Shown piece after piece: positions 1-64,000 of a stretch of DNA of 64,000 nt. This DNA comes from an uncultured bacterium (GTDB lineage Bacteria; Acidobacteriota; Aminicenantia; UBA2199). The stretch is taken from contig CALODR010000009.1 of NCBI GenBank assembly GCA_942492175.1, forward strand, positions 168,964 through 232,963, in the 5' to 3' direction. The notes under the pieces are model-generated. The model saw nothing but the letters and a program-made list of their open reading frames with translations. It ran no database searches and was not told the DNA's origin. How positions within the stretch are numbered: the stretch's first letter is position 1; each line of letters starts with the position of its first letter. The translations under genes and the position numbers were made by a program.

Positions 1-315
1 CATCGGGAGAATCATATCTTTCTCAGTTAGTTCAGCAAGTTTTTTAGCAAACAGGGGCCATTTATCATTAAAGAATGCCCTTGATGTGAGGGTAAGTTCA
101 TCTGCCTGGTTCTTTAATGCTTTTATGATTGCAGGATGGCGATGTCCCTGGTTAACTGCAGAATATGCAGAAAGCATATCCATATACTTTTTGCCTTCCG
201 GATCTTCAACCCAGATGCCTTCTGCTTTCGAAATTACTACTTCAAGCGGATGGTAATTGTGAGCGCCGTACTTGTGCTCCATTTCCATCAATTGTTCAGA
301 ATTTAAATTAGTCAT
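1..315 (-). CDS. rocD: Ornithine aminotransferase (class-III PLP aminotransferase), N-terminal part only; the gene continues beyond the window start
   Basis: Reverse-strand translation from the ATG at 315..313 gives [61 protein letters not shown], a characteristic OAT N-terminus. It is absent from the ORF track because it runs off the window edge. Confidence 0.7.
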
Positions 316-530
316 ATATCACCTCAATATTAGTTACTGTCTGAGCACATTTTATCAGTTTAAATCTCCACGTCAACCCGTATCGGTTCCGATTTTAAGG
401 AATTTTTAAAGATGATTATATGGTTTAAATTTAACAAAACGCGGTTTGTGGCAGTGCCGGTTTCATGTGCTTTATATTGACAGAAGCAGAGAAATGTGAG
501 AAAATTATACTTAAATTTGTGGAGGAGAAA

Positions 531-782
531 ATGGGGACTCAACCTAAAGTAGTTGTTTTTTCAACGCCTACCTGTTCCTGGTGCAGGACTCTTAAACAAT
601 ATTTAAAAAAGCATGATGTCAGATTTAAAGATATTGATGTTTCAAGAGATCAGGCGGCTGCAAAAGATATGTTAAGAAGGACAGGGCAGCAGGGAGTACC
701 TGTTACTCTTATCAATAACAGGGCGATTGTAGGCTTTAATAAAAACGAAATAAATAGACTTTTAAATATTAAAGGAGGATAA
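531..782 (+). CDS. Glutaredoxin-like protein (NrdH/YruB-like thioredoxin fold, CxxC)
   Basis: CSWC active-site motif after a beta-strand (KVVVFSTPTCSWCRTLKQYL); GGAGG ribosome-binding site 8 nt upstream of the ATG at 531, an internal Met of ORF 465..782. Confidence 0.7.
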   Translation: MGTQPKVVVFSTPTCSWCRTLKQYLKKHDVRFKDIDVSRDQAAAKDMLRRTGQQGVPVTLINNRAIVGFNKNEINRLLNIKGG

Positions 783-783
783 G

Positions 784-1050
784 ATGAAAGTTCAACCATT
801 AGATGACAGAGTATTGGTATTACCATTGGAAAGTGAAGAGCAGGTAGGGTCAATAATCATTCCAGACACAGCAAAAGAAAAGCCGGTTGTGGGTGTAGTG
901 AAAGCAGTTGGAACAGATGAAGAGCTCAAAGAGATGATCAAAGTTGGAGATAAAGTAGTATATGGGAAATATGCCGGTGAAGAGCTGAAAGTGGATGGTG
1001 AAAAGCACCTTCTGATATCCAGGTCTGATCTGCTTGCAATAGTAGAATAA
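784..1050 (+). CDS. groES: Co-chaperonin GroES (Hsp10)
   Basis: 88 aa with a typical GroES sequence (LKPLDDRVLV..., mobile loop, VGDKVVYGKYAG). AGGAGG ribosome-binding site. No groEL follows; a terminator hairpin sits immediately downstream. Confidence 0.9.
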   Translation: MKVQPLDDRVLVLPLESEEQVGSIIIPDTAKEKPVVGVVKAVGTDEELKEMIKVGDKVVYGKYAGEELKVDGEKHLLISRSDLLAIVE

Positions 1051-1067
1051 ACCTTACTATGAAATGT

Positions 1068-1100
1068 CAGGGCAGTCGGACGGCTGCCCTCATTTTATTT
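1068..1100 (+). terminator. Intrinsic terminator hairpin after groES; it also lies 3' of the convergent rlmB
   Basis: GGGCAG-N8-CTGCCC stem at 1070-1075/1084-1089 followed by TCATTTTATTTTT. Confidence 0.6.
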
Positions 1101-1820
1101 TTAACCTTTTGCAGTCCGTTGTCTTATAGCTTCAAAAAGTATTACAGCTGTGGCTGCTGAGACGTTCAAAGATTCAATTTTTTTTGAGTGGGGTATGGTA
1201 ATGAACTGGTCTGTGTGTTTTTTTACTATGGTTGATATCCCTTTCCCTTCACTTCCTATAACAAGAGCTGTCGGTGCATCAAAAGAGTATTCATGGTAGG
1301 GTATTCCCGCCTTGACATTTGTAGAAATTATCCAATAACCTCTCTCTTTTAATGTCCTCATCTCTCTTGATATATTTTTCGAAGGTACGATTTTTGAATT
1401 CATTAAGGCGCCTGCCGAAGCTTTTAAAACCGTCTCATTAAGCGGTGCGGAATGTCTCTGGGCAAGTATGATCCCGTCTACTCCTGCGGCAACACCTGTG
1501 CGGACTATTGCCCCCAGGTTTCCCGGATCTGTTACGGAATCAAGTATAAGTATCAGGCTCTCCTTGCTATCCTGAATAATTTCATCGAGTGAGTAAAAAC
1601 GGACAGGAGAAATTTCGGCAAAAACCCCCTGATTTTCATTCCCGGCCTTTCTGTTCAATGCAGCCTGAGGGATGAGCATAAATGGTATACCCCTCTCCTT
1701 GCAGAGGTCCAGGATCTTTTTAATCCTTGTGTCCCTCCTCCTCTCATTAATAAAAACTTTGTTAACCGGTGCGTCTGAACTTAAAGCTTCATGGAGAGAG
1801 TTTATTGAGGTAATCTTCAT
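1101..1820 (-). CDS. rlmB: 23S rRNA (guanosine-2'-O)-methyltransferase, SpoU/TrmH family (RlmB-like)
   Basis: 239 aa with SpoU methylase motifs (LVLDSVTDPGNLGAIVRT..., IGSEGKGIS) and an N-terminal substrate-binding domain. Confidence 0.75.
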   Translation of the reverse strand: MKITSINSLHEALSSDAPVNKVFINERRRDTRIKKILDLCKERGIPFMLIPQAALNRKAGNENQGVFAEISPVRFYSLDEIIQDSKESLILILDSVTDPGNLGAIVRTGVAAGVDGIILAQRHSAPLNETVLKASAGALMNSKIVPSKNISREMRTLKERGYWIISTNVKAGIPYHEYSFDAPTALVIGSEGKGISTIVKKHTDQFITIPHSKKIESLNVSAATAVILFEAIRQRTAKG

Positions 1821-1833
1821 TAATTAAAATTAT

Positions 1834-2661
1834 ATGCTATTTAGATACAAAATAATATGGAAAAGGGTGCTGAAATCAATATTCTTCACATTTGGAGGGA
1901 TAGTGTGTTATAAATTAATAATGAAAGGACTTTTAAAAATACTGACATTCTTAAAAGATGCAGTGATATCAATACTTATTTATCTTATAGGGATTGTCCA
2001 TTTTATTATCGGTACTATTCTTATTTTTATTGTAGGAATTTTTACAACAGGAAAACTATTCGAGTTTATGATTAATACATTTTCCAGAACACTGATTCTT
2101 CTCGGCGGTGTGTGGATGAAAATTGAGGGACGTGAAAATATAGAGCCGGGAAAAAAATATATTGTCATGATGAATCATGTAAATATTTTTGACGGTTTTG
2201 TCCTCAAAAGCACTTTCTCTAAAAAAGTACGCGGAATAGAAGAAGAGACACATATGAACTGGCCGATCTACGGGCACCTTATGAAGAGGATCGGTATGAT
2301 CCCTATCAACAGAAAAAATGCCAGAAGGGCTATGGAATCTCTGAAGAGTGCGGCTGAAAAATTAAATCTTCAGAAAGAGCTTTCCGTGGGAATAATGCCG
2401 GAAGGGACACGGACCAGGGACGGGAAACTCAGTAAATTTAAAAGAGGCGGATTTCTGCTTGCTCTGGAATCGGGACTCGATATTTTACCCTTAACACAGG
2501 CCGGTGCCTATAAGGTCAAGCAGAAAACCGGATGGATCATCCGGCCCGGAAAAATAACGGTAACTATCGATAAATCAATCCCGGTGACAGGCTACACCAG
2601 AGACAACATAAACGAACTGATGGACAAAGTCAGAAACGTCATGCTCAAATATGTGGACTGA
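1834..2661 (+). CDS. plsC: 1-acyl-sn-glycerol-3-phosphate acyltransferase (lysophospholipid acyltransferase)
   Basis: NHVNIFDG (the NHxxxxD motif) and PEGTRTRDG (the EGTR motif) downstream of an N-terminal transmembrane segment. The true start may be the internal Met near 1921. Confidence 0.75.
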   Translation: MLFRYKIIWKRVLKSIFFTFGGIVCYKLIMKGLLKILTFLKDAVISILIYLIGIVHFIIGTILIFIVGIFTTGKLFEFMINTFSRTLILLGGVWMKIEGRENIEPGKKYIVMMNHVNIFDGFVLKSTFSKKVRGIEEETHMNWPIYGHLMKRIGMIPINRKNARRAMESLKSAAEKLNLQKELSVGIMPEGTRTRDGKLSKFKRGGFLLALESGLDILPLTQAGAYKVKQKTGWIIRPGKITVTIDKSIPVTGYTRDNINELMDKVRNVMLKYVD

Positions 2662-2693
2662 AATTTTAAAGAAAACCCCGGTGAGGAATCAGT

Positions 2694-3281
2694 ATGATTG
2701 AAAATCCATCAAATGGAAGGGCTGTTATTAATCAGGATTATAATTCTGTAGTTGTGGAGATCCCGGCAAAAAAGAATTGGGCTCAGATGTTGTTCATGAT
2801 GGTCTGGTTGTGCGGCTGGGCTGTGGGGGAATATTTTGCGGTTAATACGCTGCTCAGTTCTAATGCACCCTTATTCGCAAATGCATTTATCCTTTTCTGG
2901 CTTGCCGGATGGACCTTTGGTGGCGGACTTGCCTTTTATACTGTTCTCTGGCAGCTAATGGGAAGGGAGATCATTATTGCGGAAAGTGGAATGCTGACAA
3001 TTCAACGGACGGTGTTCGGGTTGGGGGGAAAGAGGCAATTTGAAACAGGATCCATAAAAGATATGCATTTTAATCCGGATCAGGAAGTCAGTTTACCAGG
3101 GATATCCCACAAGAAAGTATCAGGCCGGCAGGGCGGAAAGATCAGATTTGACTACGGGATGAAGACCATCCGTTTCGGCATGAGCATTGAGGAACCGGAG
3201 GCAAAGATGATCATCAACCGCCTCCGTCAGAGCGGTTATTTAAGAAGTGAAAATTTCATATCCGGCAACCGGTCTTATTAA
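2694..3281 (+). CDS. Hypothetical membrane protein
   Basis: ORF with two or three hydrophobic helices (WLCGWAVGEYFAV..., FILFWLAGWTFGGGLAFYTVLW). I recognise no family. Confidence 0.4.
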   Translation: MIENPSNGRAVINQDYNSVVVEIPAKKNWAQMLFMMVWLCGWAVGEYFAVNTLLSSNAPLFANAFILFWLAGWTFGGGLAFYTVLWQLMGREIIIAESGMLTIQRTVFGLGGKRQFETGSIKDMHFNPDQEVSLPGISHKKVSGRQGGKIRFDYGMKTIRFGMSIEEPEAKMIINRLRQSGYLRSENFISGNRSY

Positions 3282-3291
3282 CCCCAAAAAG

Positions 3292-3385
3292 GTGTCTGTC
3301 CCCATTTGATTTTAGGTAGGGGCAGGCTTCACGTCTATCCAATTTTGGGAACCTCATCTGAGGGGGGACACCAGGCCCGCCCCTA
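3292..3385. terminator. GC-rich bidirectional terminator region between convergent genes. It begins with a reverse copy of the GGGGACAG-type repeat.
   Basis: GTGTCTGTCCCC at 3292-3304. GTAGGGG at 3314-3320 pairs with CCCCTAC at 3379-3385. GC-rich island in an AT-rich background. Confidence 0.45.
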
Positions 3386-3393
3386 CGCTTATT

Positions 3394-4257
3394 TTACTTG
3401 TAAGATGTGATGTATTTTTTGAGGCCGGATTTCCAGTGGGTCATGATGTTTAATTCCTGGTCTTTGAGGTGTTTGTTTTCGAGGACTGAGTAGTCGGGAC
3501 GTTTTACTCCCCCACTGAATTCGCCGGGAGCTGCTTTGTTAACTTTAACGCCGTTATCTTTTATTCTGAAGATCTCTTTTGCGAACTCATACCAGGAACA
3601 TTCTCCCTCTGCGGAAACATGGTATAAACCGTATTCTGCATTTTCTTTGATCATATGGACGATCTGAGTGGAAATTTCTTCTGTGAAAGTCGGGGTCAGG
3701 ATCTCGTCGTCAACGACTTTAACCTCACCTTTTTCCTCACCGATCTTTAGTATCTTGTCGACAAAATTATACCCCTTATCCATACATATATTTTTTCCAT
3801 ATATTCCTGAGAGCCTGAGGATATAAAATTTTTTTAGGATCGAGCTTACAAGATATTCACCCGACAACTTCGAATTTGCATATACATTCAGAGGATTGGG
3901 GATGTCCGATTCCATGTATGGTTTTTTCTTTGTTCCGTCAAATACATAATCGGTGCTGATGTGCAATAGAGGTATCTGAAGTTTACTGCATGCATAAGCA
4001 AGATTTGCCGCTCCCAGGCCATTTACCTTAAAGGATTTTATGGGATCCTTTTCACATACTTCTACATGATGGAAAGCTGCTGTATTAATTACCATATCCG
4101 GAGCAAGATTGGTGTTAATAACTGAACGTATCGAATCTCTATCTGCAATATCAACATCTTTAATTGTGAGTGGCGCAACATCAAATCCATCGTTTTTTAA
4201 TACTGAACTGATATCACTGCCCAGCTGTCCGTCCGCACCTGTTAATGCAATTTTCAT
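3394..4257 (-). CDS. rfbD: dTDP-4-dehydrorhamnose reductase
   Basis: 287 aa, RmlD-type; N-terminal Rossmann motif MKIALTGADGQLG and a YAxSK-like segment. Confidence 0.8.
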   Translation of the reverse strand: MKIALTGADGQLGSDISSVLKNDGFDVAPLTIKDVDIADRDSIRSVINTNLAPDMVINTAAFHHVEVCEKDPIKSFKVNGLGAANLAYACSKLQIPLLHISTDYVFDGTKKKPYMESDIPNPLNVYANSKLSGEYLVSSILKKFYILRLSGIYGKNICMDKGYNFVDKILKIGEEKGEVKVVDDEILTPTFTEEISTQIVHMIKENAEYGLYHVSAEGECSWYEFAKEIFRIKDNGVKVNKAAPGEFSGGVKRPDYSVLENKHLKDQELNIMTHWKSGLKKYITSYK

Positions 4258-4258
4258 T

Positions 4259-4825
4259 TTAGAGGATAAATTTATCAGAGTCAGGATTTTTTATCCATTC
4301 ATCCAGGCTTTGAGCGCCGGCATCCTTTTCTGAAAGGAGCGGCTTTTTTACAGGCCAGTTAATATTAATGCTTTTGTCGTTCCACCGTATTCCGGACTCA
4401 CAGGCCGGGTTATATGTCCCTGTGCATAGATATTGAATTTCAACATTTTCCGAGAGGGCACAAAACCCCCTTGCAAAACCGGCAGGGGCCCACAACTGAA
4501 GTCTCTCGTCATGAGAAGTTTCCAGTCCGTACCATTGGCCGAATGTTGGAGAGTTCTTTCTTATATCAGCCGCAACTATAAAAGCTCTTCCCGATAAAAT
4601 GCGCATCAATTTTCCCATTGGCGGCTCCCACTGAAAGTGAAGCCCCCTTACAACTCCCTGTTTTGAGAAAGAATAGTTTTCCTGAACAAAAGATCCGTGG
4701 ATACCCAATTCTATAAAATGATCGCTCCTGTACATCTCCATAAATGACCCTCTCTCATCATGGAATTCTTTTGTTTTTATAACTACTACCCCGTTAAGGT
4801 GTTCAGAAACTTTTTCAAACGGCAT
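4259..4825 (-). CDS. rfbC: dTDP-4-dehydrorhamnose 3,5-epimerase
   Basis: 188 aa cupin with RmlC signature segments (RGLHFQ, FVQENYSFS, WYD-like); adjacent to rfbD. Confidence 0.8.
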   Translation of the reverse strand: MPFEKVSEHLNGVVVIKTKEFHDERGSFMEMYRSDHFIELGIHGSFVQENYSFSKQGVVRGLHFQWEPPMGKLMRILSGRAFIVAADIRKNSPTFGQWYGLETSHDERLQLWAPAGFARGFCALSENVEIQYLCTGTYNPACESGIRWNDKSININWPVKKPLLSEKDAGAQSLDEWIKNPDSDKFIL

Positions 4826-4916
4826 TTCAGTTGCCTCTTATTAGTGGATTTTGAAAACCAGCAAAACTAAATTTAGCAGGATATACTGTTTTTTTCAATA
4901 TATTAGAATAAATAGA

Positions 4917-5678
4917 TCAGATCTCGGTCTTTGGGCAAATGTCTTTGTAATCACAAAAATTACAGATATACCCTTCATTCTTATAAAAATAACCTTTCTC
5001 TATATTATCTATAACAAAATTTATTATTTCGAACATCTGTTCCATATCAACATCTTCAGTACGAATCGAGTGTTCCTGATGTTTTACCCCTGTTGCTTTC
5101 TTCGAGTAGAGGATCTGGAACTTTAATTCTTTTATAAATCCCCCCACGCTCTCCTCGAAAAGGAATTTATAAATATACATTTGAAGGAATGACTTGTTCA
5201 CTCTGTCTCTTGACCATTTTGCAGTAGTTGTTTTAAAATCGGTCAGGGAAAAATCTTCCTCAACAAGGTCTATTATTCCCCTGATTTTCACCTCTGAATC
5301 GGGCAGGTTACACTCTATCTCTTTTTCGGTCATTAAGGGTTTTATTCCCGGTGCAATTTCTTTTGCAAAATACTTGATGAAAGAGAGACCTCTCTTATAA
5401 GATTTTTCCCTGTTCTCACTCCATACTATTTCTGAATTCTGTGACATTTTCTCAAATGTGTCTGTAAAATATTGTGATATCTCAATAATGTCCGGCGTTT
5501 TTCCTTCTATTTTCCTTTTCAGAAAAAAATCGGCAGCATCATGGAAAATAACTCCGAGGAAAACTTTATCGTTTATCGGAGTCCTTATATTTTTTATATA
5601 ACTGAAATAATATTGCCGGGGGCAGTTTCTGTATGTTCTTATCTGATTAAATGAGATATATCCTTTCGGCAGAGACAT
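4917..5678 (-). CDS. Cas4-like PD-(D/E)xK nuclease with four-cysteine Fe-S cluster signature (DUF83/Cas4 family), orphan
   Basis: N-terminal YRNCPRQYYFSY (the Cas4 CPR motif). GIIDLVEED...DFKTT matches a D-ExK core. Three C-terminal cysteines (CNFCDYKDIC) complete a C...CxxCx5C pattern. No cas genes or CRISPR array in the window. Confidence 0.6.
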   Translation of the reverse strand: MSLPKGYISFNQIRTYRNCPRQYYFSYIKNIRTPINDKVFLGVIFHDAADFFLKRKIEGKTPDIIEISQYFTDTFEKMSQNSEIVWSENREKSYKRGLSFIKYFAKEIAPGIKPLMTEKEIECNLPDSEVKIRGIIDLVEEDFSLTDFKTTTAKWSRDRVNKSFLQMYIYKFLFEESVGGFIKELKFQILYSKKATGVKHQEHSIRTEDVDMEQMFEIINFVIDNIEKGYFYKNEGYICNFCDYKDICPKTEI

Positions 5679-5711
5679 AAAAAAAAACCCTTGGAGGGGT
5701 ATGTGAGGTAA

Positions 5712-5978
5712 TTATGATCCGGATTTGTTAAGAAGGGCTGTTAATCTGGATTTGTATCTTGAAGCAGTTTTTTTATGAATTGTACCTTTTGTGTTTGATT
5801 TATCAATAACTGATATAACCTTTGGAAACAATGCTTTAGCTTCCTCTATTTTTCCGGCTTCTATCTCTTTTTTGAATTTCTTTATTCTATTCTTCATTTT
5901 GGTCTTATTCATTTTGTTGATCAGTCTCTTCTTCTCATCCCGTCTGTACTTCTTGATAGCAGATTTGTGGTTTGCCAT
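5712..5978 (-). CDS. rpsT: 30S ribosomal protein S20
   Basis: MANHKSAIKKYRRDEKKRL... is a canonical S20 N-terminus. GGAGG ribosome-binding site 5 nt upstream of the Met at 5978; the ORF-track start at 6029 is an upstream extension. Confidence 0.85.
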   Translation of the reverse strand: MANHKSAIKKYRRDEKKRLINKMNKTKMKNRIKKFKKEIEAGKIEEAKALFPKVISVIDKSNTKGTIHKKTASRYKSRLTALLNKSGS

Positions 5979-6022
5979 ATTTTCCTCCGAATTAGAGGAT
6001 ATGATACAAAAAAACACACTTA

Positions 6023-6622
6023 TTGTCAATGTCAGTTGGCAGGTTATTCTACATGAATTGCTTTCCGGGTGTATTTGACAGGGAGATTGAAAATCTCTAT
6101 CATATTACTATGGCTGGACATTCTATAATTATTATCATTTTTGCATTTCTTATACCTGTCGGAGCTATTTCTATCGGGGGACTCTATTTCTTCGAAAAGA
6201 AAAAAGGGAGAAATATTACCACCCGTTTCAGGGAGTTCAGTAAAAAATATAAAATAACTGAAAAAGACCTCAGATCTGTGCCCCGTGTTCTGATCCCTGA
6301 GAACATAAATGTAAGTGTTAAATTGAGTGAAAGTGAGTATACAAGGCTTAAGGGGAAGGTTGTTGATATGTCACTTTCAGGTTTCAGAGTAAGCTTCAGA
6401 TCTCCCTTCAGGGTGATCCCCGAGGATCAGATATTCAGAAATGTGTTAATTGTGACACCACTGAACAGAATCAATGTCAGATCATTAAAAATCGTGAGAA
6501 TAGAGAATTCAGTAAAGAAAGTGATCTTTGCACTTTATATAAAAGATATAGATGAAAATGATTATACAGACCTTAAGAATATAATGATATATTTTGAAAA
6601 ATTTTCGAAAAATGGAAATTAA
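6023..6622 (+). CDS. PilZ-domain protein (putative c-di-GMP receptor)
   Basis: RxxxR (RSVPR) and D/NxSxxG (DMSLSGFR) PilZ motifs after an N-terminal transmembrane helix. The start is uncertain (6023, or the Met at 6110). Confidence 0.55.
   Translation: MSMSVGRLFYMNCFPGVFDREIENLYHITMAGHSIIIIIFAFLIPVGAISIGGLYFFEKKKGRNITTRFREFSKKYKITEKDLRSVPRVLIPENINVSVKLSESEYTRLKGKVVDMSLSGFRVSFRSPFRVIPEDQIFRNVLIVTPLNRINVRSLKIVRIENSVKKVIFALYIKDIDENDYTDLKNIMIYFEKFSKNGN
6076..6104 (+). promoter_or_regulatory. Sigma70-like promoter candidate (TTGACA-17-TATCAT) in the rpsT / PilZ divergent region
   Basis: TTGACA at 6076-6081, a 17-nt spacer, TATCAT at 6099-6104. It would give a near-leaderless start at the ATG at 6110. 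Confidence 0.3.
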
Positions 6623-8078
6623 AGGGAAAAACTTCCCCCATAAAGATCTGTTTATAACCCTTTTTGATAAAGATGTTTATCTTGTAGGCGGAGCAGTAAG
6701 GGATCTTTTGATCACAGGCGAAATTGACAACAGGAAAGACATAGATCTGATGGTTGCGGGTTTTGAATATTCAGAACTTGAGGAAATATTAAAAGATCAT
6801 GGAAGAATTAGCACTGTAGGGAAAAGTTTTGCCGTTATTAAATTTACAATAAACAGATTAACTTACGATATCTCAATCCCGAGAAGGGATAAAAAAAGGA
6901 GTACAGGATCAAGTGCTCATAGAAATTTTATAGTAGAGAGTGGGAAGGATGTTACTCTCGAAGAAGATCTCGGGAGAAGGGATTTCACTTGTAATTCGAT
7001 CGCAATGAGATTGAGCGATGGTGAATTATTTGATCCTTTTAACGGCAGGAGTGCGATAGAAAAAAAACTCATTGCTATGACAAGCCCTGAGTCTTTCTCC
7101 GATGATCCTCTGAGGCTGTTGAGAGCGGCAAGATTCTCCTCTGTTCTAGGGTTTGAAATAGAAGAGGAAATATATAAAGTTGCGAGAGATGTTGATCTGA
7201 GTGAGTTGAGTCCGGAACGGGTCACTGAGGAATTGTTCAGACTATTGCTTGAATCCGGTTCACCTTCAAAAGGTATTCATGAATATTTCAAATTGACTGT
7301 TCTTGAAAAATTATATCCCGATATTTATAAGATGGCATTGACCATACAGGATTCGGAATTCCATCCTGAAAATGATGAGTTCGGTCATCACACGGTTTTA
7401 ATTCATATGCTGATTACACTTGATATAGGGAAAAAAATATCGGATATCAAAGGTTTGAACAGTGAAGAAGAACTGGCGCTTTTGCTGTCAGTTATTCTGC
7501 ATGATATAGGGAAACCTATTACCACAAAGTGGGAGTACAAGAGAGGCAGAATGACTGTGACATCAATCAGGCACGACAGTATCGGTGTCGGCCTGGCTGA
7601 GTCTGTTTTTGATGAACTTAAAATTGACACAAGGATGAAGTTCCCGCTGAAAGATGTTGTCCTGAAACTAATTAAAAATCATCACCGGGTATATGATCTT
7701 TACAGTAATAGGGAGGATACCGGTTTCAAGGCATTCTCAAGGCTTTTACGGGACATGGACGGACGGGATGATCTGCTGATACTTCTCGATTTTGCAGACA
7801 GACAATCACGTGAACCCGATCCACTCAAATTTGCTGATTATGATGATATATCAAAATGGTATTTTTCAAGAAAAGATGAATTAAAGATCACTGAAGAAAC
7901 AATAAAACCGTTGATTCAGGGTCGGGACCTGATAAAGCTGGGAGTTAGTCCAGGAGTTGAGATGGGTGATTATCTGAAGAAGCTGTACGAGCTTCAGCTT
8001 GATGGCGTCTTCTCATCGTTTGAAGATGGGATCGCACAATTTAAAATTATAAGCAAAAATAATGATCAGGATCACTAA
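6594..8078 (+). CDS. cca: CCA-adding enzyme / tRNA nucleotidyltransferase (PolyA-pol head plus HD domain)
   Basis: Class-II nucleotidyltransferase head (GGAVRDLL...DIDL) and a C-terminal HD domain (LHDIGKP, H...D). 494 aa. Confidence 0.75.
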   Translation: MKNFRKMEIKGKNFPHKDLFITLFDKDVYLVGGAVRDLLITGEIDNRKDIDLMVAGFEYSELEEILKDHGRISTVGKSFAVIKFTINRLTYDISIPRRDKKRSTGSSAHRNFIVESGKDVTLEEDLGRRDFTCNSIAMRLSDGELFDPFNGRSAIEKKLIAMTSPESFSDDPLRLLRAARFSSVLGFEIEEEIYKVARDVDLSELSPERVTEELFRLLLESGSPSKGIHEYFKLTVLEKLYPDIYKMALTIQDSEFHPENDEFGHHTVLIHMLITLDIGKKISDIKGLNSEEELALLLSVILHDIGKPITTKWEYKRGRMTVTSIRHDSIGVGLAESVFDELKIDTRMKFPLKDVVLKLIKNHHRVYDLYSNREDTGFKAFSRLLRDMDGRDDLLILLDFADRQSREPDPLKFADYDDISKWYFSRKDELKITEETIKPLIQGRDLIKLGVSPGVEMGDYLKKLYELQLDGVFSSFEDGIAQFKIISKNNDQDH

Positions 8079-8697
8079 TTTCCAGAAAGAGAAGATTGTC
8101 CTGGGGATAAATATTTTTAATAAGATATCAGTTCTTTCAAATAAGAAAATCCGTGACTATATAAAGAGTGAAACCGGAAATATCAGACAGTCTCATACTG
8201 AATCACTTCCATCCGGATATCAGAACTCCAGGAAATTGTATAGATCCTATGGTGTTGATCCGACGAAATACAGGCCTTCTTCCGAAGCGTTATGGAGGAG
8301 GGTGAAAAAGGGTGACCCGCTTCCCGAGGTAAATCCGTTTGTTGATCTTACCAATTTTTTGTCCCTTAAATTTCAAATACCTTACGGTCTATATGATATT
8401 GACAAACTTGAAGGAGATATTGAATTGATCACCGGCAGTGATGATATGTGGTATGAGGGGATCCGTAAGGACAGAGTATCACTTCATGGCAAGATCGTCC
8501 TCACTGATCGTATCGGCCCTTTTGGAAATCCATCATCCGATTCACTCAGAGCATCTACCGGAAGTTCTACAGAAGATCTTCTTCAGGTGATCTTTTTTTT
8601 GACTGGAGATAAAGAAATTGAAAACGTCCTGGGTTCCAGTGTGGAAATTTATAAACAATTCTTCAGCATCTATGAAGTTTTCTCATACATAGTCTGA
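8062..8697 (+). CDS. Stand-alone B3/4 (PheT-like tRNA-binding) domain protein
   Basis: About 210 aa resembling the solo B3/4-domain family (...YRPSSEALWRRV...NPFVDLTNF...). Overlaps the cca stop. Confidence 0.45.
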   Translation: MIRITNFQKEKIVLGINIFNKISVLSNKKIRDYIKSETGNIRQSHTESLPSGYQNSRKLYRSYGVDPTKYRPSSEALWRRVKKGDPLPEVNPFVDLTNFLSLKFQIPYGLYDIDKLEGDIELITGSDDMWYEGIRKDRVSLHGKIVLTDRIGPFGNPSSDSLRASTGSSTEDLLQVIFFLTGDKEIENVLGSSVEIYKQFFSIYEVFSYIV

Positions 8698-8786
8698 TTT
8701 TTTTCCAATAAAAAGGCAGGATTAATAATTTACGTTTGTCGAATATATTAAGCATTCAATTATACTGAATGCAAAAGGAGAAATTT

Positions 8787-9278
8787 ATGGATAAAAGAGT
8801 CAAAATTTTAATGGTTGTTATATTTTCGATACTGCTAGTTTCTGCTAACTTCAGCCTTTTTTCCGGTGAGAAAGAGATGTCGAAGTGCCCGGCTTGCGGA
8901 CACAAGATGGAAGCAGGGAAAGGTGTAGCAGTTGATCATCATGGGAAGAAAGTTCATGTATGCGGAGAAAAATGCAAGGCAGCATTTGAGAAGATGGCGG
9001 CAGAATGTAATTGCGGCGTAACCTATAAGTGCTCGATGAAGGCTTGTAACTATACATCAGAAAAAGATGGAAAATGCCCAAATTGCGGTATGGCCCTTGT
9101 TAAGGTAGAAGCCAAGCCTGTTTATAAATGTACTTCAGAAGGCTGTAAGTTCACTTCTGATAAAGTAGGGAAATGCCCTAATTGCAAAACAGACCTGAAG
9201 AAAGTTGAATGCAAAAATTGCAGTGACCATTCAAAAGTTCATAAAACACAGTCAAAAAAAGGCTGCTCAAAAAAATAG
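8787..9278 (+). CDS. Secreted cysteine-rich metal-binding protein: a YHS/TRASH-like domain plus three CPxCG heavy-metal-binding-like repeats
   Basis: Signal peptide. CPACGHKM...HHGKKVHVCGEKCKAAFEK has a YHS-like pattern. GKCPNCGMALVKVE and GKCPNCKTDLKKVE are CPxCGM repeats. A GGAG ribosome-binding site precedes the ATG at 8787. Confidence 0.5.
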   Translation: MDKRVKILMVVIFSILLVSANFSLFSGEKEMSKCPACGHKMEAGKGVAVDHHGKKVHVCGEKCKAAFEKMAAECNCGVTYKCSMKACNYTSEKDGKCPNCGMALVKVEAKPVYKCTSEGCKFTSDKVGKCPNCKTDLKKVECKNCSDHSKVHKTQSKKGCSKK

Positions 9279-9298
9279 TTGTTAGTTTAAAATAAAAT

Positions 9299-9326
9299 GG
9301 CGGAACTCCGGTTCCGCCTTTTTTTG
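9299..9326 (+). terminator. Intrinsic terminator
   Basis: GGCGGAAC-TCCG-GTTCCGCC hairpin followed by TTTTTTT. Confidence 0.7.
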
Positions 9327-9362
9327 TATATTTTTTTATAACAATCGGATATTATTCCCCTG

Positions 9363-9872
9363 ATGGACAGGGATGAATTACTGCAGAATTATTATCAGAA
9401 AATATACAAACTTGCCCTTTATCAGCTTAAGGATGAACAGGAGGCAAAGGACCTTACCCATGATATATTCTTTAAGGTTTTAAATTCCCTGGGCACATTT
9501 CAAAATAAATCCGATATATATACCTGGATATACAGGATTGCACTTAATACTATAAATAATTACCTTAGAAGGAAAAAGATCGTTAAATTTATTTCTTTTG
9601 AGGATGACCTGAGGGATTCATCGAAATTTTTATCTGATCCCGGAGATGACCCTGCCGAGAAAAATGAAGCGGATCAGGAAAAGGCCCTGAAGTTAAAAAA
9701 ACTTGAAGTGGCAATGGATAAATTATCCGAACGTGAAAGAACAGCTTTTTATTTTTTCCATTTTGAAAAAATAAAGCAGAAGAAGATTGCCGAATTAATG
9801 GATACAAGCATTTCGGCAGTTGAATCTCTAATATTTAAATCCATGAAAAAAATAAGGAAATATATAGCATGA
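9363..9872 (+). CDS. ECF-type RNA polymerase sigma-70 factor (sigma-24 family)
   Basis: Region 2 (DLTHDIFFKV..., YTWIYRIALN) and a region-4 helix-turn-helix (KIAELMDTSISAVESLIFKSMKKIR). Confidence 0.75.
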   Translation: MDRDELLQNYYQKIYKLALYQLKDEQEAKDLTHDIFFKVLNSLGTFQNKSDIYTWIYRIALNTINNYLRRKKIVKFISFEDDLRDSSKFLSDPGDDPAEKNEADQEKALKLKKLEVAMDKLSERERTAFYFFHFEKIKQKKIAELMDTSISAVESLIFKSMKKIRKYIA

Positions 9873-9911
9873 TTTATAAAGTCTTAGTGTCTAAATTAGA
9901 GGAGAAGTAAG

Positions 9912-10229
9912 ATGGAATTTAATGAAGAGTTAAGAACAATCTCAGAAGATTATAATAACCTGATAGAGGATCTGGTCCCCCACTCTATCCCTCCGTCTTC
10001 TTTGCTGATGCAGAAAAGAGTTAGCGGGGAAAGGTTTTATCTTAAAGTGGGACGGTTAGGCATGGCCTATTTACTTCTCATATTTGTTTTTGCGTCTGCA
10101 AGTATGTTCTTGATAAATACTTTTAAAACTGATGAGATTCCAAGAAGAGATCAGCTACTGAATGCTGCGGTTTTTTCGGTTGAGAGTCCGGGAAGTATTG
10201 TTACTGCTTTCAGGGAGGCTGTCAGATGA
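9912..10229 (+). CDS. Putative anti-sigma factor (single-pass membrane protein)
   Basis: Small ORF directly after the ECF sigma with one transmembrane segment (MAYLLLIFVFASASMFLI). Assignment is by position only. Confidence 0.3.
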   Translation: MEFNEELRTISEDYNNLIEDLVPHSIPPSSLLMQKRVSGERFYLKVGRLGMAYLLLIFVFASASMFLINTFKTDEIPRRDQLLNAAVFSVESPGSIVTAFREAVR

Positions 10230-10666
10230 AACGTAAATTATTCTTTTTGTTTTTCCTCTTCTCATTTATATTTAATATAGTATTTATTCTTCACCTCAGA
10301 TCTGACAGACATACTGACAATAAAAAGCTCCCGGCATTTCACTTAAATGATTTTCAGAAAAAAAAGATAAATGAGGAATCATCCGAAATTATCAATGACA
10401 ATATTAAGCTTGAAAATGAATTGGCGAAATGCAGACAGGATCTCTATAACCTGCTGAATTCGGAAGACAACGACAAAGTAAAAATAGAAGAGTGTATCAA
10501 TACCATCAGTAATATTCAAAAAAAAATACAATTGAATACGATAGATCAATTATTGATCTACAAAAAACATATGGATAAGGAACAATGTAAATGTTTTCTT
10601 AAAGAGTTCGGAAAAAACATGAATGTTCACCATAAATGTGATGAGAACTGCAGATGTAATAAATAG
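10226..10666 (+). CDS. Periplasmic Spy/CpxP/ZraP-like (LTxxQ-type) stress protein with a Cys/His-rich C-terminus
   Basis: Signal peptide; LNDFQ motif; coiled-coil; C-terminal CKC...HHKCDENCRCNK. Its start overlaps the upstream stop (ATGA), suggesting translational coupling. Confidence 0.35.
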   Translation: MKRKLFFLFFLFSFIFNIVFILHLRSDRHTDNKKLPAFHLNDFQKKKINEESSEIINDNIKLENELAKCRQDLYNLLNSEDNDKVKIEECINTISNIQKKIQLNTIDQLLIYKKHMDKEQCKCFLKEFGKNMNVHHKCDENCRCNK

Positions 10667-10670
10667 GTTA

Positions 10671-11066
10671 CTAAAGTTTTTCCCAGATCTTCCTGATATA
10701 ACCTCCGGTCTCTTCTATTACCGGTGCCATTTTTGACAGTGGTGCAAGTCCGATGTCAGGAATGATCTTCATTATGGAAACATGTCCGATCTTTACTTTT
10801 TCGTCCTCTTCATAAACTACAAAACTGCAGGGGAATAAAAACCCTGACATTTTCGATACATTAAGAGCTGCTTTGGCGAGCTCAGGTTTGCATGCGAGAA
10901 TTATTGTATATCTCGAAAAATCTTTTACTCCGAGTTTGCTTTTTATTACCTCATCAATGTTCTTGGACGCCATTAGTGCAAATCCTTCGGCATTGAGTAA
11001 TTCTTCGATCAGTTTAACGGTATCATTAAAATTTATTTTTGATTCTTTTATCATGGGTTCGACCAT
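10671..11066 (-). CDS. DUF302-family protein
   Basis: 131 aa with a DUF302-like profile (FALMASKNIDEVIKSKLG..., TIILACKPELAKAAL). Weak recognition. Confidence 0.35.
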   Translation of the reverse strand: MVEPMIKESKINFNDTVKLIEELLNAEGFALMASKNIDEVIKSKLGVKDFSRYTIILACKPELAKAALNVSKMSGFLFPCSFVVYEEDEKVKIGHVSIMKIIPDIGLAPLSKMAPVIEETGGYIRKIWEKL

Positions 11067-11207
11067 ATTTCCTCCTGTTATAATTAATGATAAATTTTTA
11101 AGTAATAAATTTCAATATTAAATCTCATTGCATCTTTACTTGAAATGATGCGGTTTATTTAATAAAATATTCAGAACTTCCCGACGGGATTCAAAAGGAG
11201 AGCGAAA

Positions 11208-12593
11208 ATGGACGTTCTTAGAGACATTTACAAAGACTTTAAGCCTTATATAGGTAAAACAGTAGAAATTTCAGGATGGGTCCGGAGCTTAAGGGTCTCT
11301 AAGAATTTTGGATTTATTGTCCTTTATGACGGAACCCATTTCAGAACCATTCAGGTTGTTTTTGAAGAAGATCTCAAAAACTTTAAAGAACTTTCGAAAG
11401 TAACAATCGGTTCATCCTTGAAAGTAAACGGGACAATAGTTGAATCTCCGGGAGCAAATCAGGATTTCGAATTAAAGGCCTCCTCAGTAAAAATTCTGAA
11501 CATTGCAGATCACGATTTTCCGATCCAGAAAAAGAGACATACACTGGAGTTCCTGAGAACGATAGCACACCTCAGGCCAAGGACAAATACATTTGCTGCT
11601 GTTTTCAGGATAAGGAGCCTTCTTGCATTTGCCATTCATAAATTCTTTGTAGAGAAAGGATTTGTATATGTTCACACACCGATAATTACCGGAAGTGATG
11701 CAGAAGGTGCCGGTGAGATGTTCAAAGTGACTACTCTCGACCTACGGGACATACCGCGCAATGAGGATAAGGAGATCGATTATTCTAAAGATTTTTTCGG
11801 GAAGGAGGCAAATCTCACAGTTTCAGGTCAGCTTGCCGTTGAGAATTTCTTGTGGGCATACAGGAATGTATATACATTCGGACCGACTTTCAGAGCAGAG
11901 AATTCAAATACTCAGAGACATGCATCAGAATTCTGGATGATTGAGCCGGAGATGGCATTTGCTGATATTAACGACAATATGAATATTGCTCAGGAAATGA
12001 TAAAAAGTATTTTCAGTTATATCCTGGAGAATGCTCCTGAAGAGATGGCATTCTTTGAAAAATTCATTGAGCCGGGAGTAATTAATAAGGTGACTAAGAT
12101 TGTTGAATCTGAATTCAAGCGGATAACTTACACTGAAGCAATAGATATTCTTCTGAAATCCGGTGAAAAATTTGATTTCGCTGTGAAATGGGGGATCGAT
12201 CTGCAGACTGAGCATGAGAGATATCTGACAGAGAAGCACTTTAATGCACCTGTTTTTGTTATTGACTATCCGAAAGAGATTAAAGCTTTTTATATGAAAC
12301 TTAACAAAGATGAAAAAACAGTTGCGGCAATGGACCTGCTTGTTCCGGGAGTCGGAGAGATAATCGGGGGGAGCCAGAGGGAAGAGAATCATGAGACCCT
12401 TAAAAAGAGGATCGATGAGATGGGTCTCAATGAAGAGGATTATTGGTGGTATCTCGATCTGAGAAGATTCGGCTCGGTTGTCCATTCCGGATTCGGCCTG
12501 GGATTTGAAAGGTTAATCATGTATCTGACCGGAATGAAAAATATACGTGACGTGATCCCTTTCCCGAGGACACCGAAAAACGCGGATTTTTAG
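11208..12593 (+). CDS. asnS: Asparagine--tRNA ligase (class IIb)
   Basis: N-terminal OB anticodon-binding domain; [24 protein letters not shown] (motif 2); GGSQREE...GFGLGFERL (motif 3). 461 aa. Confidence 0.8.
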
Positions 12594-13972
12594 CGGATAA
12601 TTATAACTTCAGGTTTTATATTTCTTAGAGATTTTTTTATTGTTTCAGCGTCTCCGAAAATAACTATTATCCCCTTCTTCCTGTTTCTGTTGGATATATA
12701 TTTCCCTGATGGATCTGAGAGTATTTTTGTGAAATTTGTATAACTAAGCTCTTTCAGAAGTTTCTCCTGACTGTTTCTGGTCAGGATATTTGAGGAGCTT
12801 TTGAAAGAGTGGGTGATCAGGTCACTTGCTTTTTGAGAATAATCGTCCAAATCGATTTTTCCCTTATGAAAAACAAAGTTGTAGTTATCAAGGTATTCTT
12901 TCCTGTTTATCCTTCCGACTCCAAGTTTACTGATATTGTTATCGGCGATAAAAATAAACTTTTCTATATCTTTGTAACTTATCCTTATTTTTCTGCAGAC
13001 TATTGAAATATTTCTGTGGTGATGGATCTTTGATGAGATATTAAAACCTTTGATCCCTGCGGCAGAAGCATTTCCTGATATTCTCCCGAGCGGGTATCCG
13101 AAAAGTAAATTGTTGACAACTCTGGCATGATAATGATCAATGTTACCGGAAGGGGGAATCGGGTCTATCCAGTAGATGTTGGGAGTATTGTTTGTTCCGT
13201 CATCCACTATTACAACTTTTCTGTCTGAATTGTATCTGTCATAATTGAATTTCTGGTAGCTCGGCTTAAGGTTTTTGAAGTTTCTAAATGCTTTCTCAAC
13301 TAAGCCAAATACAAAGTATGGTTTTATATCTCCGCGAACTGTAATATATGAGTTTGGAAGCGTGTAATTGTATTTATAAAAGGACCTTATGTGAGAAAGA
13401 TTCAGACTTCCGGGATTTCTATTTGTGACGAGAAATTGTCCCGGGTGGTCCTGATTGAACATTTTGCTGAAGGCTATCTGGGCTGCAATAATTTTTTTCC
13501 ATTCATCATTTCTTTTAAATAAATCCCAAAAATTCTTAGTGCTGTAATTAAATTTTTTAAGAGAGAAGGCTCTGTAACTGAATAATCCCTTTAGAAAACT
13601 TACGAACAGATTGGTGTCAGCAGAGAGAAAGTTAAGCTTGATTATAAAATGGTCGATATTGTATTCAATCTTGTAATCGTTTCCCATTTTGAATAAAGTA
13701 TTAAGAATCCCGGATTGGGGGTCATTGATCTCGTCATCAAATATATTCATAAGTGTGAGGTAAGGGACAGTGGGATCTTTGATCTCAGAATAATAGACCA
13801 CTATCTCTGCGTGATTGAACAGCATCGAACTGTCTTTTACGAGGTTAATCCTCAGCCCTTTTGAATTGGTCTGTTCCAGTGATTGTCCTAAAGTGTAAGA
13901 AGGTAGAAAACTGGTGATAATTAAAATTGATATAATTATCAACCCGGTATCGAACTTATTTTGAAAAAACAT
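12590..13972 (-). CDS. M16-family (pitrilysin-like) protein with no HxxEH zinc motif
   Basis: M16-like fold features, but the HxxEH position reads [10 protein letters not shown]. Overlaps the upstream paralog by 17 nt. Confidence 0.4.
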
Positions 13973-15257
13973 TCAGAATTACCATATTCTCCTTTTTAAG
14001 ATATTTTTTACTTATCCTGACTATATCAAAAGAATTGATTTTTTTTACCCTTTTAAGATACATGTTCCCGTAATCCAGATTACCTGACATATGATAGTTT
14101 TCTGCCAGGATCAGACTCCTGGTTTCCGGTTTTCTCAGGCTTTTCAAAAAATCTATCTCCATAAGTGATTTTATACTTTTTAGTTCTGATGCTGTCAGCC
14201 TGTCAGTCATAAGCATATCGAACAATCTCCTGATATAGAATCTGACTCTCTCAAGTTCGGCTCTTTTTACTGAAGAGACTTTTATTATGAGGGAATTAGC
14301 CCCAATATTGTCAGAGAAATCGTAAGAAAGATTTACGTCCATTTTCAGACTGCTTTTAATGATCCTTTCCAATTTAGATATTCTCTCGTCCACAAGGTAA
14401 TAAACAAGGAGCTTGAAATATGTATAGTCCAGGCTCAATTTAGACGGAGCTCTCAATCCTATCAGTATAAAATTTTCCGGGATTACTTCTCTCATCCAAT
14501 TTTGATATTTATATCCCTCACTAATGGATACGGCTACAGGATTTTTTAAAGGAATTGAGTTTGATTCGAGGCCGCCGAAGTATCTCTCAACTTTTTCTCT
14601 GATATTCTCCTCATCAAATTTTCCCGAGATAACAAGAATTATATTTGAAGGGTTTGAAAAATATCTGTATAACCTTTTTATCCTCCCTGTGTCAAAAGTG
14701 TTGAGTTTTTCTAAGTCACCATAAAGGGGTGTACTATAAACTGAATCCCTGTACAATTCCTTTCTTACCCATTCACTTGAACGGAAGTAGATGCTGCGGT
14801 TAGTGAACCTGTAGATCCTGTCGTAAACTTTTTTTCTCTGACCGACTATTTTTGTGTCTGTCAGCTTGAGCCTTTGGAGCCTTTCACTCTCAAGCCATAG
14901 TGCATAATTAAGGTCTGAATCCGGGACTACCTGATAAAATACCGAGTTGTCATAATTAACCTTCCCGCTGCTTCTCCCTCCGTTCTTCATTATAAACCTT
15001 ACCCTTTCATAGGGGGATAGGTTATCTGTTTCCAGAAACATAAGGCTCTGATAAAGATATGATGCTCCCCGGATATCTGGCGGGTCATTAACCACACCGT
15101 TCTTATGATAGGTGAGGACGCATACAGAATTTGCCTTATCGTCCGGAGAAAGGAGAACAGTCAGTCCGTTAAGAAGTGTGAAATTACTTACCCTTATTGC
15201 CGAATGTATTGTTGTGAACACTAAGAGAAGCAAACTGAAGTGTATGAGTTTTCTCAC
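13956..15257 (-). CDS. M16-family (pitrilysin-like) protein, predicted non-catalytic (HxxEH replaced)
   Basis: Signal peptide; LLNGLTVLL..., NAxT-like and ALWLESERLQ segments fit the M16 N-domain; the zinc motif reads GASYLYQSLMF instead of HFLEHM. Confidence 0.5.
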   Translation of the reverse strand: MRKLIHFSLLLLVFTTIHSAIRVSNFTLLNGLTVLLSPDDKANSVCVLTYHKNGVVNDPPDIRGASYLYQSLMFLETDNLSPYERVRFIMKNGGRSSGKVNYDNSVFYQVVPDSDLNYALWLESERLQRLKLTDTKIVGQRKKVYDRIYRFTNRSIYFRSSEWVRKELYRDSVYSTPLYGDLEKLNTFDTGRIKRLYRYFSNPSNIILVISGKFDEENIREKVERYFGGLESNSIPLKNPVAVSISEGYKYQNWMREVIPENFILIGLRAPSKLSLDYTYFKLLVYYLVDERISKLERIIKSSLKMDVNLSYDFSDNIGANSLIIKVSSVKRAELERVRFYIRRLFDMLMTDRLTASELKSIKSLMEIDFLKSLRKPETRSLILAENYHMSGNLDYGNMYLKRVKKINSFDIVRISKKYLKKENMVILNVFSK

Positions 15258-15303
15258 TGGTTTATTTTAACGTTAGATGTATTAATAGTCAATAAAGGTC
15301 CTT

Positions 15304-16344
15304 TCAGTCTGAACTAATAAGATCTGCTATTGGTTTCAATATTTCAATATGGCTGAAGATTATTTTCAGTGCAGAGGTTAACGGTACTGCAAGTATCATT
15401 CCGATGATCCCCCAGATATATCCCCAGAATATTAATGAAAGCAATATTACTATAGGTGAAAGGTCCAGACTTTTTCCGGCGATTTTCGGTTCAAGTACAT
15501 TTCCAATGATCATCTGCGTGAGCATTAACCCTGCGAGGACAAAAAGTACTCTGAGGGAAAATCCGTATTTGATAAGCCCTGTTAATACCGGAAATGCAGT
15601 TGCTATGACCGAACCTATGTTGGGGATAAAATTAAGTACAAATATAAGAAGGACTGAGAAAAGGAGAAAATCAAAGCCTCCAAAATAGAGGATGAATCCG
15701 CTTATTACTGCAGTAAGGAGACTTATAACTGTTTTCAGGACAAGATAATGCTGGACCTGATTTTCGATGGATCTTAAAATGAACATCAATTCTTTTGCTT
15801 TCTCCTGTTTAAAAGCTTTGTTAACTCTTTTTACAAGCCCGTCTCTTCCTCCGAGCATGAAGATCAGGAATATCAGAATAAATATCAGATTTCCAATAAA
15901 GCTGGCAAAGGAGCCGAAAGTGGAAGAGATGAATGATGTCCCTTTCTCAACAATCTTTGTCCAGTCCAGTGTATTTATCTGATTCTGCACCTCTTCGAGA
16001 GGTATGTTGAGTTTTGATGTCAGATCTTTGAATATAGAAGATATTTTAGCACTATAGGAAGGGAACTGCTCAATGAAAGATGAGACACCTGTGAACATCA
16101 GCATTCCGAAAAAATATAATACAATAAAAATAAATATCAGCAGAAATGTAAGGACAATGACCTTCGGAATTCTGAAATAGATCAATCTGCTGACAACACC
16201 ATTAAATAAAAAGTAGAGAAGAAGGGACATGAAAAACGGGATAAAAATACTTTTTAGCTCCATCATCATTACGGCAAGAAAAACTGAAGCTATAAATCCC
16301 GTAAACAGTTTTATGCTGGCCTGATCACCAGCTTCCTGGTTCAT
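15304..16344 (-). CDS. AI-2E family transporter (PerM/YhhT, UPF0118)
   Basis: Eight-helix membrane protein with the conserved C-terminal segment LSPIVILLSLIFWGYIWGIIGMILAVPLTS. Confidence 0.7.
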   Translation of the reverse strand: MNQEAGDQASIKLFTGFIASVFLAVMMMELKSIFIPFFMSLLLYFLFNGVVSRLIYFRIPKVIVLTFLLIFIFIVLYFFGMLMFTGVSSFIEQFPSYSAKISSIFKDLTSKLNIPLEEVQNQINTLDWTKIVEKGTSFISSTFGSFASFIGNLIFILIFLIFMLGGRDGLVKRVNKAFKQEKAKELMFILRSIENQVQHYLVLKTVISLLTAVISGFILYFGGFDFLLFSVLLIFVLNFIPNIGSVIATAFPVLTGLIKYGFSLRVLFVLAGLMLTQMIIGNVLEPKIAGKSLDLSPIVILLSLIFWGYIWGIIGMILAVPLTSALKIIFSHIEILKPIADLISSD

Positions 16345-16352
16345 ATCTTTAT

Positions 16353-16736
16353 TTATTTGTAGCTGGGCATCGATTTGTCTACCCGCACCCGTTTAACCTT
16401 TTTTGTAAATATGAGGTTTGTTTCAATAGAATATTCGAAATAGTAGGAGAGGGTTTTCTTATCTGCATCAATAGTTACTACGATCTTATCCTCTTCAGCT
16501 TCACCAAATATTATATCTTTCTGTTTAGAGAGGATATCGTAAATATAATCTTCAGCTTCACTTTCGGAAAGAGAATATCTCCTCTCTCTTCCCAACCTGT
16601 CCGTTACTTTCTTTTCAATTTCGCCTTCAGTGATTTTTGCAGTTATGATCTGAATGGCAGCGAAAGCAGCATAAATAATCAAAATTATTACAATAATGCC
16701 TGTAATTGTGAGTTTTCCCTGATTTTTTCTACTCAT
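16353..16736 (-). CDS. Hypothetical membrane-anchored protein
   Basis: N-terminal transmembrane helix followed by a charged domain. No family recognised. Confidence 0.3.
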   Translation of the reverse strand: MSRKNQGKLTITGIIVIILIIYAAFAAIQIITAKITEGEIEKKVTDRLGRERRYSLSESEAEDYIYDILSKQKDIIFGEAEEDKIVVTIDADKKTLSYYFEYSIETNLIFTKKVKRVRVDKSMPSYK

Positions 16737-16807
16737 TATCCCTCCTGTTTATTTCTCGACACTTTGATTATATCATTTTGGGATTTTTAATACCTATATT
16801 GTACAGC

Positions 16808-17677
16808 CTAAGATAGAATTTTTTTAACCATATCTCCAATATCAGCAGGATTTTCAACTACGTGAATGCCGTTTTCACTCAATGTTCTCATTTTTTCCTT
16901 AGCGGTACCTTTCCCTCCTGATATAATCGCTCCAGCGTGGCCCATTCGCCTACCCGGAGGTGCAGTTTGTCCGGAAATAAATGAGATTACCGGCTTGTTA
17001 AATTCTTTACTTATATATTCAGCCGCATCTTCTTCCATATTTCCGCCAATCTCTCCTATCATAACAACCGCATCAGTTTCGTCATCTTCTTTGAACAGTT
17101 TCAGAATATCAATGAAATTTGATCCGATGATCGGATCACCGCCGATCCCTACTGCAGTGGATTGTCCCATTCCGATCTTGGTGATCTGATTTACCGCTTC
17201 ATAAGTGAGGGTTCCTGATCTGGATACTATCCCTATCTTCCCCTTCTTATGGATGTTTGCCGGCATTATTCCCACTTTTGATTCACCGGGAGATATAACA
17301 CCGGGGCAATTCGGCCCTACCAGTTTTGAAGATGTTGTCCTGATAAAGTTCTTGACCCTAATCATATCTACGGCAGGGATCCCTTCTGTTATACAGATTA
17401 TTAGGTCGACACCAGCGCTGGCAGCCTCAAGTATTGCATCCGCAGCAAAGGGAGGCGGAACGAAAATAGCCGAGACATTTGCTCCTGTTGCTTTTACAGC
17501 TTCCGCAACAGTATTAAAAACAGGTATTTCCATGTGAGTGGTTCCCCCCTTACCGGGTGTAACTCCTGCCACTACCTTGGTGCCGTATTCTATCATCTGT
17601 CCCGAATGGAAACTCCCCTCTTTTCCTGTAAATCCCTGTACTACAATTTTTGAGTTCTTATTAAGTAAAATAGCCAT
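16808..17677 (-). CDS. sucD: Succinate--CoA ligase subunit alpha
   Basis: Canonical SucD: [10 protein letters not shown] at the N-terminus, the catalytic-His loop (RMGHAGAII), and CoA-binding and ligase-CoA domains. Confidence 0.9.
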
Positions 17678-17678
17678 T

Positions 17679-18842
17679 TCAATTACCTCTCAACACTTCG
17701 ACAACTTTTTTTGCCGCAACAGGGAGGCTTGTTTCAGCGATAAAATTCATTTCTGAATTTTCTATGATCTTTCTCCCTTCCTCTTCATTAGTCCCGACGA
17801 GCCTTATTACTATCGGAATTTTGAGTTCAACATCGCGCAGGGCATTTACTATTCCGTTAGCAACAAGGTCTGTCCTGACAATTCCGCCGAAAATATTTAC
17901 AAAAACAGCTTTAACGTTTGAGTCGGATAAAAGAATGTTGAATGCCTCTTTGACCCTTTCTTCAGAAGTTCCGCCACCGACATCAAGGAAGTTTGCAGGT
18001 TCCCCTCCGTAAAATTTTATAATATCCATTGTTGCCATTGCCAAGCCTGCTCCGTTTACCATGCATCCGATGTTACCGTCAAGTTTAATATAGTTTAGAT
18101 CAAACTTTGATGCCTCAACTTCGAGAGGATCCTCCTCGTCAATGTCTCTCATTTCCAGAACATCCGGATTTCTGTAGAGTCCGTTATCGTCAAAATTAAT
18201 CTTGCCGTCGAGGGCAATCACTTCATCAGTATCAGTTATTATAAGAGGATTGATCTCCACAAGAGATCCATCTTTTTCGATAAACAGCTTATACAAATTA
18301 AAGAGAAGTTTTGTGAAGTTTTTCTGCTGGACCTTGTTGAGACCTAGGCTGAAAGATAATTCTCTTGCATGAAATGGGGATATTCCGGTTACCGGGTGAA
18401 TATGCACTTTGTGTATCAGCTCCGGAGTTTTCTCAGCGACCTCTTCAATTTCCATTCCGCCTTCAGTTGATGCAATTATTACCGGCATCTCTTTTTCTCT
18501 GTCAATAATTATAGCCAGATAAAGCTCATTTACTATATTAAGGCCCTGTTCAACAAGGATCTTTCTTACCAATTGCCCCTCCGGGCCGGTCTGTTTGCTA
18601 ACCAGATTCATACCCAGGATCGATTTTATATGATCTTTGGCTTCTTCCATATTCCGGGCTAATTTGACCCCTCCGGCTTTTCCTCTCCCTCCGGCATGTA
18701 CCTGGGCTTTAATAACACATGGGAACCCAAGTTTCTTTACTATTGTCATAGCGGATTCTTTTTCTTCCGCCATGTAACCCTCGGGAACAGGAATTGAATA
18801 TTTCCGGAAAAGGCTTTTTGCCTGGTATTCGTGTATCTTCAT
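17679..18842 (-). CDS. sucC: Succinate--CoA ligase [ADP-forming] subunit beta
   Basis: [15 protein letters not shown]...; ATP-grasp and ligase-CoA domains; 2 nt upstream of sucD. Confidence 0.9.
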
Positions 18843-18851
18843 TATTATCCC

Positions 18852-20858
18852 CTATAATTCCTTCTGGAAAACTTTGGAATTTTTGAATTCATCTTCGATC
18901 TTTATAAATATTATTTTTTTACCTTTAGTTACCTTTTTTGAAAGTTTAAAATTTTCACTCCCGGAGTCATTGATCTTATCGATAGGATCAAGCGGGAACC
19001 ATTTCTCTCCTGTAAATGAATACAGGACTCTTAAAATAACAGAGTTTTTGTCTGATACTCTGAAGGAAAGAAATTCTCCTGTTGATTGAAAATCTGAAAG
19101 AACAGGTGCTGTTGAATCAATTGTAAACTTTCTGGATATTTCAGTGTCTGTTTTGAAAGTGTCAGGTGAGTTTGATAAAGAGTCATCCGCTGTAACTTTC
19201 AGGATATAATCGCCATCTTCATATAATTCCGTATTAATTTCTGTTTTTGATGTAGTGATATCTTCCCTTAAACTGAACCATTGTTTACCGGAGATTTTTT
19301 TTAGGGACAGAGAGAACTTTAGTTCATCATCGTTCGGATCATCGGAATCCCATGAAACATTCAATTTATTCTTGGCTGTAACCGCAGGTTTTTTTTTGTC
19401 AGTATTTTTACTCTCTTGATATGGTATCCTTACCCTTATTCTTCTGACCTCAGGTTTGAGGTTCTTCTGAGCATAGAAGAAACGGAATCCTGATATTCCC
19501 GGATTTTTATTTTCCGGTGAAGAATTGAGAATTACCTTTATCTGAAAGTACTTGTATCCTGAACGGTTAATATTTGAATTGTTCCCGTCACTGAAGGGGG
19601 GAGACCATTCTGTCCATGTTGGGTCAGGTGAAGCAGTATTCCCCGATCTTACAAAAAGAGAAACCGAGGTGGATTTACCATTAATGGGATCCCAATAGAG
19701 TCTTCCGGCATTGCTCTGAATACCAAGGTTGAAAACCTCGGATATGTACGAGCCATTTGAAGAGGCAAAATTATCGAGTTTTATTATAGATGATGTGTTA
19801 TTGTAGATTATTGTAAAACCTTCTGCCCCGGGGAGAATTCTGAAAGGCTGGGCAGATTCACCTTCATAGATCATTGAATAGCTGCCGTTTTTTTTCACTC
19901 TGTATATCCTGCCGCGGTTCCCGGTGCCGATAAGAACTCCTCCGTTCTTTTTATCCGGTGCAAGAGAATAGATCTGTTCATCAGTTGATGACCACAATTC
20001 TTCGATCTCACCCCCTGGATGCCTGAGGTATAATGCACTCTTGTTTTCCGGAATAATTTTTACTTTCGGAAATGTTAAGGATGTCATTTTACCTGAACCT
20101 GAATTTCCTTTTTTCACCTCTTTTGAGGCAGAGAACCAGATATCGCCTTCATCATCTCCGTAAATACCGTTGATCTCCTCAAAAGGTGTGTCATACAGCA
20201 CCTGGCTCTTTCCGGAATTTATTCTGTAAAGGATTCCGTTCCCGCCGCTTCCGGCAATGATGGAATTATCTGCCGAGATAAACAAAGACATGATATGGGT
20301 GTCGCCTGAAAATAATTTCCTGGAGTTTCCGCTTTTATCGATTTTGTAAACACCTCCGCTTCCTCCTACCGCACAGATGATATTACCTGACCTGTCTTCC
20401 TTTAAATCCCAGATGTATTTTTCGTCGGGGTTAAAAAATTCTTTTGATTTTTCAGGACCGGATATACGAAATAATTTCCCTCTTGGAGAGGATGCGGCAT
20501 AAATGAGTTTGTCTGAACCGTACAATACAGCATAGATGTCAGGCTCTTCGGCCTTAAACATTTCTGTTACTTTTCCATCTTTACTGATTCTGAAAAGTGA
20601 AGCGTTATGCCCCGTCCCCAGATAGATATCTCCTGATATGGAAATGTCACATCCGAGATAGTACTCTTTGCCGGGACCTTTTATCCTGGAGCTTTTCAAT
20701 GAGATGAACAATTCTCCGTTATCTTTCAGCCCTGTGTCGACAAATGTCCCTTTTTCAAAACTTGAGTAATCTGCAACATCCTTCTTCCTGACCTGAACGG
20801 AATGTAGGATTGATAGTGAAAGTATGATCATAAATATGATCGATATCTTTTTGTTCAT
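18852..20858 (-). CDS. Secreted beta-propeller repeat protein with C-terminal Ig/Fn3-like domains
   Basis: Signal peptide; repeated strand motifs (GKLFRISG, GGVYKID, GILYRIN, GDIWFSAS, GRIYRV); beta-sandwich C-terminus. Confidence 0.4.
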   Translation of the reverse strand: MNKKISIIFMIILSLSILHSVQVRKKDVADYSSFEKGTFVDTGLKDNGELFISLKSSRIKGPGKEYYLGCDISISGDIYLGTGHNASLFRISKDGKVTEMFKAEEPDIYAVLYGSDKLIYAASSPRGKLFRISGPEKSKEFFNPDEKYIWDLKEDRSGNIICAVGGSGGVYKIDKSGNSRKLFSGDTHIMSLFISADNSIIAGSGGNGILYRINSGKSQVLYDTPFEEINGIYGDDEGDIWFSASKEVKKGNSGSGKMTSLTFPKVKIIPENKSALYLRHPGGEIEELWSSTDEQIYSLAPDKKNGGVLIGTGNRGRIYRVKKNGSYSMIYEGESAQPFRILPGAEGFTIIYNNTSSIIKLDNFASSNGSYISEVFNLGIQSNAGRLYWDPINGKSTSVSLFVRSGNTASPDPTWTEWSPPFSDGNNSNINRSGYKYFQIKVILNSSPENKNPGISGFRFFYAQKNLKPEVRRIRVRIPYQESKNTDKKKPAVTAKNKLNVSWDSDDPNDDELKFSLSLKKISGKQWFSLREDITTSKTEINTELYEDGDYILKVTADDSLSNSPDTFKTDTEISRKFTIDSTAPVLSDFQSTGEFLSFRVSDKNSVILRVLYSFTGEKWFPLDPIDKINDSGSENFKLSKKVTKGKKIIFIKIEDEFKNSKVFQKEL

Positions 20859-20859
20859 T

Positions 20860-22617
20860 TTACCTCTCTCTGATCTTCAATTTGAACACTTTTTTCCCGG
20901 TTATAATAACCGGAACTTCCATTTGAAAGTCCTCAAGCGAGGAATATTTTATTTCAGTCTGAATTTTTTCAGCAGAGTTATAATTGTAGAGATTTCTCAG
21001 ACCGGAAGGGAGATTCGAGAACTCATATCCCTTGAAGAACATTCCCTTGTTAGGTGTTGTCATTTTTATATAGATCCTGTTGTTTTTTCTTAGGTTGTTT
21101 ATTGCCCTGATCAAAGAGTTAAGGGTTGAAGGGAAGAATGATGATTTTATATTCTTCGATTCAAATTTCCCTATCTCATTTTTGTCGGCGATCAGAAGGG
21201 TGAATTCCGAATTGTCCTTTAGAATGGGAGCTTTAAGGCGTATGGACTCCACTGTGAGATCTCCCCTTTCATTTTTTATCAGGACCTTTATATCCATTAG
21301 TTCGCCGGGTTTAAAAACATTTTTATTTATAAGGGCATTTATAATCTCTCCCTTTTTGATCGTCTCCGATACGGTGACATTAAAATCCATTTTCTGGATC
21401 TTAATCTGCTTCTCTTTATTGTTCATTATGAAAAAATTCACTGCAAGGAGGAGATCGGCGAATTCGTTATAAGAATTTCCTCCGCTGAACATATCGTTTA
21501 TTATTATATTTTTCTCGTTTTCAATATATATTTTCCCGTCAACATTTATCGAGTTGAATCCATACTGCTGGATCTCGGTCATAAAAATATTGGCTATTGA
21601 TATCTGGGACATGGCAGGTGTCAGAAGGGGATGATTTACCATTTCAACGTTGAATTTCCGGTTTCTGTTGCTGAAGAACACCTGCAGGGGGATCATATAC
21701 GGTTTCCTTCCGGTCTCTCCCATTACAGCTGAGAACCTGTCCTGTGTGATGGAGCCGATCATCTTACCGGTTGATGACAATTTAAAAGACTCCTGGTAGG
21801 ATGGGACGACTGAAACAACTTCAGCTTTATGCATAGGGAACTCAACTCTTCCCAGATTAAAGAATGGGTGCCCGAACAAATAAACCTTTTTACCTTCCGT
21901 ATATGTCACAGTTCCTGATGATGAATATTCAAAATCACCTCTCACCAGAGGTATGGAAACTGCTTCAGCACCATGGATTGAATTGTCCCCGGGGATCTGT
22001 TCCTGTTTGCTGCTGTCCAGTTTCAGGTTGTTTGTCGGAGTGAAAAGAGGCCTGAGCAGGGTATCTGCTTCTCCCATTATCCCTCTGCTTGTGGAAAGGA
22101 GCCCAATAGGCAGAAAATCTCCTCCCGAAGCAGGATTTATCCGGCGGGATAATTCAAGTTTCAGTCTGCTTTTTATGTTTTTAACATTTTCTTTGTCAAA
22201 TTGAACTTTTATGTCTGAAATATCTATTGTGTATTCGGGAGTATCATAATCTTTTACCTTAACAATATCTTCGATCGGTGTTATTCCTGCAATTGGTTTC
22301 TTTGAATAGTTGAAGCCGTAAGATACGGAACCGATTATTTTTCCGTCGATGTAGACCGGGCTCCCGGACATACCTGCTATAACACCGATCCCCTTTAGTT
22401 CCGGCGAAAATAATTCTGCTATTATGAGATTTTTCCCGGGTGAAAAATTTTTCAGGAATCCCAATATTTTGAATTTGAAGGTTTCAATTTCAGTGCCTCT
22501 GAAAATTGTCTTACCTTCCCCCTCCATCCCTTTTTTTAATTTACTGTATTCCAGTATTTCTGCCGAACCCAATATAAAAGAAAATGCGAGCAGCAGAGTA
22601 ATAAAAATTTTCTTCAT
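20860..22617 (-). CDS. S55(SpoIVB)-like serine peptidase family protein (tentative)
   Basis: Signal peptide. GVIAGMSGSPVYIDGKIIGSVSYGF resembles the S55 catalytic-Ser segment GMSGSPI, and LFGHPF lies downstream. The motif order differs from SpoIVB, so the assignment is tentative. Confidence 0.35.
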   Translation of the reverse strand: MKKIFITLLLAFSFILGSAEILEYSKLKKGMEGEGKTIFRGTEIETFKFKILGFLKNFSPGKNLIIAELFSPELKGIGVIAGMSGSPVYIDGKIIGSVSYGFNYSKKPIAGITPIEDIVKVKDYDTPEYTIDISDIKVQFDKENVKNIKSRLKLELSRRINPASGGDFLPIGLLSTSRGIMGEADTLLRPLFTPTNNLKLDSSKQEQIPGDNSIHGAEAVSIPLVRGDFEYSSSGTVTYTEGKKVYLFGHPFFNLGRVEFPMHKAEVVSVVPSYQESFKLSSTGKMIGSITQDRFSAVMGETGRKPYMIPLQVFFSNRNRKFNVEMVNHPLLTPAMSQISIANIFMTEIQQYGFNSINVDGKIYIENEKNIIINDMFSGGNSYNEFADLLLAVNFFIMNNKEKQIKIQKMDFNVTVSETIKKGEIINALINKNVFKPGELMDIKVLIKNERGDLTVESIRLKAPILKDNSEFTLLIADKNEIGKFESKNIKSSFFPSTLNSLIRAINNLRKNNRIYIKMTTPNKGMFFKGYEFSNLPSGLRNLYNYNSAEKIQTEIKYSSLEDFQMEVPVIITGKKVFKLKIRER

Positions 22618-22979
22618 TTTGTCTCCAGAAAAGTTTTGATGCTGGCCAGAAAAGGGGTTACTTGGAAAGGCTTATGTATTATTCCTATAGCTCCTATACC
22701 CGCAGCAAACTTCTCATCAATTCTGTGATCGCCCGTCATTAAAACCACAGCTGTATCTATATTCTTTTCTCTTAAATCTAAAATAAATTTTTCGACACTG
22801 TTTTGCCCGATGTTAACATCGGAAATTATAAGTTTAAATTTGTTTTTTCCGGCTTCTTCGATGGCGGATTCAAAATCACGTGCTTTTACACCTGCAATAT
22901 TCTCAAATGCAAGAAAATCTACAACAAGATCGCATATATATCCTTCATCATCAACAATAAGAATTTTTTTGTCTTTCAT
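22614..22979 (-). CDS. Stand-alone response-regulator receiver (REC) domain protein
   Basis: CheY-like: ILIVDDE, a phospho-acceptor Asp (LIISDVNIG), T/K residues. Its stop overlaps the start of the S55-like gene (ATGA). Confidence 0.7.
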   Translation of the reverse strand: MKDKKILIVDDEGYICDLVVDFLAFENIAGVKARDFESAIEEAGKNKFKLIISDVNIGQNSVEKFILDLREKNIDTAVVLMTGDHRIDEKFAAGIGAIGIIHKPFQVTPFLASIKTFLETK

Positions 22980-23078
22980 AATAAATAATATTAATAGAGT
23001 TTCCCGAAGAAATCAAGAAACGAGCCCGTCCTGAGTAGAATTAAGCCTGTAATAATAAAAGTGTCCGGACAGTAAAAG

Positions 23079-25489
23079 TTAAAATTTAACATTTGGTTGT
23101 CTTTCAAATCTTGATACTTTGAACTCAATAGTTCCAGGTTTCAACCTTGCCAATATTCCTCCGTGTTCAGATGTAAAAAATAATTTCGTTTTGAACAGCC
23201 TGTATCTTAAAAGTACTTCCCTGTCAGGGAACCCGAAACTGTTCTTGTATCCAAGTGGAAATACAGCGTTATCAGGAAGGCACATCCGGAGGAAATTATA
23301 TGAAGAAGATGTTGCTGAACCGTGATGAGGGACTTTTAATATACTGCATTTGAGATTAATTCCATATTTTTTTATTACAGCATTTTCCGCATTTGTCTCT
23401 ATATCTCCTGTAAACAGGACAGTGTGGTCTCCTGTTGTCAGTTTAATAACCTGCGAATGGTCATTTTTTGTTGAAAAAGGTTCCAGAACTTTGAATGGAT
23501 ATAAAATTTCGATTAGTGACCCACCGTAACTTAATCTGAATCCGGAAGCTACCTTCCTTAACTTTGTTGAGTCTCTGCATTTTTCTGACAAGGTGTCAAA
23601 TATACTGCTGTTATCCGGTGCAGATGAGATCCAGACCTCTTTGGGGCTGAGAATGTTGACTATTTCATTAATACCTCTGCAGTGGTCGGGGTGGTAATGA
23701 GAAACAGCGATCCATCTGATTCTGATCCCCTTTTTAAGAATAAACGGGAGTACGATCTGTTTCCCCACCTCAAAATCACCGAACCCTGAACCACCTCCGT
23801 CTATAAGAAGAGAATCACCTCCCGGGAAAACAATAATATGGGAATCACCCTGCCCGACATCGAGAAAATATATCTCAGGATGGTCCGGATTATATGGCGG
23901 CCCTCTTTGAATTGCGAGGAAGAGGAGTGAAGCGGTCAAAAAAAATAAAAAAAAATTAATATACCTGCACCTGGATAAATAACACAAAGAAAAGAAAGAA
24001 ATGAAAAAAAACAATAGTAATATTACTGATGGGGGAGGCCTGAAGATGGAAAGACCTAAGACTTCTGAAAATGATCCTGCCAGGAAGAAAAAGGTTTTAA
24101 GCAATGTGTCTGAAAGGAAGATTAAAGGATCTGCAGGTAGAATGGGGCAGATCGAAAGGGGAAGCAGCGGGAGAGAGAAAATCATAATTGCAGCAGTGAG
24201 GGGAAGAAGAATTATCCCTGAAAGGATACCGGTGAAGGAGTATCTCAAAAAAAAGAAAAGAGAAACCGGGATGGAGCAGACTGCTGCATTGAGGTTGGCA
24301 GCAGCAGCTTCTTTTAAGTATGAGTTCTTCTTTTTGTCATCTCGGAAGAATATTTTTCTTCCGGAAATTATTCCGGCAGTTGTCAGAAAAGTGAGATTAA
24401 AACCGGGATCGAGAAAACTGCAGGGGTTGATTATAAGGAGAATCAGGCCGGTAAATGAGAGAATGTTGACAGGATCCGCTCTGAGGTAGAATATCTTTGA
24501 TATCGAAAACAGAACTGCCATCAAGACTGCTCTCTCAGCAGATACTTTGAACCCTGTTATGAGTAGGAATAGCAGGAGTATGGATATTAAAATCAGATAT
24601 CTACCCCTCTCTTTTATCCTTGTTCTTCTGAGTATAAACAATACTAATAGTGCAATTATCCCTATGTGAGCACCAGATATTGCAAATAGGTGGAATACTC
24701 CGGTTTCAAGGAGAATCTCTTTAACTTCAGATGAGATCCGTCCTCTGTCACCGAGAAGAAGAGCCTCCAACATCTGCCCCTCTCTCTCCAATCCACCCCC
24801 GTTTTTCAGGTACTCCTTTTCGATCAGTTTTCTTACTTTTCTCTTATCCATCCTGCTGTACGGAATAAAATCCCGGAATTTTTTATCCTTTCTATAAATA
24901 GGGCGGATTTGGAATAGCCGGAGAAGTGGATACCGTTTGCAAGGAGATACGATTCAGATTTTGGAGTAAAAAAATTCAGAGAAGGCCGTGATTTTCTGAT
25001 GGTAGTATCTACTATGACCGTGTCCCCCATACATAAATAACCCAGGTCCCCGTTTATATTTATCTGTAAAACAATACCTGAACTGTTTACATTCCCTTTT
25101 TTATAGATATTCTCTGTTCTTAAAATTATTGTTGATTTGGAATCTCCTATTACAGGGAAGCTTAGAACTTTCCCTCTTATTTTTAAATATTGTTCACTTT
25201 CTATATCCAACGATTTTTTTGCATAGAATATTTCCCTTTTTTCCAGAAACATATGACCGATAAGAAGGGAAATGGCAAAAGATGTTAAATATATTGAAAA
25301 AGTGTATTTTTTAAAAATGAAAGATGTAAGCGAGATACCAGATGTTATAATTACTGCCGGGCCTATAAGATCATCGCAATAATTAGCGATATTAAGCAGG
25401 TTTAGTGTTGTCAGACTTGTGATGAACGGAATTACAAACAATTTGGCCATATAAATGATAATGACTGGAAAATTTGTATATTTCAACAA
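23079..25489 (-). CDS. comEC: DNA internalization-related competence protein ComEC/Rec2, split into two overlapping ORFs by an apparent frameshift
   Basis: The N-terminal fragment (24833..25489) carries the DUF4131/OB region. The C-terminal fragment (23079..24851) carries the competence membrane domain (FAISGAHIGIIALL) and a metallo-beta-lactamase domain (HYHPDH, VPHHGS). The frame change falls in 24833-24851, where there is a T4/A4 run at 24837-24840. Confidence 0.7.
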
Positions 25490-25510
25490 AGTATAGAAAA
25501 TATTGAAATA

Positions 25511-26603
25511 TTACTTGATTTTTTTTAGTGCTGCTTTAATAAACTCGAAAATATCCCCGTCAAGAATTTTCTGGGTATTGCCTATCTCCAAATCGGTTCT
25601 GTGGTCTTTGATGCTCTGATAGGGGTGAAGGACATATGAGCGGATCTGGTTCCCCCAGGCTATGTCACCTTTTGAGTTCTCCAGTTTATCTTTCTCCGAC
25701 ATCTTTTTTTTCATCTCATTATCGTATAGCTTTGACATCAACAATTTCATTGCCCGGTCCCGGTTCTGATGCTGGGAACGTTCACTCTGGCATTGAGCAA
25801 CAATGTTTGTCGGAATGTGGGTGATCCTTATGGCCGAATCGGTCTTGTTTACGTGCTGTCCCCCGGCACCGGAAGCTCTGTAAGTATCAACTCTCAGATC
25901 TTTCGGATCAACTTCGATCTCAATAGAGTCATCAACCTCCGGGTATACGAATACAGCGGCAAAAGATGTGTGGCGTCTTTTATTTGAGTCAAAAGGGGAT
26001 ATTCTGACCAGTCTGTGGACACCTATCTCGCGTTTAAGGTATCCGAATACATAGTCTCCTTCGATCCTGACAGTAACACTTTTTATTCCTGCCTCTTCAC
26101 CTGCGAGAATTTCTATTATCTTCGCATTAAAATCCATCCTCTCTGCGAATCTCAGATACATTCTAAGAAGCATTTCTGCCCAGTCCTGGCTCTCAGTTCC
26201 ACCAGCTCCCGGATGGATCGTGAGAAAAGCATTGTTAATATCGCTTTCTCCGCTCAAATAATTCTGTGTTTCAGTTTCATCAATAAACTCTTCAAACTTG
26301 TTAAGTTCAGATTCAATTTCGGTGGCAATATCAGGATCTTCCTCTGCAAGATCGAAGTATGTTTCCATATCGTCGATTCCTGAATTAAATTTGTCCTCTA
26401 CTTTCAGCTGGTTCTCAAGTCTTTTTTTTTCTTTAAGAAGAGGAGCTGAACGTTTCGGGTCGTTCCATATAGATGAATCGAGGAATTCTTCCTCTATCTC
26501 TTTTAACCGGGTGTGCTTTTTCCCGAAGTCAAAGAAACCCCCTGAGATCTTCAGCTTTCTGCTTCAGTTCTCCATATTTGCTTTTGAGTTCCGGGATTTC
26601 CAT
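25511..26603 (-). CDS. prfB: Peptide chain release factor 2 with programmed +1 ribosomal frameshift
   Basis: The reading frame from the ATG at 26603 encodes 24 aa ending ...RGFL and then TGA. A +1 shift at CTT TGA C continues into the RF2 body (GGQ motif in YRASGAGGQHVNKTDSAIR, SPF-containing domain). Total about 363 aa. Confidence 0.85.
26528..26543 (-). other. prfB: RF2 recoding site: SD-like AGGGGG followed by the CTT TGA C shift site
   Basis: The minus strand reads AGGGGGTTTCTTTGAC, matching the conserved prfB autoregulatory frameshift cassette. Confidence 0.8.
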
Positions 26604-26751
26604 ACTTCAATTCTATATTTTTTTTACTCGTGGGTCAACTGTGATTGATTCTTAAGGATTTGTTTTCTGTCAGGTGGATAATGCCGGGATCTTTGTTAAT
26701 AGTTGATGTATTAGCTATTTAATTTTAAAATAAATCTTCCGGGAGAGCATC

Positions 26752-27234
26752 ATGAGCAATAAAAATAGAATAATCGGTTTATCAATTTGTTTTGTGCTTG
26801 TTTTATTATCAGGTATTCAGTTTGAGGAGGCTAAGGATAAGATGGTAAAAATATCGGTCTATACCCGACTATTTAACTACCTGAAAAATGAAGAAACTCC
26901 GGATCTCAGAAAATTTGAAGATGAATTGGAAATTGAATACGAAAAAAACAAAAAATATGTGATCAAAAGGCTCAATTGTCTGGCTTACAAAATGATCCAC
27001 TATAACCGGCCCGGTGATGCAGTATTGGTTCTTAAAATCGGGATCGTTCTCTCTCCGGATGATGCAAACCTTTATGATTCTCTCGGTAAAGCATATATGG
27101 AATCAGGAAACAATTCTTCAGCAATAAAGTGTTATGAAAAGTCACTGAAATTAAATCCGAAGAATACAAATGCTGAAAAGATGTTGAAAAAGCTGTTGGA
27201 GGAAAGTCCCTGTTCCGAATGTGGTAAATGTTAG
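26752..27234 (+). CDS. Secreted TPR-repeat protein
   Basis: Signal peptide; TPR-like repeats (ANLYDSLGKAYMESGNNSSAIKCYEKSLKLNPKN). Confidence 0.5.
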   Translation: MSNKNRIIGLSICFVLVLLSGIQFEEAKDKMVKISVYTRLFNYLKNEETPDLRKFEDELEIEYEKNKKYVIKRLNCLAYKMIHYNRPGDAVLVLKIGIVLSPDDANLYDSLGKAYMESGNNSSAIKCYEKSLKLNPKNTNAEKMLKKLLEESPCSECGKC

Positions 27235-27238
27235 CAAG

Positions 27239-30001
27239 CTAAAATGTATTTTTTCCCGGTGATCTTTCGCAGATGTTTTTGTGGAGGCAGTACCTGCAGA
27301 GTTTCTCATCCTCAGTCTGTGTGAAATGTATTTCAGGATCAAATATATCTGTTAGGATCGATGAAAGTATTGTTTCAAATTCTGCGAGAATTGATCTTTC
27401 AAAGAGCTCTTTTCCATTAAGTTTGACAAAAGTGAGTTGGTCTGAGAGGGTTTTAAACGGGTAGATAGCCAGCTTAAACCCATGGTCCAGGATCTTATTA
27501 TTTTTTAAAAGGAGTGCATAGAACATCAATTGGAAGACCTCTTTATGCTTTATAAAATCGATCTCACTCAATTCCTTTGTGATCTCAAGTTTTTCAATTT
27601 TTCCTGTTTTATAATCAATGATTCTGGTAATTTTTCCCTTAGTGTCGATCCGGTCAATGATCCCTTTTAATTTAACCGACTCCTTTCTCCCTTGAGCGTT
27701 GAATTCAAATGCCACTTCCTCTATTTTGTTCTCAAGCGAGTTAATATTAAAAGGGAGTTCCTCCTCTTCGTCTGCCAGAAACTTCCCCGTGAATTTTTTG
27801 ATGACCTCGAAGGTGATCCTGTTGAGCCCGGTTTCGGTCTCAACTATGTTTTCATCCAGAAATGAATCGTGAATAATTTTGTCGATATGTTCTGAACTGA
27901 GATTTGAATAGAAATTTCTATCCAGACTTATATTTGCTTTTTTCTTATAGATCTTTTCGAGTACTTTGTGGACAATGGATCCGAATTTAGCAGGATCATG
28001 GGCATCTTCTGTTTCTGACTCTTCCTTCAGCCTCAATACATATTGGAACCAGAATCTGAGGTGACACTCCATCCAGGTCCGGAGAGAGGTGGGTGAGAAT
28101 GTCATTTTCCTGATCTTTTCCAGGTTTTCACCGTTCTTTTTTACCGTGATCAAAGGCGGGAGGCCTATATTAATGCTGAAATCCGCGCTCACCTGATCGA
28201 TGTCCGCTTTTTTATTGTATTCTCCGTATTCAAGTAGGATCTGGTCGATGAACCGGCTTCTCTCTCCCGCCATCGCTCCGGGTTTTACTCCCGAATAGAG
28301 AAGTGTAATATTGCGGCTGTTCGACACCATCCTGTAAAAATGGTAGGCAAAAACGGCCTCCCTTTCTCCGAAAAATGGCAGTCCGAACGATCGTCTGACA
28401 TCCTGAGGTATAAATGTCGGCGTATGTTTCCCCTTCGGGAATTGATCCTCATTCATGGAGAGGATAAAGAGATGTTTAAATTTAAGATTCTGCATTTCCA
28501 GAACACCCAGGATCTGCAGACCTTCCAGCGGTTCACCGGTAAATGGGATATGGACCGATCCGATCAGGTCGCTGAACATCCGGTGAAATCCCCTGAGGCT
28601 GACCGGGTCTCCGGTTCTTCTGATGATCTCATTTAGTTTTGCTGCAAGGGTATAAAAACGGTGGATGAATTCCTTCTCGATCCCCGACAGGCTTATCTTC
28701 TCCTCGGCAACGGCTTTTCTTACCCGATCAATAATGGACAGGAATTTTTCAAGGAATACGGTCGAGTCCTTATTCATGGATGCGATAATCCCCAACAGGC
28801 CGGAAGGTTTTTCGGGGAGGTTGACAAAGGTACCTGTCCCATTTTTGACCGCTTTATAAAATCCGTTGAGTTCTTCATCGGAAATGATTTTTATATAGGG
28901 GTGTTCCAGGATCTTCAACAGGTCTCTTTTTGTCCACTGACGGATTTTGCTGTTGTGAAGTAATATCAGTGATTCATACAGCGAATAGACGGATGTTTGT
29001 CTGAGTGGATATCCGATGGAAATGTTTCCCTTTCCGGTATTGTCCGGGAGTGAGTTGAGTATCGGGAAAAGGAGGGTTTCATCGGGAAGAACGACAGCAA
29101 TGTCTTCAAGGGTTTCACCCCGGTCAAGTAGTTCTGACAGCCTGAGGCCGCAGTACTTTGCCTGGGCTATATCCGATGTGGTCTCAACAATCCGGATTTT
29201 TTTCTCTCCTGACAACCCTTCTCCGGGTGGGTAGACCAGAGACTCGGCGTGTAAAATTGGATTGTATTTTCTGTGAAACATCCCGGCTTCCTGTTCAGGA
29301 TCTTCAGCGAAATAGGGATCAGATTCATTTATTATTTCTGCAATACCGGCTTTCTCCAATTGGGACAGTATCTCAAATTCCGATCCTGACAGGGCATTGA
29401 ATCCGGCAAATATTATTTTGTTCCACCCTCGGTCGGTGATCAGATTGGTTTTCTCAGCCACCTGTCGGAATGCCATCCCTTCGTATGCTGAATGATGGGA
29501 TTCCAATGATACCCTGAAAGGCTCATAGATACTTTCCAGATCGAGCCATAGGTCCAGGTACTCTTTCTTGATCTCCGGAGAGTTGTAGGGCTCCGGATTT
29601 TCAAGTCCTTCAAGGCCCCTCAATGCACTGAAAAGACTTTTTGTATCCGCCAGGTTTTTATCGATCTCATTGAGATCGGAAAGAATGATCTTCCCGGTTT
29701 GAAAAAAATTTTCCATTGAGATGTTTTTCTCGGGGAGTTGATCCCGATAGGTATTGTACAGTTCAAAGATAAGTTCGTATGTTTCCGGTATCTCGAATCC
29801 CGAACAGAGGCTGATCAGGTCATTGATCGAATAAACTTCGGGAGACCATAATGGTGAGTCTGAAAGATTGGCAAGGTGGTCCCTGAAGTATACAGCGGAC
29901 CTTCTATTCGGGAAGATAAACGCAAGATGGCGGATATTATCTTTATACTTCTCGAAATATCTGTCAGCTATGAGTTTGAGGAATCCTCTCTCCATGTTCA
30001 C
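27239..30001 (-). CDS. addB: AddB-like helicase-nuclease subunit (inactive helicase-like body, C-terminal PD-(D/E)xK nuclease with cysteine cluster)
   Basis: 920 aa. C-terminal nuclease motifs GIIDRID...IIDYKTG and the CRYCLHKNIC cysteine cluster. Immediately downstream of the addA-like gene with a 2-nt gap. Confidence 0.6.
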   Translation of the reverse strand: MNMERGFLKLIADRYFEKYKDNIRHLAFIFPNRRSAVYFRDHLANLSDSPLWSPEVYSINDLISLCSGFEIPETYELIFELYNTYRDQLPEKNISMENFFQTGKIILSDLNEIDKNLADTKSLFSALRGLEGLENPEPYNSPEIKKEYLDLWLDLESIYEPFRVSLESHHSAYEGMAFRQVAEKTNLITDRGWNKIIFAGFNALSGSEFEILSQLEKAGIAEIINESDPYFAEDPEQEAGMFHRKYNPILHAESLVYPPGEGLSGEKKIRIVETTSDIAQAKYCGLRLSELLDRGETLEDIAVVLPDETLLFPILNSLPDNTGKGNISIGYPLRQTSVYSLYESLILLHNSKIRQWTKRDLLKILEHPYIKIISDEELNGFYKAVKNGTGTFVNLPEKPSGLLGIIASMNKDSTVFLEKFLSIIDRVRKAVAEEKISLSGIEKEFIHRFYTLAAKLNEIIRRTGDPVSLRGFHRMFSDLIGSVHIPFTGEPLEGLQILGVLEMQNLKFKHLFILSMNEDQFPKGKHTPTFIPQDVRRSFGLPFFGEREAVFAYHFYRMVSNSRNITLLYSGVKPGAMAGERSRFIDQILLEYGEYNKKADIDQVSADFSINIGLPPLITVKKNGENLEKIRKMTFSPTSLRTWMECHLRFWFQYVLRLKEESETEDAHDPAKFGSIVHKVLEKIYKKKANISLDRNFYSNLSSEHIDKIIHDSFLDENIVETETGLNRITFEVIKKFTGKFLADEEEELPFNINSLENKIEEVAFEFNAQGRKESVKLKGIIDRIDTKGKITRIIDYKTGKIEKLEITKELSEIDFIKHKEVFQLMFYALLLKNNKILDHGFKLAIYPFKTLSDQLTFVKLNGKELFERSILAEFETILSSILTDIFDPEIHFTQTEDEKLCRYCLHKNICERSPGKNTF

Positions 30002-30003
30002 AG

Positions 30004-33000
30004 TTATACCTCTATGATCTTCCCGGTGCTCAGGTAGAAGACCATCCCTTTCACTTCCCTGTATCCCATATCCAGGATCAGTGATTTGTAATTGTTCATC
30101 TGTTCCCGGTCCAAATCGGACTCACGGCCTGTTTTGAAATCGATCACTCTGACCGAGTCACCTTTAAGAATTACCCTGTCGGGACGGTATGTTCCGGCCT
30201 TCGTTAAGATCGGTTGTTCCGTGAGATGTTCCCCTTCTCCATAGAACCAATCCCGGATTGTTTCGATCGTGAACATATCTTCGATCAACGCCCTGATCTC
30301 ATCGGATTCCTGCCGGTTTATCCTACCGGAATAAATCATCCTTTCCAGGATCATCTCCGGTGTCTGCTCTGTACTGATTTTGGATAATATTTCATGAACG
30401 GTTATCCCCCGGTCGATTTTTTCCAATATTTCATCCGGGTGAAGGGCCCAGAACTTCTCTGAACGTTCTCTGATCGTTACTCTGCCGCTCCAACGGGTGG
30501 ATATAAGATCTTTGTCCTTAATGATCTCCAGAGATCTTTTATCTTTTTTGATTCCCGATCTCGCGAGCGTTCCTTTCTGAAATAATGGCCCCTCTGTGGT
30601 GTCGAAAAAATCTGATCCGCTGATCTCTTTTAATAATTGCCCATTGCGGAATCCGTTTTTTTTTTCTTGTTTATCTTCAGAAAAAATGAAGAGGGCCTCT
30701 TTTGCCCTTGTGCATGCTACGTAGAACAAATTCAGATCATCCAGTTCCGACCTGTATTTTTCTTCTTCCCAGGCGTTCGAGAACAATGAATATTCAAGTG
30801 ATTTCTTCCCTTTGATAAAGTATGGGGGGGGATATTCTTCCAGCTTTAATGATTCAGTCTCAGGTTTCATCCACAGGTTCTTTTCATTTCTGTCCCGCCA
30901 GTCCGCATAAGGGATGATGACCACCGGGAATTCCAGACCTTTGGCTTTGTGGATGGTCATCAGGGTCACTCCGTTTCCATTCTCGGGAGTGGGAACACTG
31001 TATTCGGTCCCGTAATCTTCCCACCACTCGAGAAATTCAGGGATACTGCCCCCCTCTTTTTCTGAAAAATCTTTTACCATATCCAGAAAAGCAGTCAGGT
31101 ATCCGGCAGATGAAAGTTCAAGGGTGTTTCCGAGGTCAAAGATCCTGATCAGTTCTTCGGCTGCTTCATAAATTGGCACTCTGATCAGTCGGTTTCCGGA
31201 TGAGATAAAAGAGGATACCGGCTCAGGAAGTTTTATACTCTCTCGGTCCATGAAGTATTGTCCGGTTTCCTCTTCGCTCCAGATATTCCCGGCAAAATAT
31301 TTAGAGAGAAAGGAGAGGATATCAGCAAGGATATGATCCTGTGTATTATCCGCAGTGTACTTCAGGAGGCTGATCATAAAAAGGGCAACCGGATTTCTGT
31401 AAAGAAGCAGAAGTTCCGGGGAGATGATACTTTTACCGTTTGCGATCAGGTGAGCGGCAATCTCTATACCGGGTGCCTTTTTGCGGGTAAGGACAGCAAT
31501 GTCGGATAAAGAAAATCCGGAATCGAGGCACTTTTTAACGATCTTTTCCACCTGTTCGGGAACCGTTTCCTCACTGTCCTCTTTTGATATGAACCTCAGG
31601 GAGACAAACCCGCCGCCGGTTAACCTGCAGTTCTGCTCAGCCTCTTCGTAGATCTTCTGGATGAGATCATTCGGTTTCACCAACTCTTTAACCGAGCTGA
31701 ATAATTTATTATTAAAATTGACAATGTTCTCCCTGCTTCTGAAATTATCCGGCAGTTCTTTTGAATGAACTCCCCCCCAGGGGAGAAATTGCTGATGGAT
31801 CTGTTTATCCATAATATCAGTTTCTCCGCCCCGCCATCTGTAAATGGACTGTTTCGGATCGCCGACCCCGAGATTGAGTTTTTCTTCAGATACACTGTTT
31901 TCGATCAGGGGGAACAGGCTGTCCCACTGCATCATGGATGTATCCTGGAACTCATCGATCATTATATGTTCGAAGCTGTCGCCGAGGATATAATAAATGA
32001 ACGGGATATCTCCCTCCCTGATGATCCTGTGAACATTTCTGGTCAGATCGTATATCGGTACTACATTGAATTCTGATTTGTATTCGTTCAGATATTTTCT
32101 GATCCTGCTTATCAATCCGAGGAGGTAAATATTTTCAAAGATCAGAAAAGCACTGAATGCAGTTTTGAATTTTTTATTGTAGATGGAGATTATTTCCGAG
32201 TGGATCAATTGAAGTTCTTCTCCGAAGGTCCCTCCCATTTTATCAGTCAATTCATCGGAGCTGTTCTTAGCCAACCATTTTTCTTCTGTAAATCTGGAGG
32301 TTGGGATCGTTTCGCTGACTGCAAACAGGTTAATCCCTGCCAGTCTGTTCAGATATCCTGCTGCCCCTGAATATCCGAAGGCAAAATCTTTCAGGCTGAA
32401 CCCATTGTCCTCTATCAGTTTTATCCCTTTTTCTCCCAATGCTTTCATTTCCCCAGAGTATTCCATGAAGATACTTTTCAATCTGCTCGAGATCCGGAGG
32501 AAGTCTCGAAGCTCCATTCCGGCGATATTTTCCAAATCGCTCTCTTTTCGTTCACGATTGATCTCTGAGAGTATAGGGATAATGTTCGTTTCAACATTCC
32601 AGGATTTTTCTCTGTTGATCCGGTCCATAACAAATTCCAGTATGATATTTGTTGTATCGGGATCGACACCAATATCGGAAAAAATATTTTTTATGATGTA
32701 GTTGTTCAGGCGGTTTAAATTCAGTTCAACATCAAAGCCTGCGGGGATATCTGTTTCGTATGTAAAAGAGCGGACCAAGCGGCTGATGAAACTGTCGATG
32801 GTGGTGACTGCAAAATTCGAGTAGCTGTGGAGAATCTTTTTCAGAACCTGTCCAGCTCTCTTCTCAATGTCCTTTAGAAGGGGCCCCTTTTCGATAAGAT
32901 TATTTTTCAACTCTTCATTTTCACCCTTTGAAAGCTCTTTCAGAGAACGGAGGATCCGTTCTTTCATTTCGGCGGCGGCCTTATTGGTGAAAGTGATGGC

Positions 33001-33117
33001 CAGGATGTGCTTGAATTTATCCGGTTTATCATTCTGTAGTGCCAGGGCAAGGTATTCCAGCACCAGCTGGTATGTTTTCCCTGAACCGGCCGAAGCCCTG
33101 TAATTGATAAAGCCCAA
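30004..33117 (-). CDS. addA: AddA-like ATP-dependent helicase/nuclease (UvrD/PcrA-family SF1 helicase plus C-terminal RecB-type nuclease)
   Basis: Walker A ASAGSGKTY; UvrD-type motifs (TFTNKAAAEM, VDEFQDT); C-terminal PD-(D/E)xK (RPDRV...VIDFKTG...Y). 1037 aa. Confidence 0.7.
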   Translation of the reverse strand: MGFINYRASAGSGKTYQLVLEYLALALQNDKPDKFKHILAITFTNKAAAEMKERILRSLKELSKGENEELKNNLIEKGPLLKDIEKRAGQVLKKILHSYSNFAVTTIDSFISRLVRSFTYETDIPAGFDVELNLNRLNNYIIKNIFSDIGVDPDTTNIILEFVMDRINREKSWNVETNIIPILSEINRERKESDLENIAGMELRDFLRISSRLKSIFMEYSGEMKALGEKGIKLIEDNGFSLKDFAFGYSGAAGYLNRLAGINLFAVSETIPTSRFTEEKWLAKNSSDELTDKMGGTFGEELQLIHSEIISIYNKKFKTAFSAFLIFENIYLLGLISRIRKYLNEYKSEFNVVPIYDLTRNVHRIIREGDIPFIYYILGDSFEHIMIDEFQDTSMMQWDSLFPLIENSVSEEKLNLGVGDPKQSIYRWRGGETDIMDKQIHQQFLPWGGVHSKELPDNFRSRENIVNFNNKLFSSVKELVKPNDLIQKIYEEAEQNCRLTGGGFVSLRFISKEDSEETVPEQVEKIVKKCLDSGFSLSDIAVLTRKKAPGIEIAAHLIANGKSIISPELLLLYRNPVALFMISLLKYTADNTQDHILADILSFLSKYFAGNIWSEEETGQYFMDRESIKLPEPVSSFISSGNRLIRVPIYEAAEELIRIFDLGNTLELSSAGYLTAFLDMVKDFSEKEGGSIPEFLEWWEDYGTEYSVPTPENGNGVTLMTIHKAKGLEFPVVIIPYADWRDRNEKNLWMKPETESLKLEEYPPPYFIKGKKSLEYSLFSNAWEEEKYRSELDDLNLFYVACTRAKEALFIFSEDKQEKKNGFRNGQLLKEISGSDFFDTTEGPLFQKGTLARSGIKKDKRSLEIIKDKDLISTRWSGRVTIRERSEKFWALHPDEILEKIDRGITVHEILSKISTEQTPEMILERMIYSGRINRQESDEIRALIEDMFTIETIRDWFYGEGEHLTEQPILTKAGTYRPDRVILKGDSVRVIDFKTGRESDLDREQMNNYKSLILDMGYREVKGMVFYLSTGKIIEV

Positions 33118-33187
33118 ATCACTCCCTCCGGAATGATTATATCACCAAAGATTTATTTTTAAATTCTAAAGTGAGAATTTAAATATA

Positions 33188-33228
33188 AAAGGGGACAGGT
33201 AACTTTTGAAAAGTACCTGTCCCCTTTT
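33188..33228. repeat. Perfect palindromic copy of the GGGGACAGGTAcc repeat family in the addA / rsmD divergent promoter region
   Basis: AAAAGGGGACAGGTAAC-TTTTGAAAA-GTACCTGTCCCCTTTT. Its 3' end overlaps a TTGACA -35-like hexamer at 33226-33231. Confidence 0.8.
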
Positions 33229-33270
33229 GACAAGATTGACCTGAAAATGAATAAATAGTATTCTGTTATT

Positions 33271-33834
33271 ATGCTGAGGATATTTGCAGGGATCTATAAG
33301 GGGCGGAAGTTGAAGTCAGCCGAGACGCAGGATGTCCGTCCTACGACCGCGAAGGTTAAACTCTCATTTTTTGACATCATTCAGGATAAAGTCCGGGAAT
33401 CGATCTTTCTGGACGGGTTCGGCGGCAGCGGGAACATCGGGATCGAAGCCCTCTCGCGCGGAGCGGAATATGTGGTGTTTATCGACATCCTGCCCGACTC
33501 AATAAAATTGTTGAAGGAAAATATTGAACGGATCGGTATCCCATCTGATCATTACCGGATCATCAGGGGGGATTACAACCGGAGTGTAATTCAACTGGCC
33601 AATGAAGGGTTCAAATTTGATATTGTTTTTCTGGATCCACCCTATAAACTTTTGGAGGTAGCGAACCCGGTAAAAATTATCTACAAAAGGGATGTCCTTG
33701 CAGAGGATGGGATCGTCATCCTTGAACGCCCTTCGGCACTTAAATTTAATGCAAAATATTTCGACCTCTATCGTGAACATAAAATAGGTCAGAGGATACT
33801 CAATTTTTACAGACACGAAAAAAAATCAGAATAG
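33271..33834 (+). CDS. rsmD: 16S rRNA (guanine966-N2)-methyltransferase
   Basis: GSGNIGIEALSRGA (SAM-binding motif) and FLDPPY (catalytic DPPY); 187 aa. Confidence 0.8.
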   Translation: MLRIFAGIYKGRKLKSAETQDVRPTTAKVKLSFFDIIQDKVRESIFLDGFGGSGNIGIEALSRGAEYVVFIDILPDSIKLLKENIERIGIPSDHYRIIRGDYNRSVIQLANEGFKFDIVFLDPPYKLLEVANPVKIIYKRDVLAEDGIVILERPSALKFNAKYFDLYREHKIGQRILNFYRHEKKSE

Positions 33835-33913
33835 TCTTCATTCATATTTAAACATTGTTATTCTTGATAAAAAAGGATTTGGGGAGTATCTTTTTGTTAT
33901 CTGGAGGTTTGAG

Positions 33914-34519
33914 ATGAAAAGATTGGGTAATTTTATAAAGACAACTTTAATGGGGGGATTGCTTGTTGTCCTGCCTATCGTTTTAACTTTTTTTCTTCTA
34001 CGGTGGATCTTTAATTTTGTTTCAGGACAGATCTCTCCACTTACGAAATTAATTGTCGGGAATAGTGATACATTGAAGATCGTAGGAGATGCAATTTCAA
34101 TTACAATTATCATAATCGCATTTTTCCTGATAGGTTTGACCGTGAAAACCAGGCTGGGGAAGTTCCTTTATTCAAGATTTGAAAAGTATATTCTTAAGAT
34201 CGCTCCAGGTTATTCACTCTTTAAGGAGACCCTCAAACAATTGGTTGGCCAGCATAATCGTCCATTCTCTTCTGTGGTCCTCGGACGCGTTTTTGGTAAT
34301 GAGACCTTAATGACCGGCTTTGTAACCGATGAACATCCGGATGGCAGACTGACGGTGTTTTTCCCTTCTGCCCTTAATCCGACCACCGGGCTACTATGCC
34401 ACATGCGGAGAGAAGATGTAACACGGGTGGATGTATCTGTAGAGACGGCAATGAGAACAATCATCGGCTGTGGAACCGGCGCGTCGGTTTTATTTGATAA
34501 AACCAAAAAAATGGATTGA
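33914..34519 (+). CDS. DUF502-family membrane protein
   Basis: N-terminal GGLLVVLPIVLTFFLLRWIF and a second transmembrane segment, then a soluble domain. Typical DUF502 architecture. Confidence 0.55.
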   Translation: MKRLGNFIKTTLMGGLLVVLPIVLTFFLLRWIFNFVSGQISPLTKLIVGNSDTLKIVGDAISITIIIIAFFLIGLTVKTRLGKFLYSRFEKYILKIAPGYSLFKETLKQLVGQHNRPFSSVVLGRVFGNETLMTGFVTDEHPDGRLTVFFPSALNPTTGLLCHMRREDVTRVDVSVETAMRTIIGCGTGASVLFDKTKKMD

Positions 34520-34653
34520 AAAAATTAATGTTTTCTGTATTATAAAATATTGACCTGTAAAAGGGTTGCCGGGCTTAATGCGGTTTCATATTGAATAAAG
34601 AATGGTGATAAATATTTCTCAAAATATATGTTCCAATATAAAAAGGAGGAAGT

Positions 34654-37320
34654 ATGAGTATTAAATTTAGACTGATGATTATTTTTATTGTTCTATTATC
34701 TTTTACATTTGTATTTTCAGCAGATTCAAAAGTGAAGGAGCCGGTACTTAGCGGTAAAGCAAAGGTGGAAATGTTCAAAAAACATACGGCTATGAAGGCT
34801 GCCTCACAATATAAAAGGATCAAATGGCAGTATGTTGGTCCAACCAATATAAGCGGCAGGTGCACCGATGTAGAAGCAGTTTCACCAAGAGGAAAACAAT
34901 ACACGATATGGATAGGCGCTGCAACGGGAGGGGTATGGAAATCAACAAATGAGGGAACTACATTCGAACCGGTGTTTGATGATATGCCCACTGCATCGAT
35001 CGGTGATATTGCCATAGATCCGAAGAACCCCGATGTTGTCTGGGTTGGGACTGGTGAAGCTAATATTTTCAGAAGTTCAAATGCAGGCTGTGGCGTTTTT
35101 AAAACAACAGACGGCGGAAAGACCTGGAAAAACATGGGACTGGAGAATACTCATACCATTCCCAGGATCCGGGTTCACCCTCAGAACAGTGATATTGTGT
35201 ATGTAGCAGCGACTGGACATGAATGGACCTCAAACTCAGAGAGGGGCCTTTATAAGACTATTGATGGTGGAAAGACCTGGGAAAAAGTACTTTTCATTAA
35301 TAATGATACAGGAGTTAACGATCTGGTCCTCGATCCGAAAGATCCTGACACTGTTTACTGCACCACCTGGGAAAGGAAAAGACTGAAATGGAACGACCCG
35401 AGAACATATAAACATCACCAGAACAATGGTGTGTGGAAATCAACAGACGGAGGGAAGACCTGGGCCAAAAAAAACAACGGACTTCCTGTTGTGAATGAAA
35501 TAGGAAGAACAGGGATAGATATTGCCGCTTCCAATCCGAATGTGCTCTATGCCTATGTTGATAATTACGGAATAGCAAAAAAAGCAGCACCCGGAGAGAC
35601 CGATTCTTACGGGCGTCAAAAACAGGATGTCATAAAAGGGGCGACAGTTTTCAGGACCAATGATGGTGGTGAGAACTGGGAACAGGTCAGCGGCCTGACA
35701 GAAAAGACTAAGGTGTTTATGGAGAGACATTCTGCAACTTACGGATGGGTCTTTGCCCAGATCAGAGTTGATCCCAACAATGAGAACAGAATATATACAA
35801 TGGGACTTTTCCTAAATGTTTCTGAAGACGGAGGAAAGACTTTTAATGTGGTAAGAGGAATGCATCTTGATCAGCACGGCCTGTGGATAGATCCTAATAA
35901 CTCTGATTACCTTCTAGACGTTCAGGATGGTGGACTTGCGATATCTTATGACAGGGGGAAGAACTGGAAAATACCTTTAAAAGAACTTCCGTTAGCCCAA
36001 TTCTATAATGTTGCCTATGATATGGAGAAACCGTTCAATATTTACGGATCGATCCAGGACCACCACAGCTTTTACGGCCCGGTCGATATTTCAGCAAGCA
36101 GAAAATATATCCAGCCGGTTGACTTTAAACACACTGTCGGGGCTGAAGGTAGTTCCCATGCTGTAGATACAAGGGATACTACTGTTTATGCCAGTGTTTT
36201 TTACGGGGCCCTTGCAAGGCTCAGAAAGGGTGAGGTTGATGAAACCATGCTCCTGCCTGAAAAGCTGCCGGGTGAAACGATGTTGAGAGGGCAGTGGGTT
36301 GCCCCGACAATTCTTTCTCCTCATAATCCTGATATTGTTTATCACGGGATGCAGTATGTCATGATATCGCGTGATCAGGGTAATACCTGGGAGAAGATCA
36401 GCCCAGATCTTTCCTACAATAATCCAAAAAAGATGGGAGATATAAATTACCAGACTATCACCGCTCTTGATGAATCACCAAGACGTTTTGGACTTATCTA
36501 TGCCGGGACTGATGACGGAAGATTGTGGAGGACGATGAACGGAGGTAAGAACTGGTCAATGATACGGAGCGGAATGGTCCCCGGCAGGTGGGTATCAAGG
36601 ATTGTTGCCTCAAAATTTGATCTGGGGACTGTTTATATGACCCAGACCGGTCGAAGAGATGATGACTTCCAGGTTTATGTGTGGAAATCTGAAAACTTCG
36701 GAAGGACATGGAAAGATATCTCTGGAAATATCCCGGTCGGACCGGTTAACGTGATAAGAGAAGATCCGAAGAACAAGAAAAGACTTTATCTGGGAACAGA
36801 TGCCGGTGTTTATATAAGTAATGACGGTGGTAAAAAATGGGAAGTTCTGGGTGCATTACCTTTCGCTTATGTGCACGACCTTGTGTATCATCCAAGGGAT
36901 AATATGATCATTATTGCTACTCATGGAAGAGGCATGTGGGTTCTTGATGCAGAAGAAATTGATAAGAAAGAAGAAACGGACGGCAAGGCGGGTATCACTG
37001 CTACTCCGGAACAGATCAAAAATCTTCTTGGAAGCTGGCTGGTCGATTCAGACAGAGGCTTTTCCCTGAATCTGATATTTAATCAAATTGGAGGAAAAGT
37101 TGACGGAAAGATGAAAATGCAGTTCGGAAATGCAGATCTGACCGATATCTTTTATGATGGGAAAAAACTGATGTTCAAAGCGGTCCTTGATATGACAAAG
37201 ATGGGCGGACAGGTTATGGAAATGAAGGGTGACATAGACATGAAAGTTGACACCTTCACCGGTGTGGTAAAAACCAAGATGGGCGAATTGAAGGTCACCG
37301 GAAAGAAAGAAAAGAAATAG
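34654..37320 (+). CDS. Secreted BNR/Asp-box repeat protein (two beta-propellers; sortilin/Ycf48/GH74-like)
   Basis: Signal peptide and more than ten S/TxDGGKTW Asp-box motifs (TDGGKTW, IDGGKTW, NDGGENW, EDGGKTF, ...). 888 aa. Confidence 0.6.
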   Translation: MSIKFRLMIIFIVLLSFTFVFSADSKVKEPVLSGKAKVEMFKKHTAMKAASQYKRIKWQYVGPTNISGRCTDVEAVSPRGKQYTIWIGAATGGVWKSTNEGTTFEPVFDDMPTASIGDIAIDPKNPDVVWVGTGEANIFRSSNAGCGVFKTTDGGKTWKNMGLENTHTIPRIRVHPQNSDIVYVAATGHEWTSNSERGLYKTIDGGKTWEKVLFINNDTGVNDLVLDPKDPDTVYCTTWERKRLKWNDPRTYKHHQNNGVWKSTDGGKTWAKKNNGLPVVNEIGRTGIDIAASNPNVLYAYVDNYGIAKKAAPGETDSYGRQKQDVIKGATVFRTNDGGENWEQVSGLTEKTKVFMERHSATYGWVFAQIRVDPNNENRIYTMGLFLNVSEDGGKTFNVVRGMHLDQHGLWIDPNNSDYLLDVQDGGLAISYDRGKNWKIPLKELPLAQFYNVAYDMEKPFNIYGSIQDHHSFYGPVDISASRKYIQPVDFKHTVGAEGSSHAVDTRDTTVYASVFYGALARLRKGEVDETMLLPEKLPGETMLRGQWVAPTILSPHNPDIVYHGMQYVMISRDQGNTWEKISPDLSYNNPKKMGDINYQTITALDESPRRFGLIYAGTDDGRLWRTMNGGKNWSMIRSGMVPGRWVSRIVASKFDLGTVYMTQTGRRDDDFQVYVWKSENFGRTWKDISGNIPVGPVNVIREDPKNKKRLYLGTDAGVYISNDGGKKWEVLGALPFAYVHDLVYHPRDNMIIIATHGRGMWVLDAEEIDKKEETDGKAGITATPEQIKNLLGSWLVDSDRGFSLNLIFNQIGGKVDGKMKMQFGNADLTDIFYDGKKLMFKAVLDMTKMGGQVMEMKGDIDMKVDTFTGVVKTKMGELKVTGKKEKK

Positions 37321-37342
37321 CATTTTAATTTAACTAAAATAG

Positions 37343-37366
37343 AAGGGCCCCTTTCCGGGGCCCTTT
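37343..37366. terminator. Bidirectional intrinsic terminator between convergent genes
   Basis: AAGGGCCCC-TTTCC-GGGGCCCTT, a 9-bp perfect stem, flanked by A/T runs. Confidence 0.75.
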
Positions 37367-37379
37367 AAATTTATGGTTT

Positions 37380-38510
37380 TTACATGTTTTCGATCTCAAA
37401 CTTCACTGCATAAGGGACATCATCCTCATCTGTGCCGGTTGTCCACAAGTATCCGTGGTGAAATAAAACGGGTTTTCGTATCAGGTCATCCGGCCGTTTA
37501 ACCCCGGGGATCTTAACAAAAAAATTATCTATATATTTCCCCTCGCTGTTGAACACATCAATGAGAATTTCACCTTTTTTATTCATTGTTGATGTGAATA
37601 TAATAAGATTATTTTTATATACGGCAAGTTTGTAAATGTCATTATAATATTTCCGGTCATAAAGTTTATAAAGTTCGATATCTTCTTTTTTTGTATACTT
37701 GATCTTCTCAAAAGTGACGGGTTTATAATTCCTGATGATTTCCCGGACGATCTTTCCGGACTCCAGGTCTATCTGGGAAATATGATATCTTTCTTTATAA
37801 GAGAGGTATAAGTATCTTTTTTTATCAAATGCTCTAAGGAAACGGGTTAGTTCATCAATGTTTACCATAACTCCGTTCTTTGACGACTTTTTTATCATAA
37901 GATCTTTTGTATCAAATGAGAGGTTCATTTTTATTACTTTCCCTGACTGATCAATGTAGCTGAGTTCATTTGCTCTGCTAATAACACCACTCTTCTGCTT
38001 ATTTAGCTCCAGATCCGAAGAAACAAAATATGATCTTTCCATGAAATGTTCAAACAGTGATGCAAATGTACTGAGCCCTTGAATGGTCAATTCACTCTTT
38101 AAGGTACCGCTCTGTGAAAAATTTATCAGTTTTACAGGCATAATGGATCCAACCAGAACATTATCCTTTGAAAGGATAAAGTCGGATAAGTATTTTACTT
38201 CTCCCGGGCCTTCACCTTTTTTTATAAAGTTTTTTACATATTTCCCTTCAGGAGTGAATTTAAGGACCTGAATTGTACCCCGTATAAATATTGAACCGTC
38301 CTCAGCAATTTTAATACCCCTTATCCTTTTAAAAACAAAGTCCTCTTCATAGTCTGTAATCCTCTGAACTTCGGTCAGGTGTAATGATCTTCCCGGGTTT
38401 TTTCCGGAAATGCCTGCAGGTATATTTAAATTGCCTGTTACTTCTGCACTGATTGAAAATTGACAAAGCATAATTGCTGACAAAAAGAATATAAAAAAAT
38501 TTTTTTCCAT
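37380..38510 (-). CDS. Six-bladed beta-propeller-like lipoprotein (NHL/TolB-like), paralog of 46049..47197
   Basis: Signal peptide; KKGEGPGEVK motif shared with the paralog; repeated propeller strands. Confidence 0.45.
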   Translation of the reverse strand: MEKNFFIFFLSAIMLCQFSISAEVTGNLNIPAGISGKNPGRSLHLTEVQRITDYEEDFVFKRIRGIKIAEDGSIFIRGTIQVLKFTPEGKYVKNFIKKGEGPGEVKYLSDFILSKDNVLVGSIMPVKLINFSQSGTLKSELTIQGLSTFASLFEHFMERSYFVSSDLELNKQKSGVISRANELSYIDQSGKVIKMNLSFDTKDLMIKKSSKNGVMVNIDELTRFLRAFDKKRYLYLSYKERYHISQIDLESGKIVREIIRNYKPVTFEKIKYTKKEDIELYKLYDRKYYNDIYKLAVYKNNLIIFTSTMNKKGEILIDVFNSEGKYIDNFFVKIPGVKRPDDLIRKPVLFHHGYLWTTGTDEDDVPYAVKFEIENM

Positions 38511-38609
38511 AACCTTCTCCTATTATAATAATACTCTTTAGATAGTATTAAGGTAAATAAAGTTTCAATAATTCTTGAATTTTGTCGGGAGCTTTTCTAA
38601 AATTGTTCC

Positions 38610-39050
38610 ATGTTCATTACAAAATTTGCAATTATGACTATTTTGATTTTTTCAATTGTACTGCCTGGGGGGATGAGTATGTTTGCAGACAAAAATGTGA
38701 ATGGGATAATTTTCTTTAAAACTCAGATGATGGTTGATCTCAAGGATTTTTACACTAAAGATGTAGGCTGTGAGATCTGGCTTGAGCAGGGGGGATGTGT
38801 GATCCTGAAGGCAGGGAATATGTTGTTCGGGTTCTGTCAGAGAGATAAGTCTGATATGGATGCGCTGATCACATTTTTCTATGATACTAAAGAGGAGGTC
38901 GATCAAAAATATAAGAGGTTTGAAAAATCTGCGCTAGACAAACCGGTTGAGAATTTAAAATATAAAATCTATCACTTCTTTGCAAAGGACCCTGAAGGGA
39001 GAATGATCGAATTCCAGCATTTCCTACACCCGGTAAACAAAATACAATAG
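38610..39050 (+). CDS. VOC (glyoxalase/bleomycin-resistance) superfamily-like protein
   Basis: Weak pattern match (GNMLFGFCQRD..., PEGRMIEFQ). An N-terminal hydrophobic segment; the start may be the Met at 38673. Confidence 0.3.
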   Translation: MFITKFAIMTILIFSIVLPGGMSMFADKNVNGIIFFKTQMMVDLKDFYTKDVGCEIWLEQGGCVILKAGNMLFGFCQRDKSDMDALITFFYDTKEEVDQKYKRFEKSALDKPVENLKYKIYHFFAKDPEGRMIEFQHFLHPVNKIQ

Positions 39051-39056
39051 CTTAGA

Positions 39057-40169
39057 TTAAATTAGTTCTTTCAGGAATTCATCAATTCTATTAAGACCAG
39101 CCAGGAGATAACTTTTTTCTGCGCCAAATCCGAGACGGAAATAGTGATCCATTCCAAAGCAGTCTCCATCCATTATGAATACGCTTTTTTCTGTCCTTAA
39201 CCTGTCGGCAAGCTTCCTTGAGTTTATATCCATATTGTACTTGATAAAAGCCATTCCCCCAGCTTTAGGCGGAACCATGTTGAACAGGTTGCTGTGTGAT
39301 CCGATCCACTCCTCCACTGCTCTGATATTTTCTCTTAGCATCTCTCTGTTCCTTTTTAATACTATTTTTCTCATTTCAGGCTGAAGTATTTTTGTTGTTA
39401 TCTCCTGGCTTAAGATACCGGTACTTATAGTCAGGTAATCATTATATGACCAAGCTTTTTCGATAATATCTGCCGGGCCTGTCAGCCATCCCATTCTAAG
39501 TCCCGGGAGGCCGTAAGCTTTTGAAAGCCCGCCGTCAACAATGACTTTTTCATACATTCCGTAAAAACTGGGAGTCTCATCCCCTTCTAATTCTGCCCCC
39601 CTGTAGATCTCATCACAATATATCCATGCGTCCGCTTCTTTTGCCATGTAAACGATCTCTTCCATATTTTCAATGCTTAAAGTTGCACCGGTTGGATTGT
39701 TCGGGTTGCACAGGGCGATCATTTTTGTGTCGGTAGTGATAAGAGCCTTCAGCTCATTCATATCTGGAGCCCATTTCAATTCTTCTTTCAGATGAAATGG
39801 TTTTATATTAACATTCATCGATCTGGCGAGTCCCCATAACTGCATATAGTTGGGCAGCATTAAAACCAGTTCATCTCCGGAATCGAGGTTACTCCAAATA
39901 TTAATAAAGTTTGCTTCAGCTGACCCATTCGTCACAAGGATATTGTTCCTGTCGGCCCCTTCATACAGTTTACTAATGGTATCCCTCAATTCCGGTGAAC
40001 CATTTGTCTGACCGTATCCGAGCCTTATATCAAGAAGTGATTTAATTTCTTCTCCACTTAATAACTCTTTTAGGGTAAAGGGGTGCAACCCGCTTTCTGT
40101 CAGGTTGTAGTCAACAACATTCTCATATAAGGATTGGATCCTTTCCAGTTCAAATATTTCTATTTTCAT
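39057..40169 (-). CDS. PLP-dependent aminotransferase (class I/II fold)
   Basis: NPNNPTG substrate loop; SKAYGLPGLRMGW (Lys-PLP region). 370 aa. Last gene of a three-gene operon. Confidence 0.7.
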   Translation of the reverse strand: MKIEIFELERIQSLYENVVDYNLTESGLHPFTLKELLSGEEIKSLLDIRLGYGQTNGSPELRDTISKLYEGADRNNILVTNGSAEANFINIWSNLDSGDELVLMLPNYMQLWGLARSMNVNIKPFHLKEELKWAPDMNELKALITTDTKMIALCNPNNPTGATLSIENMEEIVYMAKEADAWIYCDEIYRGAELEGDETPSFYGMYEKVIVDGGLSKAYGLPGLRMGWLTGPADIIEKAWSYNDYLTISTGILSQEITTKILQPEMRKIVLKRNREMLRENIRAVEEWIGSHSNLFNMVPPKAGGMAFIKYNMDINSRKLADRLRTEKSVFIMDGDCFGMDHYFRLGFGAEKSYLLAGLNRIDEFLKELI

Positions 40170-40171
40170 AT

Positions 40172-41140
40172 TTACTCTCCTTTATTTGTTGAAATTAATT
40201 TTTTTAAAACCGCAACGGATATCTGGATATCCTGAACCGCCACACCAGTCAGGTCGGCAATGGTGATCTGGTCTTTGTGGGTCCGTCCATTGATTTCTCC
40301 TGAAATGATATTACCCAGTTCAACCGGTTTTTCTATTGTTATTACCCCTGTAGAGACAGCCTTGAATATTTCGCCTCTGGTCCTGCATTGGTTAATACTG
40401 TCTGCAGCTACAATATCAGCTTTTTGGAGGATAACAGGATCCAATTCGTTTTTTCCCGGTGTGTCTGATCCTATTGCTGTAATGTGAGTGCCGGGCTTAA
40501 TTTGCTCACTCTTTAATAATGGATCAGGAGACGGAGTTGCAGTAATTATAAAATTGCAGTTTTCCGCGATCTTACCCGGTTCAAGAGTGGCAGTGACCGA
40601 ATAACCAAGTTTCTCCATTTCTTCTTTGTATTGGCTGCATTCATCCATTTCCAAACCCCAAACCATTATATTCTTGCAGTCCAAAATCTTATCCAGATAC
40701 CGGATCTGCATTTTCCCCTGTACACCTGTCCCGAACACACCGATACAATCGACCTGTTTAGGTGCCAGGTATTTTGCCGCAACTGCACCTGCAGCAGCAG
40801 TTCTGACATTGGTTAAATGTCCTTCGTCCAGAAGTATGCCTGCCAATAGACCGGTTCTCTGATTAAACAGCAGCATAAGTCCATCACCGGACGGAAGACC
40901 TTTTTTTACATTCTTATAAAACCCGGAAGCAATCTTTATCACATAATGCTCTTCATTTTTTATATATCCGTATTTAATATGGGCTTCGCCCGGCGGGTCA
41001 CTGAACAACAATTCACCCACTGGTGGAATGATAGTTCTTCCCCGGGAATATGCAACAAATCCATCCTCAATCACTCTGATCGTATCCAGATCTTTTAGGG
41101 CACTTTTTATTTGGGGGAGTTTAAATATATATGGTTCCAT
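40172..41140 (-). CDS. Ornithine cyclodeaminase / mu-crystallin family protein (NAD-dependent)
   Basis: TAAAGAVAAKYLAP, GVFGTGVQG Rossmann motif. 322 aa. 2-nt gaps to both neighbours. Confidence 0.7.
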   Translation of the reverse strand: MEPYIFKLPQIKSALKDLDTIRVIEDGFVAYSRGRTIIPPVGELLFSDPPGEAHIKYGYIKNEEHYVIKIASGFYKNVKKGLPSGDGLMLLFNQRTGLLAGILLDEGHLTNVRTAAAGAVAAKYLAPKQVDCIGVFGTGVQGKMQIRYLDKILDCKNIMVWGLEMDECSQYKEEMEKLGYSVTATLEPGKIAENCNFIITATPSPDPLLKSEQIKPGTHITAIGSDTPGKNELDPVILQKADIVAADSINQCRTRGEIFKAVSTGVITIEKPVELGNIISGEINGRTHKDQITIADLTGVAVQDIQISVAVLKKLISTNKGE

Positions 41141-41141
41141 T

Positions 41142-42152
41142 TTATTCTCCTGAATTTATGATTGTTTTGATTGTAGACAGACTTAATTTATTACCGCTGA
41201 ATATCAACACTACATTTTTTCCCTCGAAATTTTTTCTTATCTTCAAAAATGATGCAAGAGAGAGTGCAGCGGCCCCTTCGATCATCATATTCGTCCGTTG
41301 GATCGCCATGATCAGTGCATCCCGGATCTCCTCTTCGCTGACCAGAACATATTCATCTACATGTTTCCGGCATATGTCAAATGTAAGCGAGCCGGGATCC
41401 ATGCCTCCTGCAGTACCGTCTGAAAGAGTCGGGAGTGATTTCAGGTCCACGATCTTTCCGGCTTTCACAGACTCAAACATTACCGGAGAGTTTTCAGGCT
41501 GGCATCCGATTATACTGATATGGGGAGCAACCGATTTTAAATATCCTGATATTCCCGCAGCGAGGCCTCCGCCCCCAATCGGGATGAATACGGCATCAAT
41601 ATCTTTGTTCTGATCCATCAGTTCAATTCCGATGGTTCCCTGTCCGCCGATCACATGAGGGTCATTGTAGGGAGAGACATAGAGCTTGTTCTCCGATTCG
41701 GCAACCCTGCGTGCCTCCGTTTCCGTTACTGCATTATCGGTTCCATGGAATATCAGATCTGCATCGTATGACCTTAACATTTCCAATTTTGCCTGATTGA
41801 TATTCTCCGGGACAAATATTTGTCCCTTTATCCCAAGTGCCCTCAGGGCATAACTGACTGCTGCGCCATGGTTCCCCGTGGATGCGGTGATGATCCCCTT
41901 GCTCTTCTGATCATCCGACATTGAGAGTAAGCTATTAAATGCTCCTCTCAATTTGAATGATCCGGTTATCTGTGTATTCTCAAGTTTGATGTAGACATTA
42001 CAATGGCATAATTTACTCAAATAGTGAGAGTGCTCCAGAAAAGTTTTTCTTATAGAGCCGCGGATCCTTTTTTCGGCTTCAACGACCTCTATGTATACAT
42101 TTTTTTTTACAAATTCTTTTCTGTTATCCATGTTGCTCTCCTTTGGTAACAC
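41142..42152 (-). CDS. PLP-dependent serine/threonine dehydratase-family enzyme (fold-type II)
   Basis: GSFKLRGAFN (Lys-PLP motif of the threonine dehydratase / serine racemase family); glycine-rich loop IGGGGLAAGI. 336 aa. First gene of the operon. Confidence 0.65.
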   Translation of the reverse strand: MLPKESNMDNRKEFVKKNVYIEVVEAEKRIRGSIRKTFLEHSHYLSKLCHCNVYIKLENTQITGSFKLRGAFNSLLSMSDDQKSKGIITASTGNHGAAVSYALRALGIKGQIFVPENINQAKLEMLRSYDADLIFHGTDNAVTETEARRVAESENKLYVSPYNDPHVIGGQGTIGIELMDQNKDIDAVFIPIGGGGLAAGISGYLKSVAPHISIIGCQPENSPVMFESVKAGKIVDLKSLPTLSDGTAGGMDPGSLTFDICRKHVDEYVLVSEEEIRDALIMAIQRTNMMIEGAAALSLASFLKIRKNFEGKNVVLIFSGNKLSLSTIKTIINSGE

Positions 42153-42455
42153 TTGACAAAAATAAATGACAGTAAAAAATAGAAATGGTATTTTGGAACA
42201 CCAATTATTGATCTTTTTTCCTGCATTTTGATCTCCATAATTAATTTTCTCAAATTAATTAGGGCATGCAGTTTGAACTGCAAGAAGCTGCTGTATTTCC
42301 CCGTTCTCTTCCCTAATGTCAGGAAACACAGAGGGTGATAATATGTCACCGGTCTTCCTCTGGGAATTTTTATATCACATCAAAAAGATCTTTTCAATAT
42401 GAATTTTCTGCTTTAGTGAAGGATACCTGCACCCTCAGCGAGTATTTGATTCCCT

Positions 42456-42497
42456 TTCAGGAATAAGTGCAAACAAGGTGTCTGTCCCCTTTTCGAA
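42456..42497. repeat. Extended copy of the repeat family upstream of the DEAD-box helicase gene
   Basis: CAGGAATAAGTGCAAACAAGGTGTCTGTCCCCTTTTCG shares CAGAATAAGTG...GTGTCTGTCCCCTTTT with the copy at 44438-44468. Confidence 0.7.
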
Positions 42498-42681
42498 TAG
42501 GTGTATGATTGAAATTGTGGTATACTTTAGTTTATTAGTGATATTTTTCGGAGAAGAAAACCCCCACATCAAAATAGATCTGGAGGGATAAATTCAATTC
42601 AGGTTCAAGTGAATCCGGTTATTTTTCAATTTTATCTGCTTACTCAGACGGGAAAGATCAGCTATTATTAAAGGAGAAGTA

Positions 42682-44404
42682 ATGGAAAAGAAGGGCTTTG
42701 AAGATATGGGACTGGACCCACGCATTGTTAAAGGGATCAGAGAGATGGGGTTTGAAAATCCCATGCCGATCCAGGAAAAAAGTTATACCTGTGCTTATGG
42801 AGAGGGAAGGAGATATGGTCGGTCTTGCTCAAACCGGGACAGGGAAAACTGCTGCATTCGGACTTCCACTGATCTCAAAAACAGATATTAACAACAAGAG
42901 TATTCAGTCAATAGTACTAAGTCCGACACGTGAGTTATGTATCCAGATAACAAATGATATAAAAAATTATTCAAAATACATTGAGGGATTCAAAGTTGTT
43001 GCGGTATATGGCGGTGCAAGTATTGAAGGGCAATTGAAAGATCTGAAAAAAAAACCTCAAATGATTGTTGCCACACCTGGAAGGCTTCTCGATATGATAG
43101 AAAGGAAGAGGATTGATCTGTCAAATATAAAATCAGTTGTTCTTGATGAAGCGGATGAGATGCTGAACATGGGTTTCAAAGAAGAGTTAAATGCGATCCT
43201 GGAAACAACTCCAAATTCAAAAAACACTTATCTCTTCTCTGCAACAATGCCTCGGGAAGTAACAAGAATTGCCTCGAGTTATATGAAGGATCCGGTGGAG
43301 ATCCAGGTCGGGAACCGTAATGCAGGTGCCGAGAACGTTTCTCATCAATACTATATGGTGCAGGCAAGCAATAAATACCGTGCTCTTAAAAGGATAGTTG
43401 ATATTAATCCCGATATATATGGAATTGTTTTCTGCAGGACAAGGTCAGATACAAAGGATATCGCAGAGAAACTTATTGTTGACGGTTATAATGCGGATTC
43501 TCTTCATGGTGATCTTTCCCAGGCACAGAGGGATTATGTAATGCATAAATTCAGGATGAAAAATCTCCAGATACTTGTCGCGACAGATGTTGCAGCCCGA
43601 GGATTGGATGTTGATGATCTTACTCATATTATTAATTATAATTTCCCGGATGAACTTCAGGCTTATACACATAGAAGCGGAAGGACGGGGAGAGCCGGGA
43701 AAAAGGGCGTCTCTATTGCGATAATGCATAAAAAAGAGAAACACCGGATCAAGCAGGTCGAGAATCTTATTGGGAAAAAATTTGAATATAAAAAGGTCCC
43801 GGATGGTAAAGATATTTGCGAAAAACAACTCTTCAGCATGATTGACAGAATGGAGAAAGTTGAAGTTGTTGAAACAGAGATCGAGCCGTATCTGGATGTC
43901 ATTTATAAAAAGCTTGACTGGTTGACAAAAGAGCAGGTCATAAAACAATTTGTGTCACTCGAATTCAATCGATTTCTGGAATACTACAAAGACTCTCCAG
44001 ATCTGAATATTGATAATACCGGAAGGCCGGGTAAGAAAGAGAGAGGCCGCGAGAGAGAAAGAGGGCCAAAACTGAATAAGGGTGATGTCACCAGGTTTTT
44101 CGTGAAGTCGGGGAAAAAAGATAAAACAGAACCGCCCCATATTATCGGAATGATCAATGATATGACCGGAACTAAGGATATTCAGATTGGAAAGATCGAA
44201 ATATTGAGTACTTTTTCATTTTTTGAAGTTGATGCCAACTCAACAGACAAAATTGTAAAAAACATCGACAAAGCAGAAGTGAAAGGTGTAAAAACTTATG
44301 TGGAAATTGCTGAGCTTCCAGGGTCATCCAAAAAGAGTAAAACACCACCAAGAAGACCTTTTCCGAAAAAGAAAAGATCAAAGGGAAAAATTAAAACATA
44401 TTAA
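42682..44404 (+). CDS. DEAD-box ATP-dependent RNA helicase (DeaD/CsdA-like with C-terminal DbpA-type RNA-binding domain); reading frame interrupted at an A6 run
   Basis: The N-terminus in frame 1 (42682: MEKKGFEDMGLDPRIVKGIREMGFENPMPIQEK) continues in the frame of ORF 42698..44404 (VIPVLMEG.DMVGLAQTGTGKTAAF, DEAD, SAT, HRSGRTGRAG). The shift is at AAAAAA 42776-42781. A long 5' leader precedes the gene. Confidence 0.75.
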
Positions 44405-44437
44405 CCCGGATTTACATTTCAAGAGTATTTAATTTTG

Positions 44438-44468
44438 GTTCAGAATAAGTGTCTGTCCCCTTTTTTTA
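44438..44468. repeat. Repeat-family copy directly downstream of the DEAD-box helicase
   Basis: CAGAATAAGTGTCTGTCCCCTTTTTTT, in the same orientation as the copy at 42456-42497. Confidence 0.7.
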
Positions 44469-44550
44469 TTAAGGATTTCATTTTCATAAAACAAGAAATA
44501 TCATTATATTGTAATTGACAAGTCGGTGACTTTTTCATATTTATAGCTAA

Positions 44551-45858
44551 GTGGAATGGATTCCCGGGACTAAAAAAATGAATATATTTAATAAGTTGGA
44601 TATTGGAGACGTACAAGAGTTTTATTTAAAAAAATTTCTCACTTCAGAGTCATTCGATTACATTTCAAAAGGGCAGGATTTTCGGCACGATCTAGATATG
44701 TCGAAATTTCACTGGCTTTTCTCGAACATTCCAGATGGATCACGGGTCCTTGATCTTGGCTGTGGCTGTGGTAATTTAAATTTTTTAAAAAGCAAATCCT
44801 GCTATCTGGCAGGTGTTGATATTTCACCTCTGAATTGTGAAAGAGCTCTTAAGAATGGATATGACCATGCTATATGTGCAGATTTAAAAGAAGTTCCGTT
44901 ACAATCTGATTCTTTTGATGTTGTTATTTCAATAGATGTTATGGGCCACATTGGTTTTGAAGACAAAGACAAGTGCATTTTTGAAATGAAAAGAATCCTT
45001 AAGAAGGGAGGAATAACAATTCATGGGATAGAAAGTGATAATGTGAATTACTCATCACTTTCCAAGAAAGAGTTAAAGCAATTTGTTGAAGTAGATGGCC
45101 ATATCGGTATGGAGGGTCAGAAGGAAAATGAAGAAAGATTTAAAAAATATTTCGATCATGTTGACAGCCAGTTCCAATTTAATATTCCGATGACAGCTGC
45201 AGAAATATTAAAACAGCAGAAAGAGTATCCCGAAAAATTCCAAATTGATCCCTATATCATAAACCGAATAAATAAATTTGACGGACATGAAAGGTATATT
45301 TGGAATTTGGCTATGGGGTTTGTATTTGAACGGATAATGGAATTCAGGCCTTATATAAAGGACCAATGGGGCTTCCTTTTATTAAGAGCATCTGAAGATC
45401 CCCTAAAAAAAGATAATTATGGATCTGCAGAAATCTCAGGATATCTGCGCCCTGTCTCTTTCGGTTCAGGGAATGATCTCTATCACATTCTGAACGGATT
45501 TCATGATCCGGAAGGTGATGGCTCTCTTGAAAATTCATACAGGTGGACAGGTTCTGAAGCAGAGTTCCAGGTACCGTCTTCTGAAAAATATCAATTATGT
45601 ATTGGTGCCAGCAGGCCGGAGGGAGCAAAACCGGCGAAATTCACTGTAAAGGTTCAGAATGGAGGATCCCTAAGCTTGAAATCTTCTGATGAAAAAATGG
45701 TATTTGATATAAAAGGTCCGATGGGGAACAGTACAGATCCCGTTGTTGTCACTATCAAAAGTAATACTTTTATTCCCGAAAGATTGGCAGTCCGGAAAAA
45801 TGAAAACGGAGATAAAAGGGAGCTTGGAATCCGTTTGTACTGGATAGACTGGATTTGA
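44551..45858 (+). CDS. Class I SAM-dependent methyltransferase with an uncharacterised ~230-aa C-terminal domain
   Basis: VLDLGCGCGNL (motif I), DVVISIDVMGH (motif II/III). The C-terminal half is unassigned. The start may be the Met at 44578. Confidence 0.55.
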   Translation: MEWIPGTKKMNIFNKLDIGDVQEFYLKKFLTSESFDYISKGQDFRHDLDMSKFHWLFSNIPDGSRVLDLGCGCGNLNFLKSKSCYLAGVDISPLNCERALKNGYDHAICADLKEVPLQSDSFDVVISIDVMGHIGFEDKDKCIFEMKRILKKGGITIHGIESDNVNYSSLSKKELKQFVEVDGHIGMEGQKENEERFKKYFDHVDSQFQFNIPMTAAEILKQQKEYPEKFQIDPYIINRINKFDGHERYIWNLAMGFVFERIMEFRPYIKDQWGFLLLRASEDPLKKDNYGSAEISGYLRPVSFGSGNDLYHILNGFHDPEGDGSLENSYRWTGSEAEFQVPSSEKYQLCIGASRPEGAKPAKFTVKVQNGGSLSLKSSDEKMVFDIKGPMGNSTDPVVVTIKSNTFIPERLAVRKNENGDKRELGIRLYWIDWI

Positions 45859-46048
45859 GTTACTTAGAGTTTAAAAATTTATTGTGATCTGATTTTTAAT
45901 AAGTTAAGTTAAAACCAGATTCCTCCCGTATTTCAATGTACCTGATTTTCTGGTTTCTATTCTTAAGCTATTGGAATGTCATAAGATTTTTAAACAGATT
46001 ACTTTGAATATTCGTAATATATATGTCAAATGTTTATGGAGGGATTTT

Positions 46049-47197
46049 ATGAAATCAAAAATTCTTGGAAATAATATTTTTTACTTTCTCATTTCAATTC
46101 TGACCATTGCGATAATATGTCTTTTTTTATTGTCAATGAACCTGCAGGGGAAGGTCGTGAATGAGGATAAACCTGAAAAGGGGACAGGTACCTTTAATAT
46201 TTTGGAACTTTGGCAGGTGAGTGAAGGAGAGGGGGATCCTTTTGGAAATATAAGATCTATCCTTATTTCAGAAGATGGGACCTTCTGCTGCCTTGATGAT
46301 AAGCTTAAGCGGATGTTTCTTTATGATAAGGATGGCAAATTCATTAAAGGTTTCGGGAAGACAGGAGAAGGCCCGGGTGAAATAAAATTGTTCAGGCAGG
46401 CCAGATTATATAATGCAGGAGATAAAATCGCAGTCCAGGATACTGACCGAATTCACTATTTTAACTGGAGTGGAGAATTTCTGGAGTCAATACCCAATTT
46501 GAAACAGAGAAGTCCCATACTATTTCTTGACCAATATAATTTTATTACTGCGCCAAGAGATATTCTGGCAACTCCTGAAGGTATCGCGGAGGTAAAGCAA
46601 ATAAATCTTAAAACCGGTAAAGCTAAGTTGATAACAAAATTTTCGATGTACAAAGGGGGGAGCATTCAAAATGAAAATAACCAGGCATCGATTATTGCCA
46701 ATGGACTTACCCCTTTGTTTGAGCTTGGGATATATAAAGACCGACTCTACTATGGGGTTAGTGACAAATATAGAATAGAAATTTCAGATATGACCGGTAA
46801 AGCAATCAGTGTCTTCGGGCTTAAAAGGGAAAAAACAAAAGTGACTGAAGAGGAGAAAGTAGAACCGATACTTCAGGCAGCCAAAGGACTGGCCCCGGAA
46901 GAACTGCTTAGAGATCTGGCAAAAAAATTACCAAATGAAGAAACTTTCTTTATTGATATTCAGTCCCATAATGGACTGATATGGGTGTTTGTACCTGACT
47001 GGAAACGTACAAACTCACGGCAAATTGATATTTTTTCTCCCGAGGGGAAATATCTTTTCAGACGATTTATAAAAACAGATGAAAATGAATCTATTTTTTC
47101 ATCCCCTTTGATCCACAAGAAATCAGTATATCTGGTAATACAGAATGAGGATGATGAATTTCGGGTGGCCAAATACAGCATAGATCTTCCAAAATAG
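46049..47197 (+). CDS. Six-bladed beta-propeller-like lipoprotein, paralog of 37380..38510
   Basis: Start moved to the ATG at 46049, 7 nt after GGAGGG. Signal/TM segment, GKTGEGPGEIK motif. Carries an in-frame copy of the intergenic repeat (EKGTGTF). Confidence 0.5.
   Translation: MKSKILGNNIFYFLISILTIAIICLFLLSMNLQGKVVNEDKPEKGTGTFNILELWQVSEGEGDPFGNIRSILISEDGTFCCLDDKLKRMFLYDKDGKFIKGFGKTGEGPGEIKLFRQARLYNAGDKIAVQDTDRIHYFNWSGEFLESIPNLKQRSPILFLDQYNFITAPRDILATPEGIAEVKQINLKTGKAKLITKFSMYKGGSIQNENNQASIIANGLTPLFELGIYKDRLYYGVSDKYRIEISDMTGKAISVFGLKREKTKVTEEEKVEPILQAAKGLAPEELLRDLAKKLPNEETFFIDIQSHNGLIWVFVPDWKRTNSRQIDIFSPEGKYLFRRFIKTDENESIFSSPLIHKKSVYLVIQNEDDEFRVAKYSIDLPK
46176..46196 (+). repeat. Intragenic copy of the GGGGACAGGTACC repeat
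   Basis: AAAAGGGGACAGGTACCTTT lies inside the CDS 46049..47197 and reads in frame as E-K-G-T-G-T-F. Confidence 0.7.
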
Positions 47198-47289
47198 AAT
47201 ATTTTGATCTAATGTCGGCAGATCTTCTTTGCTAATTCAGATAAAATAGTTTACAGCGCTCTCTGTCCGATCTGATGTGCGGCATCACA

Positions 47290-47817
47290 CTATTTTTTTA
47301 ATGCGGGTTTGTAGAAAGTCCACGACTGGAAGATCCATGCAATAATGTAAACAACTAAAAATGCAAGAGGAGCCTCATATCCTTTTGGCCTTTTGCTCAA
47401 CACTATTGATATCCATATGATACTTGATGAAATCCCTATCAGTCCGACCAGGATCAGATTAAATGCATTGTAAACTCTGCCGGTCAGAGGGAATTCGTTT
47501 TCATTAAATGCCTTTCGTATTATTGTATAGTGGATTGTATATATCAGTCCGCCGGCAATTATAATGGCAGTACCGATCTTGGCATTACCCGTATATCCGT
47601 TTTTAATCAGATCTGTGAACAGAAGAGAGATTCCGATAAGAATCAGATGGTAGGCGAGAGTTTTAAAATAGTAAACCAGAACTTTGATTCCAAGGCTGGG
47701 ATCAACTTTTTCTCCTTTGATTGATCGCCATCTTATAAACAAATATACTATCGGTCCCAGTGGAATAAGGATATATAAAAAATACATAAGTGGGAAAAGG
47801 CTCATATATGAGAACAT
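47290..47817 (-). CDS. Hypothetical integral membrane protein
   Basis: Five or six predicted hydrophobic helices. No family recognised. Confidence 0.35.
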   Translation of the reverse strand: MFSYMSLFPLMYFLYILIPLGPIVYLFIRWRSIKGEKVDPSLGIKVLVYYFKTLAYHLILIGISLLFTDLIKNGYTGNAKIGTAIIIAGGLIYTIHYTIIRKAFNENEFPLTGRVYNAFNLILVGLIGISSSIIWISIVLSKRPKGYEAPLAFLVVYIIAWIFQSWTFYKPALKK

Positions 47818-47971
47818 TGTTCCTCCTTTTTATTAATATTTAGCATGAGAAAATGGTAAAGGCAAACTGATCTACTGAAATCTTAAAGGTTTTTTGAATG
47901 ATTTCCTGTATTATTTGTAACTTTTTTTTAAAAATTTCGTCTTAATAAATGAATCCGGGCAAGGAGCAGCA

Positions 47972-50194
47972 ATGAACTATTTAAAAATATTTGCTTTTTG
48001 CATAGCTTTCCTCTTTATATCAAATTCAATATCAGCAGAAGAAAAAATTTTAGGTGAAGGAGTTACTTTAAATCCAGTGAAAACGGAAACACCCCCCAAG
48101 ATAGATGCAGTTCTTGATGATCCTGTCTGGCAGAAGTCCCCTGTCATTTCAGGATATTTTATTGCTAACAGGCCTGAGTACGGTAAAAAGTTGTCACAGA
48201 AAACAGATGTCTGGTTGTCCTATGATGAAGATAATATCTACTTTGCATTTTACTGTTATGATACTGAGCCCGATAAAATTAAAACCTCTGTGTCAAAGAG
48301 GGATGGTCTTTTCGGTGATGACTGGGTTGGAGTAGACCTCGATGCTATGGGGAACAGACAATCTGTTTATGAAATAATCTGTAATCCAAATGGGATACAG
48401 GCGGATCTTCTTAACACTGCATCCGGTGGAGAAACACTGGATCCGGACTGGGTATGGAATAGTGCCGGTAAGGTTGTGAAGGATGGATATATAGTAGAGG
48501 TCCGGCTCCCTTTAAAAAGTTTCGGATTTAAAAGTGGAGAAAATGTGACGATGCACATGGCCTTTTACAGGTTTATAAGCCGAACGGGAGAGAATTCGTC
48601 ATGGCCGCAGATCGACCAGAAAAAGGGATATTTCAGCTCGCTTACACCGGTAAAGTTTAAAAAATTAAATAAACAATTAAGACTTGAAGTTCTTCCTTCG
48701 ATCACATACGGACGAATTCAGGATAGGAAATCCCCTTCTTCATGGAACGGACCGGGTAGTTCAACACAGTTCGGATTCGGAGTAAAATATGGGATCACCT
48801 CTTCAATAAATCTGGAAATGACTGTTAACCCCGATTTCAGCCAGGTGGAGAGTGACCAGTTTCAGGTTGTTGCAAACCAGAGATACCCCCTTTTCTTTTC
48901 GGAGAAGAGACCTTTCTTTATGAGCGTTGGGAACCAGTTCAACCTTGCCGGTTTGAATGGTGAAGGAAATATGTGGACCGCCGTTCATACAAGGGAGATA
49001 GTAGAACCTTCCTGGGGAGGCAAATTGTCCGGTTCAAAAGGAAAGAGTTCGTTTGGAGTTCTATTTGCCAATGATGAGTGGGCAGGAAGGGAATATGAAG
49101 ATGAAGAGAACCCTCACCTGGGAGAGAATGCCGGTTTTTATCTTGGAAGATATAAATTAGGGTTGAAAGGGGGGAGTTATGCCGGTTTCCTCTATTCGGG
49201 TAGAGAGTTCGGAGAAGGATTCAACAGGGTTGTTGCTGCTGACCTGAAACTGATTGTCAAAGGGAAAAGTCAGATATCGATGAACGGGATATATACTTTT
49301 TCTAAAGATTCAGATGACCTGACAGAGAAAGATGGAGGGGCGTTTACAATGGTCTATGAATATTTTGATAAACCATTGGGGTTGTTCTTTATGCTTGAAC
49401 ACTATGACAAGGATTTCAGATTGGATACCGGTTATTATCAGAGGACAGGCGTGTCGAGATTTGTCGGTTATATAGGGCCGAAATTCTACCCGAAAAACGC
49501 AAAATCATCCTGGGTAAAACAGTTTAATCCTTTTGTTTACGGGTTTGTTCTCAGGGACAATGTTACCAAGAAAAGCGATTACCTGTTCTTTCCATCTTTA
49601 CGATTCTTCTTCTCCAGGCAGGCAAGCTTCAGGATAGATTACAGGTTTCTCAATGAGTTCTGGGCAGGTCAGGATTTTAAACAGAGTGAAGTGTATCTGA
49701 GTGGAAATTCCCAATTTACAAAATGGCTGAACGGTTCGATCTATATGCGGTATGGTAAAAGGCTCTATTATGATGAGGAAGATCCATTCACGGGAATGAG
49801 ACTGCGTCTTACACTTGAAGCAACGATCCAGCCAGGTGAAAAACTCAAACAGGACCTGGGGTATACCCATGAAAGTTTTATCAGAAGTTCTGATGATGAA
49901 AAGATCTATGATCTGGATATCGTTTTTTCAAGGACAACCTTTCAGGTAAACAAGTATTTATTCTTTAGAGCGCTTATTCAGTATGATAATTACAGCAAAA
50001 TATTCCTGACCGATTTGTTGGGTTCATTCACTTTAATCCCCGGAACTGTTATCCACTTCGGATACGGTTCACTGAATCAGAAACAATATTGGAACAGTGT
50101 AGATAATGTATGGGAAGCTGATGGTGCTATGGGAAAATATTATCAGAAAACGAGGAGCCTTTTTTTTAAGGCCAGCTATAATTACAGATTTTAG
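47972..50194 (+). CDS. Secreted CBM9-like / DUF5916-family protein
   Basis: Signal peptide; N-terminal CBM9-like segment (IDAVLDDPVWQKSPVISGYF..., DNIYFAFYCYDTEP); long beta-rich C-terminus. 740 aa. Confidence 0.5.
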   Translation: MNYLKIFAFCIAFLFISNSISAEEKILGEGVTLNPVKTETPPKIDAVLDDPVWQKSPVISGYFIANRPEYGKKLSQKTDVWLSYDEDNIYFAFYCYDTEPDKIKTSVSKRDGLFGDDWVGVDLDAMGNRQSVYEIICNPNGIQADLLNTASGGETLDPDWVWNSAGKVVKDGYIVEVRLPLKSFGFKSGENVTMHMAFYRFISRTGENSSWPQIDQKKGYFSSLTPVKFKKLNKQLRLEVLPSITYGRIQDRKSPSSWNGPGSSTQFGFGVKYGITSSINLEMTVNPDFSQVESDQFQVVANQRYPLFFSEKRPFFMSVGNQFNLAGLNGEGNMWTAVHTREIVEPSWGGKLSGSKGKSSFGVLFANDEWAGREYEDEENPHLGENAGFYLGRYKLGLKGGSYAGFLYSGREFGEGFNRVVAADLKLIVKGKSQISMNGIYTFSKDSDDLTEKDGGAFTMVYEYFDKPLGLFFMLEHYDKDFRLDTGYYQRTGVSRFVGYIGPKFYPKNAKSSWVKQFNPFVYGFVLRDNVTKKSDYLFFPSLRFFFSRQASFRIDYRFLNEFWAGQDFKQSEVYLSGNSQFTKWLNGSIYMRYGKRLYYDEEDPFTGMRLRLTLEATIQPGEKLKQDLGYTHESFIRSSDDEKIYDLDIVFSRTTFQVNKYLFFRALIQYDNYSKIFLTDLLGSFTLIPGTVIHFGYGSLNQKQYWNSVDNVWEADGAMGKYYQKTRSLFFKASYNYRF

Positions 50195-50253
50195 AAATCA
50201 CAATATTTGAGATTTTTTCTTTTTTTTATATATAATCATTACAGGAGAGTTTT

Positions 50254-50730
50254 ATGAAAAGAAAAAATCTTGTTGTATTTTTATCTTTAGTTCTTGTTTT
50301 AATAGTAATACCCACGCATATTTCGGCTATAGGTCCACTTGATATATATTTCCAGGGAGGATTGATTACTGATGACTCTATGAGTTTCAGTCCCCTTCTC
50401 TGGTCTGCAGGTCTCAATCTTGATTTTAAATTTGGAAATATGATGATGCTCAGCCCGGAGTTGAATATTGTTGTTAACGAGTTTGATTTTGATTATATAC
50501 TTCTGGAGCCGGCATTAACACTAAATTTCAGGCTGGCAAATTTTTTCGTGGGTGCGGGACTCACAAAGTTTTTTGAACTTGGTGATGATTTCTGGGCAAA
50601 CAAATTTTCACTGAAAGTTCATGGAGGGTTGAAACTTATTGGAATTAAATTACGTGTCTATATGATAATCCCCTTTGATGAATTATTTAAGCCTGCACTT
50701 TACGGCGGCACTATAGGTTTCGGTTTCTAA
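50254..50730 (+). CDS. Small secreted beta-rich protein (possible outer-membrane beta-barrel)
   Basis: Signal peptide; alternating hydrophobic pattern; C-terminal GGTIGFGF. Confidence 0.3.
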   Translation: MKRKNLVVFLSLVLVLIVIPTHISAIGPLDIYFQGGLITDDSMSFSPLLWSAGLNLDFKFGNMMMLSPELNIVVNEFDFDYILLEPALTLNFRLANFFVGAGLTKFFELGDDFWANKFSLKVHGGLKLIGIKLRVYMIIPFDELFKPALYGGTIGFGF

Positions 50731-51300
50731 TCACCAAGCTGATCTTTCAAGTTTTGTATTAAATTTTCCGGATAACATTGAACTCTGCTTAGACCCTTTT
50801 TTGCTCCTGAGTTCAAATTTCCCGCATACCGTTTTGTCTGTCATTTTTGTGATAATGACTTCTCCTTCTCTTATTCCAAGTGATACAATAACCCCTTTTT
50901 CCCCTTTGTGGAGTTTAACTTCTGCAAAAGCCCAGAACGGTTTTCCGTATCCCGAAGCTCCGGAGTAGGTCCCGGCAACAACCTCGTTTTTCCCATTTCT
51001 CAATTCGATGTCGAGGATGAACTGTTCTTTTTTAGTGATGGGGAGGACAAAGTCGTTCACAAGTTTCTTTATTGATAGACCTTCCATATTTGACAAGCTG
51101 ACAGTTAACTTGGTTCCTGCTTTATTAAGTTGTGCGCCGCTTGATCTTATTTTGCTGTGATCCAATGGGGATACTGCGTTAAAAGAGTCCATATTAGTTG
51201 CCATTTTGTTTATTATATTATTTTCAGGGCATGATTCTGCAGAAATAAAAAAGTTAAAAAGTATAGGAATAATAAATAATAATACAATTGTTTTTCTCAT
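50731..51300 (-). CDS. Secreted hypothetical protein
   Basis: Signal peptide. No family recognised. Confidence 0.3.
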   Translation of the reverse strand: MRKTIVLLFIIPILFNFFISAESCPENNIINKMATNMDSFNAVSPLDHSKIRSSGAQLNKAGTKLTVSLSNMEGLSIKKLVNDFVLPITKKEQFILDIELRNGKNEVVAGTYSGASGYGKPFWAFAEVKLHKGEKGVIVSLGIREGEVIITKMTDKTVCGKFELRSKKGSKQSSMLSGKFNTKLERSAW

Positions 51301-51563
51301 TTTTCCTCCTGGAAATCTATTTTAGCAATCCCAAAAAAATAATGGAACATTTGAAAAACATTTCCCCGGAAAAACCCTGCAGGGAGTGCGTTCGGGTCTT
51401 CAGAGCTGTCCATGAACTGCGGGATTGAAGCAGAGTGCAGGGCAGTTTTAAAATAGCATCCATTAATATGGATAAAAATTAAAATAATTGACTGAAATTA
51501 TTTACAATTAACAAAGAATTTTGGATAATATCCGATCAAGTTTGAAAAATTAAAGGAGAACGT

Positions 51564-52109
51564 ATGAAAAAATTAGTTTCAATTATGGTTGCACTTATGT
51601 TTATTCTTTCCCTTGGGACAGGATTAAAAGCAGAAGAGAAAGAGCTTAATCTGATGGCAAATATCGGGTTTTCAATGTCAGATGTTGAAGGATTATTTGT
51701 TGATCTCGGAGTTGAGAAACAGCTCAAAGAAAACCTTTTTGCTCTACTGTATCTTGATTATTATCTGGATCCGACAGGAGAAAATTACTCAGGTTACGGA
51801 GTTGATGCAAGTCTCACCCTTATGGGGATTAATCTTGGGGCGGAATACAAAAAAGAATTAAATGAGAAGATGAAATGGTTCCTAAGGGCTGGTGTTCTTA
51901 TGGCTATTTCAAAGGCTACAGTTACATTCCTGGGATATAAAACATCTGATTCTTCCTCAGACTTCGGTATCTTTGGTGGTGGTGGAATTGAATATATGCT
52001 TCAGGAAAAACTTTCTCTCGTAGCGGGTGTTGCTCTGAATATGGTCTTCAGTGACGGTACTGGTACGTGGTTCAAGATTTTTGCGGGTATCAACTATAAA
52101 TTAAAATAA
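51564..52109 (+). CDS. Small outer-membrane beta-barrel-like protein (OmpW/OmpA-barrel-like)
   Basis: Signal peptide (ends ...GLKA); amphipathic beta-strand pattern; aromatic-rich C-terminus. Terminator hairpin downstream. Confidence 0.4.
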   Translation: MKKLVSIMVALMFILSLGTGLKAEEKELNLMANIGFSMSDVEGLFVDLGVEKQLKENLFALLYLDYYLDPTGENYSGYGVDASLTLMGINLGAEYKKELNEKMKWFLRAGVLMAISKATVTFLGYKTSDSSSDFGIFGGGGIEYMLQEKLSLVAGVALNMVFSDGTGTWFKIFAGINYKLK

Positions 52110-52118
52110 TTGAACATA

Positions 52119-52145
52119 GGGAGGGGGCTTCGTGCCCCCTTTGCT
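52119..52145 (+). terminator. Intrinsic terminator
   Basis: AGGGGGC-TTCGT-GCCCCCT hairpin followed by TTTG. Confidence 0.55.
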
Positions 52146-52207
52146 CTCATTAAATATTTCAACTTCCTGTCCGGGAAACAATAGTTTTTTTAATATATAA
52201 TTATTAA

Positions 52208-52804
52208 ATGATAAATATAGTATATATCCACGGGTTTATGTCTGCCGGAAGAGGCGGCAAATATGAAGCATTGAGGCGGCGGTACCGCAAAGGCTTCAAT
52301 ATCCTTTCTCCATCTTTCAGTGATTCTGTTTCTGAAGCAAAGAAAGAGCTGGATGATTTTATGAATAAAGAAGAGATGAATACTGAAGGGATTATCTGCC
52401 TTATAGGGACTTCTCTGGGAGGGTTTTATGCCCGTTACCTTGCATCTGTTTATAAGCTCAGGGCAATCCTGATCAATCCTGTTTTGAATCCTTCTGCTCA
52501 CATGAAAAAATATGTGGGAATGGAGCTGGCCAATTTTAAAACAGGGAAAGTGTTTGTTTTTACAAAACAGGATATTGAGACACTTGAATTGATGGAGAAA
52601 GAGATCAGAAATAATATGGATGAAGATTCTGTTTATCTGCCTGTACTGGCAACCATGGATGATGTTATTGATAAACAAATAGTTGAAAAAGAATTTGATG
52701 ATATTCTTTACATTGATGATGACCATCAGTTCAACACAGCTTTTGAGCCTTTTATAAGGAGGGAAGATGTGAGGAGTTTTATAACAGAAACCTACGGACT
52801 ATGA
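52208..52804 (+). CDS. YqiA-like alpha/beta-hydrolase esterase (UPF0227)
   Basis: IVYIHGFMS at the N-terminus; nucleophile elbow GTSLGG. 198 aa. Confidence 0.6.
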   Translation: MINIVYIHGFMSAGRGGKYEALRRRYRKGFNILSPSFSDSVSEAKKELDDFMNKEEMNTEGIICLIGTSLGGFYARYLASVYKLRAILINPVLNPSAHMKKYVGMELANFKTGKVFVFTKQDIETLELMEKEIRNNMDEDSVYLPVLATMDDVIDKQIVEKEFDDILYIDDDHQFNTAFEPFIRREDVRSFITETYGL

Positions 52805-52810
52805 AAAATT

Positions 52811-52874
52811 GAGACCAGAGCGGAGTAACTGGAGGAATGTGTGCGGGCCGGCACACGAACCCCGCTCTGATCTC
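52811..52874. terminator. Bidirectional terminator: nested inverted repeats between convergent genes
   Basis: GAGACCAGAGCGG ... CCGCTCTGATCTC outer arms; inner perfect hairpin GTGTGC-GGGCCG-GCACAC. Confidence 0.6.
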
Positions 52875-52926
52875 AAAAACCACATCGAAAACAAGAAACC
52901 AAAATAAACCTAAAGGAGGTTCATAT

Positions 52927-54648
52927 TTATTTCCTTTTTACTTCTATCACCTTGTTTGTATCATCATCTGAGATCATATCTTCTGCATGGATGAGTATGT
53001 TGTAATCATTTTGACTGATCATTCTCAGAGGAATTCTCAGTTTTGTCCTATTCTTGATGATTGAGATCTCTTTTGTGTCACTTTTTATTTCTTTCCCATC
53101 CATATCTATTATTTTGACAGTAATTCTAAGAAGAGCAACTTCTTTATCTTTTACTTTTTTAAGTTTAAATTCACTTAATTCAAATTCCAGTATGCCGTTG
53201 CTGAAGGAGGCGGAACTTATCTTTATTGCTTTCTTTTCAACTCCTTTTATAATTCCCAGCCCCATGTTGTAATTTATCAGGGCGAAATGGGGACTAAAAC
53301 CCTCTTTGTTCAAAATTTCAATTTTCAAGATGTTATCGGGAACTTTTATCTCTGTTTTTTTTATAATAGGTTTATTGCCAGTTATGGGCATATGGATCTT
53401 ATACAGGTCGAGATCAGTGTTACGGAAATGATCAGGTATTGAAATCTTAAAAACAGTTCCTGATCTTTTTTTTTCTTCTTTAACTATTTTTGCATCATCA
53501 ACTGTTACAGGCAATTTAAACATAGGATTCTTGGATATCATGTTCAAAACAACAAGCTTTTTCTCAAAATCATTCAGACTGAGGTATCCCCGGGACTTCT
53601 CCAGATTGCGGATTGTATGTATGCTTATATTTTTTCGTTTTGCTCTGACATCTATCTGTAAATGCCCTCCTTTCATGTCATCGGGGTTACGGAAGGTCAA
53701 TTCATAATAAGCTTTATGAACATTTGTTATTTTGTCATTTATTGATTTTGTGTCTCCTGTAAAGTATCTCCCCCCACTTAGTGAGGATAATACTTTTAGA
53801 AAAGTTTCTCCTGATTCTGAATCAGTCCCTCTCCCTCCCGTAGGGTTGATAAAGAAAAGAACTGCTCCGCTCCTAAGGAGGCTGCCGGCCATTTTACTTG
53901 CATGAGTGTCACCTCTGGAATATGATGAGTTTGATATCCCTTCTGAGAATAAGTATATAAATTTTGTCCCGGCTATATTTGCTATTGCATAATAAAGGGA
54001 TTGGAATGAAGATGAGAATTGTGAGCTTTTATTGGACAAATAGCGGGTTTGCTGGATGAGAAAGAACATTCTTTCGTCATGCTGATATTTTGTTTTTTCT
54101 CCTTCGCTATTATCCACACCTGAGCTGATACTCCTTTCGTTGTCTCTTCCTTTAACTCTTTTCTTTATAATCGTATTTATTCTCTGCTTGTCGTTTGTAG
54201 GACCCCCCAGGTAAGACAGTCCCTGAAAACCCTCGATCTTGAATAAAACAAATTTTGTGTCGGGTCCACTTCTGTTGACCAATTCTTCTGCGATTGCTTT
54301 TGATTTCATGATTGACGTGGATTTTGAAAGAGCAGTGTCAAATACAAGAACTATTACTTTCTCTTCTTTTCCGCTTTTAAACCATTTCGGTTTTTCATTA
54401 TTATCATTGAGGAATTTCCTCTTTATAAAATTGAAATCACTGACCTTTTTATCATTCACATACAGTTCAATTTCGTTTTGATTCAGGTCTGTGACGGAGT
54501 TTCCTCTTGCATCAACTGCATAGATAGGGACGATCCACTCTTCAACAACAATATTTTCAACAATTTGTTTCTCGGAGTTGATATTCAATGATAATGCCAT
54601 TATCAATGTGACAGCAATAAGGGATGTGATACTAAATTTTTTTGTCAT
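52927..54648 (-). CDS. Secreted hypothetical protein, possibly vWA-like
   Basis: Start at the Met at 54648 (GGAGG ribosome-binding site 9 nt upstream). Signal peptide. Weak vWA-like segment (KVIVLVFDTALSKS). No confident family. Confidence 0.3.
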   Translation of the reverse strand: MTKKFSITSLIAVTLIMALSLNINSEKQIVENIVVEEWIVPIYAVDARGNSVTDLNQNEIELYVNDKKVSDFNFIKRKFLNDNNEKPKWFKSGKEEKVIVLVFDTALSKSTSIMKSKAIAEELVNRSGPDTKFVLFKIEGFQGLSYLGGPTNDKQRINTIIKKRVKGRDNERSISSGVDNSEGEKTKYQHDERMFFLIQQTRYLSNKSSQFSSSFQSLYYAIANIAGTKFIYLFSEGISNSSYSRGDTHASKMAGSLLRSGAVLFFINPTGGRGTDSESGETFLKVLSSLSGGRYFTGDTKSINDKITNVHKAYYELTFRNPDDMKGGHLQIDVRAKRKNISIHTIRNLEKSRGYLSLNDFEKKLVVLNMISKNPMFKLPVTVDDAKIVKEEKKRSGTVFKISIPDHFRNTDLDLYKIHMPITGNKPIIKKTEIKVPDNILKIEILNKEGFSPHFALINYNMGLGIIKGVEKKAIKISSASFSNGILEFELSEFKLKKVKDKEVALLRITVKIIDMDGKEIKSDTKEISIIKNRTKLRIPLRMISQNDYNILIHAEDMISDDDTNKVIEVKRK

Positions 54649-54727
54649 TAAGTTTACCTCCAATATTTAGTAATACGGAAAGTTTTAAAATATCTGGAAT
54701 TATTCCCTAAAGTTTACTGAATTTTTC

Positions 54728-54746
54728 AAAAGGGGACAGGTACCTT
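54728..54746 (+). repeat. Repeat-family copy in the promoter region of 52927..54648
   Basis: AAAAGGGGACAGGTACCTT. Confidence 0.7.
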
Positions 54747-54813
54747 AAAATCCTGCTAATTTTCTATAAGAGCACAATTTGCCTGTAGGGTGAATGTTCC
54801 TATTAAAGGTATT

Positions 54814-55275
54814 TCAATCTTCTATGATATTTTCTTTCCACGCAATTACTGAAGGTGGGATAACAGCGACCAGAAAGTTAAAAAAAAGGCAGAGTATAAG
54901 TCCCAGTGCATAATGTCCACGGTGAGTGAGTACCAACCAGTTGTATCTGACCGACAAGACGGTCCCGAATAACAGCAAGGGGGCAATAACCCCGAATATA
55001 TTGTATGAGTGCCTGACCGAATCAAGAATTACTCCTTTTTCTCTTTCATCGAGTTTGTGAGATTTTGCTCTGTATAATCTCCATATCCCAGGCTTTACAA
55101 TTGACAAATAAAAAGAAGTTACCGCATTAACCAAAAAGACCAGAGCTCCTGATATGAGCAATCCATTCCAGTGTGAATATTCACCGATAAGGAATAAAGT
55201 AAAAAAAACTATTGCAGAAATGTACATATTCAACACGCCCATTCTCCTTGATTTTATTGAAAATTGTTTACCCAT
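54814..55275 (-). CDS. Four-transmembrane protein partnered with an XRE-family regulator (DUF2178/DUF2975-like pairing)
   Basis: Four predicted helices. Overlaps the upstream helix-turn-helix gene by 8 nt. Confidence 0.35.
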   Translation of the reverse strand: MGKQFSIKSRRMGVLNMYISAIVFFTLFLIGEYSHWNGLLISGALVFLVNAVTSFYLSIVKPGIWRLYRAKSHKLDEREKGVILDSVRHSYNIFGVIAPLLLFGTVLSVRYNWLVLTHRGHYALGLILCLFFNFLVAVIPPSVIAWKENIIED

Positions 55276-55528
55276 TTTTACCTCCTTTAAGATCCATTAA
55301 TTGTTCGCTCATCGGTTTTAAGGGATTCGGGGAAAAGATGAAATCTACAGGGAGTTTGAAAAATTCTGAGATCCGGAAAGCCAGATCAAGACTGGGGTTG
55401 TATTCTTCTCTCTCAAGGTATCCTACTGTTTGAAAATTTACTCCAATATTATCTGCCAGTTCTTGCCGCGATATTCCCTTCTCCCTTCTTAAAGTACCGA
55501 TCCTGTTGAAAATCTTTCTTTGTTTCAT
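55268..55528 (-). CDS. XRE-family helix-turn-helix transcriptional regulator (YozG-like short form)
   Basis: Start at the Met at 55528. LRREKGISRQELADNIGVNFQTVGYLE is a canonical HTH_3 motif. Confidence 0.7.
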   Translation of the reverse strand: MKQRKIFNRIGTLRREKGISRQELADNIGVNFQTVGYLEREEYNPSLDLAFRISEFFKLPVDFIFSPNPLKPMSEQLMDLKGGKNG

Positions 55529-55609
55529 GTATGTATTATAGTATAAAACGTTGTATATATACAACAAAAAATATAAAAAAATAAACAAATACTGATTTTT
55601 TATATATCT

Positions 55610-55630
55610 GAAAGGGGACAGGTACCATTG
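55610..55630 (+). repeat. Repeat-family copy upstream of the helix-turn-helix regulator gene
   Basis: GAAAGGGGACAGGTACCATTG. Confidence 0.7.
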
Positions 55631-55683
55631 AAAATAACAAAAAATAGTACCTCTAAGTGATGTTCGGAACAGATTAGTGGTGT

Positions 55684-56993
55684 CTATTTATATTTTATCC
55701 ACTTTATAATTTCTTTAACAGACGGTTTTTTGCCATACATCAGAATTCCAATCCTGAATATTTTAGCACCCAGCCATGCCAGCAGAATAGTAAATCCTAC
55801 ACTCAGAGTGATAGAAAGTAGTATCTGTGAGAATGCGGGTGTTGCAACACTAATCCTCATAAACATCAAAGTCGGCGTAAATAACGGAAACAGTGATGTC
55901 CCGACCACAAGCGGAGTGTTTGGATTCTGAGTGACCATTATGCCTATCATGAATGGAATAATAAGAAGGTAAGTTATGGGAGCTGCATATTGCTGAGCTT
56001 CCTGATCGGTATTTACCGATGCACCAACAATTGAAAATAAGATGGAATACATAAAATAACCTATTATGAAGAAGATAATGAAATATATACCAAGCTCCAA
56101 TGTTAGGAAATTTAAAATAGATTTATCTATTCCTAGAGAGAATTTCCCCATTAATAACCATCCCATAACCATCCATATCCCCACCTGGGTTAAACCTGCC
56201 AGGCCGATTCCGATGATCTTCCCGTAAAAGAGACTCTGTGTATTGGTCGATGAGATTAAAACTTCTACTATCCTGTTGTTTTTTTCTTCAATCACGCCTC
56301 TCATGATCAGCTGACCGTATCCCATAAGGACAGAAAATAAAATAGTGAGCATGAAAATAGACATCATATATGCGGTTGTTGAGGATGATTTTGTCGCACC
56401 TTCCTCTTTAATTACAAAAAGATCCGGTTTTATTTCTGCAGTTGCTTTTTGGACAATCTCAACAATTCCCGGATCCTCTATTTTTTCTTTTAGTATCTTT
56501 GAGGAGAGGATGCTTTTAACAGAACTGTTTAAGAATCTGTTCAATTCAAAATCTGAAATATTCTGGGCACAGAAATACATTCTTCTTGTTTCTGCAATGT
56601 TAGATGGTATCAGCAGGAGGCCGCTGATCTTTTTTTCAAGTATCTCATTCTTATAATGATCAGCAAGCACAAAATCCTTATTGCTTTTATCTTCAATGCT
56701 CTTTTCATAGTTTTTTATCATTGAGCTCTGTTCTTCAAGCAAATCAGTATCGGCTATAAACTTTAGTTTCAGTTTTTCTTTGACATATTCATTACTATTA
56801 TTAATCTCAAGAAAATCTCTTTTTATGATATCTGAGTAATCGGTAATTTTTATGACCTTCTCCTCTCTTCCCACCTTGGTAAGAAGCATCGGTATAAATA
56901 TAAAAGCTGCCATTATTGCCGGCGTAAGGATTGTTGCAATTATGAATGATTTCTTTTTTACTATCTGTTTATACTCTCTGATTATTATTGCTG
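55684..56993 (-). CDS. ABC-2 type transporter permease
   Basis: Start at the Met at 56993 (AAGGAAGGGG ribosome-binding site). N-terminal transmembrane helix, a large extracytoplasmic loop, and five C-terminal helices (ABC-2 family architecture). Confidence 0.6.
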
Positions 56994-57004
56994 CGATTTT
57001 CATT

Positions 57005-57925
57005 TTATTCCCCTTCCTTATTAGAACCGCCTGAAGCATTTCTGATAAAAATATTGTTAAGTGATGGCTCCGTTAACGAGAAACTGTTAATCGAAATTTT
57101 TGAGACCAGATCTTTAAGAAGTTTTTCCTTATCTTTGATATCATCTAATTCGATCTCCATCTCCTTGCCGTAATCCTTGAATTCTTTCACATATTTTAAT
57201 GTAGATACAAACTCACCATTACCTTCATAATTGATTTTAATAAATTTCTTTCCATATTCGGATTTTACATCATTCAGATTTCCATCAAGGACTTTTTTCC
57301 CTTTGCTTACCATTACTATTGAATCAACAATTTTTTCTGCATAATCCATAAGATGGGTTGAGAAAATAATCGTTATCCCCTCTCTTTTCATTTCAAGGAT
57401 AAGATCTTTCACCAACTCGATATTGATAGGGTCAAGCCCGGAAAATGGTTCATCGAGAATAAGGAGATCGGGAGAATGGATTATTGTTGTTATTATCTGA
57501 AGTTTTTGTGCCATACCCTTTGATAATTCTTCGATTTTCTTGTCGTTGTAATCAAAGAGATCAAATTTTTTAAGTAGTTCTTCGCCACGGATTTTAATAG
57601 ATCCTGAGCTCATACCCTTAAGTTTACCGAAGAATTGTAAAGTTTCTGAAACCTTCATCTTTCTATACAATCCTCTCTCTTCAGGAAGGTAGCCAATCCT
57701 GTCCTTCAATTTCTCATTGAACTTCTCTCCAAGTATCTTTATATCACCACTGTCCGGAGCGATTATATTCATGATCATTCTTATCGTTGTGGTTTTTCCT
57801 GCTCCGTTTGGACCCAGCAGTCCGAGGATCTCCCCCTTTCTGACTGTAATAGATATGTTGTCTACGGCTTTTTTCCCGTCAAATTCTTTAACTAATCCAC
57901 TTAATTCCAGCATAGTATTATCCAT
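57005..57925 (-). CDS. ABC transporter ATP-binding protein
   Basis: Walker A GPNGAGKTT; signature LSKGMAQKL; Walker B LLILDEP; H-loop. Confidence 0.85.
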   Translation of the reverse strand: MDNTMLELSGLVKEFDGKKAVDNISITVRKGEILGLLGPNGAGKTTTIRMIMNIIAPDSGDIKILGEKFNEKLKDRIGYLPEERGLYRKMKVSETLQFFGKLKGMSSGSIKIRGEELLKKFDLFDYNDKKIEELSKGMAQKLQIITTIIHSPDLLILDEPFSGLDPINIELVKDLILEMKREGITIIFSTHLMDYAEKIVDSIVMVSKGKKVLDGNLNDVKSEYGKKFIKINYEGNGEFVSTLKYVKEFKDYGKEMEIELDDIKDKEKLLKDLVSKISINSFSLTEPSLNNIFIRNASGGSNKEGE

Positions 57926-57987
57926 GATCCCTCCGAAAATGGTATGTAACAGATACCCTATTTTATCACAAAAGGTTACATATATGA

Positions 57988-59481
57988 TTAAAACTCAGAT
58001 TTTTTTACACTATCAAACTCTTCGGAGATCTCCTTAGAAGGAAGCTTATCTAATAAACTGACCATGATAATTGCAATCGCTGAGAACAGGAATCCGGGAA
58101 CGATCTCATAAAGATCGAATATTCCTCCCGAAATATTTTTCCATATAAGAACAGTGATCCCGCCGGTGAAAATTCCTCCTATTGCACCTTTAGCTGTCAT
58201 CCTTTTCCAGAAAAGGGATAGTATTACCACAGGCCCGAAGGTCGCTCCGAATCCGGCCCATGCATATGCAACAAGTTCAAGGACACTGCTCTCGGGATTA
58301 AGGGCGATAACAAATGCAATTGCAGCAACAATGATAACCGATATTCTGCTGATCCAGACTAATTCTTTATCGCCCGGTTTCCTCTTTAATAAAATTCTAT
58401 AGAGGTCTTCAGTGATGGCGGATGAAGTTACAAGCAATTGGGAGTCAGCGGTGCTCATTACTGCTGCAAGAATTGCGGCAAGGAGTATGCCTCCTATCAA
58501 GGGCGTGGTGAGTTGATTTACAAGTACCATAAATACTGTTTCGGAAGCGGCTTTTCCAATAAGCGGGTTATCAATTAGCAATATTCTTCCTACTATTCCC
58601 ACTACAACAGCAGCAGACAAACTGATTATTACCCATCCCATAGCGATTCTTCTTGCCTTTTTTACTTTATCAGAAGAACTGATTGCCATGAATCTTGCAA
58701 GTATGTGCGGCTGTCCGAAATATCCAAAACCCCAGGCTACAAGTGACAGGACCGGTATGAACTTCAGGTTTTCTCCTGAAGTAGCAGTAAATATATTTAA
58801 AAGTTCAGGATTTATTGCCTTGGCTTTTGCAATTGTTTGGCTGAACCCTCCTAAAGCGGATACACCGAGAATAGGTATTATTATAATTGCAAAGAACATA
58901 AGCATTCCCTGGAAAAAATCTGTCCAACTGACTGCCATGAATCCACCCAGAAAAGTATAGCCGATGATTACAAATACGCCGATTGAGAGTGCGAAAAAAT
59001 AAGGGATATTAAAAACCGTGTAAAAGAGTTTTGCCCCTGCAACAAAGCCGGAAGAAGTGTAAAGTAAAAAGAAAATTATAATAAAAATTGCGGAGAGGAT
59101 TCTTAATGTCCCGCTTTTATCACGAAAACGGTTCTCAAAGAAGACGGGCAATGTGATCGAATTTCCTGACACCTGAGTATATTTTCTTAATCTTTTTGCA
59201 ATGAACTTCCAATTGAGGTAGGTGCCGATCATAAGTCCCAATGCTATCCATCCTGCTTCAAGGCCTGCCAGATATGCATATCCCGGAAGTCCGAGGAGAA
59301 GCCATCCGCTCATATCAGAAGCCTGGGCGCTTAAAGATGTCACCCATGCATTCAGTCCTCTTCCCCCGAGGACATAATCAGAGAGGTTCTTTGTCCTGTT
59401 ATAAAAGTACCAGCCGATGGTCATCATAAAAATAAGATAAATGGCGAACGAAATAAAAGTTCCTGCGCTTGCTCCTGACAT
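57988..59481 (-). CDS. Sodium:solute symporter (SSS family, PutP/PanF-like)
   Basis: 13-TM SSF architecture with conserved GGRGLN..W and STADS-like segments. Start taken at the Met at 59481. Confidence 0.7.
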   Translation of the reverse strand: MSGASAGTFISFAIYLIFMMTIGWYFYNRTKNLSDYVLGGRGLNAWVTSLSAQASDMSGWLLLGLPGYAYLAGLEAGWIALGLMIGTYLNWKFIAKRLRKYTQVSGNSITLPVFFENRFRDKSGTLRILSAIFIIIFFLLYTSSGFVAGAKLFYTVFNIPYFFALSIGVFVIIGYTFLGGFMAVSWTDFFQGMLMFFAIIIIPILGVSALGGFSQTIAKAKAINPELLNIFTATSGENLKFIPVLSLVAWGFGYFGQPHILARFMAISSSDKVKKARRIAMGWVIISLSAAVVVGIVGRILLIDNPLIGKAASETVFMVLVNQLTTPLIGGILLAAILAAVMSTADSQLLVTSSAITEDLYRILLKRKPGDKELVWISRISVIIVAAIAFVIALNPESSVLELVAYAWAGFGATFGPVVILSLFWKRMTAKGAIGGIFTGGITVLIWKNISGGIFDLYEIVPGFLFSAIAIIMVSLLDKLPSKEISEEFDSVKKSEF

Positions 59482-59542
59482 GGCAATTCTCCGGAATTGA
59501 TTTAAGAAATATAATAAACACTCCGACAAAATATATCAAGCC

Positions 59543-59603
59543 AAAAGGGGACAGGTAACTTTGGTTATCTGAAAATATCAACCATGTACCTGTCCCTTTT
59601 TCT
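59543..59603. repeat. Palindromic copy of the repeat family in the divergent region between the SSS symporter and the surface-protein gene
   Basis: AAAAGGGGACAGGTAAC-N27-TACCTGTCCCTTTTT. Confidence 0.75.
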
Positions 59604-59751
59604 TGAAAAATAAAAACTACTTTTCATTGCTTATCAATTGCTAAATTGACAATAATTAACAAAATGTGGTGTTTTTTATTTATGGGAGTGATAAAACAAA
59701 AAATATAGTTATATATAAACTATAAAAAATGAACGTTATTCAATAAAGTGC

Positions 59752-59780
59752 TTGACGAATCCAAAATCTTGAATTAAAAT
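59752..59780 (+). promoter_or_regulatory. Sigma70-like promoter candidate for the surface-protein gene
   Basis: TTGACG at 59752-59757, a 17-nt spacer, TAAAAT at 59775-59780, within an AT-rich region. Confidence 0.3.
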
Positions 59781-59881
59781 ATCACATTTTTTTAATATTC
59801 CAATATTTTACAAGGGCAAAAATATTTAAAATGTTGAAATTATAAAAAATATAAGTTATAATAAAATTTCCAGGAGGTTTT

Positions 59882-62486
59882 ATGAAGAGAAGTTTGCTGT
59901 ACTTATTATTATGGTGCATCTTGATATTACATTTACATGCATCAGTTAAAATGGTTGGTTCTTTAGAAGAGCTAAAAGGATTGAATATAAATTGTCATCC
60001 GAATTATTCAATTATTGTTGAGTTTCCAAAAGAGATAACAATTCTGAAGGTTGTACATGATAAAGACGATCAGAAAAATTGGATAGTCGATTATGATCTG
60101 AATCTTTTATGGGCTCAGCCGGATAAGTTAAGCAGTCCCGACTGCTCTTTTAAAGTTTCTACAGATATTTATGAAAATATTGATCTCAGTTTGAGAGTTG
60201 AAAAAGACCCAAAAAACCTGATTCATACAATTGTTCTAAAAAAGGAAGTTTTTAAATTAAAAGAGAAACAAAATGATTGTATTGATTCAAAGATTAGAAC
60301 TTTTAAAGCGGATAGGGTTTTAGGAAATGAAAGTGATGAGAGTGAATTAGTAAAGTTATCTACAATTAAACAATCTGAGCTTGAAGAGAGAGAACAGTCT
60401 AAGAGCACTGTTGATATTGAAAACAATATTGTGGATAAAGATATTAAGCACAAAGCACACAAATTAATATCTCCATTTGATTTGGAAACTTATTTTTCTC
60501 TATTGGGAGGGACACAGAATTTTGAAGATTCTTCTTTTTCAATGGAAGGAGAATTTATCGTAGCAGGAAAAAACAAAAAAGGTTTTTTCTTTCAAGGAGC
60601 TGGTAAGGTTTCCATAAATAAAATTAGCAATCAATTTGGGTTCTCACTCGGATGCGGTTTTGAACCAGGAAAACTAGGGCTATTTATGTTTGCAGATACC
60701 TTAATGCAAAAAACAGGTGAGGAATTTGATTCAACTACTCATTTTCAGATAAGGCCAGGGATACGCTATAGATTGTCGAACAAGTTTAGCTTTGCCGGGT
60801 TTTTTGCATTCCCGATTGGACCCTGGAAATATACCGGAGTTGAAGTTCCAAGTTTGTCAGGATTCGGTTTTTACAATAAAGCTCTTGCACATGGTGGGAT
60901 TGATCTTTCTTTTGGTCTCGATAGATTGTTTGTTGATATGAGAACATTGATTGCTGAAGGGTCCGCATTTGGTATTGATTTCAAGGCAGGTTATGAATTG
61001 ATAAAAAAAATATTTGTGACGATTAATTATGTGTATCAATCTTCAGGTGATCATGAATATTTTAATGGAATTTCAAGTACAAGCAGGATTGGTGTCGGGC
61101 TTAATTTTAATATGAGAAATCTTAGGCAAGATGATGATAAACGGTTAATATTCAGACCTGATTACCCCATGGTAGTGGTGGCAAAAAAGGAGATAGAGGA
61201 AAGTGGATCAATTTCTCCTGAGATTTCTCTTGCCGGTACGCCCACAACAGGTTATGCTCCTCTTAATGTTTCCTATCAGGCAACATTGAAGGGATTTCAG
61301 GGAGAGGTTGAACTAACCTGGTTTTTTAATACTGTGTATTCATCAGCATCAAATAATAGAGATTGTGCTTTTATATACACTTCCCCTGGCACATATGAGT
61401 GCTATGTTATAGGGACTGATGAAAGGGGTAATATAGTTACCAGCAATATTGTAGCCATAACGGTTCTAGATGTTACTACCGAGGATGGAGAGTTTACTAT
61501 ATTATCAAGTGTTAAAGAAGGAGTTGGATCGATTAATCCTGAGGGATCAACAGTAGTAAAATTTGAAGAAGATCAGAGGTATGAAATTAATCCCGGGAAT
61601 GGTTGGTATATTAAGAATGTCTATGTTGACGGGAAAAGTATTGGTACTGTATCGGAATATGTTTTCAAAAAAATTGATCGGAATCATACTATTGATGCTG
61701 AGTTTACTGATACACAACAAATTACATATACTGTAACTGGATCGGTAAGGAATAATCAGTATGGAACTATAGATCCGGTTTTAACCCAGGTTGCAGAAGG
61801 TTCATCAGTTACATTGAATTTCTTTCCAGAAGATAAAAACAAACAAACAATCAGATATTGGATAAATGGTCAGGTTTATAATGATGTGGGATCCGGGTCT
61901 GTTACGATCAACAATATTACTTCAAATCAGAATGTTGAAGTTGAGTTTGACTGGATTTATTATGATGTAACAATCACATTGACATTATTGGAAGGTGGGA
62001 GTGGTTCTGTTGATCCCGGTACCGGGGTTTTTACTTATAAAAGTGGGGAGAATCTAACATTTAATTTTAATCCAGAAACTACATTCTAGAGTTGATAAAG
62101 TCATTTTGAATGGGAATAATAAGGGAGATATAACTTCTCTAAAAATATATAGTATTGGCCAGGATGAAGATATAAAAGTCTTTATAATTAGAAAGAGTCA
62201 TCCAGTAGAAGCGATTATTGATGGAGGAGGTTGTGATTGCAGAATAACTTCTTCAATAGGTCAGTCAGGGACGGGGGCTTATCAGGTTTTTCATGGAGAT
62301 AACTTAACATTTTATTTTGAACCATTAAATTCTTCTCAAACTTATTGGCTTGGAGTTCAGGATGGAGGGAAATGGAGCGTTATGATATTGCCGACCAATT
62401 ACACATTCGAGAATGTTTCGGGAGATAACAATTATTTCAGGATAAAATGTGCTGACCCGGGTGATCCTCCTCCCTTTACTCCCTGA
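59882..62486 (+). CDS. Large secreted surface protein (N-terminal beta-barrel-like region, PKD domain, tandem ~60-aa beta-sandwich repeats); frame interrupted at ~62087
   Basis: Signal peptide. PKD-like GYAPLNVSY...YTSPGTYEC. Three tandem repeats (xINP/DPGxG...YxIxxVxVDG/NG...VEF). The repeat pattern continues in ORF 62106..62486 in another frame after TTC TAG. Confidence 0.5.
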
Positions 62487-62501
62487 TGTTTTTTATAAAG
62501 T

Positions 62502-62530
62502 AGCCCCCTCAACAATCGAGGGGGCTTTTA
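62502..62530. terminator. Bidirectional intrinsic terminator
   Basis: AGCCCCCTC-AACAATC-GAGGGGGCT hairpin followed by TTTTAT. Confidence 0.7.
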
Positions 62531-62555
62531 TGTAGAACGCCCGGAATTAGAGATC

Positions 62556-64000
62556 TCAATTTAGAATTGGTTCAACAAATTCAGGGATATATGATATTAC
62601 CCCATTCTTATCAACTACCCCAACTGAATAAGAATATCCGGAAAGGTCTTTCAATCGTATTTCAAAGGTTTTGTTCTCCGGATCAACCCTTTCAATTTCT
62701 TCAATTGATCCATCTTTTTTTTGATAAATAATATATTTGGAAATCCTCTTGTCTTTAGAAGGTGATTCGGTCCAGGAAATTTTAATAATATATTGAGATA
62801 AAAAAACGCTTCTGTTGAGATAGGCTTCTGTTGTTATTGATTCTGGGGGGAGCCCTATCAGTTTTGTGTGTTCAGGATAAGGGTATATATTAATTATCAT
62901 TGTATGATTGATAACCTCGAAAATCAACTTTATTAGATAAAACTATATTATCCATTGAGAAATATCCATTGTAGTTACCGTTCCACCCAAAGTTAATATG
63001 AACCATTTTAGAGGTGTCTGAGATCCTATATCCATCTATGACCGCAGAATGAAATCCTAAACCGTACTCAACAGGCCATCCATTCTCAATCTGATTCTCT
63101 GCAATATTCCACCACTCATCATTGTTATAATTTGCTATCTGAATATATGTTATATCAGAGGAATACACAAAATATTTCCACATAATTATGAATATATTTA
63201 ACTGAGATATTAGCTGAACTGGCATCCCCCTCATAGGCAGTATGAATTAGAACGCCGATATCATACATTAGAGTTGAAATAGCTCTGTTTTCATCATTTG
63301 TTCCTTCTCCATACTCATCAAGCATATTCCACCATTCGTATTCTTTCTCAAAATTGGCAGTTAATGTTTGCCCTGAGTAAGGATCATAATATGTTTCCGA
63401 ACCTGCACCCTTAACCGGCCATTCATGATAATTAAATATTTGTGCAAGTGAAGTAGCATTACAGCCTGAAAGTCCATTTGGGCAGTACTCGCCATATACT
63501 CCAGACTGCCCCCAGTTAGAAGTTAGGAGTGGTTTTACTTCTTCAATTGATTCAGACTTAAAATTCTCAAGAATTTCATGCCTTATATCATCTGATAATA
63601 ATTTTTTAAAATATCTCTTATTGTTGGGGGGAAAATTTTTTTCTTCAGATAAGATACCTTTTCTTACTGCTTCAATAATTGTTTTATTTTCATCAAATAT
63701 AAAATTTTCAATAAGAGAGCCGGAAGTGTTAAAATAATTGTTCAATGAATACATCTTAATTGGAGGGAGATAATCGTTAGGTGATATGATTACATATCCT
63801 TTGGGGTATAGATTGAAAACGAAAGCGACCAGAATTCCTTTTCTATATATTTTCTGGTCATAGTTAATTCTAACCTGATCATTGAAATTTTGTTCAAGAT
63901 CTATTGCCCAGTTTTCTGCTATAATACGTGCTTGCTCAAGGGTAATTTCCACCGATTGAAGTGAAGGAAATACAAGTAACAATAATATTAAAAAAAAACC
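62556..64000 (-). pseudogene. C10-family (streptopain/SpeB-like) cysteine peptidase, disrupted by at least two frame changes; N-terminus lies beyond the window end
   Basis: Fragment 63155..64000: signal-peptide region and the catalytic-Cys segment NWGQSGVYGEYCPNGLSGCNATSLAQIFNYHEWP. Fragment 62890..63234: catalytic-His segment GFHSAVIDGY...HINFGWNGNYNGYF. Fragment 62556..62927: a C-terminal beta-sandwich-like domain. Confidence 0.55.

Follow-up and report, generated by a model that had tools for sequence, protein, structure and literature searches.

A 21-base repeat family with features of REP/REPIN elements in an Aminicenantes-type Acidobacteriota genome

The repeat family and its copies

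The window analysed here, a 64-kb stretch of DNA from an Aminicenantes-type Acidobacteriota genome that was scanned over its whole length, holds eleven copies of a 21-base repeat with the consensus cAAAAGGGGACAG-GTAC-CTTTTg. Each unit, about 21 nt long, consists of an A-tract, the core GGGGACAG, a variable segment of 4-5 nt, and a T-tract, and the copies carry either GGTAC or GACAC. A-runs on the GGGG side, previously ascribed to every copy, accompany 10 of the 11. The single unit is barely palindromic, its self-complementarity amounting to 5 bp (AAAGG/CCTTT).

Three single units on the minus strand are of the GACAC variant: one (CAAATGGGGACAGACACCTTTTT; 3286..3308, 31.2 bits) lies between the convergent genes 2694..3281 (+) and rmlD (3394..4257, -), another (42472..42494, 32.5 bits) upstream of a DEAD-box helicase gene (42698..44404), about 31 nt ahead of its conserved extended -10 (TGGTATACT), and the last (44443..44465, 26.1 bits) between the helicase gene and a methyltransferase gene (44551..45858). 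Single units are also found in frame within two genes, namely addB (27239..30001, -), where the copy at 28824..28846 (-, 31.7 bits) encodes K-N-G-T-G-T-F, and a beta-propeller lipoprotein gene (ATG 46049..47197) whose product matches DUF5128, where the copy at 46175..46197 (+, 35.2 bits) encodes E-K-G-T-G-T-F directly behind the signal/anchor segment. On the plus strand, the unit at 54727..54749 (32.9 bits) separates a 153-aa gene (54814..55275, -) from a gene for a VWA-like secreted protein (52927..54663, -) and has TTGAAA after it when read along the gene strand, while that at 55609..55631 (29.8 bits), the only copy adjoining the XRE regulator gene (55268..55528, ATG at 55528), stands between this gene and an ABC-2 permease gene (55684..57039, -).

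The remaining units form two inverted doublets. Doublet 1 (33186-33229), which separates the addA promoter from the divergent rsmD promoter, is composed of a left unit (33186..33208, +, 32.3 bits) and a right unit (33207..33229, -, 32.8 bits); together these make a near-perfect palindrome of 41 nt, bordered by A4 and T4. The left unit of doublet 2 (59542-59602) lies at 59542..59564 (+, 33.8 bits), upstream of a sodium:solute symporter gene (57988..59529, -) and 7 nt upstream of its conserved -35 (TTGATA); the right unit (AGGGACAGGTACA; 59580..59602, -, 26.1 bits) follows after 29 nt between the arms. Among the doublets of the window and its relatives, the spacing of the arms ranges from 12 to 29 nt.

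The original prediction recognised the family and counted eight copies. All the coordinates it listed hold (33188-33228, 59543-59603, 54728, 55610, and 46176, along with the GACAC variants at 3292, 42476, and 44449), whereas its count was too low and the addB copy was missed, so that EKGTGTF in the lipoprotein gene is one of two in-frame coding copies. The supposedly perfect palindrome at 33188-33228 contains one bulged A, and the arms at 59543-59603 are inverted but imperfect, one reading AGGGACAGG. A TTGACA does adjoin the first palindrome, but relatives conserve a different -35, TTGACC, located 10 nt beyond it.

Abundance, position, and folding

The excess over chance that had been claimed was borne out. 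With up to two mismatches, GGGGACAGGTAC has 13 matches in the window versus 1.5 expected, and none of 100 shuffles reached as many; with up to one mismatch, AAAGGGGACAG has 12 versus 1.3. A position matrix derived from these copies detected exactly 11 sites scoring at least 26 bits and none between 12 and 26 bits, that is, no half-decayed copies, while Markov simulations predict 0.7 sites of at least 12 bits. Near-identical units thus occur at a high copy number of about one per 6 kb; the stretch from 4 to 28 kb has none. Both strands are used (5 plus, 6 minus). The proposed bias toward intergenic DNA was confirmed as well: 93% of the window is coding, and 9 of the 11 copies are intergenic (binomial P = 1.5e-9 against 7% non-coding DNA). 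At the gathering score, Rfam gave no match for the window or for 17 motif-bearing loci, the only hits being sub-threshold hairpin look-alikes.

Promoter-like hexamers stand just downstream of most copies. Of the nine intergenic copies, five are located ahead of promoters in the space separating divergent genes, and in each of the eight with a downstream gene, the strand reading CTGTCCCCTTTT points at that gene, with a TTGAC/TTGAA/TTGAT hexamer often 0-12 nt beyond the unit on that strand. The units upstream of the rsmD, DEAD-box helicase, and symporter genes abut promoters conserved among relatives.

As originally described, both doublets sit between divergent genes, where they are upstream of both promoters. 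Both fold into strong hairpins: doublet 1 reaches -17.9 kcal/mol as DNA (z = -8.4) and -27.9 kcal/mol as RNA, and doublet 2 reaches -14.6 kcal/mol (z = -4.8) and -31 kcal/mol, respectively. The folding of single units does not exceed that of shuffles. The window has no excess of ordinary terminator-like sites (15 versus 13 expected).

Conservation in related Aminicenantes genomes

Members of the family are carried by the related genomes L224, L231, L232, L233, L236, and L242, and are absent from about 17-20 kb of each of L234, L226, L228, and L235, which are equally or nearly as close. Sites shared with the window lie within addB and ahead of the rsmD and DEAD-box helicase genes, and copies persist at orthologous sites over approximately 20-35% nucleotide divergence. 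Specifically, the addB copy has orthologs in L224, L231, and L242; the left unit of doublet 1 is kept in L224, L233, L236, and L231; and the helicase-upstream unit has counterparts in L224 (a decayed doublet), L232, and L242 (degenerate). Doublet 1 as a whole is conserved in L224, L233, and L236, with just one compensatory pair seen. The symporter promoter is conserved in L226 and L228, both of which are without the unit. Position and orientation vary at shared sites: depending on the genome, 31 to 52 nt separate the motif from the -10 of the orthologous helicase promoter, and the copy beside the L232 rsmD promoter is in the opposite orientation.

The variable segment takes genome-specific forms: every copy in L232 and L233 has GGCAC, and those of L231 have GACAC, compared with GGTAC or GACAC in the window. 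Such variants, common to dispersed copies of one genome, imply that the copies change together. Filled and empty sites could be compared at two positions. Neither the addB copy against motif-free L234 nor the L224 copy upstream of prfB against the motif-free window and L231 (where the prfB spacer alignment is weak) shows a length difference, which points to an origin by substitution or by very old insertion; no insertion footprint was therefore found at either site. Neither the window nor about 200 kb of DNA from related Aminicenantes contains a gene for a Y1 transposase (Y1_Tnp), and a key partner expected of a REP-type family is thus unseen in this lineage.

Occurrence in other phyla and association with RAYT-like genes

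The core 13-mer/16-mer recurs in genome-specific hairpin repeats of at least eight phyla. Hosts of repeats with the 16-mer include Collinsella, two Elusimicrobiota MAGs, Propionibacteriaceae UBA6238, and Coprococcus, in which they occur about once per 2 kb. Whole hairpins are copied in these genomes, with stems that are common within a genome and different between genomes. Most lie 15-30 nt past stop codons, and in Collinsella and other taxa such hairpins end in T-runs. In Coprococcus the unit reads GGGGACAGGTACCT-CC-GTCCCC and is clearly an imperfect palindrome, in which CC is bulged out. Viral contigs contain no match to the 16-mer, versus 38 for a shuffled control, and their 14-mer matches are without any stem.

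In Firmicutes, palindromes of the same motif family flank RAYT-like genes. The best NCBIfam model for these genes is NF047646 (REP-associated tyrosine transposase), with scores below its equivalog cut-off; they carry PF01797 and obtain far higher scores with the RAYT model than with the IS200 model. The L244/L245 gene is preceded by ATTAGGGACAGGTCCCTTGTCCC, with TTTAGGGACAAGGGAC standing where the contig ends, and the L243 and L240 genes are flanked by GGACAATGTACCTGTCCC and GGGACACGGTGCCCTGTC, respectively. In Acetoanaerobium (L247), the flanking inverted pair is perfect over 25 nt (...TTAGGGACGGTTCTTTTTGA), Sporomusa (L248) has TTTGGGGTCAGGCC... and ...GGCCTGACCCCGAA, and a RAYT-like pseudogene of Cytobacillus (L072) ends at an exact motif hairpin. 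Family palindromes are absent from 409 kb of control DNA. The link to transposases concerns one clade, found through a single pseudogene lead, and in the one Collinsella RAYT-like gene examined (32% identical) the motif is not flanking.

Relationship to REP/REPIN and IS200/IS605 systems

REP/REPIN repeats and their RAYT transposases are known from Pseudomonas and Enterobacteria (PMC3116915, PMC3337134, PMC5581495), and their anatomy includes A/T-flanked doublets and long palindromic forms (PMC3337134). The window copies look like a lineage-specific family of this type, comprising singlets and REPIN-like inverted doublets. They share with REP/REPIN elements a unit of about 20 nt, a mostly extragenic location, hairpin-forming inverted doublets, long palindromic forms, a genome-specific "master" variant, vertical persistence at orthologous sites, and, in other genomes, same-family palindromes flanking RAYT-like genes; the A- and T-runs bordering the window doublets recall the GI REPINs of SBW25. 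They differ in the scant palindromic character of the single unit, in the many copies placed, unusually for REPs, ahead of promoters in the space separating divergent genes, and in two in-frame genic copies that bear no sign of insertion. Moreover, classical REPs are species- or genus-specific, whereas the core of this family is common to several phyla; the window family also lacks a GTAG tag, and its cognate RAYT is unseen in the lineage. IS200/IS605 elements, whose subterminal imperfect palindromes are recognised by a Y1 HUH transposase, and their ORF-less (PATE-like) derivatives offer a further parallel in imperfect, sometimes bulged palindromes such as the Coprococcus unit and in flanked genes with PF01797, but the flanked genes fit the RAYT model better, and the 21-nt window units neither enclose an internal sequence nor come as a left end matched by a right end.

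The eleven copies probably make up a family of the REP/REPIN type that is linked to a RAYT-like enzyme whose gene lies outside the window. If the mechanism resembles that of REP/REPIN-RAYT and IS200/IS605 systems, a RAYT-type HUH tyrosine transposase, present as a single-copy gene at another place in the genome, would recognise the core on single-stranded DNA (predicted target AAAAGGGGACAGGTACCTTTT) and cut and rejoin at unit borders, so that units would spread and homogenise. Units would survive only at tolerated sites of a compact genome, i.e., upstream of -35 boxes, behind genes, and at two permissive in-frame positions. Given their strong stems between A- and T-tracts, the doublets may have been co-opted as two-way terminator/insulator hairpins between divergent promoters. 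Under the original prediction, a known REP/MITE consensus would have counted against the finding; what the evidence now favours comes near to that, although the consensus itself is absent from Rfam and the searchable literature.

Alternative explanations

The absence of decayed copies and the persistence at orthologous sites are more typical of selected sites than of selfish DNA, which argues against a REP-type origin. The units could instead be working sites of a domesticated RAYT-like protein, part of a horizontally shared recognition system and kept by selection, an alternative that we regard as possible but unlikely. It would account for the crispness, the age, and the origin without insertion; the core GGGG(A/T)CAGG would then have stayed unchanged across at least eight phyla, and in Aminicenantes selection would keep the sites within genes and ahead of promoters, where they might serve as insulators or in chromosome handling. 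Some of the same evidence, namely crisp sites, conservation at orthologous promoters, copies that seemingly arose without an indel, genome-wide variants that fit co-evolution with a single protein, and the uniform orientation just ahead of promoter hexamers, is also consistent with binding sites of a many-target DNA-binding protein (a global regulator, a nucleoid protein, or the neighbouring XRE regulator) that would modulate transcription from upstream of promoters and co-evolve with its sites. This reading is also unlikely, because the distance to the -10 and the arm spacing vary, the L232 copy is reversed, two copies lie in genes and one between convergent genes, and other phyla have the core in post-stop hairpins and beside RAYT-like genes. 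For the XRE regulator in particular, whose operator set the copies had been proposed to form, neither a fixed promoter position nor a fixed half-site spacing is seen and one copy per 6 kb is far too dense for a local regulator; the idea is unsupported.

Enrichment through biased uptake of self DNA in natural transformation would suit the nearly equal use of strands, the high density, the strong yet incomplete intergenic bias, and the in-frame copies at coding positions that tolerate them, one of which is in the repair gene addB. The terminator-like inverted pairs, the variant forms and patchy distribution in related genomes, the two copies without length change, the lack of the 16-mer in viral contigs, and the presence of comEC in the window fit as well, and uptake sequences of Neisseriaceae and Pasteurellaceae are likewise short, over-represented two-strand motifs with terminator-shaped inverted pairs, lineage variants, and copies in repair genes. 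We nevertheless consider a DNA uptake sequence very unlikely: the 16-mer is found in at least eight phyla rather than in one competent lineage, a range that no lineage-specific uptake receptor explains, whole hairpins with their stems are copied in other phyla, the family is associated with RAYT-like genes, and the window comEC is split by a frameshift. It is at least as hard to credit that the copies are intrinsic terminators, the doublets acting two-way and the singlets being weak or decayed. The doublets do combine an A-tract, a strong stem, and a T-tract, post-stop hairpins with T-run ends occur in Collinsella and other taxa, and ordinary terminator-like sites are no more frequent than expected; but instead of GC-rich hairpins and T-tracts downstream of transcription units, the window has doublets upstream of two divergent promoters, with nothing there to terminate, and singlets that do not fold, and the identical 13-nt sequence across phyla, the genome-wide variants, and the in-gene copies would be left unexplained. 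Sequence-conserved terminator hairpins, such as the TRIT motif of Mycobacterium tuberculosis, are fixed-sequence repeats at gene ends. The motif hairpins of Collinsella, Propionibacteriaceae, and Elusimicrobiota resemble them, whereas the strong hairpins of the window separate divergent promoters, and the majority of its copies are singlets that do not fold.

Repeat family in the window

The original prediction described at least eight near-identical short repeats, mostly in regulatory regions and one inside a coding sequence, and this motif family is real. In the window, GGGGACAGGTAC with up to two mismatches was matched 13 times against 1.5 expected and AAAGGGGACAG with up to one mismatch 12 times against 1.3 expected, and shuffled sequences came nowhere near either count. 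Membership was settled by reading the flanks site by site and by scanning with a position matrix made from the copies, which gave exactly 11 members (3286, 28824, 33186, 33207, 42472, 44443, 46175, 54727, 55609, 59542, and 59580). Every member scores 26-35 bits, the interval of 12-26 bits is empty throughout the window, and the scan found no decayed copies there. The coordinates and details first reported were right, with the copy inside addB (28824) overlooked. The family consensus is c-AAAA-GGGGACAG-(GTAC or ACAC)-C-TTTT-g, with no conservation beyond it. Nine copies are intergenic in a window that is 93% coding (P = 1.5e-9), and the two in-gene copies are read in the identical frame, as K/E-K/N-G-T-G-T-F. 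The window otherwise carries ordinary housekeeping genes, and RsmD relatives, a Candidatus Aminicenantes AddB fragment, and the match of a VWA model specific to Acidobacteria place it in the Aminicenantes-type Acidobacteriota. Two direct-repeat families returned by the repeat finder (D1 and D2, 34900-36750) are unrelated to the motif, being coding BNR/Asp-box repeats of a sortilin-like protein (34654..37320).

Structure and promoter settings

The palindromic copies form two inverted doublets (33186-33229 and 59542-59602), both flanked by A4 and T4, which fold strongly as hairpins or cruciforms: -17.9 and -14.6 kcal/mol as DNA (z = -8.4 and -4.8) and -27.9 and -31 kcal/mol as RNA. Single units fold no better than shuffles. 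Rfam returned zero matches at the gathering score across the window and 17 loci, and a scan of doublet 1 by E-value brought up nothing but generic hairpin look-alikes, with Termite-leu in first place (30.7 bits vs a cut-off of 51); tRNA and tmRNA genes are absent from the window. A separate 71-nt hairpin (3316-3386, arms GTAGGGGCAGGC ... GCCCGCCCCTAC, about -42 kcal/mol as RNA) lies between convergent genes and adjoins the motif copy at 3286-3308; its 12-mer does not occur a second time in the window.

Divergent genes lie on either side of both doublets. Doublet 1 is located between the addA promoter (extended -10 TGGTGATATAAT, minus strand) and the conserved rsmD promoter (33239-33273), which reads TTGACC-N17-TATTCT followed by 6 nt to the ATG and has no Shine-Dalgarno sequence, so that the rsmD mRNA is apparently leaderless. 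The prfB promoter of a related locus (L224, 3385-3440) has the same layout, TTGACC-N17-TAGAAT-N6-ATG. At doublet 2, the conserved -35 of the symporter gene lies 7 nt beyond the doublet end. The CTGTCCCCTTTT-reading strand aims at the downstream gene in every intergenic copy having one. The promoter geometry is not fixed, which speaks against the earlier suggestion that the motif is a regulatory site bound by the neighbouring XRE-family regulator, a reading that is supported only in part. At the orthologous DEAD-box helicase promoter, the distance from motif to -10 is 31, 37, or 52 nt depending on the genome, and in locus L232 an inverted copy stands beside the rsmD promoter. The XRE gene and an overlapping 153-aa gene (family unassigned) lie between two direct-orientation copies (54727-55631); in motif-free relatives L226 and L228, different genes occupy this position after the ABC-2 permease gene.

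Conservation among related Aminicenantes genomes

The rsmD region was retrieved from related metagenome contigs. Between the window and the closely related loci L224/L230, RsmD is 95% identical, with only about 66-84% identity at the nucleotide level. The family occurs at matching places (upstream of both rsmD and the helicase gene, and within addB) in L224/L230, L231, L232, L233, L236, and L242, and no copy was found in the 17-20 kb available from each of L234, L226, L228, and L235, which are as close or nearly so. The variant depends on the genome: the window has GGTAC or GACAC, L232 and L233 have GGCAC in all copies, and L231 has GACAC. Since each genome has its own variant, the two doublet arms change together, and only one formally compensatory pair arose from this concerted change. 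L242 has a perfect addB copy and degenerate intergenic ones.

Two filled-versus-empty comparisons show no length change. In addB, the codons AAA AAG GGG ACA GAC ACC TTT (L224, L231) correspond to AAA AGA GAT ACA AAT ACT TTT in motif-free L234, and the copy upstream of L224 prfB aligns without indels to unrelated spacer in the window and L231. An outgroup AddB search, aimed at an ancient insertion of 21 nt, yielded a single partial protein that stops short of the site. In L231 (9884-9960), about 27 nt interrupt the right arm of the rsmD-upstream doublet (AAAGGTGTCT, cacactctatataggattggtgactcc, GTGTCCCCTTTT), which shows a route of doublet breakdown.

Occurrence of the core in other phyla

A scan of 185,579 species genomes with AAAGGGGACAGGTACC returned at least 118 stretches. 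Among the matches listed, GTDB-split Collinsella species are the most numerous, accompanied by Propionibacteriaceae, Elusimicrobiota, Acidobacteriota, Planctomycetota, Alphaproteobacteria, several Bacillota, Aminicenantes, and others; the 13-nt core is likewise found in repeats of Actinomycetota, Bacillota, Elusimicrobiota, Planctomycetota, and further phyla. Because the database is large, some stem-type pairs could be chance terminators; the multi-copy families cannot be put down to chance. Copies within a genome share a stem (CCACCACAAAGG in Collinsella, AACTGAGAAAGG in Elusimicrobiota, GAACCAAAAGG in Propionibacteriaceae, and GGGGACGGAGG, about one copy per 2 kb, in Coprococcus), and these flanking stems vary from genome to genome. 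The core forms a 9-nt loop in Collinsella and part of the stem of a CC-bulged imperfect palindrome in Coprococcus; what is common is therefore the sequence and not a fold, and the idea of a conserved loop on a variable stem was dropped. Sister hairpins with variant loops (GGTGCAAAGGGGTCAGGTTACTTTGCACC, GCCAAAAAGGGACAGGTTTATTTTGGC) stand beside the canonical one in Collinsella (L040, ~1758-1800; L096, ~5400), and their GGGGTCAGG form matches the repeats flanking a Sporomusa transposase gene described below.

Most hairpins in other phyla lie 15-30 nt past stop codons. The genes upstream of them have no common theme, and all-against-all BLAST of ORFs near these copies revealed no recurrent neighbour. 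Large contigs hold only 1-3 exact copies each, indicating low copy number outside Aminicenantes and Coprococcus. Stem mispairs of the G:T type are about as frequent as those of the A:C type, so that neither strand stands out as the transcribed one. When the doublet and the Coprococcus unit were compared with plasmids by BLAST, all matches were weak or unannotated. In 2.9 million viral contigs, AAAGGGGACAGGTACC has no exact match vs 38 for a shuffled 16-mer, and the 14-mer GGGGACAGGTACCT has only 67, the chance occurrences having non-complementary flanks; this scarcity may reflect avoidance or only composition effects of the G-run and KpnI site. Full-text literature searches with the motif or parts of it brought up nothing beyond primers and unrelated sequences, and apparent likenesses to rRNA segments, sigma-54, Pho-box, LexA, KOPS, Chi, and Tn3-family inverted repeats failed on inspection.

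Link to RAYT-like transposases

In Cytobacillus (L072), a Y1-transposase pseudogene terminates exactly at a motif hairpin. Its homologues carry PF01797, and their top NCBIfam model is "REP-associated tyrosine transposase" (RAYT), scoring far above the IS200 model and below the equivalog cut-off. When these genes were fetched with their flanks, the same motif family was present: ATTAGGGACAGGTCCCTTGTCCC 45 nt upstream and TTTAGGGACAAGGGAC at the contig end (L244/L245), GGACAATGTACCTGTCCC downstream (L243), and GGGACACGGTGCCCTGTC and GGGACGAGGGACCTGTC downstream (L240). In Acetoanaerobium noterae, the two halves of a perfect inverted pair (25 nt, containing TTAGGGACGGTTCTTTTTGA) bracket the gene, as do TTTGGGGTCAGGCC... 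and its complement in Sporomusa termitida. Control DNA (409 kb) contained no match to a loose pattern for the palindrome family, and the motif is absent from the flanks of a more distant Collinsella homologue. In locus L241 (477-3683), a tandem pair of group II intron-type reverse transcriptase genes (RVT_1 plus GIIM) lies directly upstream of a truncated RAYT-like gene. Neither the window nor the related Aminicenantes loci (~200 kb sampled) contain a RAYT-like gene, as expected for a single-copy gene in a sample of this size.

Interpretation of the repeat family

Descriptions of REP/REPIN-RAYT systems come mainly from Proteobacteria, and the systems are regarded as populations that are specific to a species and inherited vertically. 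The candidate family resides in an uncultured Acidobacteriota lineage, and its core flanks one clade of RAYT-like genes. In published descriptions, REP/REPIN elements are extragenic units of ~20 nt that occur as singlets and as inverted doublets; doublets are flanked by A/T runs, long palindromic forms exist, master variants differ between genomes, and persistence is vertical (PMC3337134; PMC5581495). The window family matches this anatomy. One RAYT group, present in 21 bacterial classes with Clostridia among them, is flanked by repeats of low copy number (PMC5581495), which would fit the cross-phylum, mostly low-copy pattern of the core. We therefore consider the window copies to be, on balance, probably a family of the REP type linked to a RAYT-like enzyme, which would mobilise the units, and the doublets may additionally act as terminators or insulators. 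The family is most likely of a known kind (REP/REPIN); its consensus is undescribed and the conservation of its core is unusually wide.

Several points weigh against a REP-type origin: no partner gene is seen in this lineage, single units show little palindromic symmetry, many of the copies precede promoters, decayed copies are missing, the sites are old, and two comparisons lack an insertion footprint. The same points keep alive two other explanations, that the copies are binding sites maintained by selection, which we regard as unlikely, or that they are uptake sequences, which is considerably more improbable. A purely terminator function fails on location and is marginally the least probable of all. 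If the REP-type reading is confirmed, the DNA target of a single RAYT clade would have stayed the same across phyla, giving a handle on target recognition by RAYT enzymes and on their spread. As regards annotation, the family cautions against taking such near-promoter motifs for regulator binding sites.

Other genes in the window

On the minus strand, comEC (23079-25489) is broken into two ORFs that overlap in different frames: 24833..25489 carries DUF4131, and 23079..24851 carries Competence and Lactamase_B. Its L224 counterpart is a single 790-aa gene; the break reflects a frameshift, pseudogene formation, or faulty assembly. The release factor 2 ORF (25511-26368, minus strand, with upstream sequence to ~26650) encodes 285 aa without the N-terminal part, compared with a 346-aa call in L242, and is consistent with the programmed +1 frameshift usual for prfB.

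Follow-up and report, generated by a model that had tools for sequence, protein, structure and literature searches.

A predicted stand-alone RecB-family Fe-S nuclease encoded next to rpsT in Aminicenantes

When a Cas4-like nuclease gene is found on its own in a chromosome, should it be taken for a stray part of a defence system or mobile element, or for a gene of the host? This question is raised by a 253-aa ORF in the stretch of DNA analysed here (64,000 nucleotides, hereafter the window), which the initial annotation described as an orphan Cas4-like Fe-S nuclease lying between rfbC/rfbD and rpsT. The placement was correct, all of these genes being on the minus strand, and the features concerned are as follows:

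3394..4257, minus strand: rfbD (dTDP-4-dehydrorhamnose reductase), after rfbC; PF04321, 272 bits
4259..4825, minus strand: rfbC (dTDP-4-dehydrorhamnose 3,5-epimerase), 91 nt downstream of the nuclease; PF00908, 203 bits
4917..5678, minus strand: nuclease CDS, 253 aa, predicted stand-alone Fe-S PD-(D/E)XK nuclease (PF12705, RecB-family, Cas4-like); ORF and Pfam
5679..5711, minus strand: spacer between rpsT and the nuclease, 33 nt; sequence
5712..5978, minus strand: rpsT (ribosomal protein S20), predicted first gene of the transcription unit; PF01649, 91.4 bits
6001..6029, minus strand: promoter-like TTGACA-17-TATCAT upstream of rpsT, 11/12 matches; consensus scan, pattern match

Residues and family of the nuclease

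The three strings on which the Cas4-like call had been built were all found in the 253-aa translation, YRNCPRQYYF at residues 16-25, GIIDLVEEDFSLTDFKTT at residues 134-151 and CNFCDYKDIC at residues 239-248. The nuclease core described at that time as D...ExK is present and conserved, although with a triad of D137...D147-F-K149 it follows the DxK variant of (D/E)xK and not ExK. QhxxY corresponds to Q166-x3-Y170, and the RecB-type motifs D, (D/E)xK and QhxxY are all represented. The cysteines, C19...C239-x2-C242-x5-C248, make up the four-cysteine ligand set of Cas4 type (one N-terminal residue plus CX2CX5C). Among 53 homologues with 43-89% identity, C19, H46, E118, D137, K149, Q166, Y170, C239, C242 and C248 were invariant, and D147 was kept in at least 90%. 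Each catalytic and cysteine residue, D147 included, was present in 48-49 of 49 syntenic loci, and the RecB-type motifs (D137, D147-F-K149 and Q166-x3-Y170) were kept in 49 of 49. Judged by these residues, the active site is intact.

The protein is a single domain, and PF12705 (PDDEXK_1) was its best family, with 95.7 bits against a Pfam gathering score of 22 and a match running from residue 8 to 249 and from profile position 2 to 247 of 247. In comparison, the Cas4 models covered only the C-terminal half of the nuclease, and their scores stayed below the curated cut-offs, at 39.2 bits for TIGR00372 (cut-off 65) and 20.8 for PF01930 (cut-off 22.7). Since it falls under both, we do not count the nuclease as Cas4 proper. 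The Cas4 and Aga_Cas4-like models of PADLOC gave weak matches (1e-10 to 6e-6), and the phage family PHROG 69 'exonuclease' gave a match of 3e-22, better than any Cas4 match. [quoted passage not shown] 2017, PMC5704561), and it is to this group that the present protein is assigned from its sequence, as a predicted stand-alone RecB-family Fe-S nuclease. What stands of the initial annotation is a stand-alone Fe-S PD-(D/E)XK protein of Cas4/AddB/RecB type, while membership of Cas4 proper does not; placement by a profile search in a non-Cas4 housekeeping nuclease family had been named there as grounds for giving up the call, and the preference for PF12705 goes part of that way. This type of protein is already well known, and public annotations read 'PD-(D/E)XK nuclease family protein'. 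Our literature search returned nothing linking rpsT or Aminicenantes to a Cas4-like nuclease, or rpsT to 'RecB family exonuclease'.

Linkage to rpsT, inheritance and expression

A word-indexed search returned 138 homologues of the nuclease. Among the matches listed, the homologues were about 250-260 aa long, apart from a small number (219-294 aa) that were partial or somewhat longer, were named 'PD-(D/E)XK nuclease family protein' or 'RecB family exonuclease', and came mostly from MAGs of Aminicenantes or Acidobacteriota. The contigs of six relatives (44-89% identity) were inspected, and in 6 of 6 the nuclease came after rpsT in the same orientation, with varying genes around the pair. Scanning one genome per species gave 61 loci, and S20 linkage was counted by tblastn wherever upstream DNA was available and nuclease identity was 27% or more. 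In each of the 55 non-redundant related loci, which were labelled almost without exception as Aminicenantes or Acidobacteriota, S20 was found directly upstream of the nuclease and in the same orientation, and the distance from the rpsT stop to the nuclease start ranged from 4 to 66 nt (median 9). In a long-read Aminicenantes MAG (locus L059, CAVXAL010000003.1, 3722..4808), the rpsT ORF extends to 199 aa and the nuclease is a 164-aa C-terminal ORF, which looks like a frameshift or an assembly indel over the junction of the two genes.

The linkage was also examined from the side of rpsT, by a metagenome scan with an S20 alignment that yielded 80 loci. The nuclease lay downstream in 7 of 7 loci whose S20 was at least 55.8% identical to that of the window, and was absent from all 73 loci with S20 of at most 53.6% identity, 62 of which had at least 800 bp of downstream sequence. 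These counts, 7/7 and 0/62, make the rpsT-nuclease pair a sharp marker of one clade, in which it is apparently fixed, contrary to what a variable gene of defence or mobile kind would show. Pairwise distances of S20 and of the nuclease were correlated (Mantel r 0.84, with 0 of 2000 permutations as high), the pattern expected of a pair inherited together. dN/dS of the nuclease was 0.041 and 0.049 against the two closest relatives, with rpsT, rfbC and rfbD in a similar range, and these values point to strong purifying selection. The GC content of the nuclease gene (0.348) lies close to that of rpsT (0.326) and the PilZ gene (0.342), the window as a whole having 0.386. We believe that the nuclease is, as far as sequence comparison can tell, an inherited core gene and not an orphan or mobile one; the earlier framing as an orphan of defence or mobile-element kind is contradicted by its fixed position after rpsT, its co-divergence with S20, a dN/dS of ~0.04 and its neighbour-like composition.

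The initial annotation had named rpsT as a neighbour but did not see that the conserved link is to this gene and not to rfbC/rfbD. Only some of the clade loci have rfbC/rfbD after the nuclease, whereas rpsT always precedes it, and we therefore rejected them as functional partners. No helicase, annealing-protein or other repair gene was found as a conserved neighbour. In many Aminicenantes relatives, a gene of the LarE-family PP-loop type (TIGR00268, 206-216 bits) lies directly upstream of rpsT (for example L004 3828..4637 and L006 3865..4674, with about 30 more related loci), preceded by tmk in 19 loci and by archease and RtcB in 7-10 loci, and a small PilZ-like gene often comes after the nuclease (18 loci). 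The older gene order was likely tmk-larE-rpsT-nuclease-pilZ, while in the subclade of the window a divergent PilZ gene (6023..6622) stands upstream, and rfbC/rfbD come downstream. The gene of about 269 aa upstream of rpsT had been suspected to be holB because tmk precedes it; this was rejected, since it encodes the LarE-family protein, with no evident link to the nuclease.

The claim that the window has no CRISPR array, cas or phage genes agrees with our scans, in which no tandem or spaced direct repeats resembling a CRISPR array were found in the 64 kb, no Rfam families or tRNA were detected in the window, and no cas or phage domains were matched by Pfam in the 39 window ORFs scanned, a set that leaves out short ORFs of Cas2 size. 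Neither in the window nor in six annotated related loci does the nuclease lie beside cas1/cas2 or a CRISPR array. The scanned ORFs represent ordinary cell functions, such as M16 peptidases, SucCD, ComEC, RF2, a DEAD-box helicase and transporters, among others. Three large ORFs had no Pfam match at E <= 1e-5, namely 18852..20858 (minus, 668 aa), 52927..54663 (minus, 578 aa) and 59882..62089 (plus, 735 aa), the last of which has a 23-nt imperfect direct repeat (59717 and 59837) just upstream. prfB (RF2; main ORF 25511..26368) carries a classic programmed +1 frameshift, with a short upstream frame (MEIPELKSKYGELKQKAEDLRGFL) in 26369..26610 (minus) that ends at CTT TGA C (CTTTGAC at about 26534), preceded by AGGGGG, the next frame leading into the PCRF domain. 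ComEC (23079..25489, minus) seems to be split into two overlapping ORFs, with DUF4131 at 24833..25489 and Competence plus Lactamase_B at 23079..24851; the two ORFs may reflect a genuine split, another start site or a frameshift.

From their spacing and from the promoter-like match, we infer that the nuclease gene is co-transcribed with rpsT, and the strong promoter-like site at 6001..6029 is the probable promoter of the unit. A weak promoter-like site was also seen before rfbC, at 4898..4870. The spacer between rpsT and the nuclease contains an AAGGG ribosome-binding site and a 4-bp GC stem (5687..5700) running into a T9 tract that ends at the nuclease ATG. A terminator scan found no canonical terminator between the two genes, the stem of the spacer hairpin (RNAfold -4.4 kcal/mol) being too short to count as one. 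The stem and T-run are kept in the closest relatives (L001, L002, L008, L010 and L011), with stem sequences that differ and remain complementary over 4-5 bp (CCCC/GGG, GCCCC/GGGGC, GCCC/GGGC and CCT/AGG), while in more distant relatives the gap is just 4-12 nt and has no hairpin. This suggests that the stem and T-run may be a weak attenuator that holds nuclease levels below those of S20; in the closest relatives, the hairpin and U-tract would lower read-through into the nuclease gene. The rpsT operon would most likely tie expression of the nuclease to growth.

Fold, proposed role and alternatives

Sequence searches of solved structures, with the single nuclease protein and with a 53-sequence profile, gave nothing significant, and the likening of the nuclease to known enzymes is therefore one of fold only. 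The fold-match list comprised the AdnA nuclease module (18.3), Dna2 (17.7), the putative exonuclease 3l0a (17.3), ACE1 (15.8), MGME1 (15.5), RecE (15.1), type I-C Cas4 (13.1), Exo5 (12.9), SSO0001 Cas4 (12.7), AddA (11.3) and AddB (9.7), and the top match by Foldseek was ACE1 (6.7e-8, TM 0.60-0.65). The fold superposes on the nuclease modules of AdnA, Dna2, ACE1 and Cas4, and the strong structural matches were all DNA nucleases of the RecB/Cas4 superfamily, with 11-19% identity.

In Dna2 and Cas4 the active site is covered and can be entered by single-stranded DNA only. Residues 37-111 of the present nuclease form three long helices, which would arch over the active site so that a single DNA strand alone threads in, and homologous structures suggest that the Fe-S cluster would staple the two terminal helices together, through C19 in the N-terminal one and C239, C242 and C248 in the C-terminal one. 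For ACE1, too, a cover that admits only ssDNA to the active site has been proposed (PMC12094033). The enzyme would be a Mg2+/Mn2+-dependent nuclease acting on ssDNA ends or 5′ flaps, most likely in the 5′ to 3′ direction, a polarity and substrate borrowed from homologues at those same 11-19% identities. Since substrates vary within the family, this part of the proposal is uncertain, ACE1 being an ssDNA endonuclease (PMC12094033) and the Solo-Cas4 of M. mazei preferring supercoiled dsDNA and being active without its cluster (PMC12501428).

On balance we think it probable that the gene encodes a vertically inherited stand-alone PF12705 nuclease of the RecB family with a four-Cys Fe-S 'staple', and that it is a core gene of Aminicenantes co-transcribed with rpsT. 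The nuclease probably trims DNA ends in ordinary repair; its place would be in housekeeping repair or recombination, with RecJ-like or Dna2-like end trimming beside an AddAB-like machine. Such a role leaves the universal link to rpsT unexplained.

Two other roles for the protein were weighed. As a solo Cas4-like nuclease of defence, it would degrade invader DNA, or would serve an Argonaute or CRISPR system from another part of the genome by processing its DNA guides or prespacers. The best Foldseek match to ACE1, which is an Argonaute-associated enzyme of the Cas4 family, and the weak PADLOC matches fit such a role, and some solo Cas4 proteins have been tied to anti-plasmid immunity (PMC12094033). 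We nevertheless find it unlikely, since the nuclease reaches neither curated Cas4 cut-off, the 64-kb window and the six annotated related loci yielded no defence, cas or pAgo genes, and proteins whose best family is pfam12705 have been reported without CRISPR-Cas association (PMC5704561). The clade-wide fixed position after rpsT, the co-divergence and the low dN/dS are also unlike the patchy spread that is typical of defence genes.

The constancy of the rpsT operon would be accounted for by a role directed at RNA and connected with the ribosome, such as the trimming of rRNA precursors at their 5′ ends or a part in RNA turnover. In its favour, rpsT and the nuclease stay together as every other neighbour changes, one subclade has genes for RNA repair (archease and RtcB) just upstream in the same orientation, and the PD-(D/E)XK fold includes 5′-3′ RNA enzymes (Rai1/DXO), to which Foldseek gave weak matches (TM ~0.3). 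All strong structural matches, however, were DNA nucleases, and no Cas4/AddB-type Fe-S nuclease acting on RNA was among the matches. We set aside RtcB and archease as support, as they are present in only about 10 of 59 loci, with the LarE-family gene between them and rpsT. Gene order around rpsT often unites genes that are functionally unrelated. A role of this kind is, in our judgement, quite unlikely, and that the invariant operon means an enzyme acting on RNA or the ribosome, for example in 5′ maturation of rRNA or in RNA decay or repair linked to the ribosome, is very unlikely; if true, a function on RNA would be new to Cas4/AddB-type Fe-S nucleases.

Relatives outside the clade and comparison with known systems

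A separate AddAB system had been noted in the window at 27239..33117, and an AddAB-like pair was indeed found there, more than 21 kb from the nuclease. For the product of 30004..33117 (minus), Pfam gave UvrD-helicase domains and a weak match to PDDEXK; that of 27239..30001 (minus), which is AddB-like, has 920 aa with a C-terminal PDDEXK_1 domain (125.8 bits) and a tail reading CRYCLHKNIC. Both subunits score well under the NCBIfam equivalog cut-offs for AddA, AddB and RecB, and the pair is therefore regarded as a divergent variant. The AddB-like subunit shares with the nuclease the Pfam domain, a GIID...D-x-K signature and a CxxCx5C tail, but it is paired with a UvrD-type helicase subunit, unlike the solo nuclease. 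BLASTP of the nuclease against the pair gave E values of 0.04 (AddB-like) and 0.32, and we rejected a recent duplication of either nuclease domain; given also its length and its helicase partner, the AddB-like protein is not the source of a recent copy.

The nuclease is neither fused to nor in an operon with an SF1 helicase motor of the kind used by AddAB, AdnAB or RecBCD, its neighbours being rpsT and rfbC. In mycobacterial AdnAB (AdnA) and in Dna2, the nuclease is a domain of a large helicase-nuclease, whereas the present protein stands alone without a motor, and sequence identity to these modules is 14%. ACE1 (PDB 9iab/9iac) is a stand-alone protein of similar length (about 266-269 residues in the solved chains) whose active site is buried in a narrow ssDNA channel (PMC12094033). 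It is, in contrast, co-encoded with long-A pAgo and confined to cyanobacteria, while no Argonaute gene accompanies the nuclease in the window or related loci, and the two proteins are 13-15% identical. Compared with CRISPR-associated Cas4 (TIGR00372/PF01930; SSO0001, type I-C Cas4), the nuclease is about 50 residues longer, has a larger helical arch and has no cas1, cas2 or CRISPR nearby in the 64-kb window.

A profile search of 1.84 billion representative proteins gave 10,217 matches at E <= 1e-3 and only 38 at E <= 1e-30. The scores fall steeply past about a dozen clusters (50% identity) above 190 bits, which correspond to the rpsT-linked clade. Three proteins of the next tier (about 127-137 bits) were inspected, and all had phage or mobile-element surroundings, with an integrase and a cI/Cro-like HTH pair, DUF932, HNH and runs of small same-strand ORFs. 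In a phage collection, the best match was the 'RecB-like protein' of Geobacillus phage TP-84 (1e-24, full length, 25% identity), whose gene has a single-strand annealing protein gene immediately after it, and Cas4-like proteins of Campylobacter phages also matched. Given the settings of these nearest outsiders, the closest relatives outside the clade are phage-type recombination exonucleases acting on DNA ends.

The distant homologues from Eisenbacteria MAGs (25-28% identity) have RadC and DUF932 as flanking genes and no rpsT beside them. A module recurs in L060-L065, in which a gene of unknown kind (about 225 aa) is followed by the nuclease, a RadC-like JAB gene and DUF932. It occurs twice in one MAG, and the arrangement is typical of integrative or conjugative elements. 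Homologues at this level of identity, from Eisenbacteria, Latescibacterota and Acidimicrobiales, were left out of the clade because they have no rpsT link and occur in RadC/DUF932 or other contexts.

That the gene is no host gene at all but part of a cryptic element, left over from a phage or mobile-element module for recombination (exonuclease with annealing protein), would suit the integrase, cI/Cro-like pair, DUF932, RadC and small-ORF runs beside the nearest out-of-clade relatives, the coupling of the TP-84 homologue with an annealing protein and a PHROG 69 match that beats every Cas4 match, but with no integrase, annealing protein or phage gene nearby in the window or related loci, and with the position, composition and selection of a host core gene, it is extremely unlikely, being largely refuted for the present state and concerning at most an ancient origin.

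The reading as an inherited Aminicenantes core gene thus means that this candidate 'orphan Cas4' is no longer to be classed with defence genes and mobile elements. No new kind of system is revealed by it; it would represent a small and sharply bounded subfamily of stand-alone Fe-S RecB-type nucleases, vertically inherited as an Aminicenantes core gene. The rpsT-nuclease pair can serve as a gene-order marker for this uncultured lineage, and the enzyme, with 253 aa, is compact and amenable to characterisation.

The nearest known counterparts are the phage exonucleases of pfam12705, such as TP-84 RecB-like, which are about 250 aa long, have motifs and a four-Cys set like those of the nuclease, align over the full length at 23-28% identity and, like it, are without CRISPR association. 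An annealing-protein gene adjoins the exonuclease gene in TP-84, as in a phage two-component recombinase, but neither the window nor any of the six annotated related loci has this arrangement. The known members of pfam12705 belong to phages or mobile elements or have a helicase fused or linked to them, whereas the rpsT-linked clade has a chromosomal core gene without an annealing-protein or helicase partner. The Aminicenantes nuclease appears to have a phage-type fold that became fixed in the host chromosome, possibly through ancient capture, and offers a clean example of a phage-type Cas4-like exonuclease fold established as a host gene.
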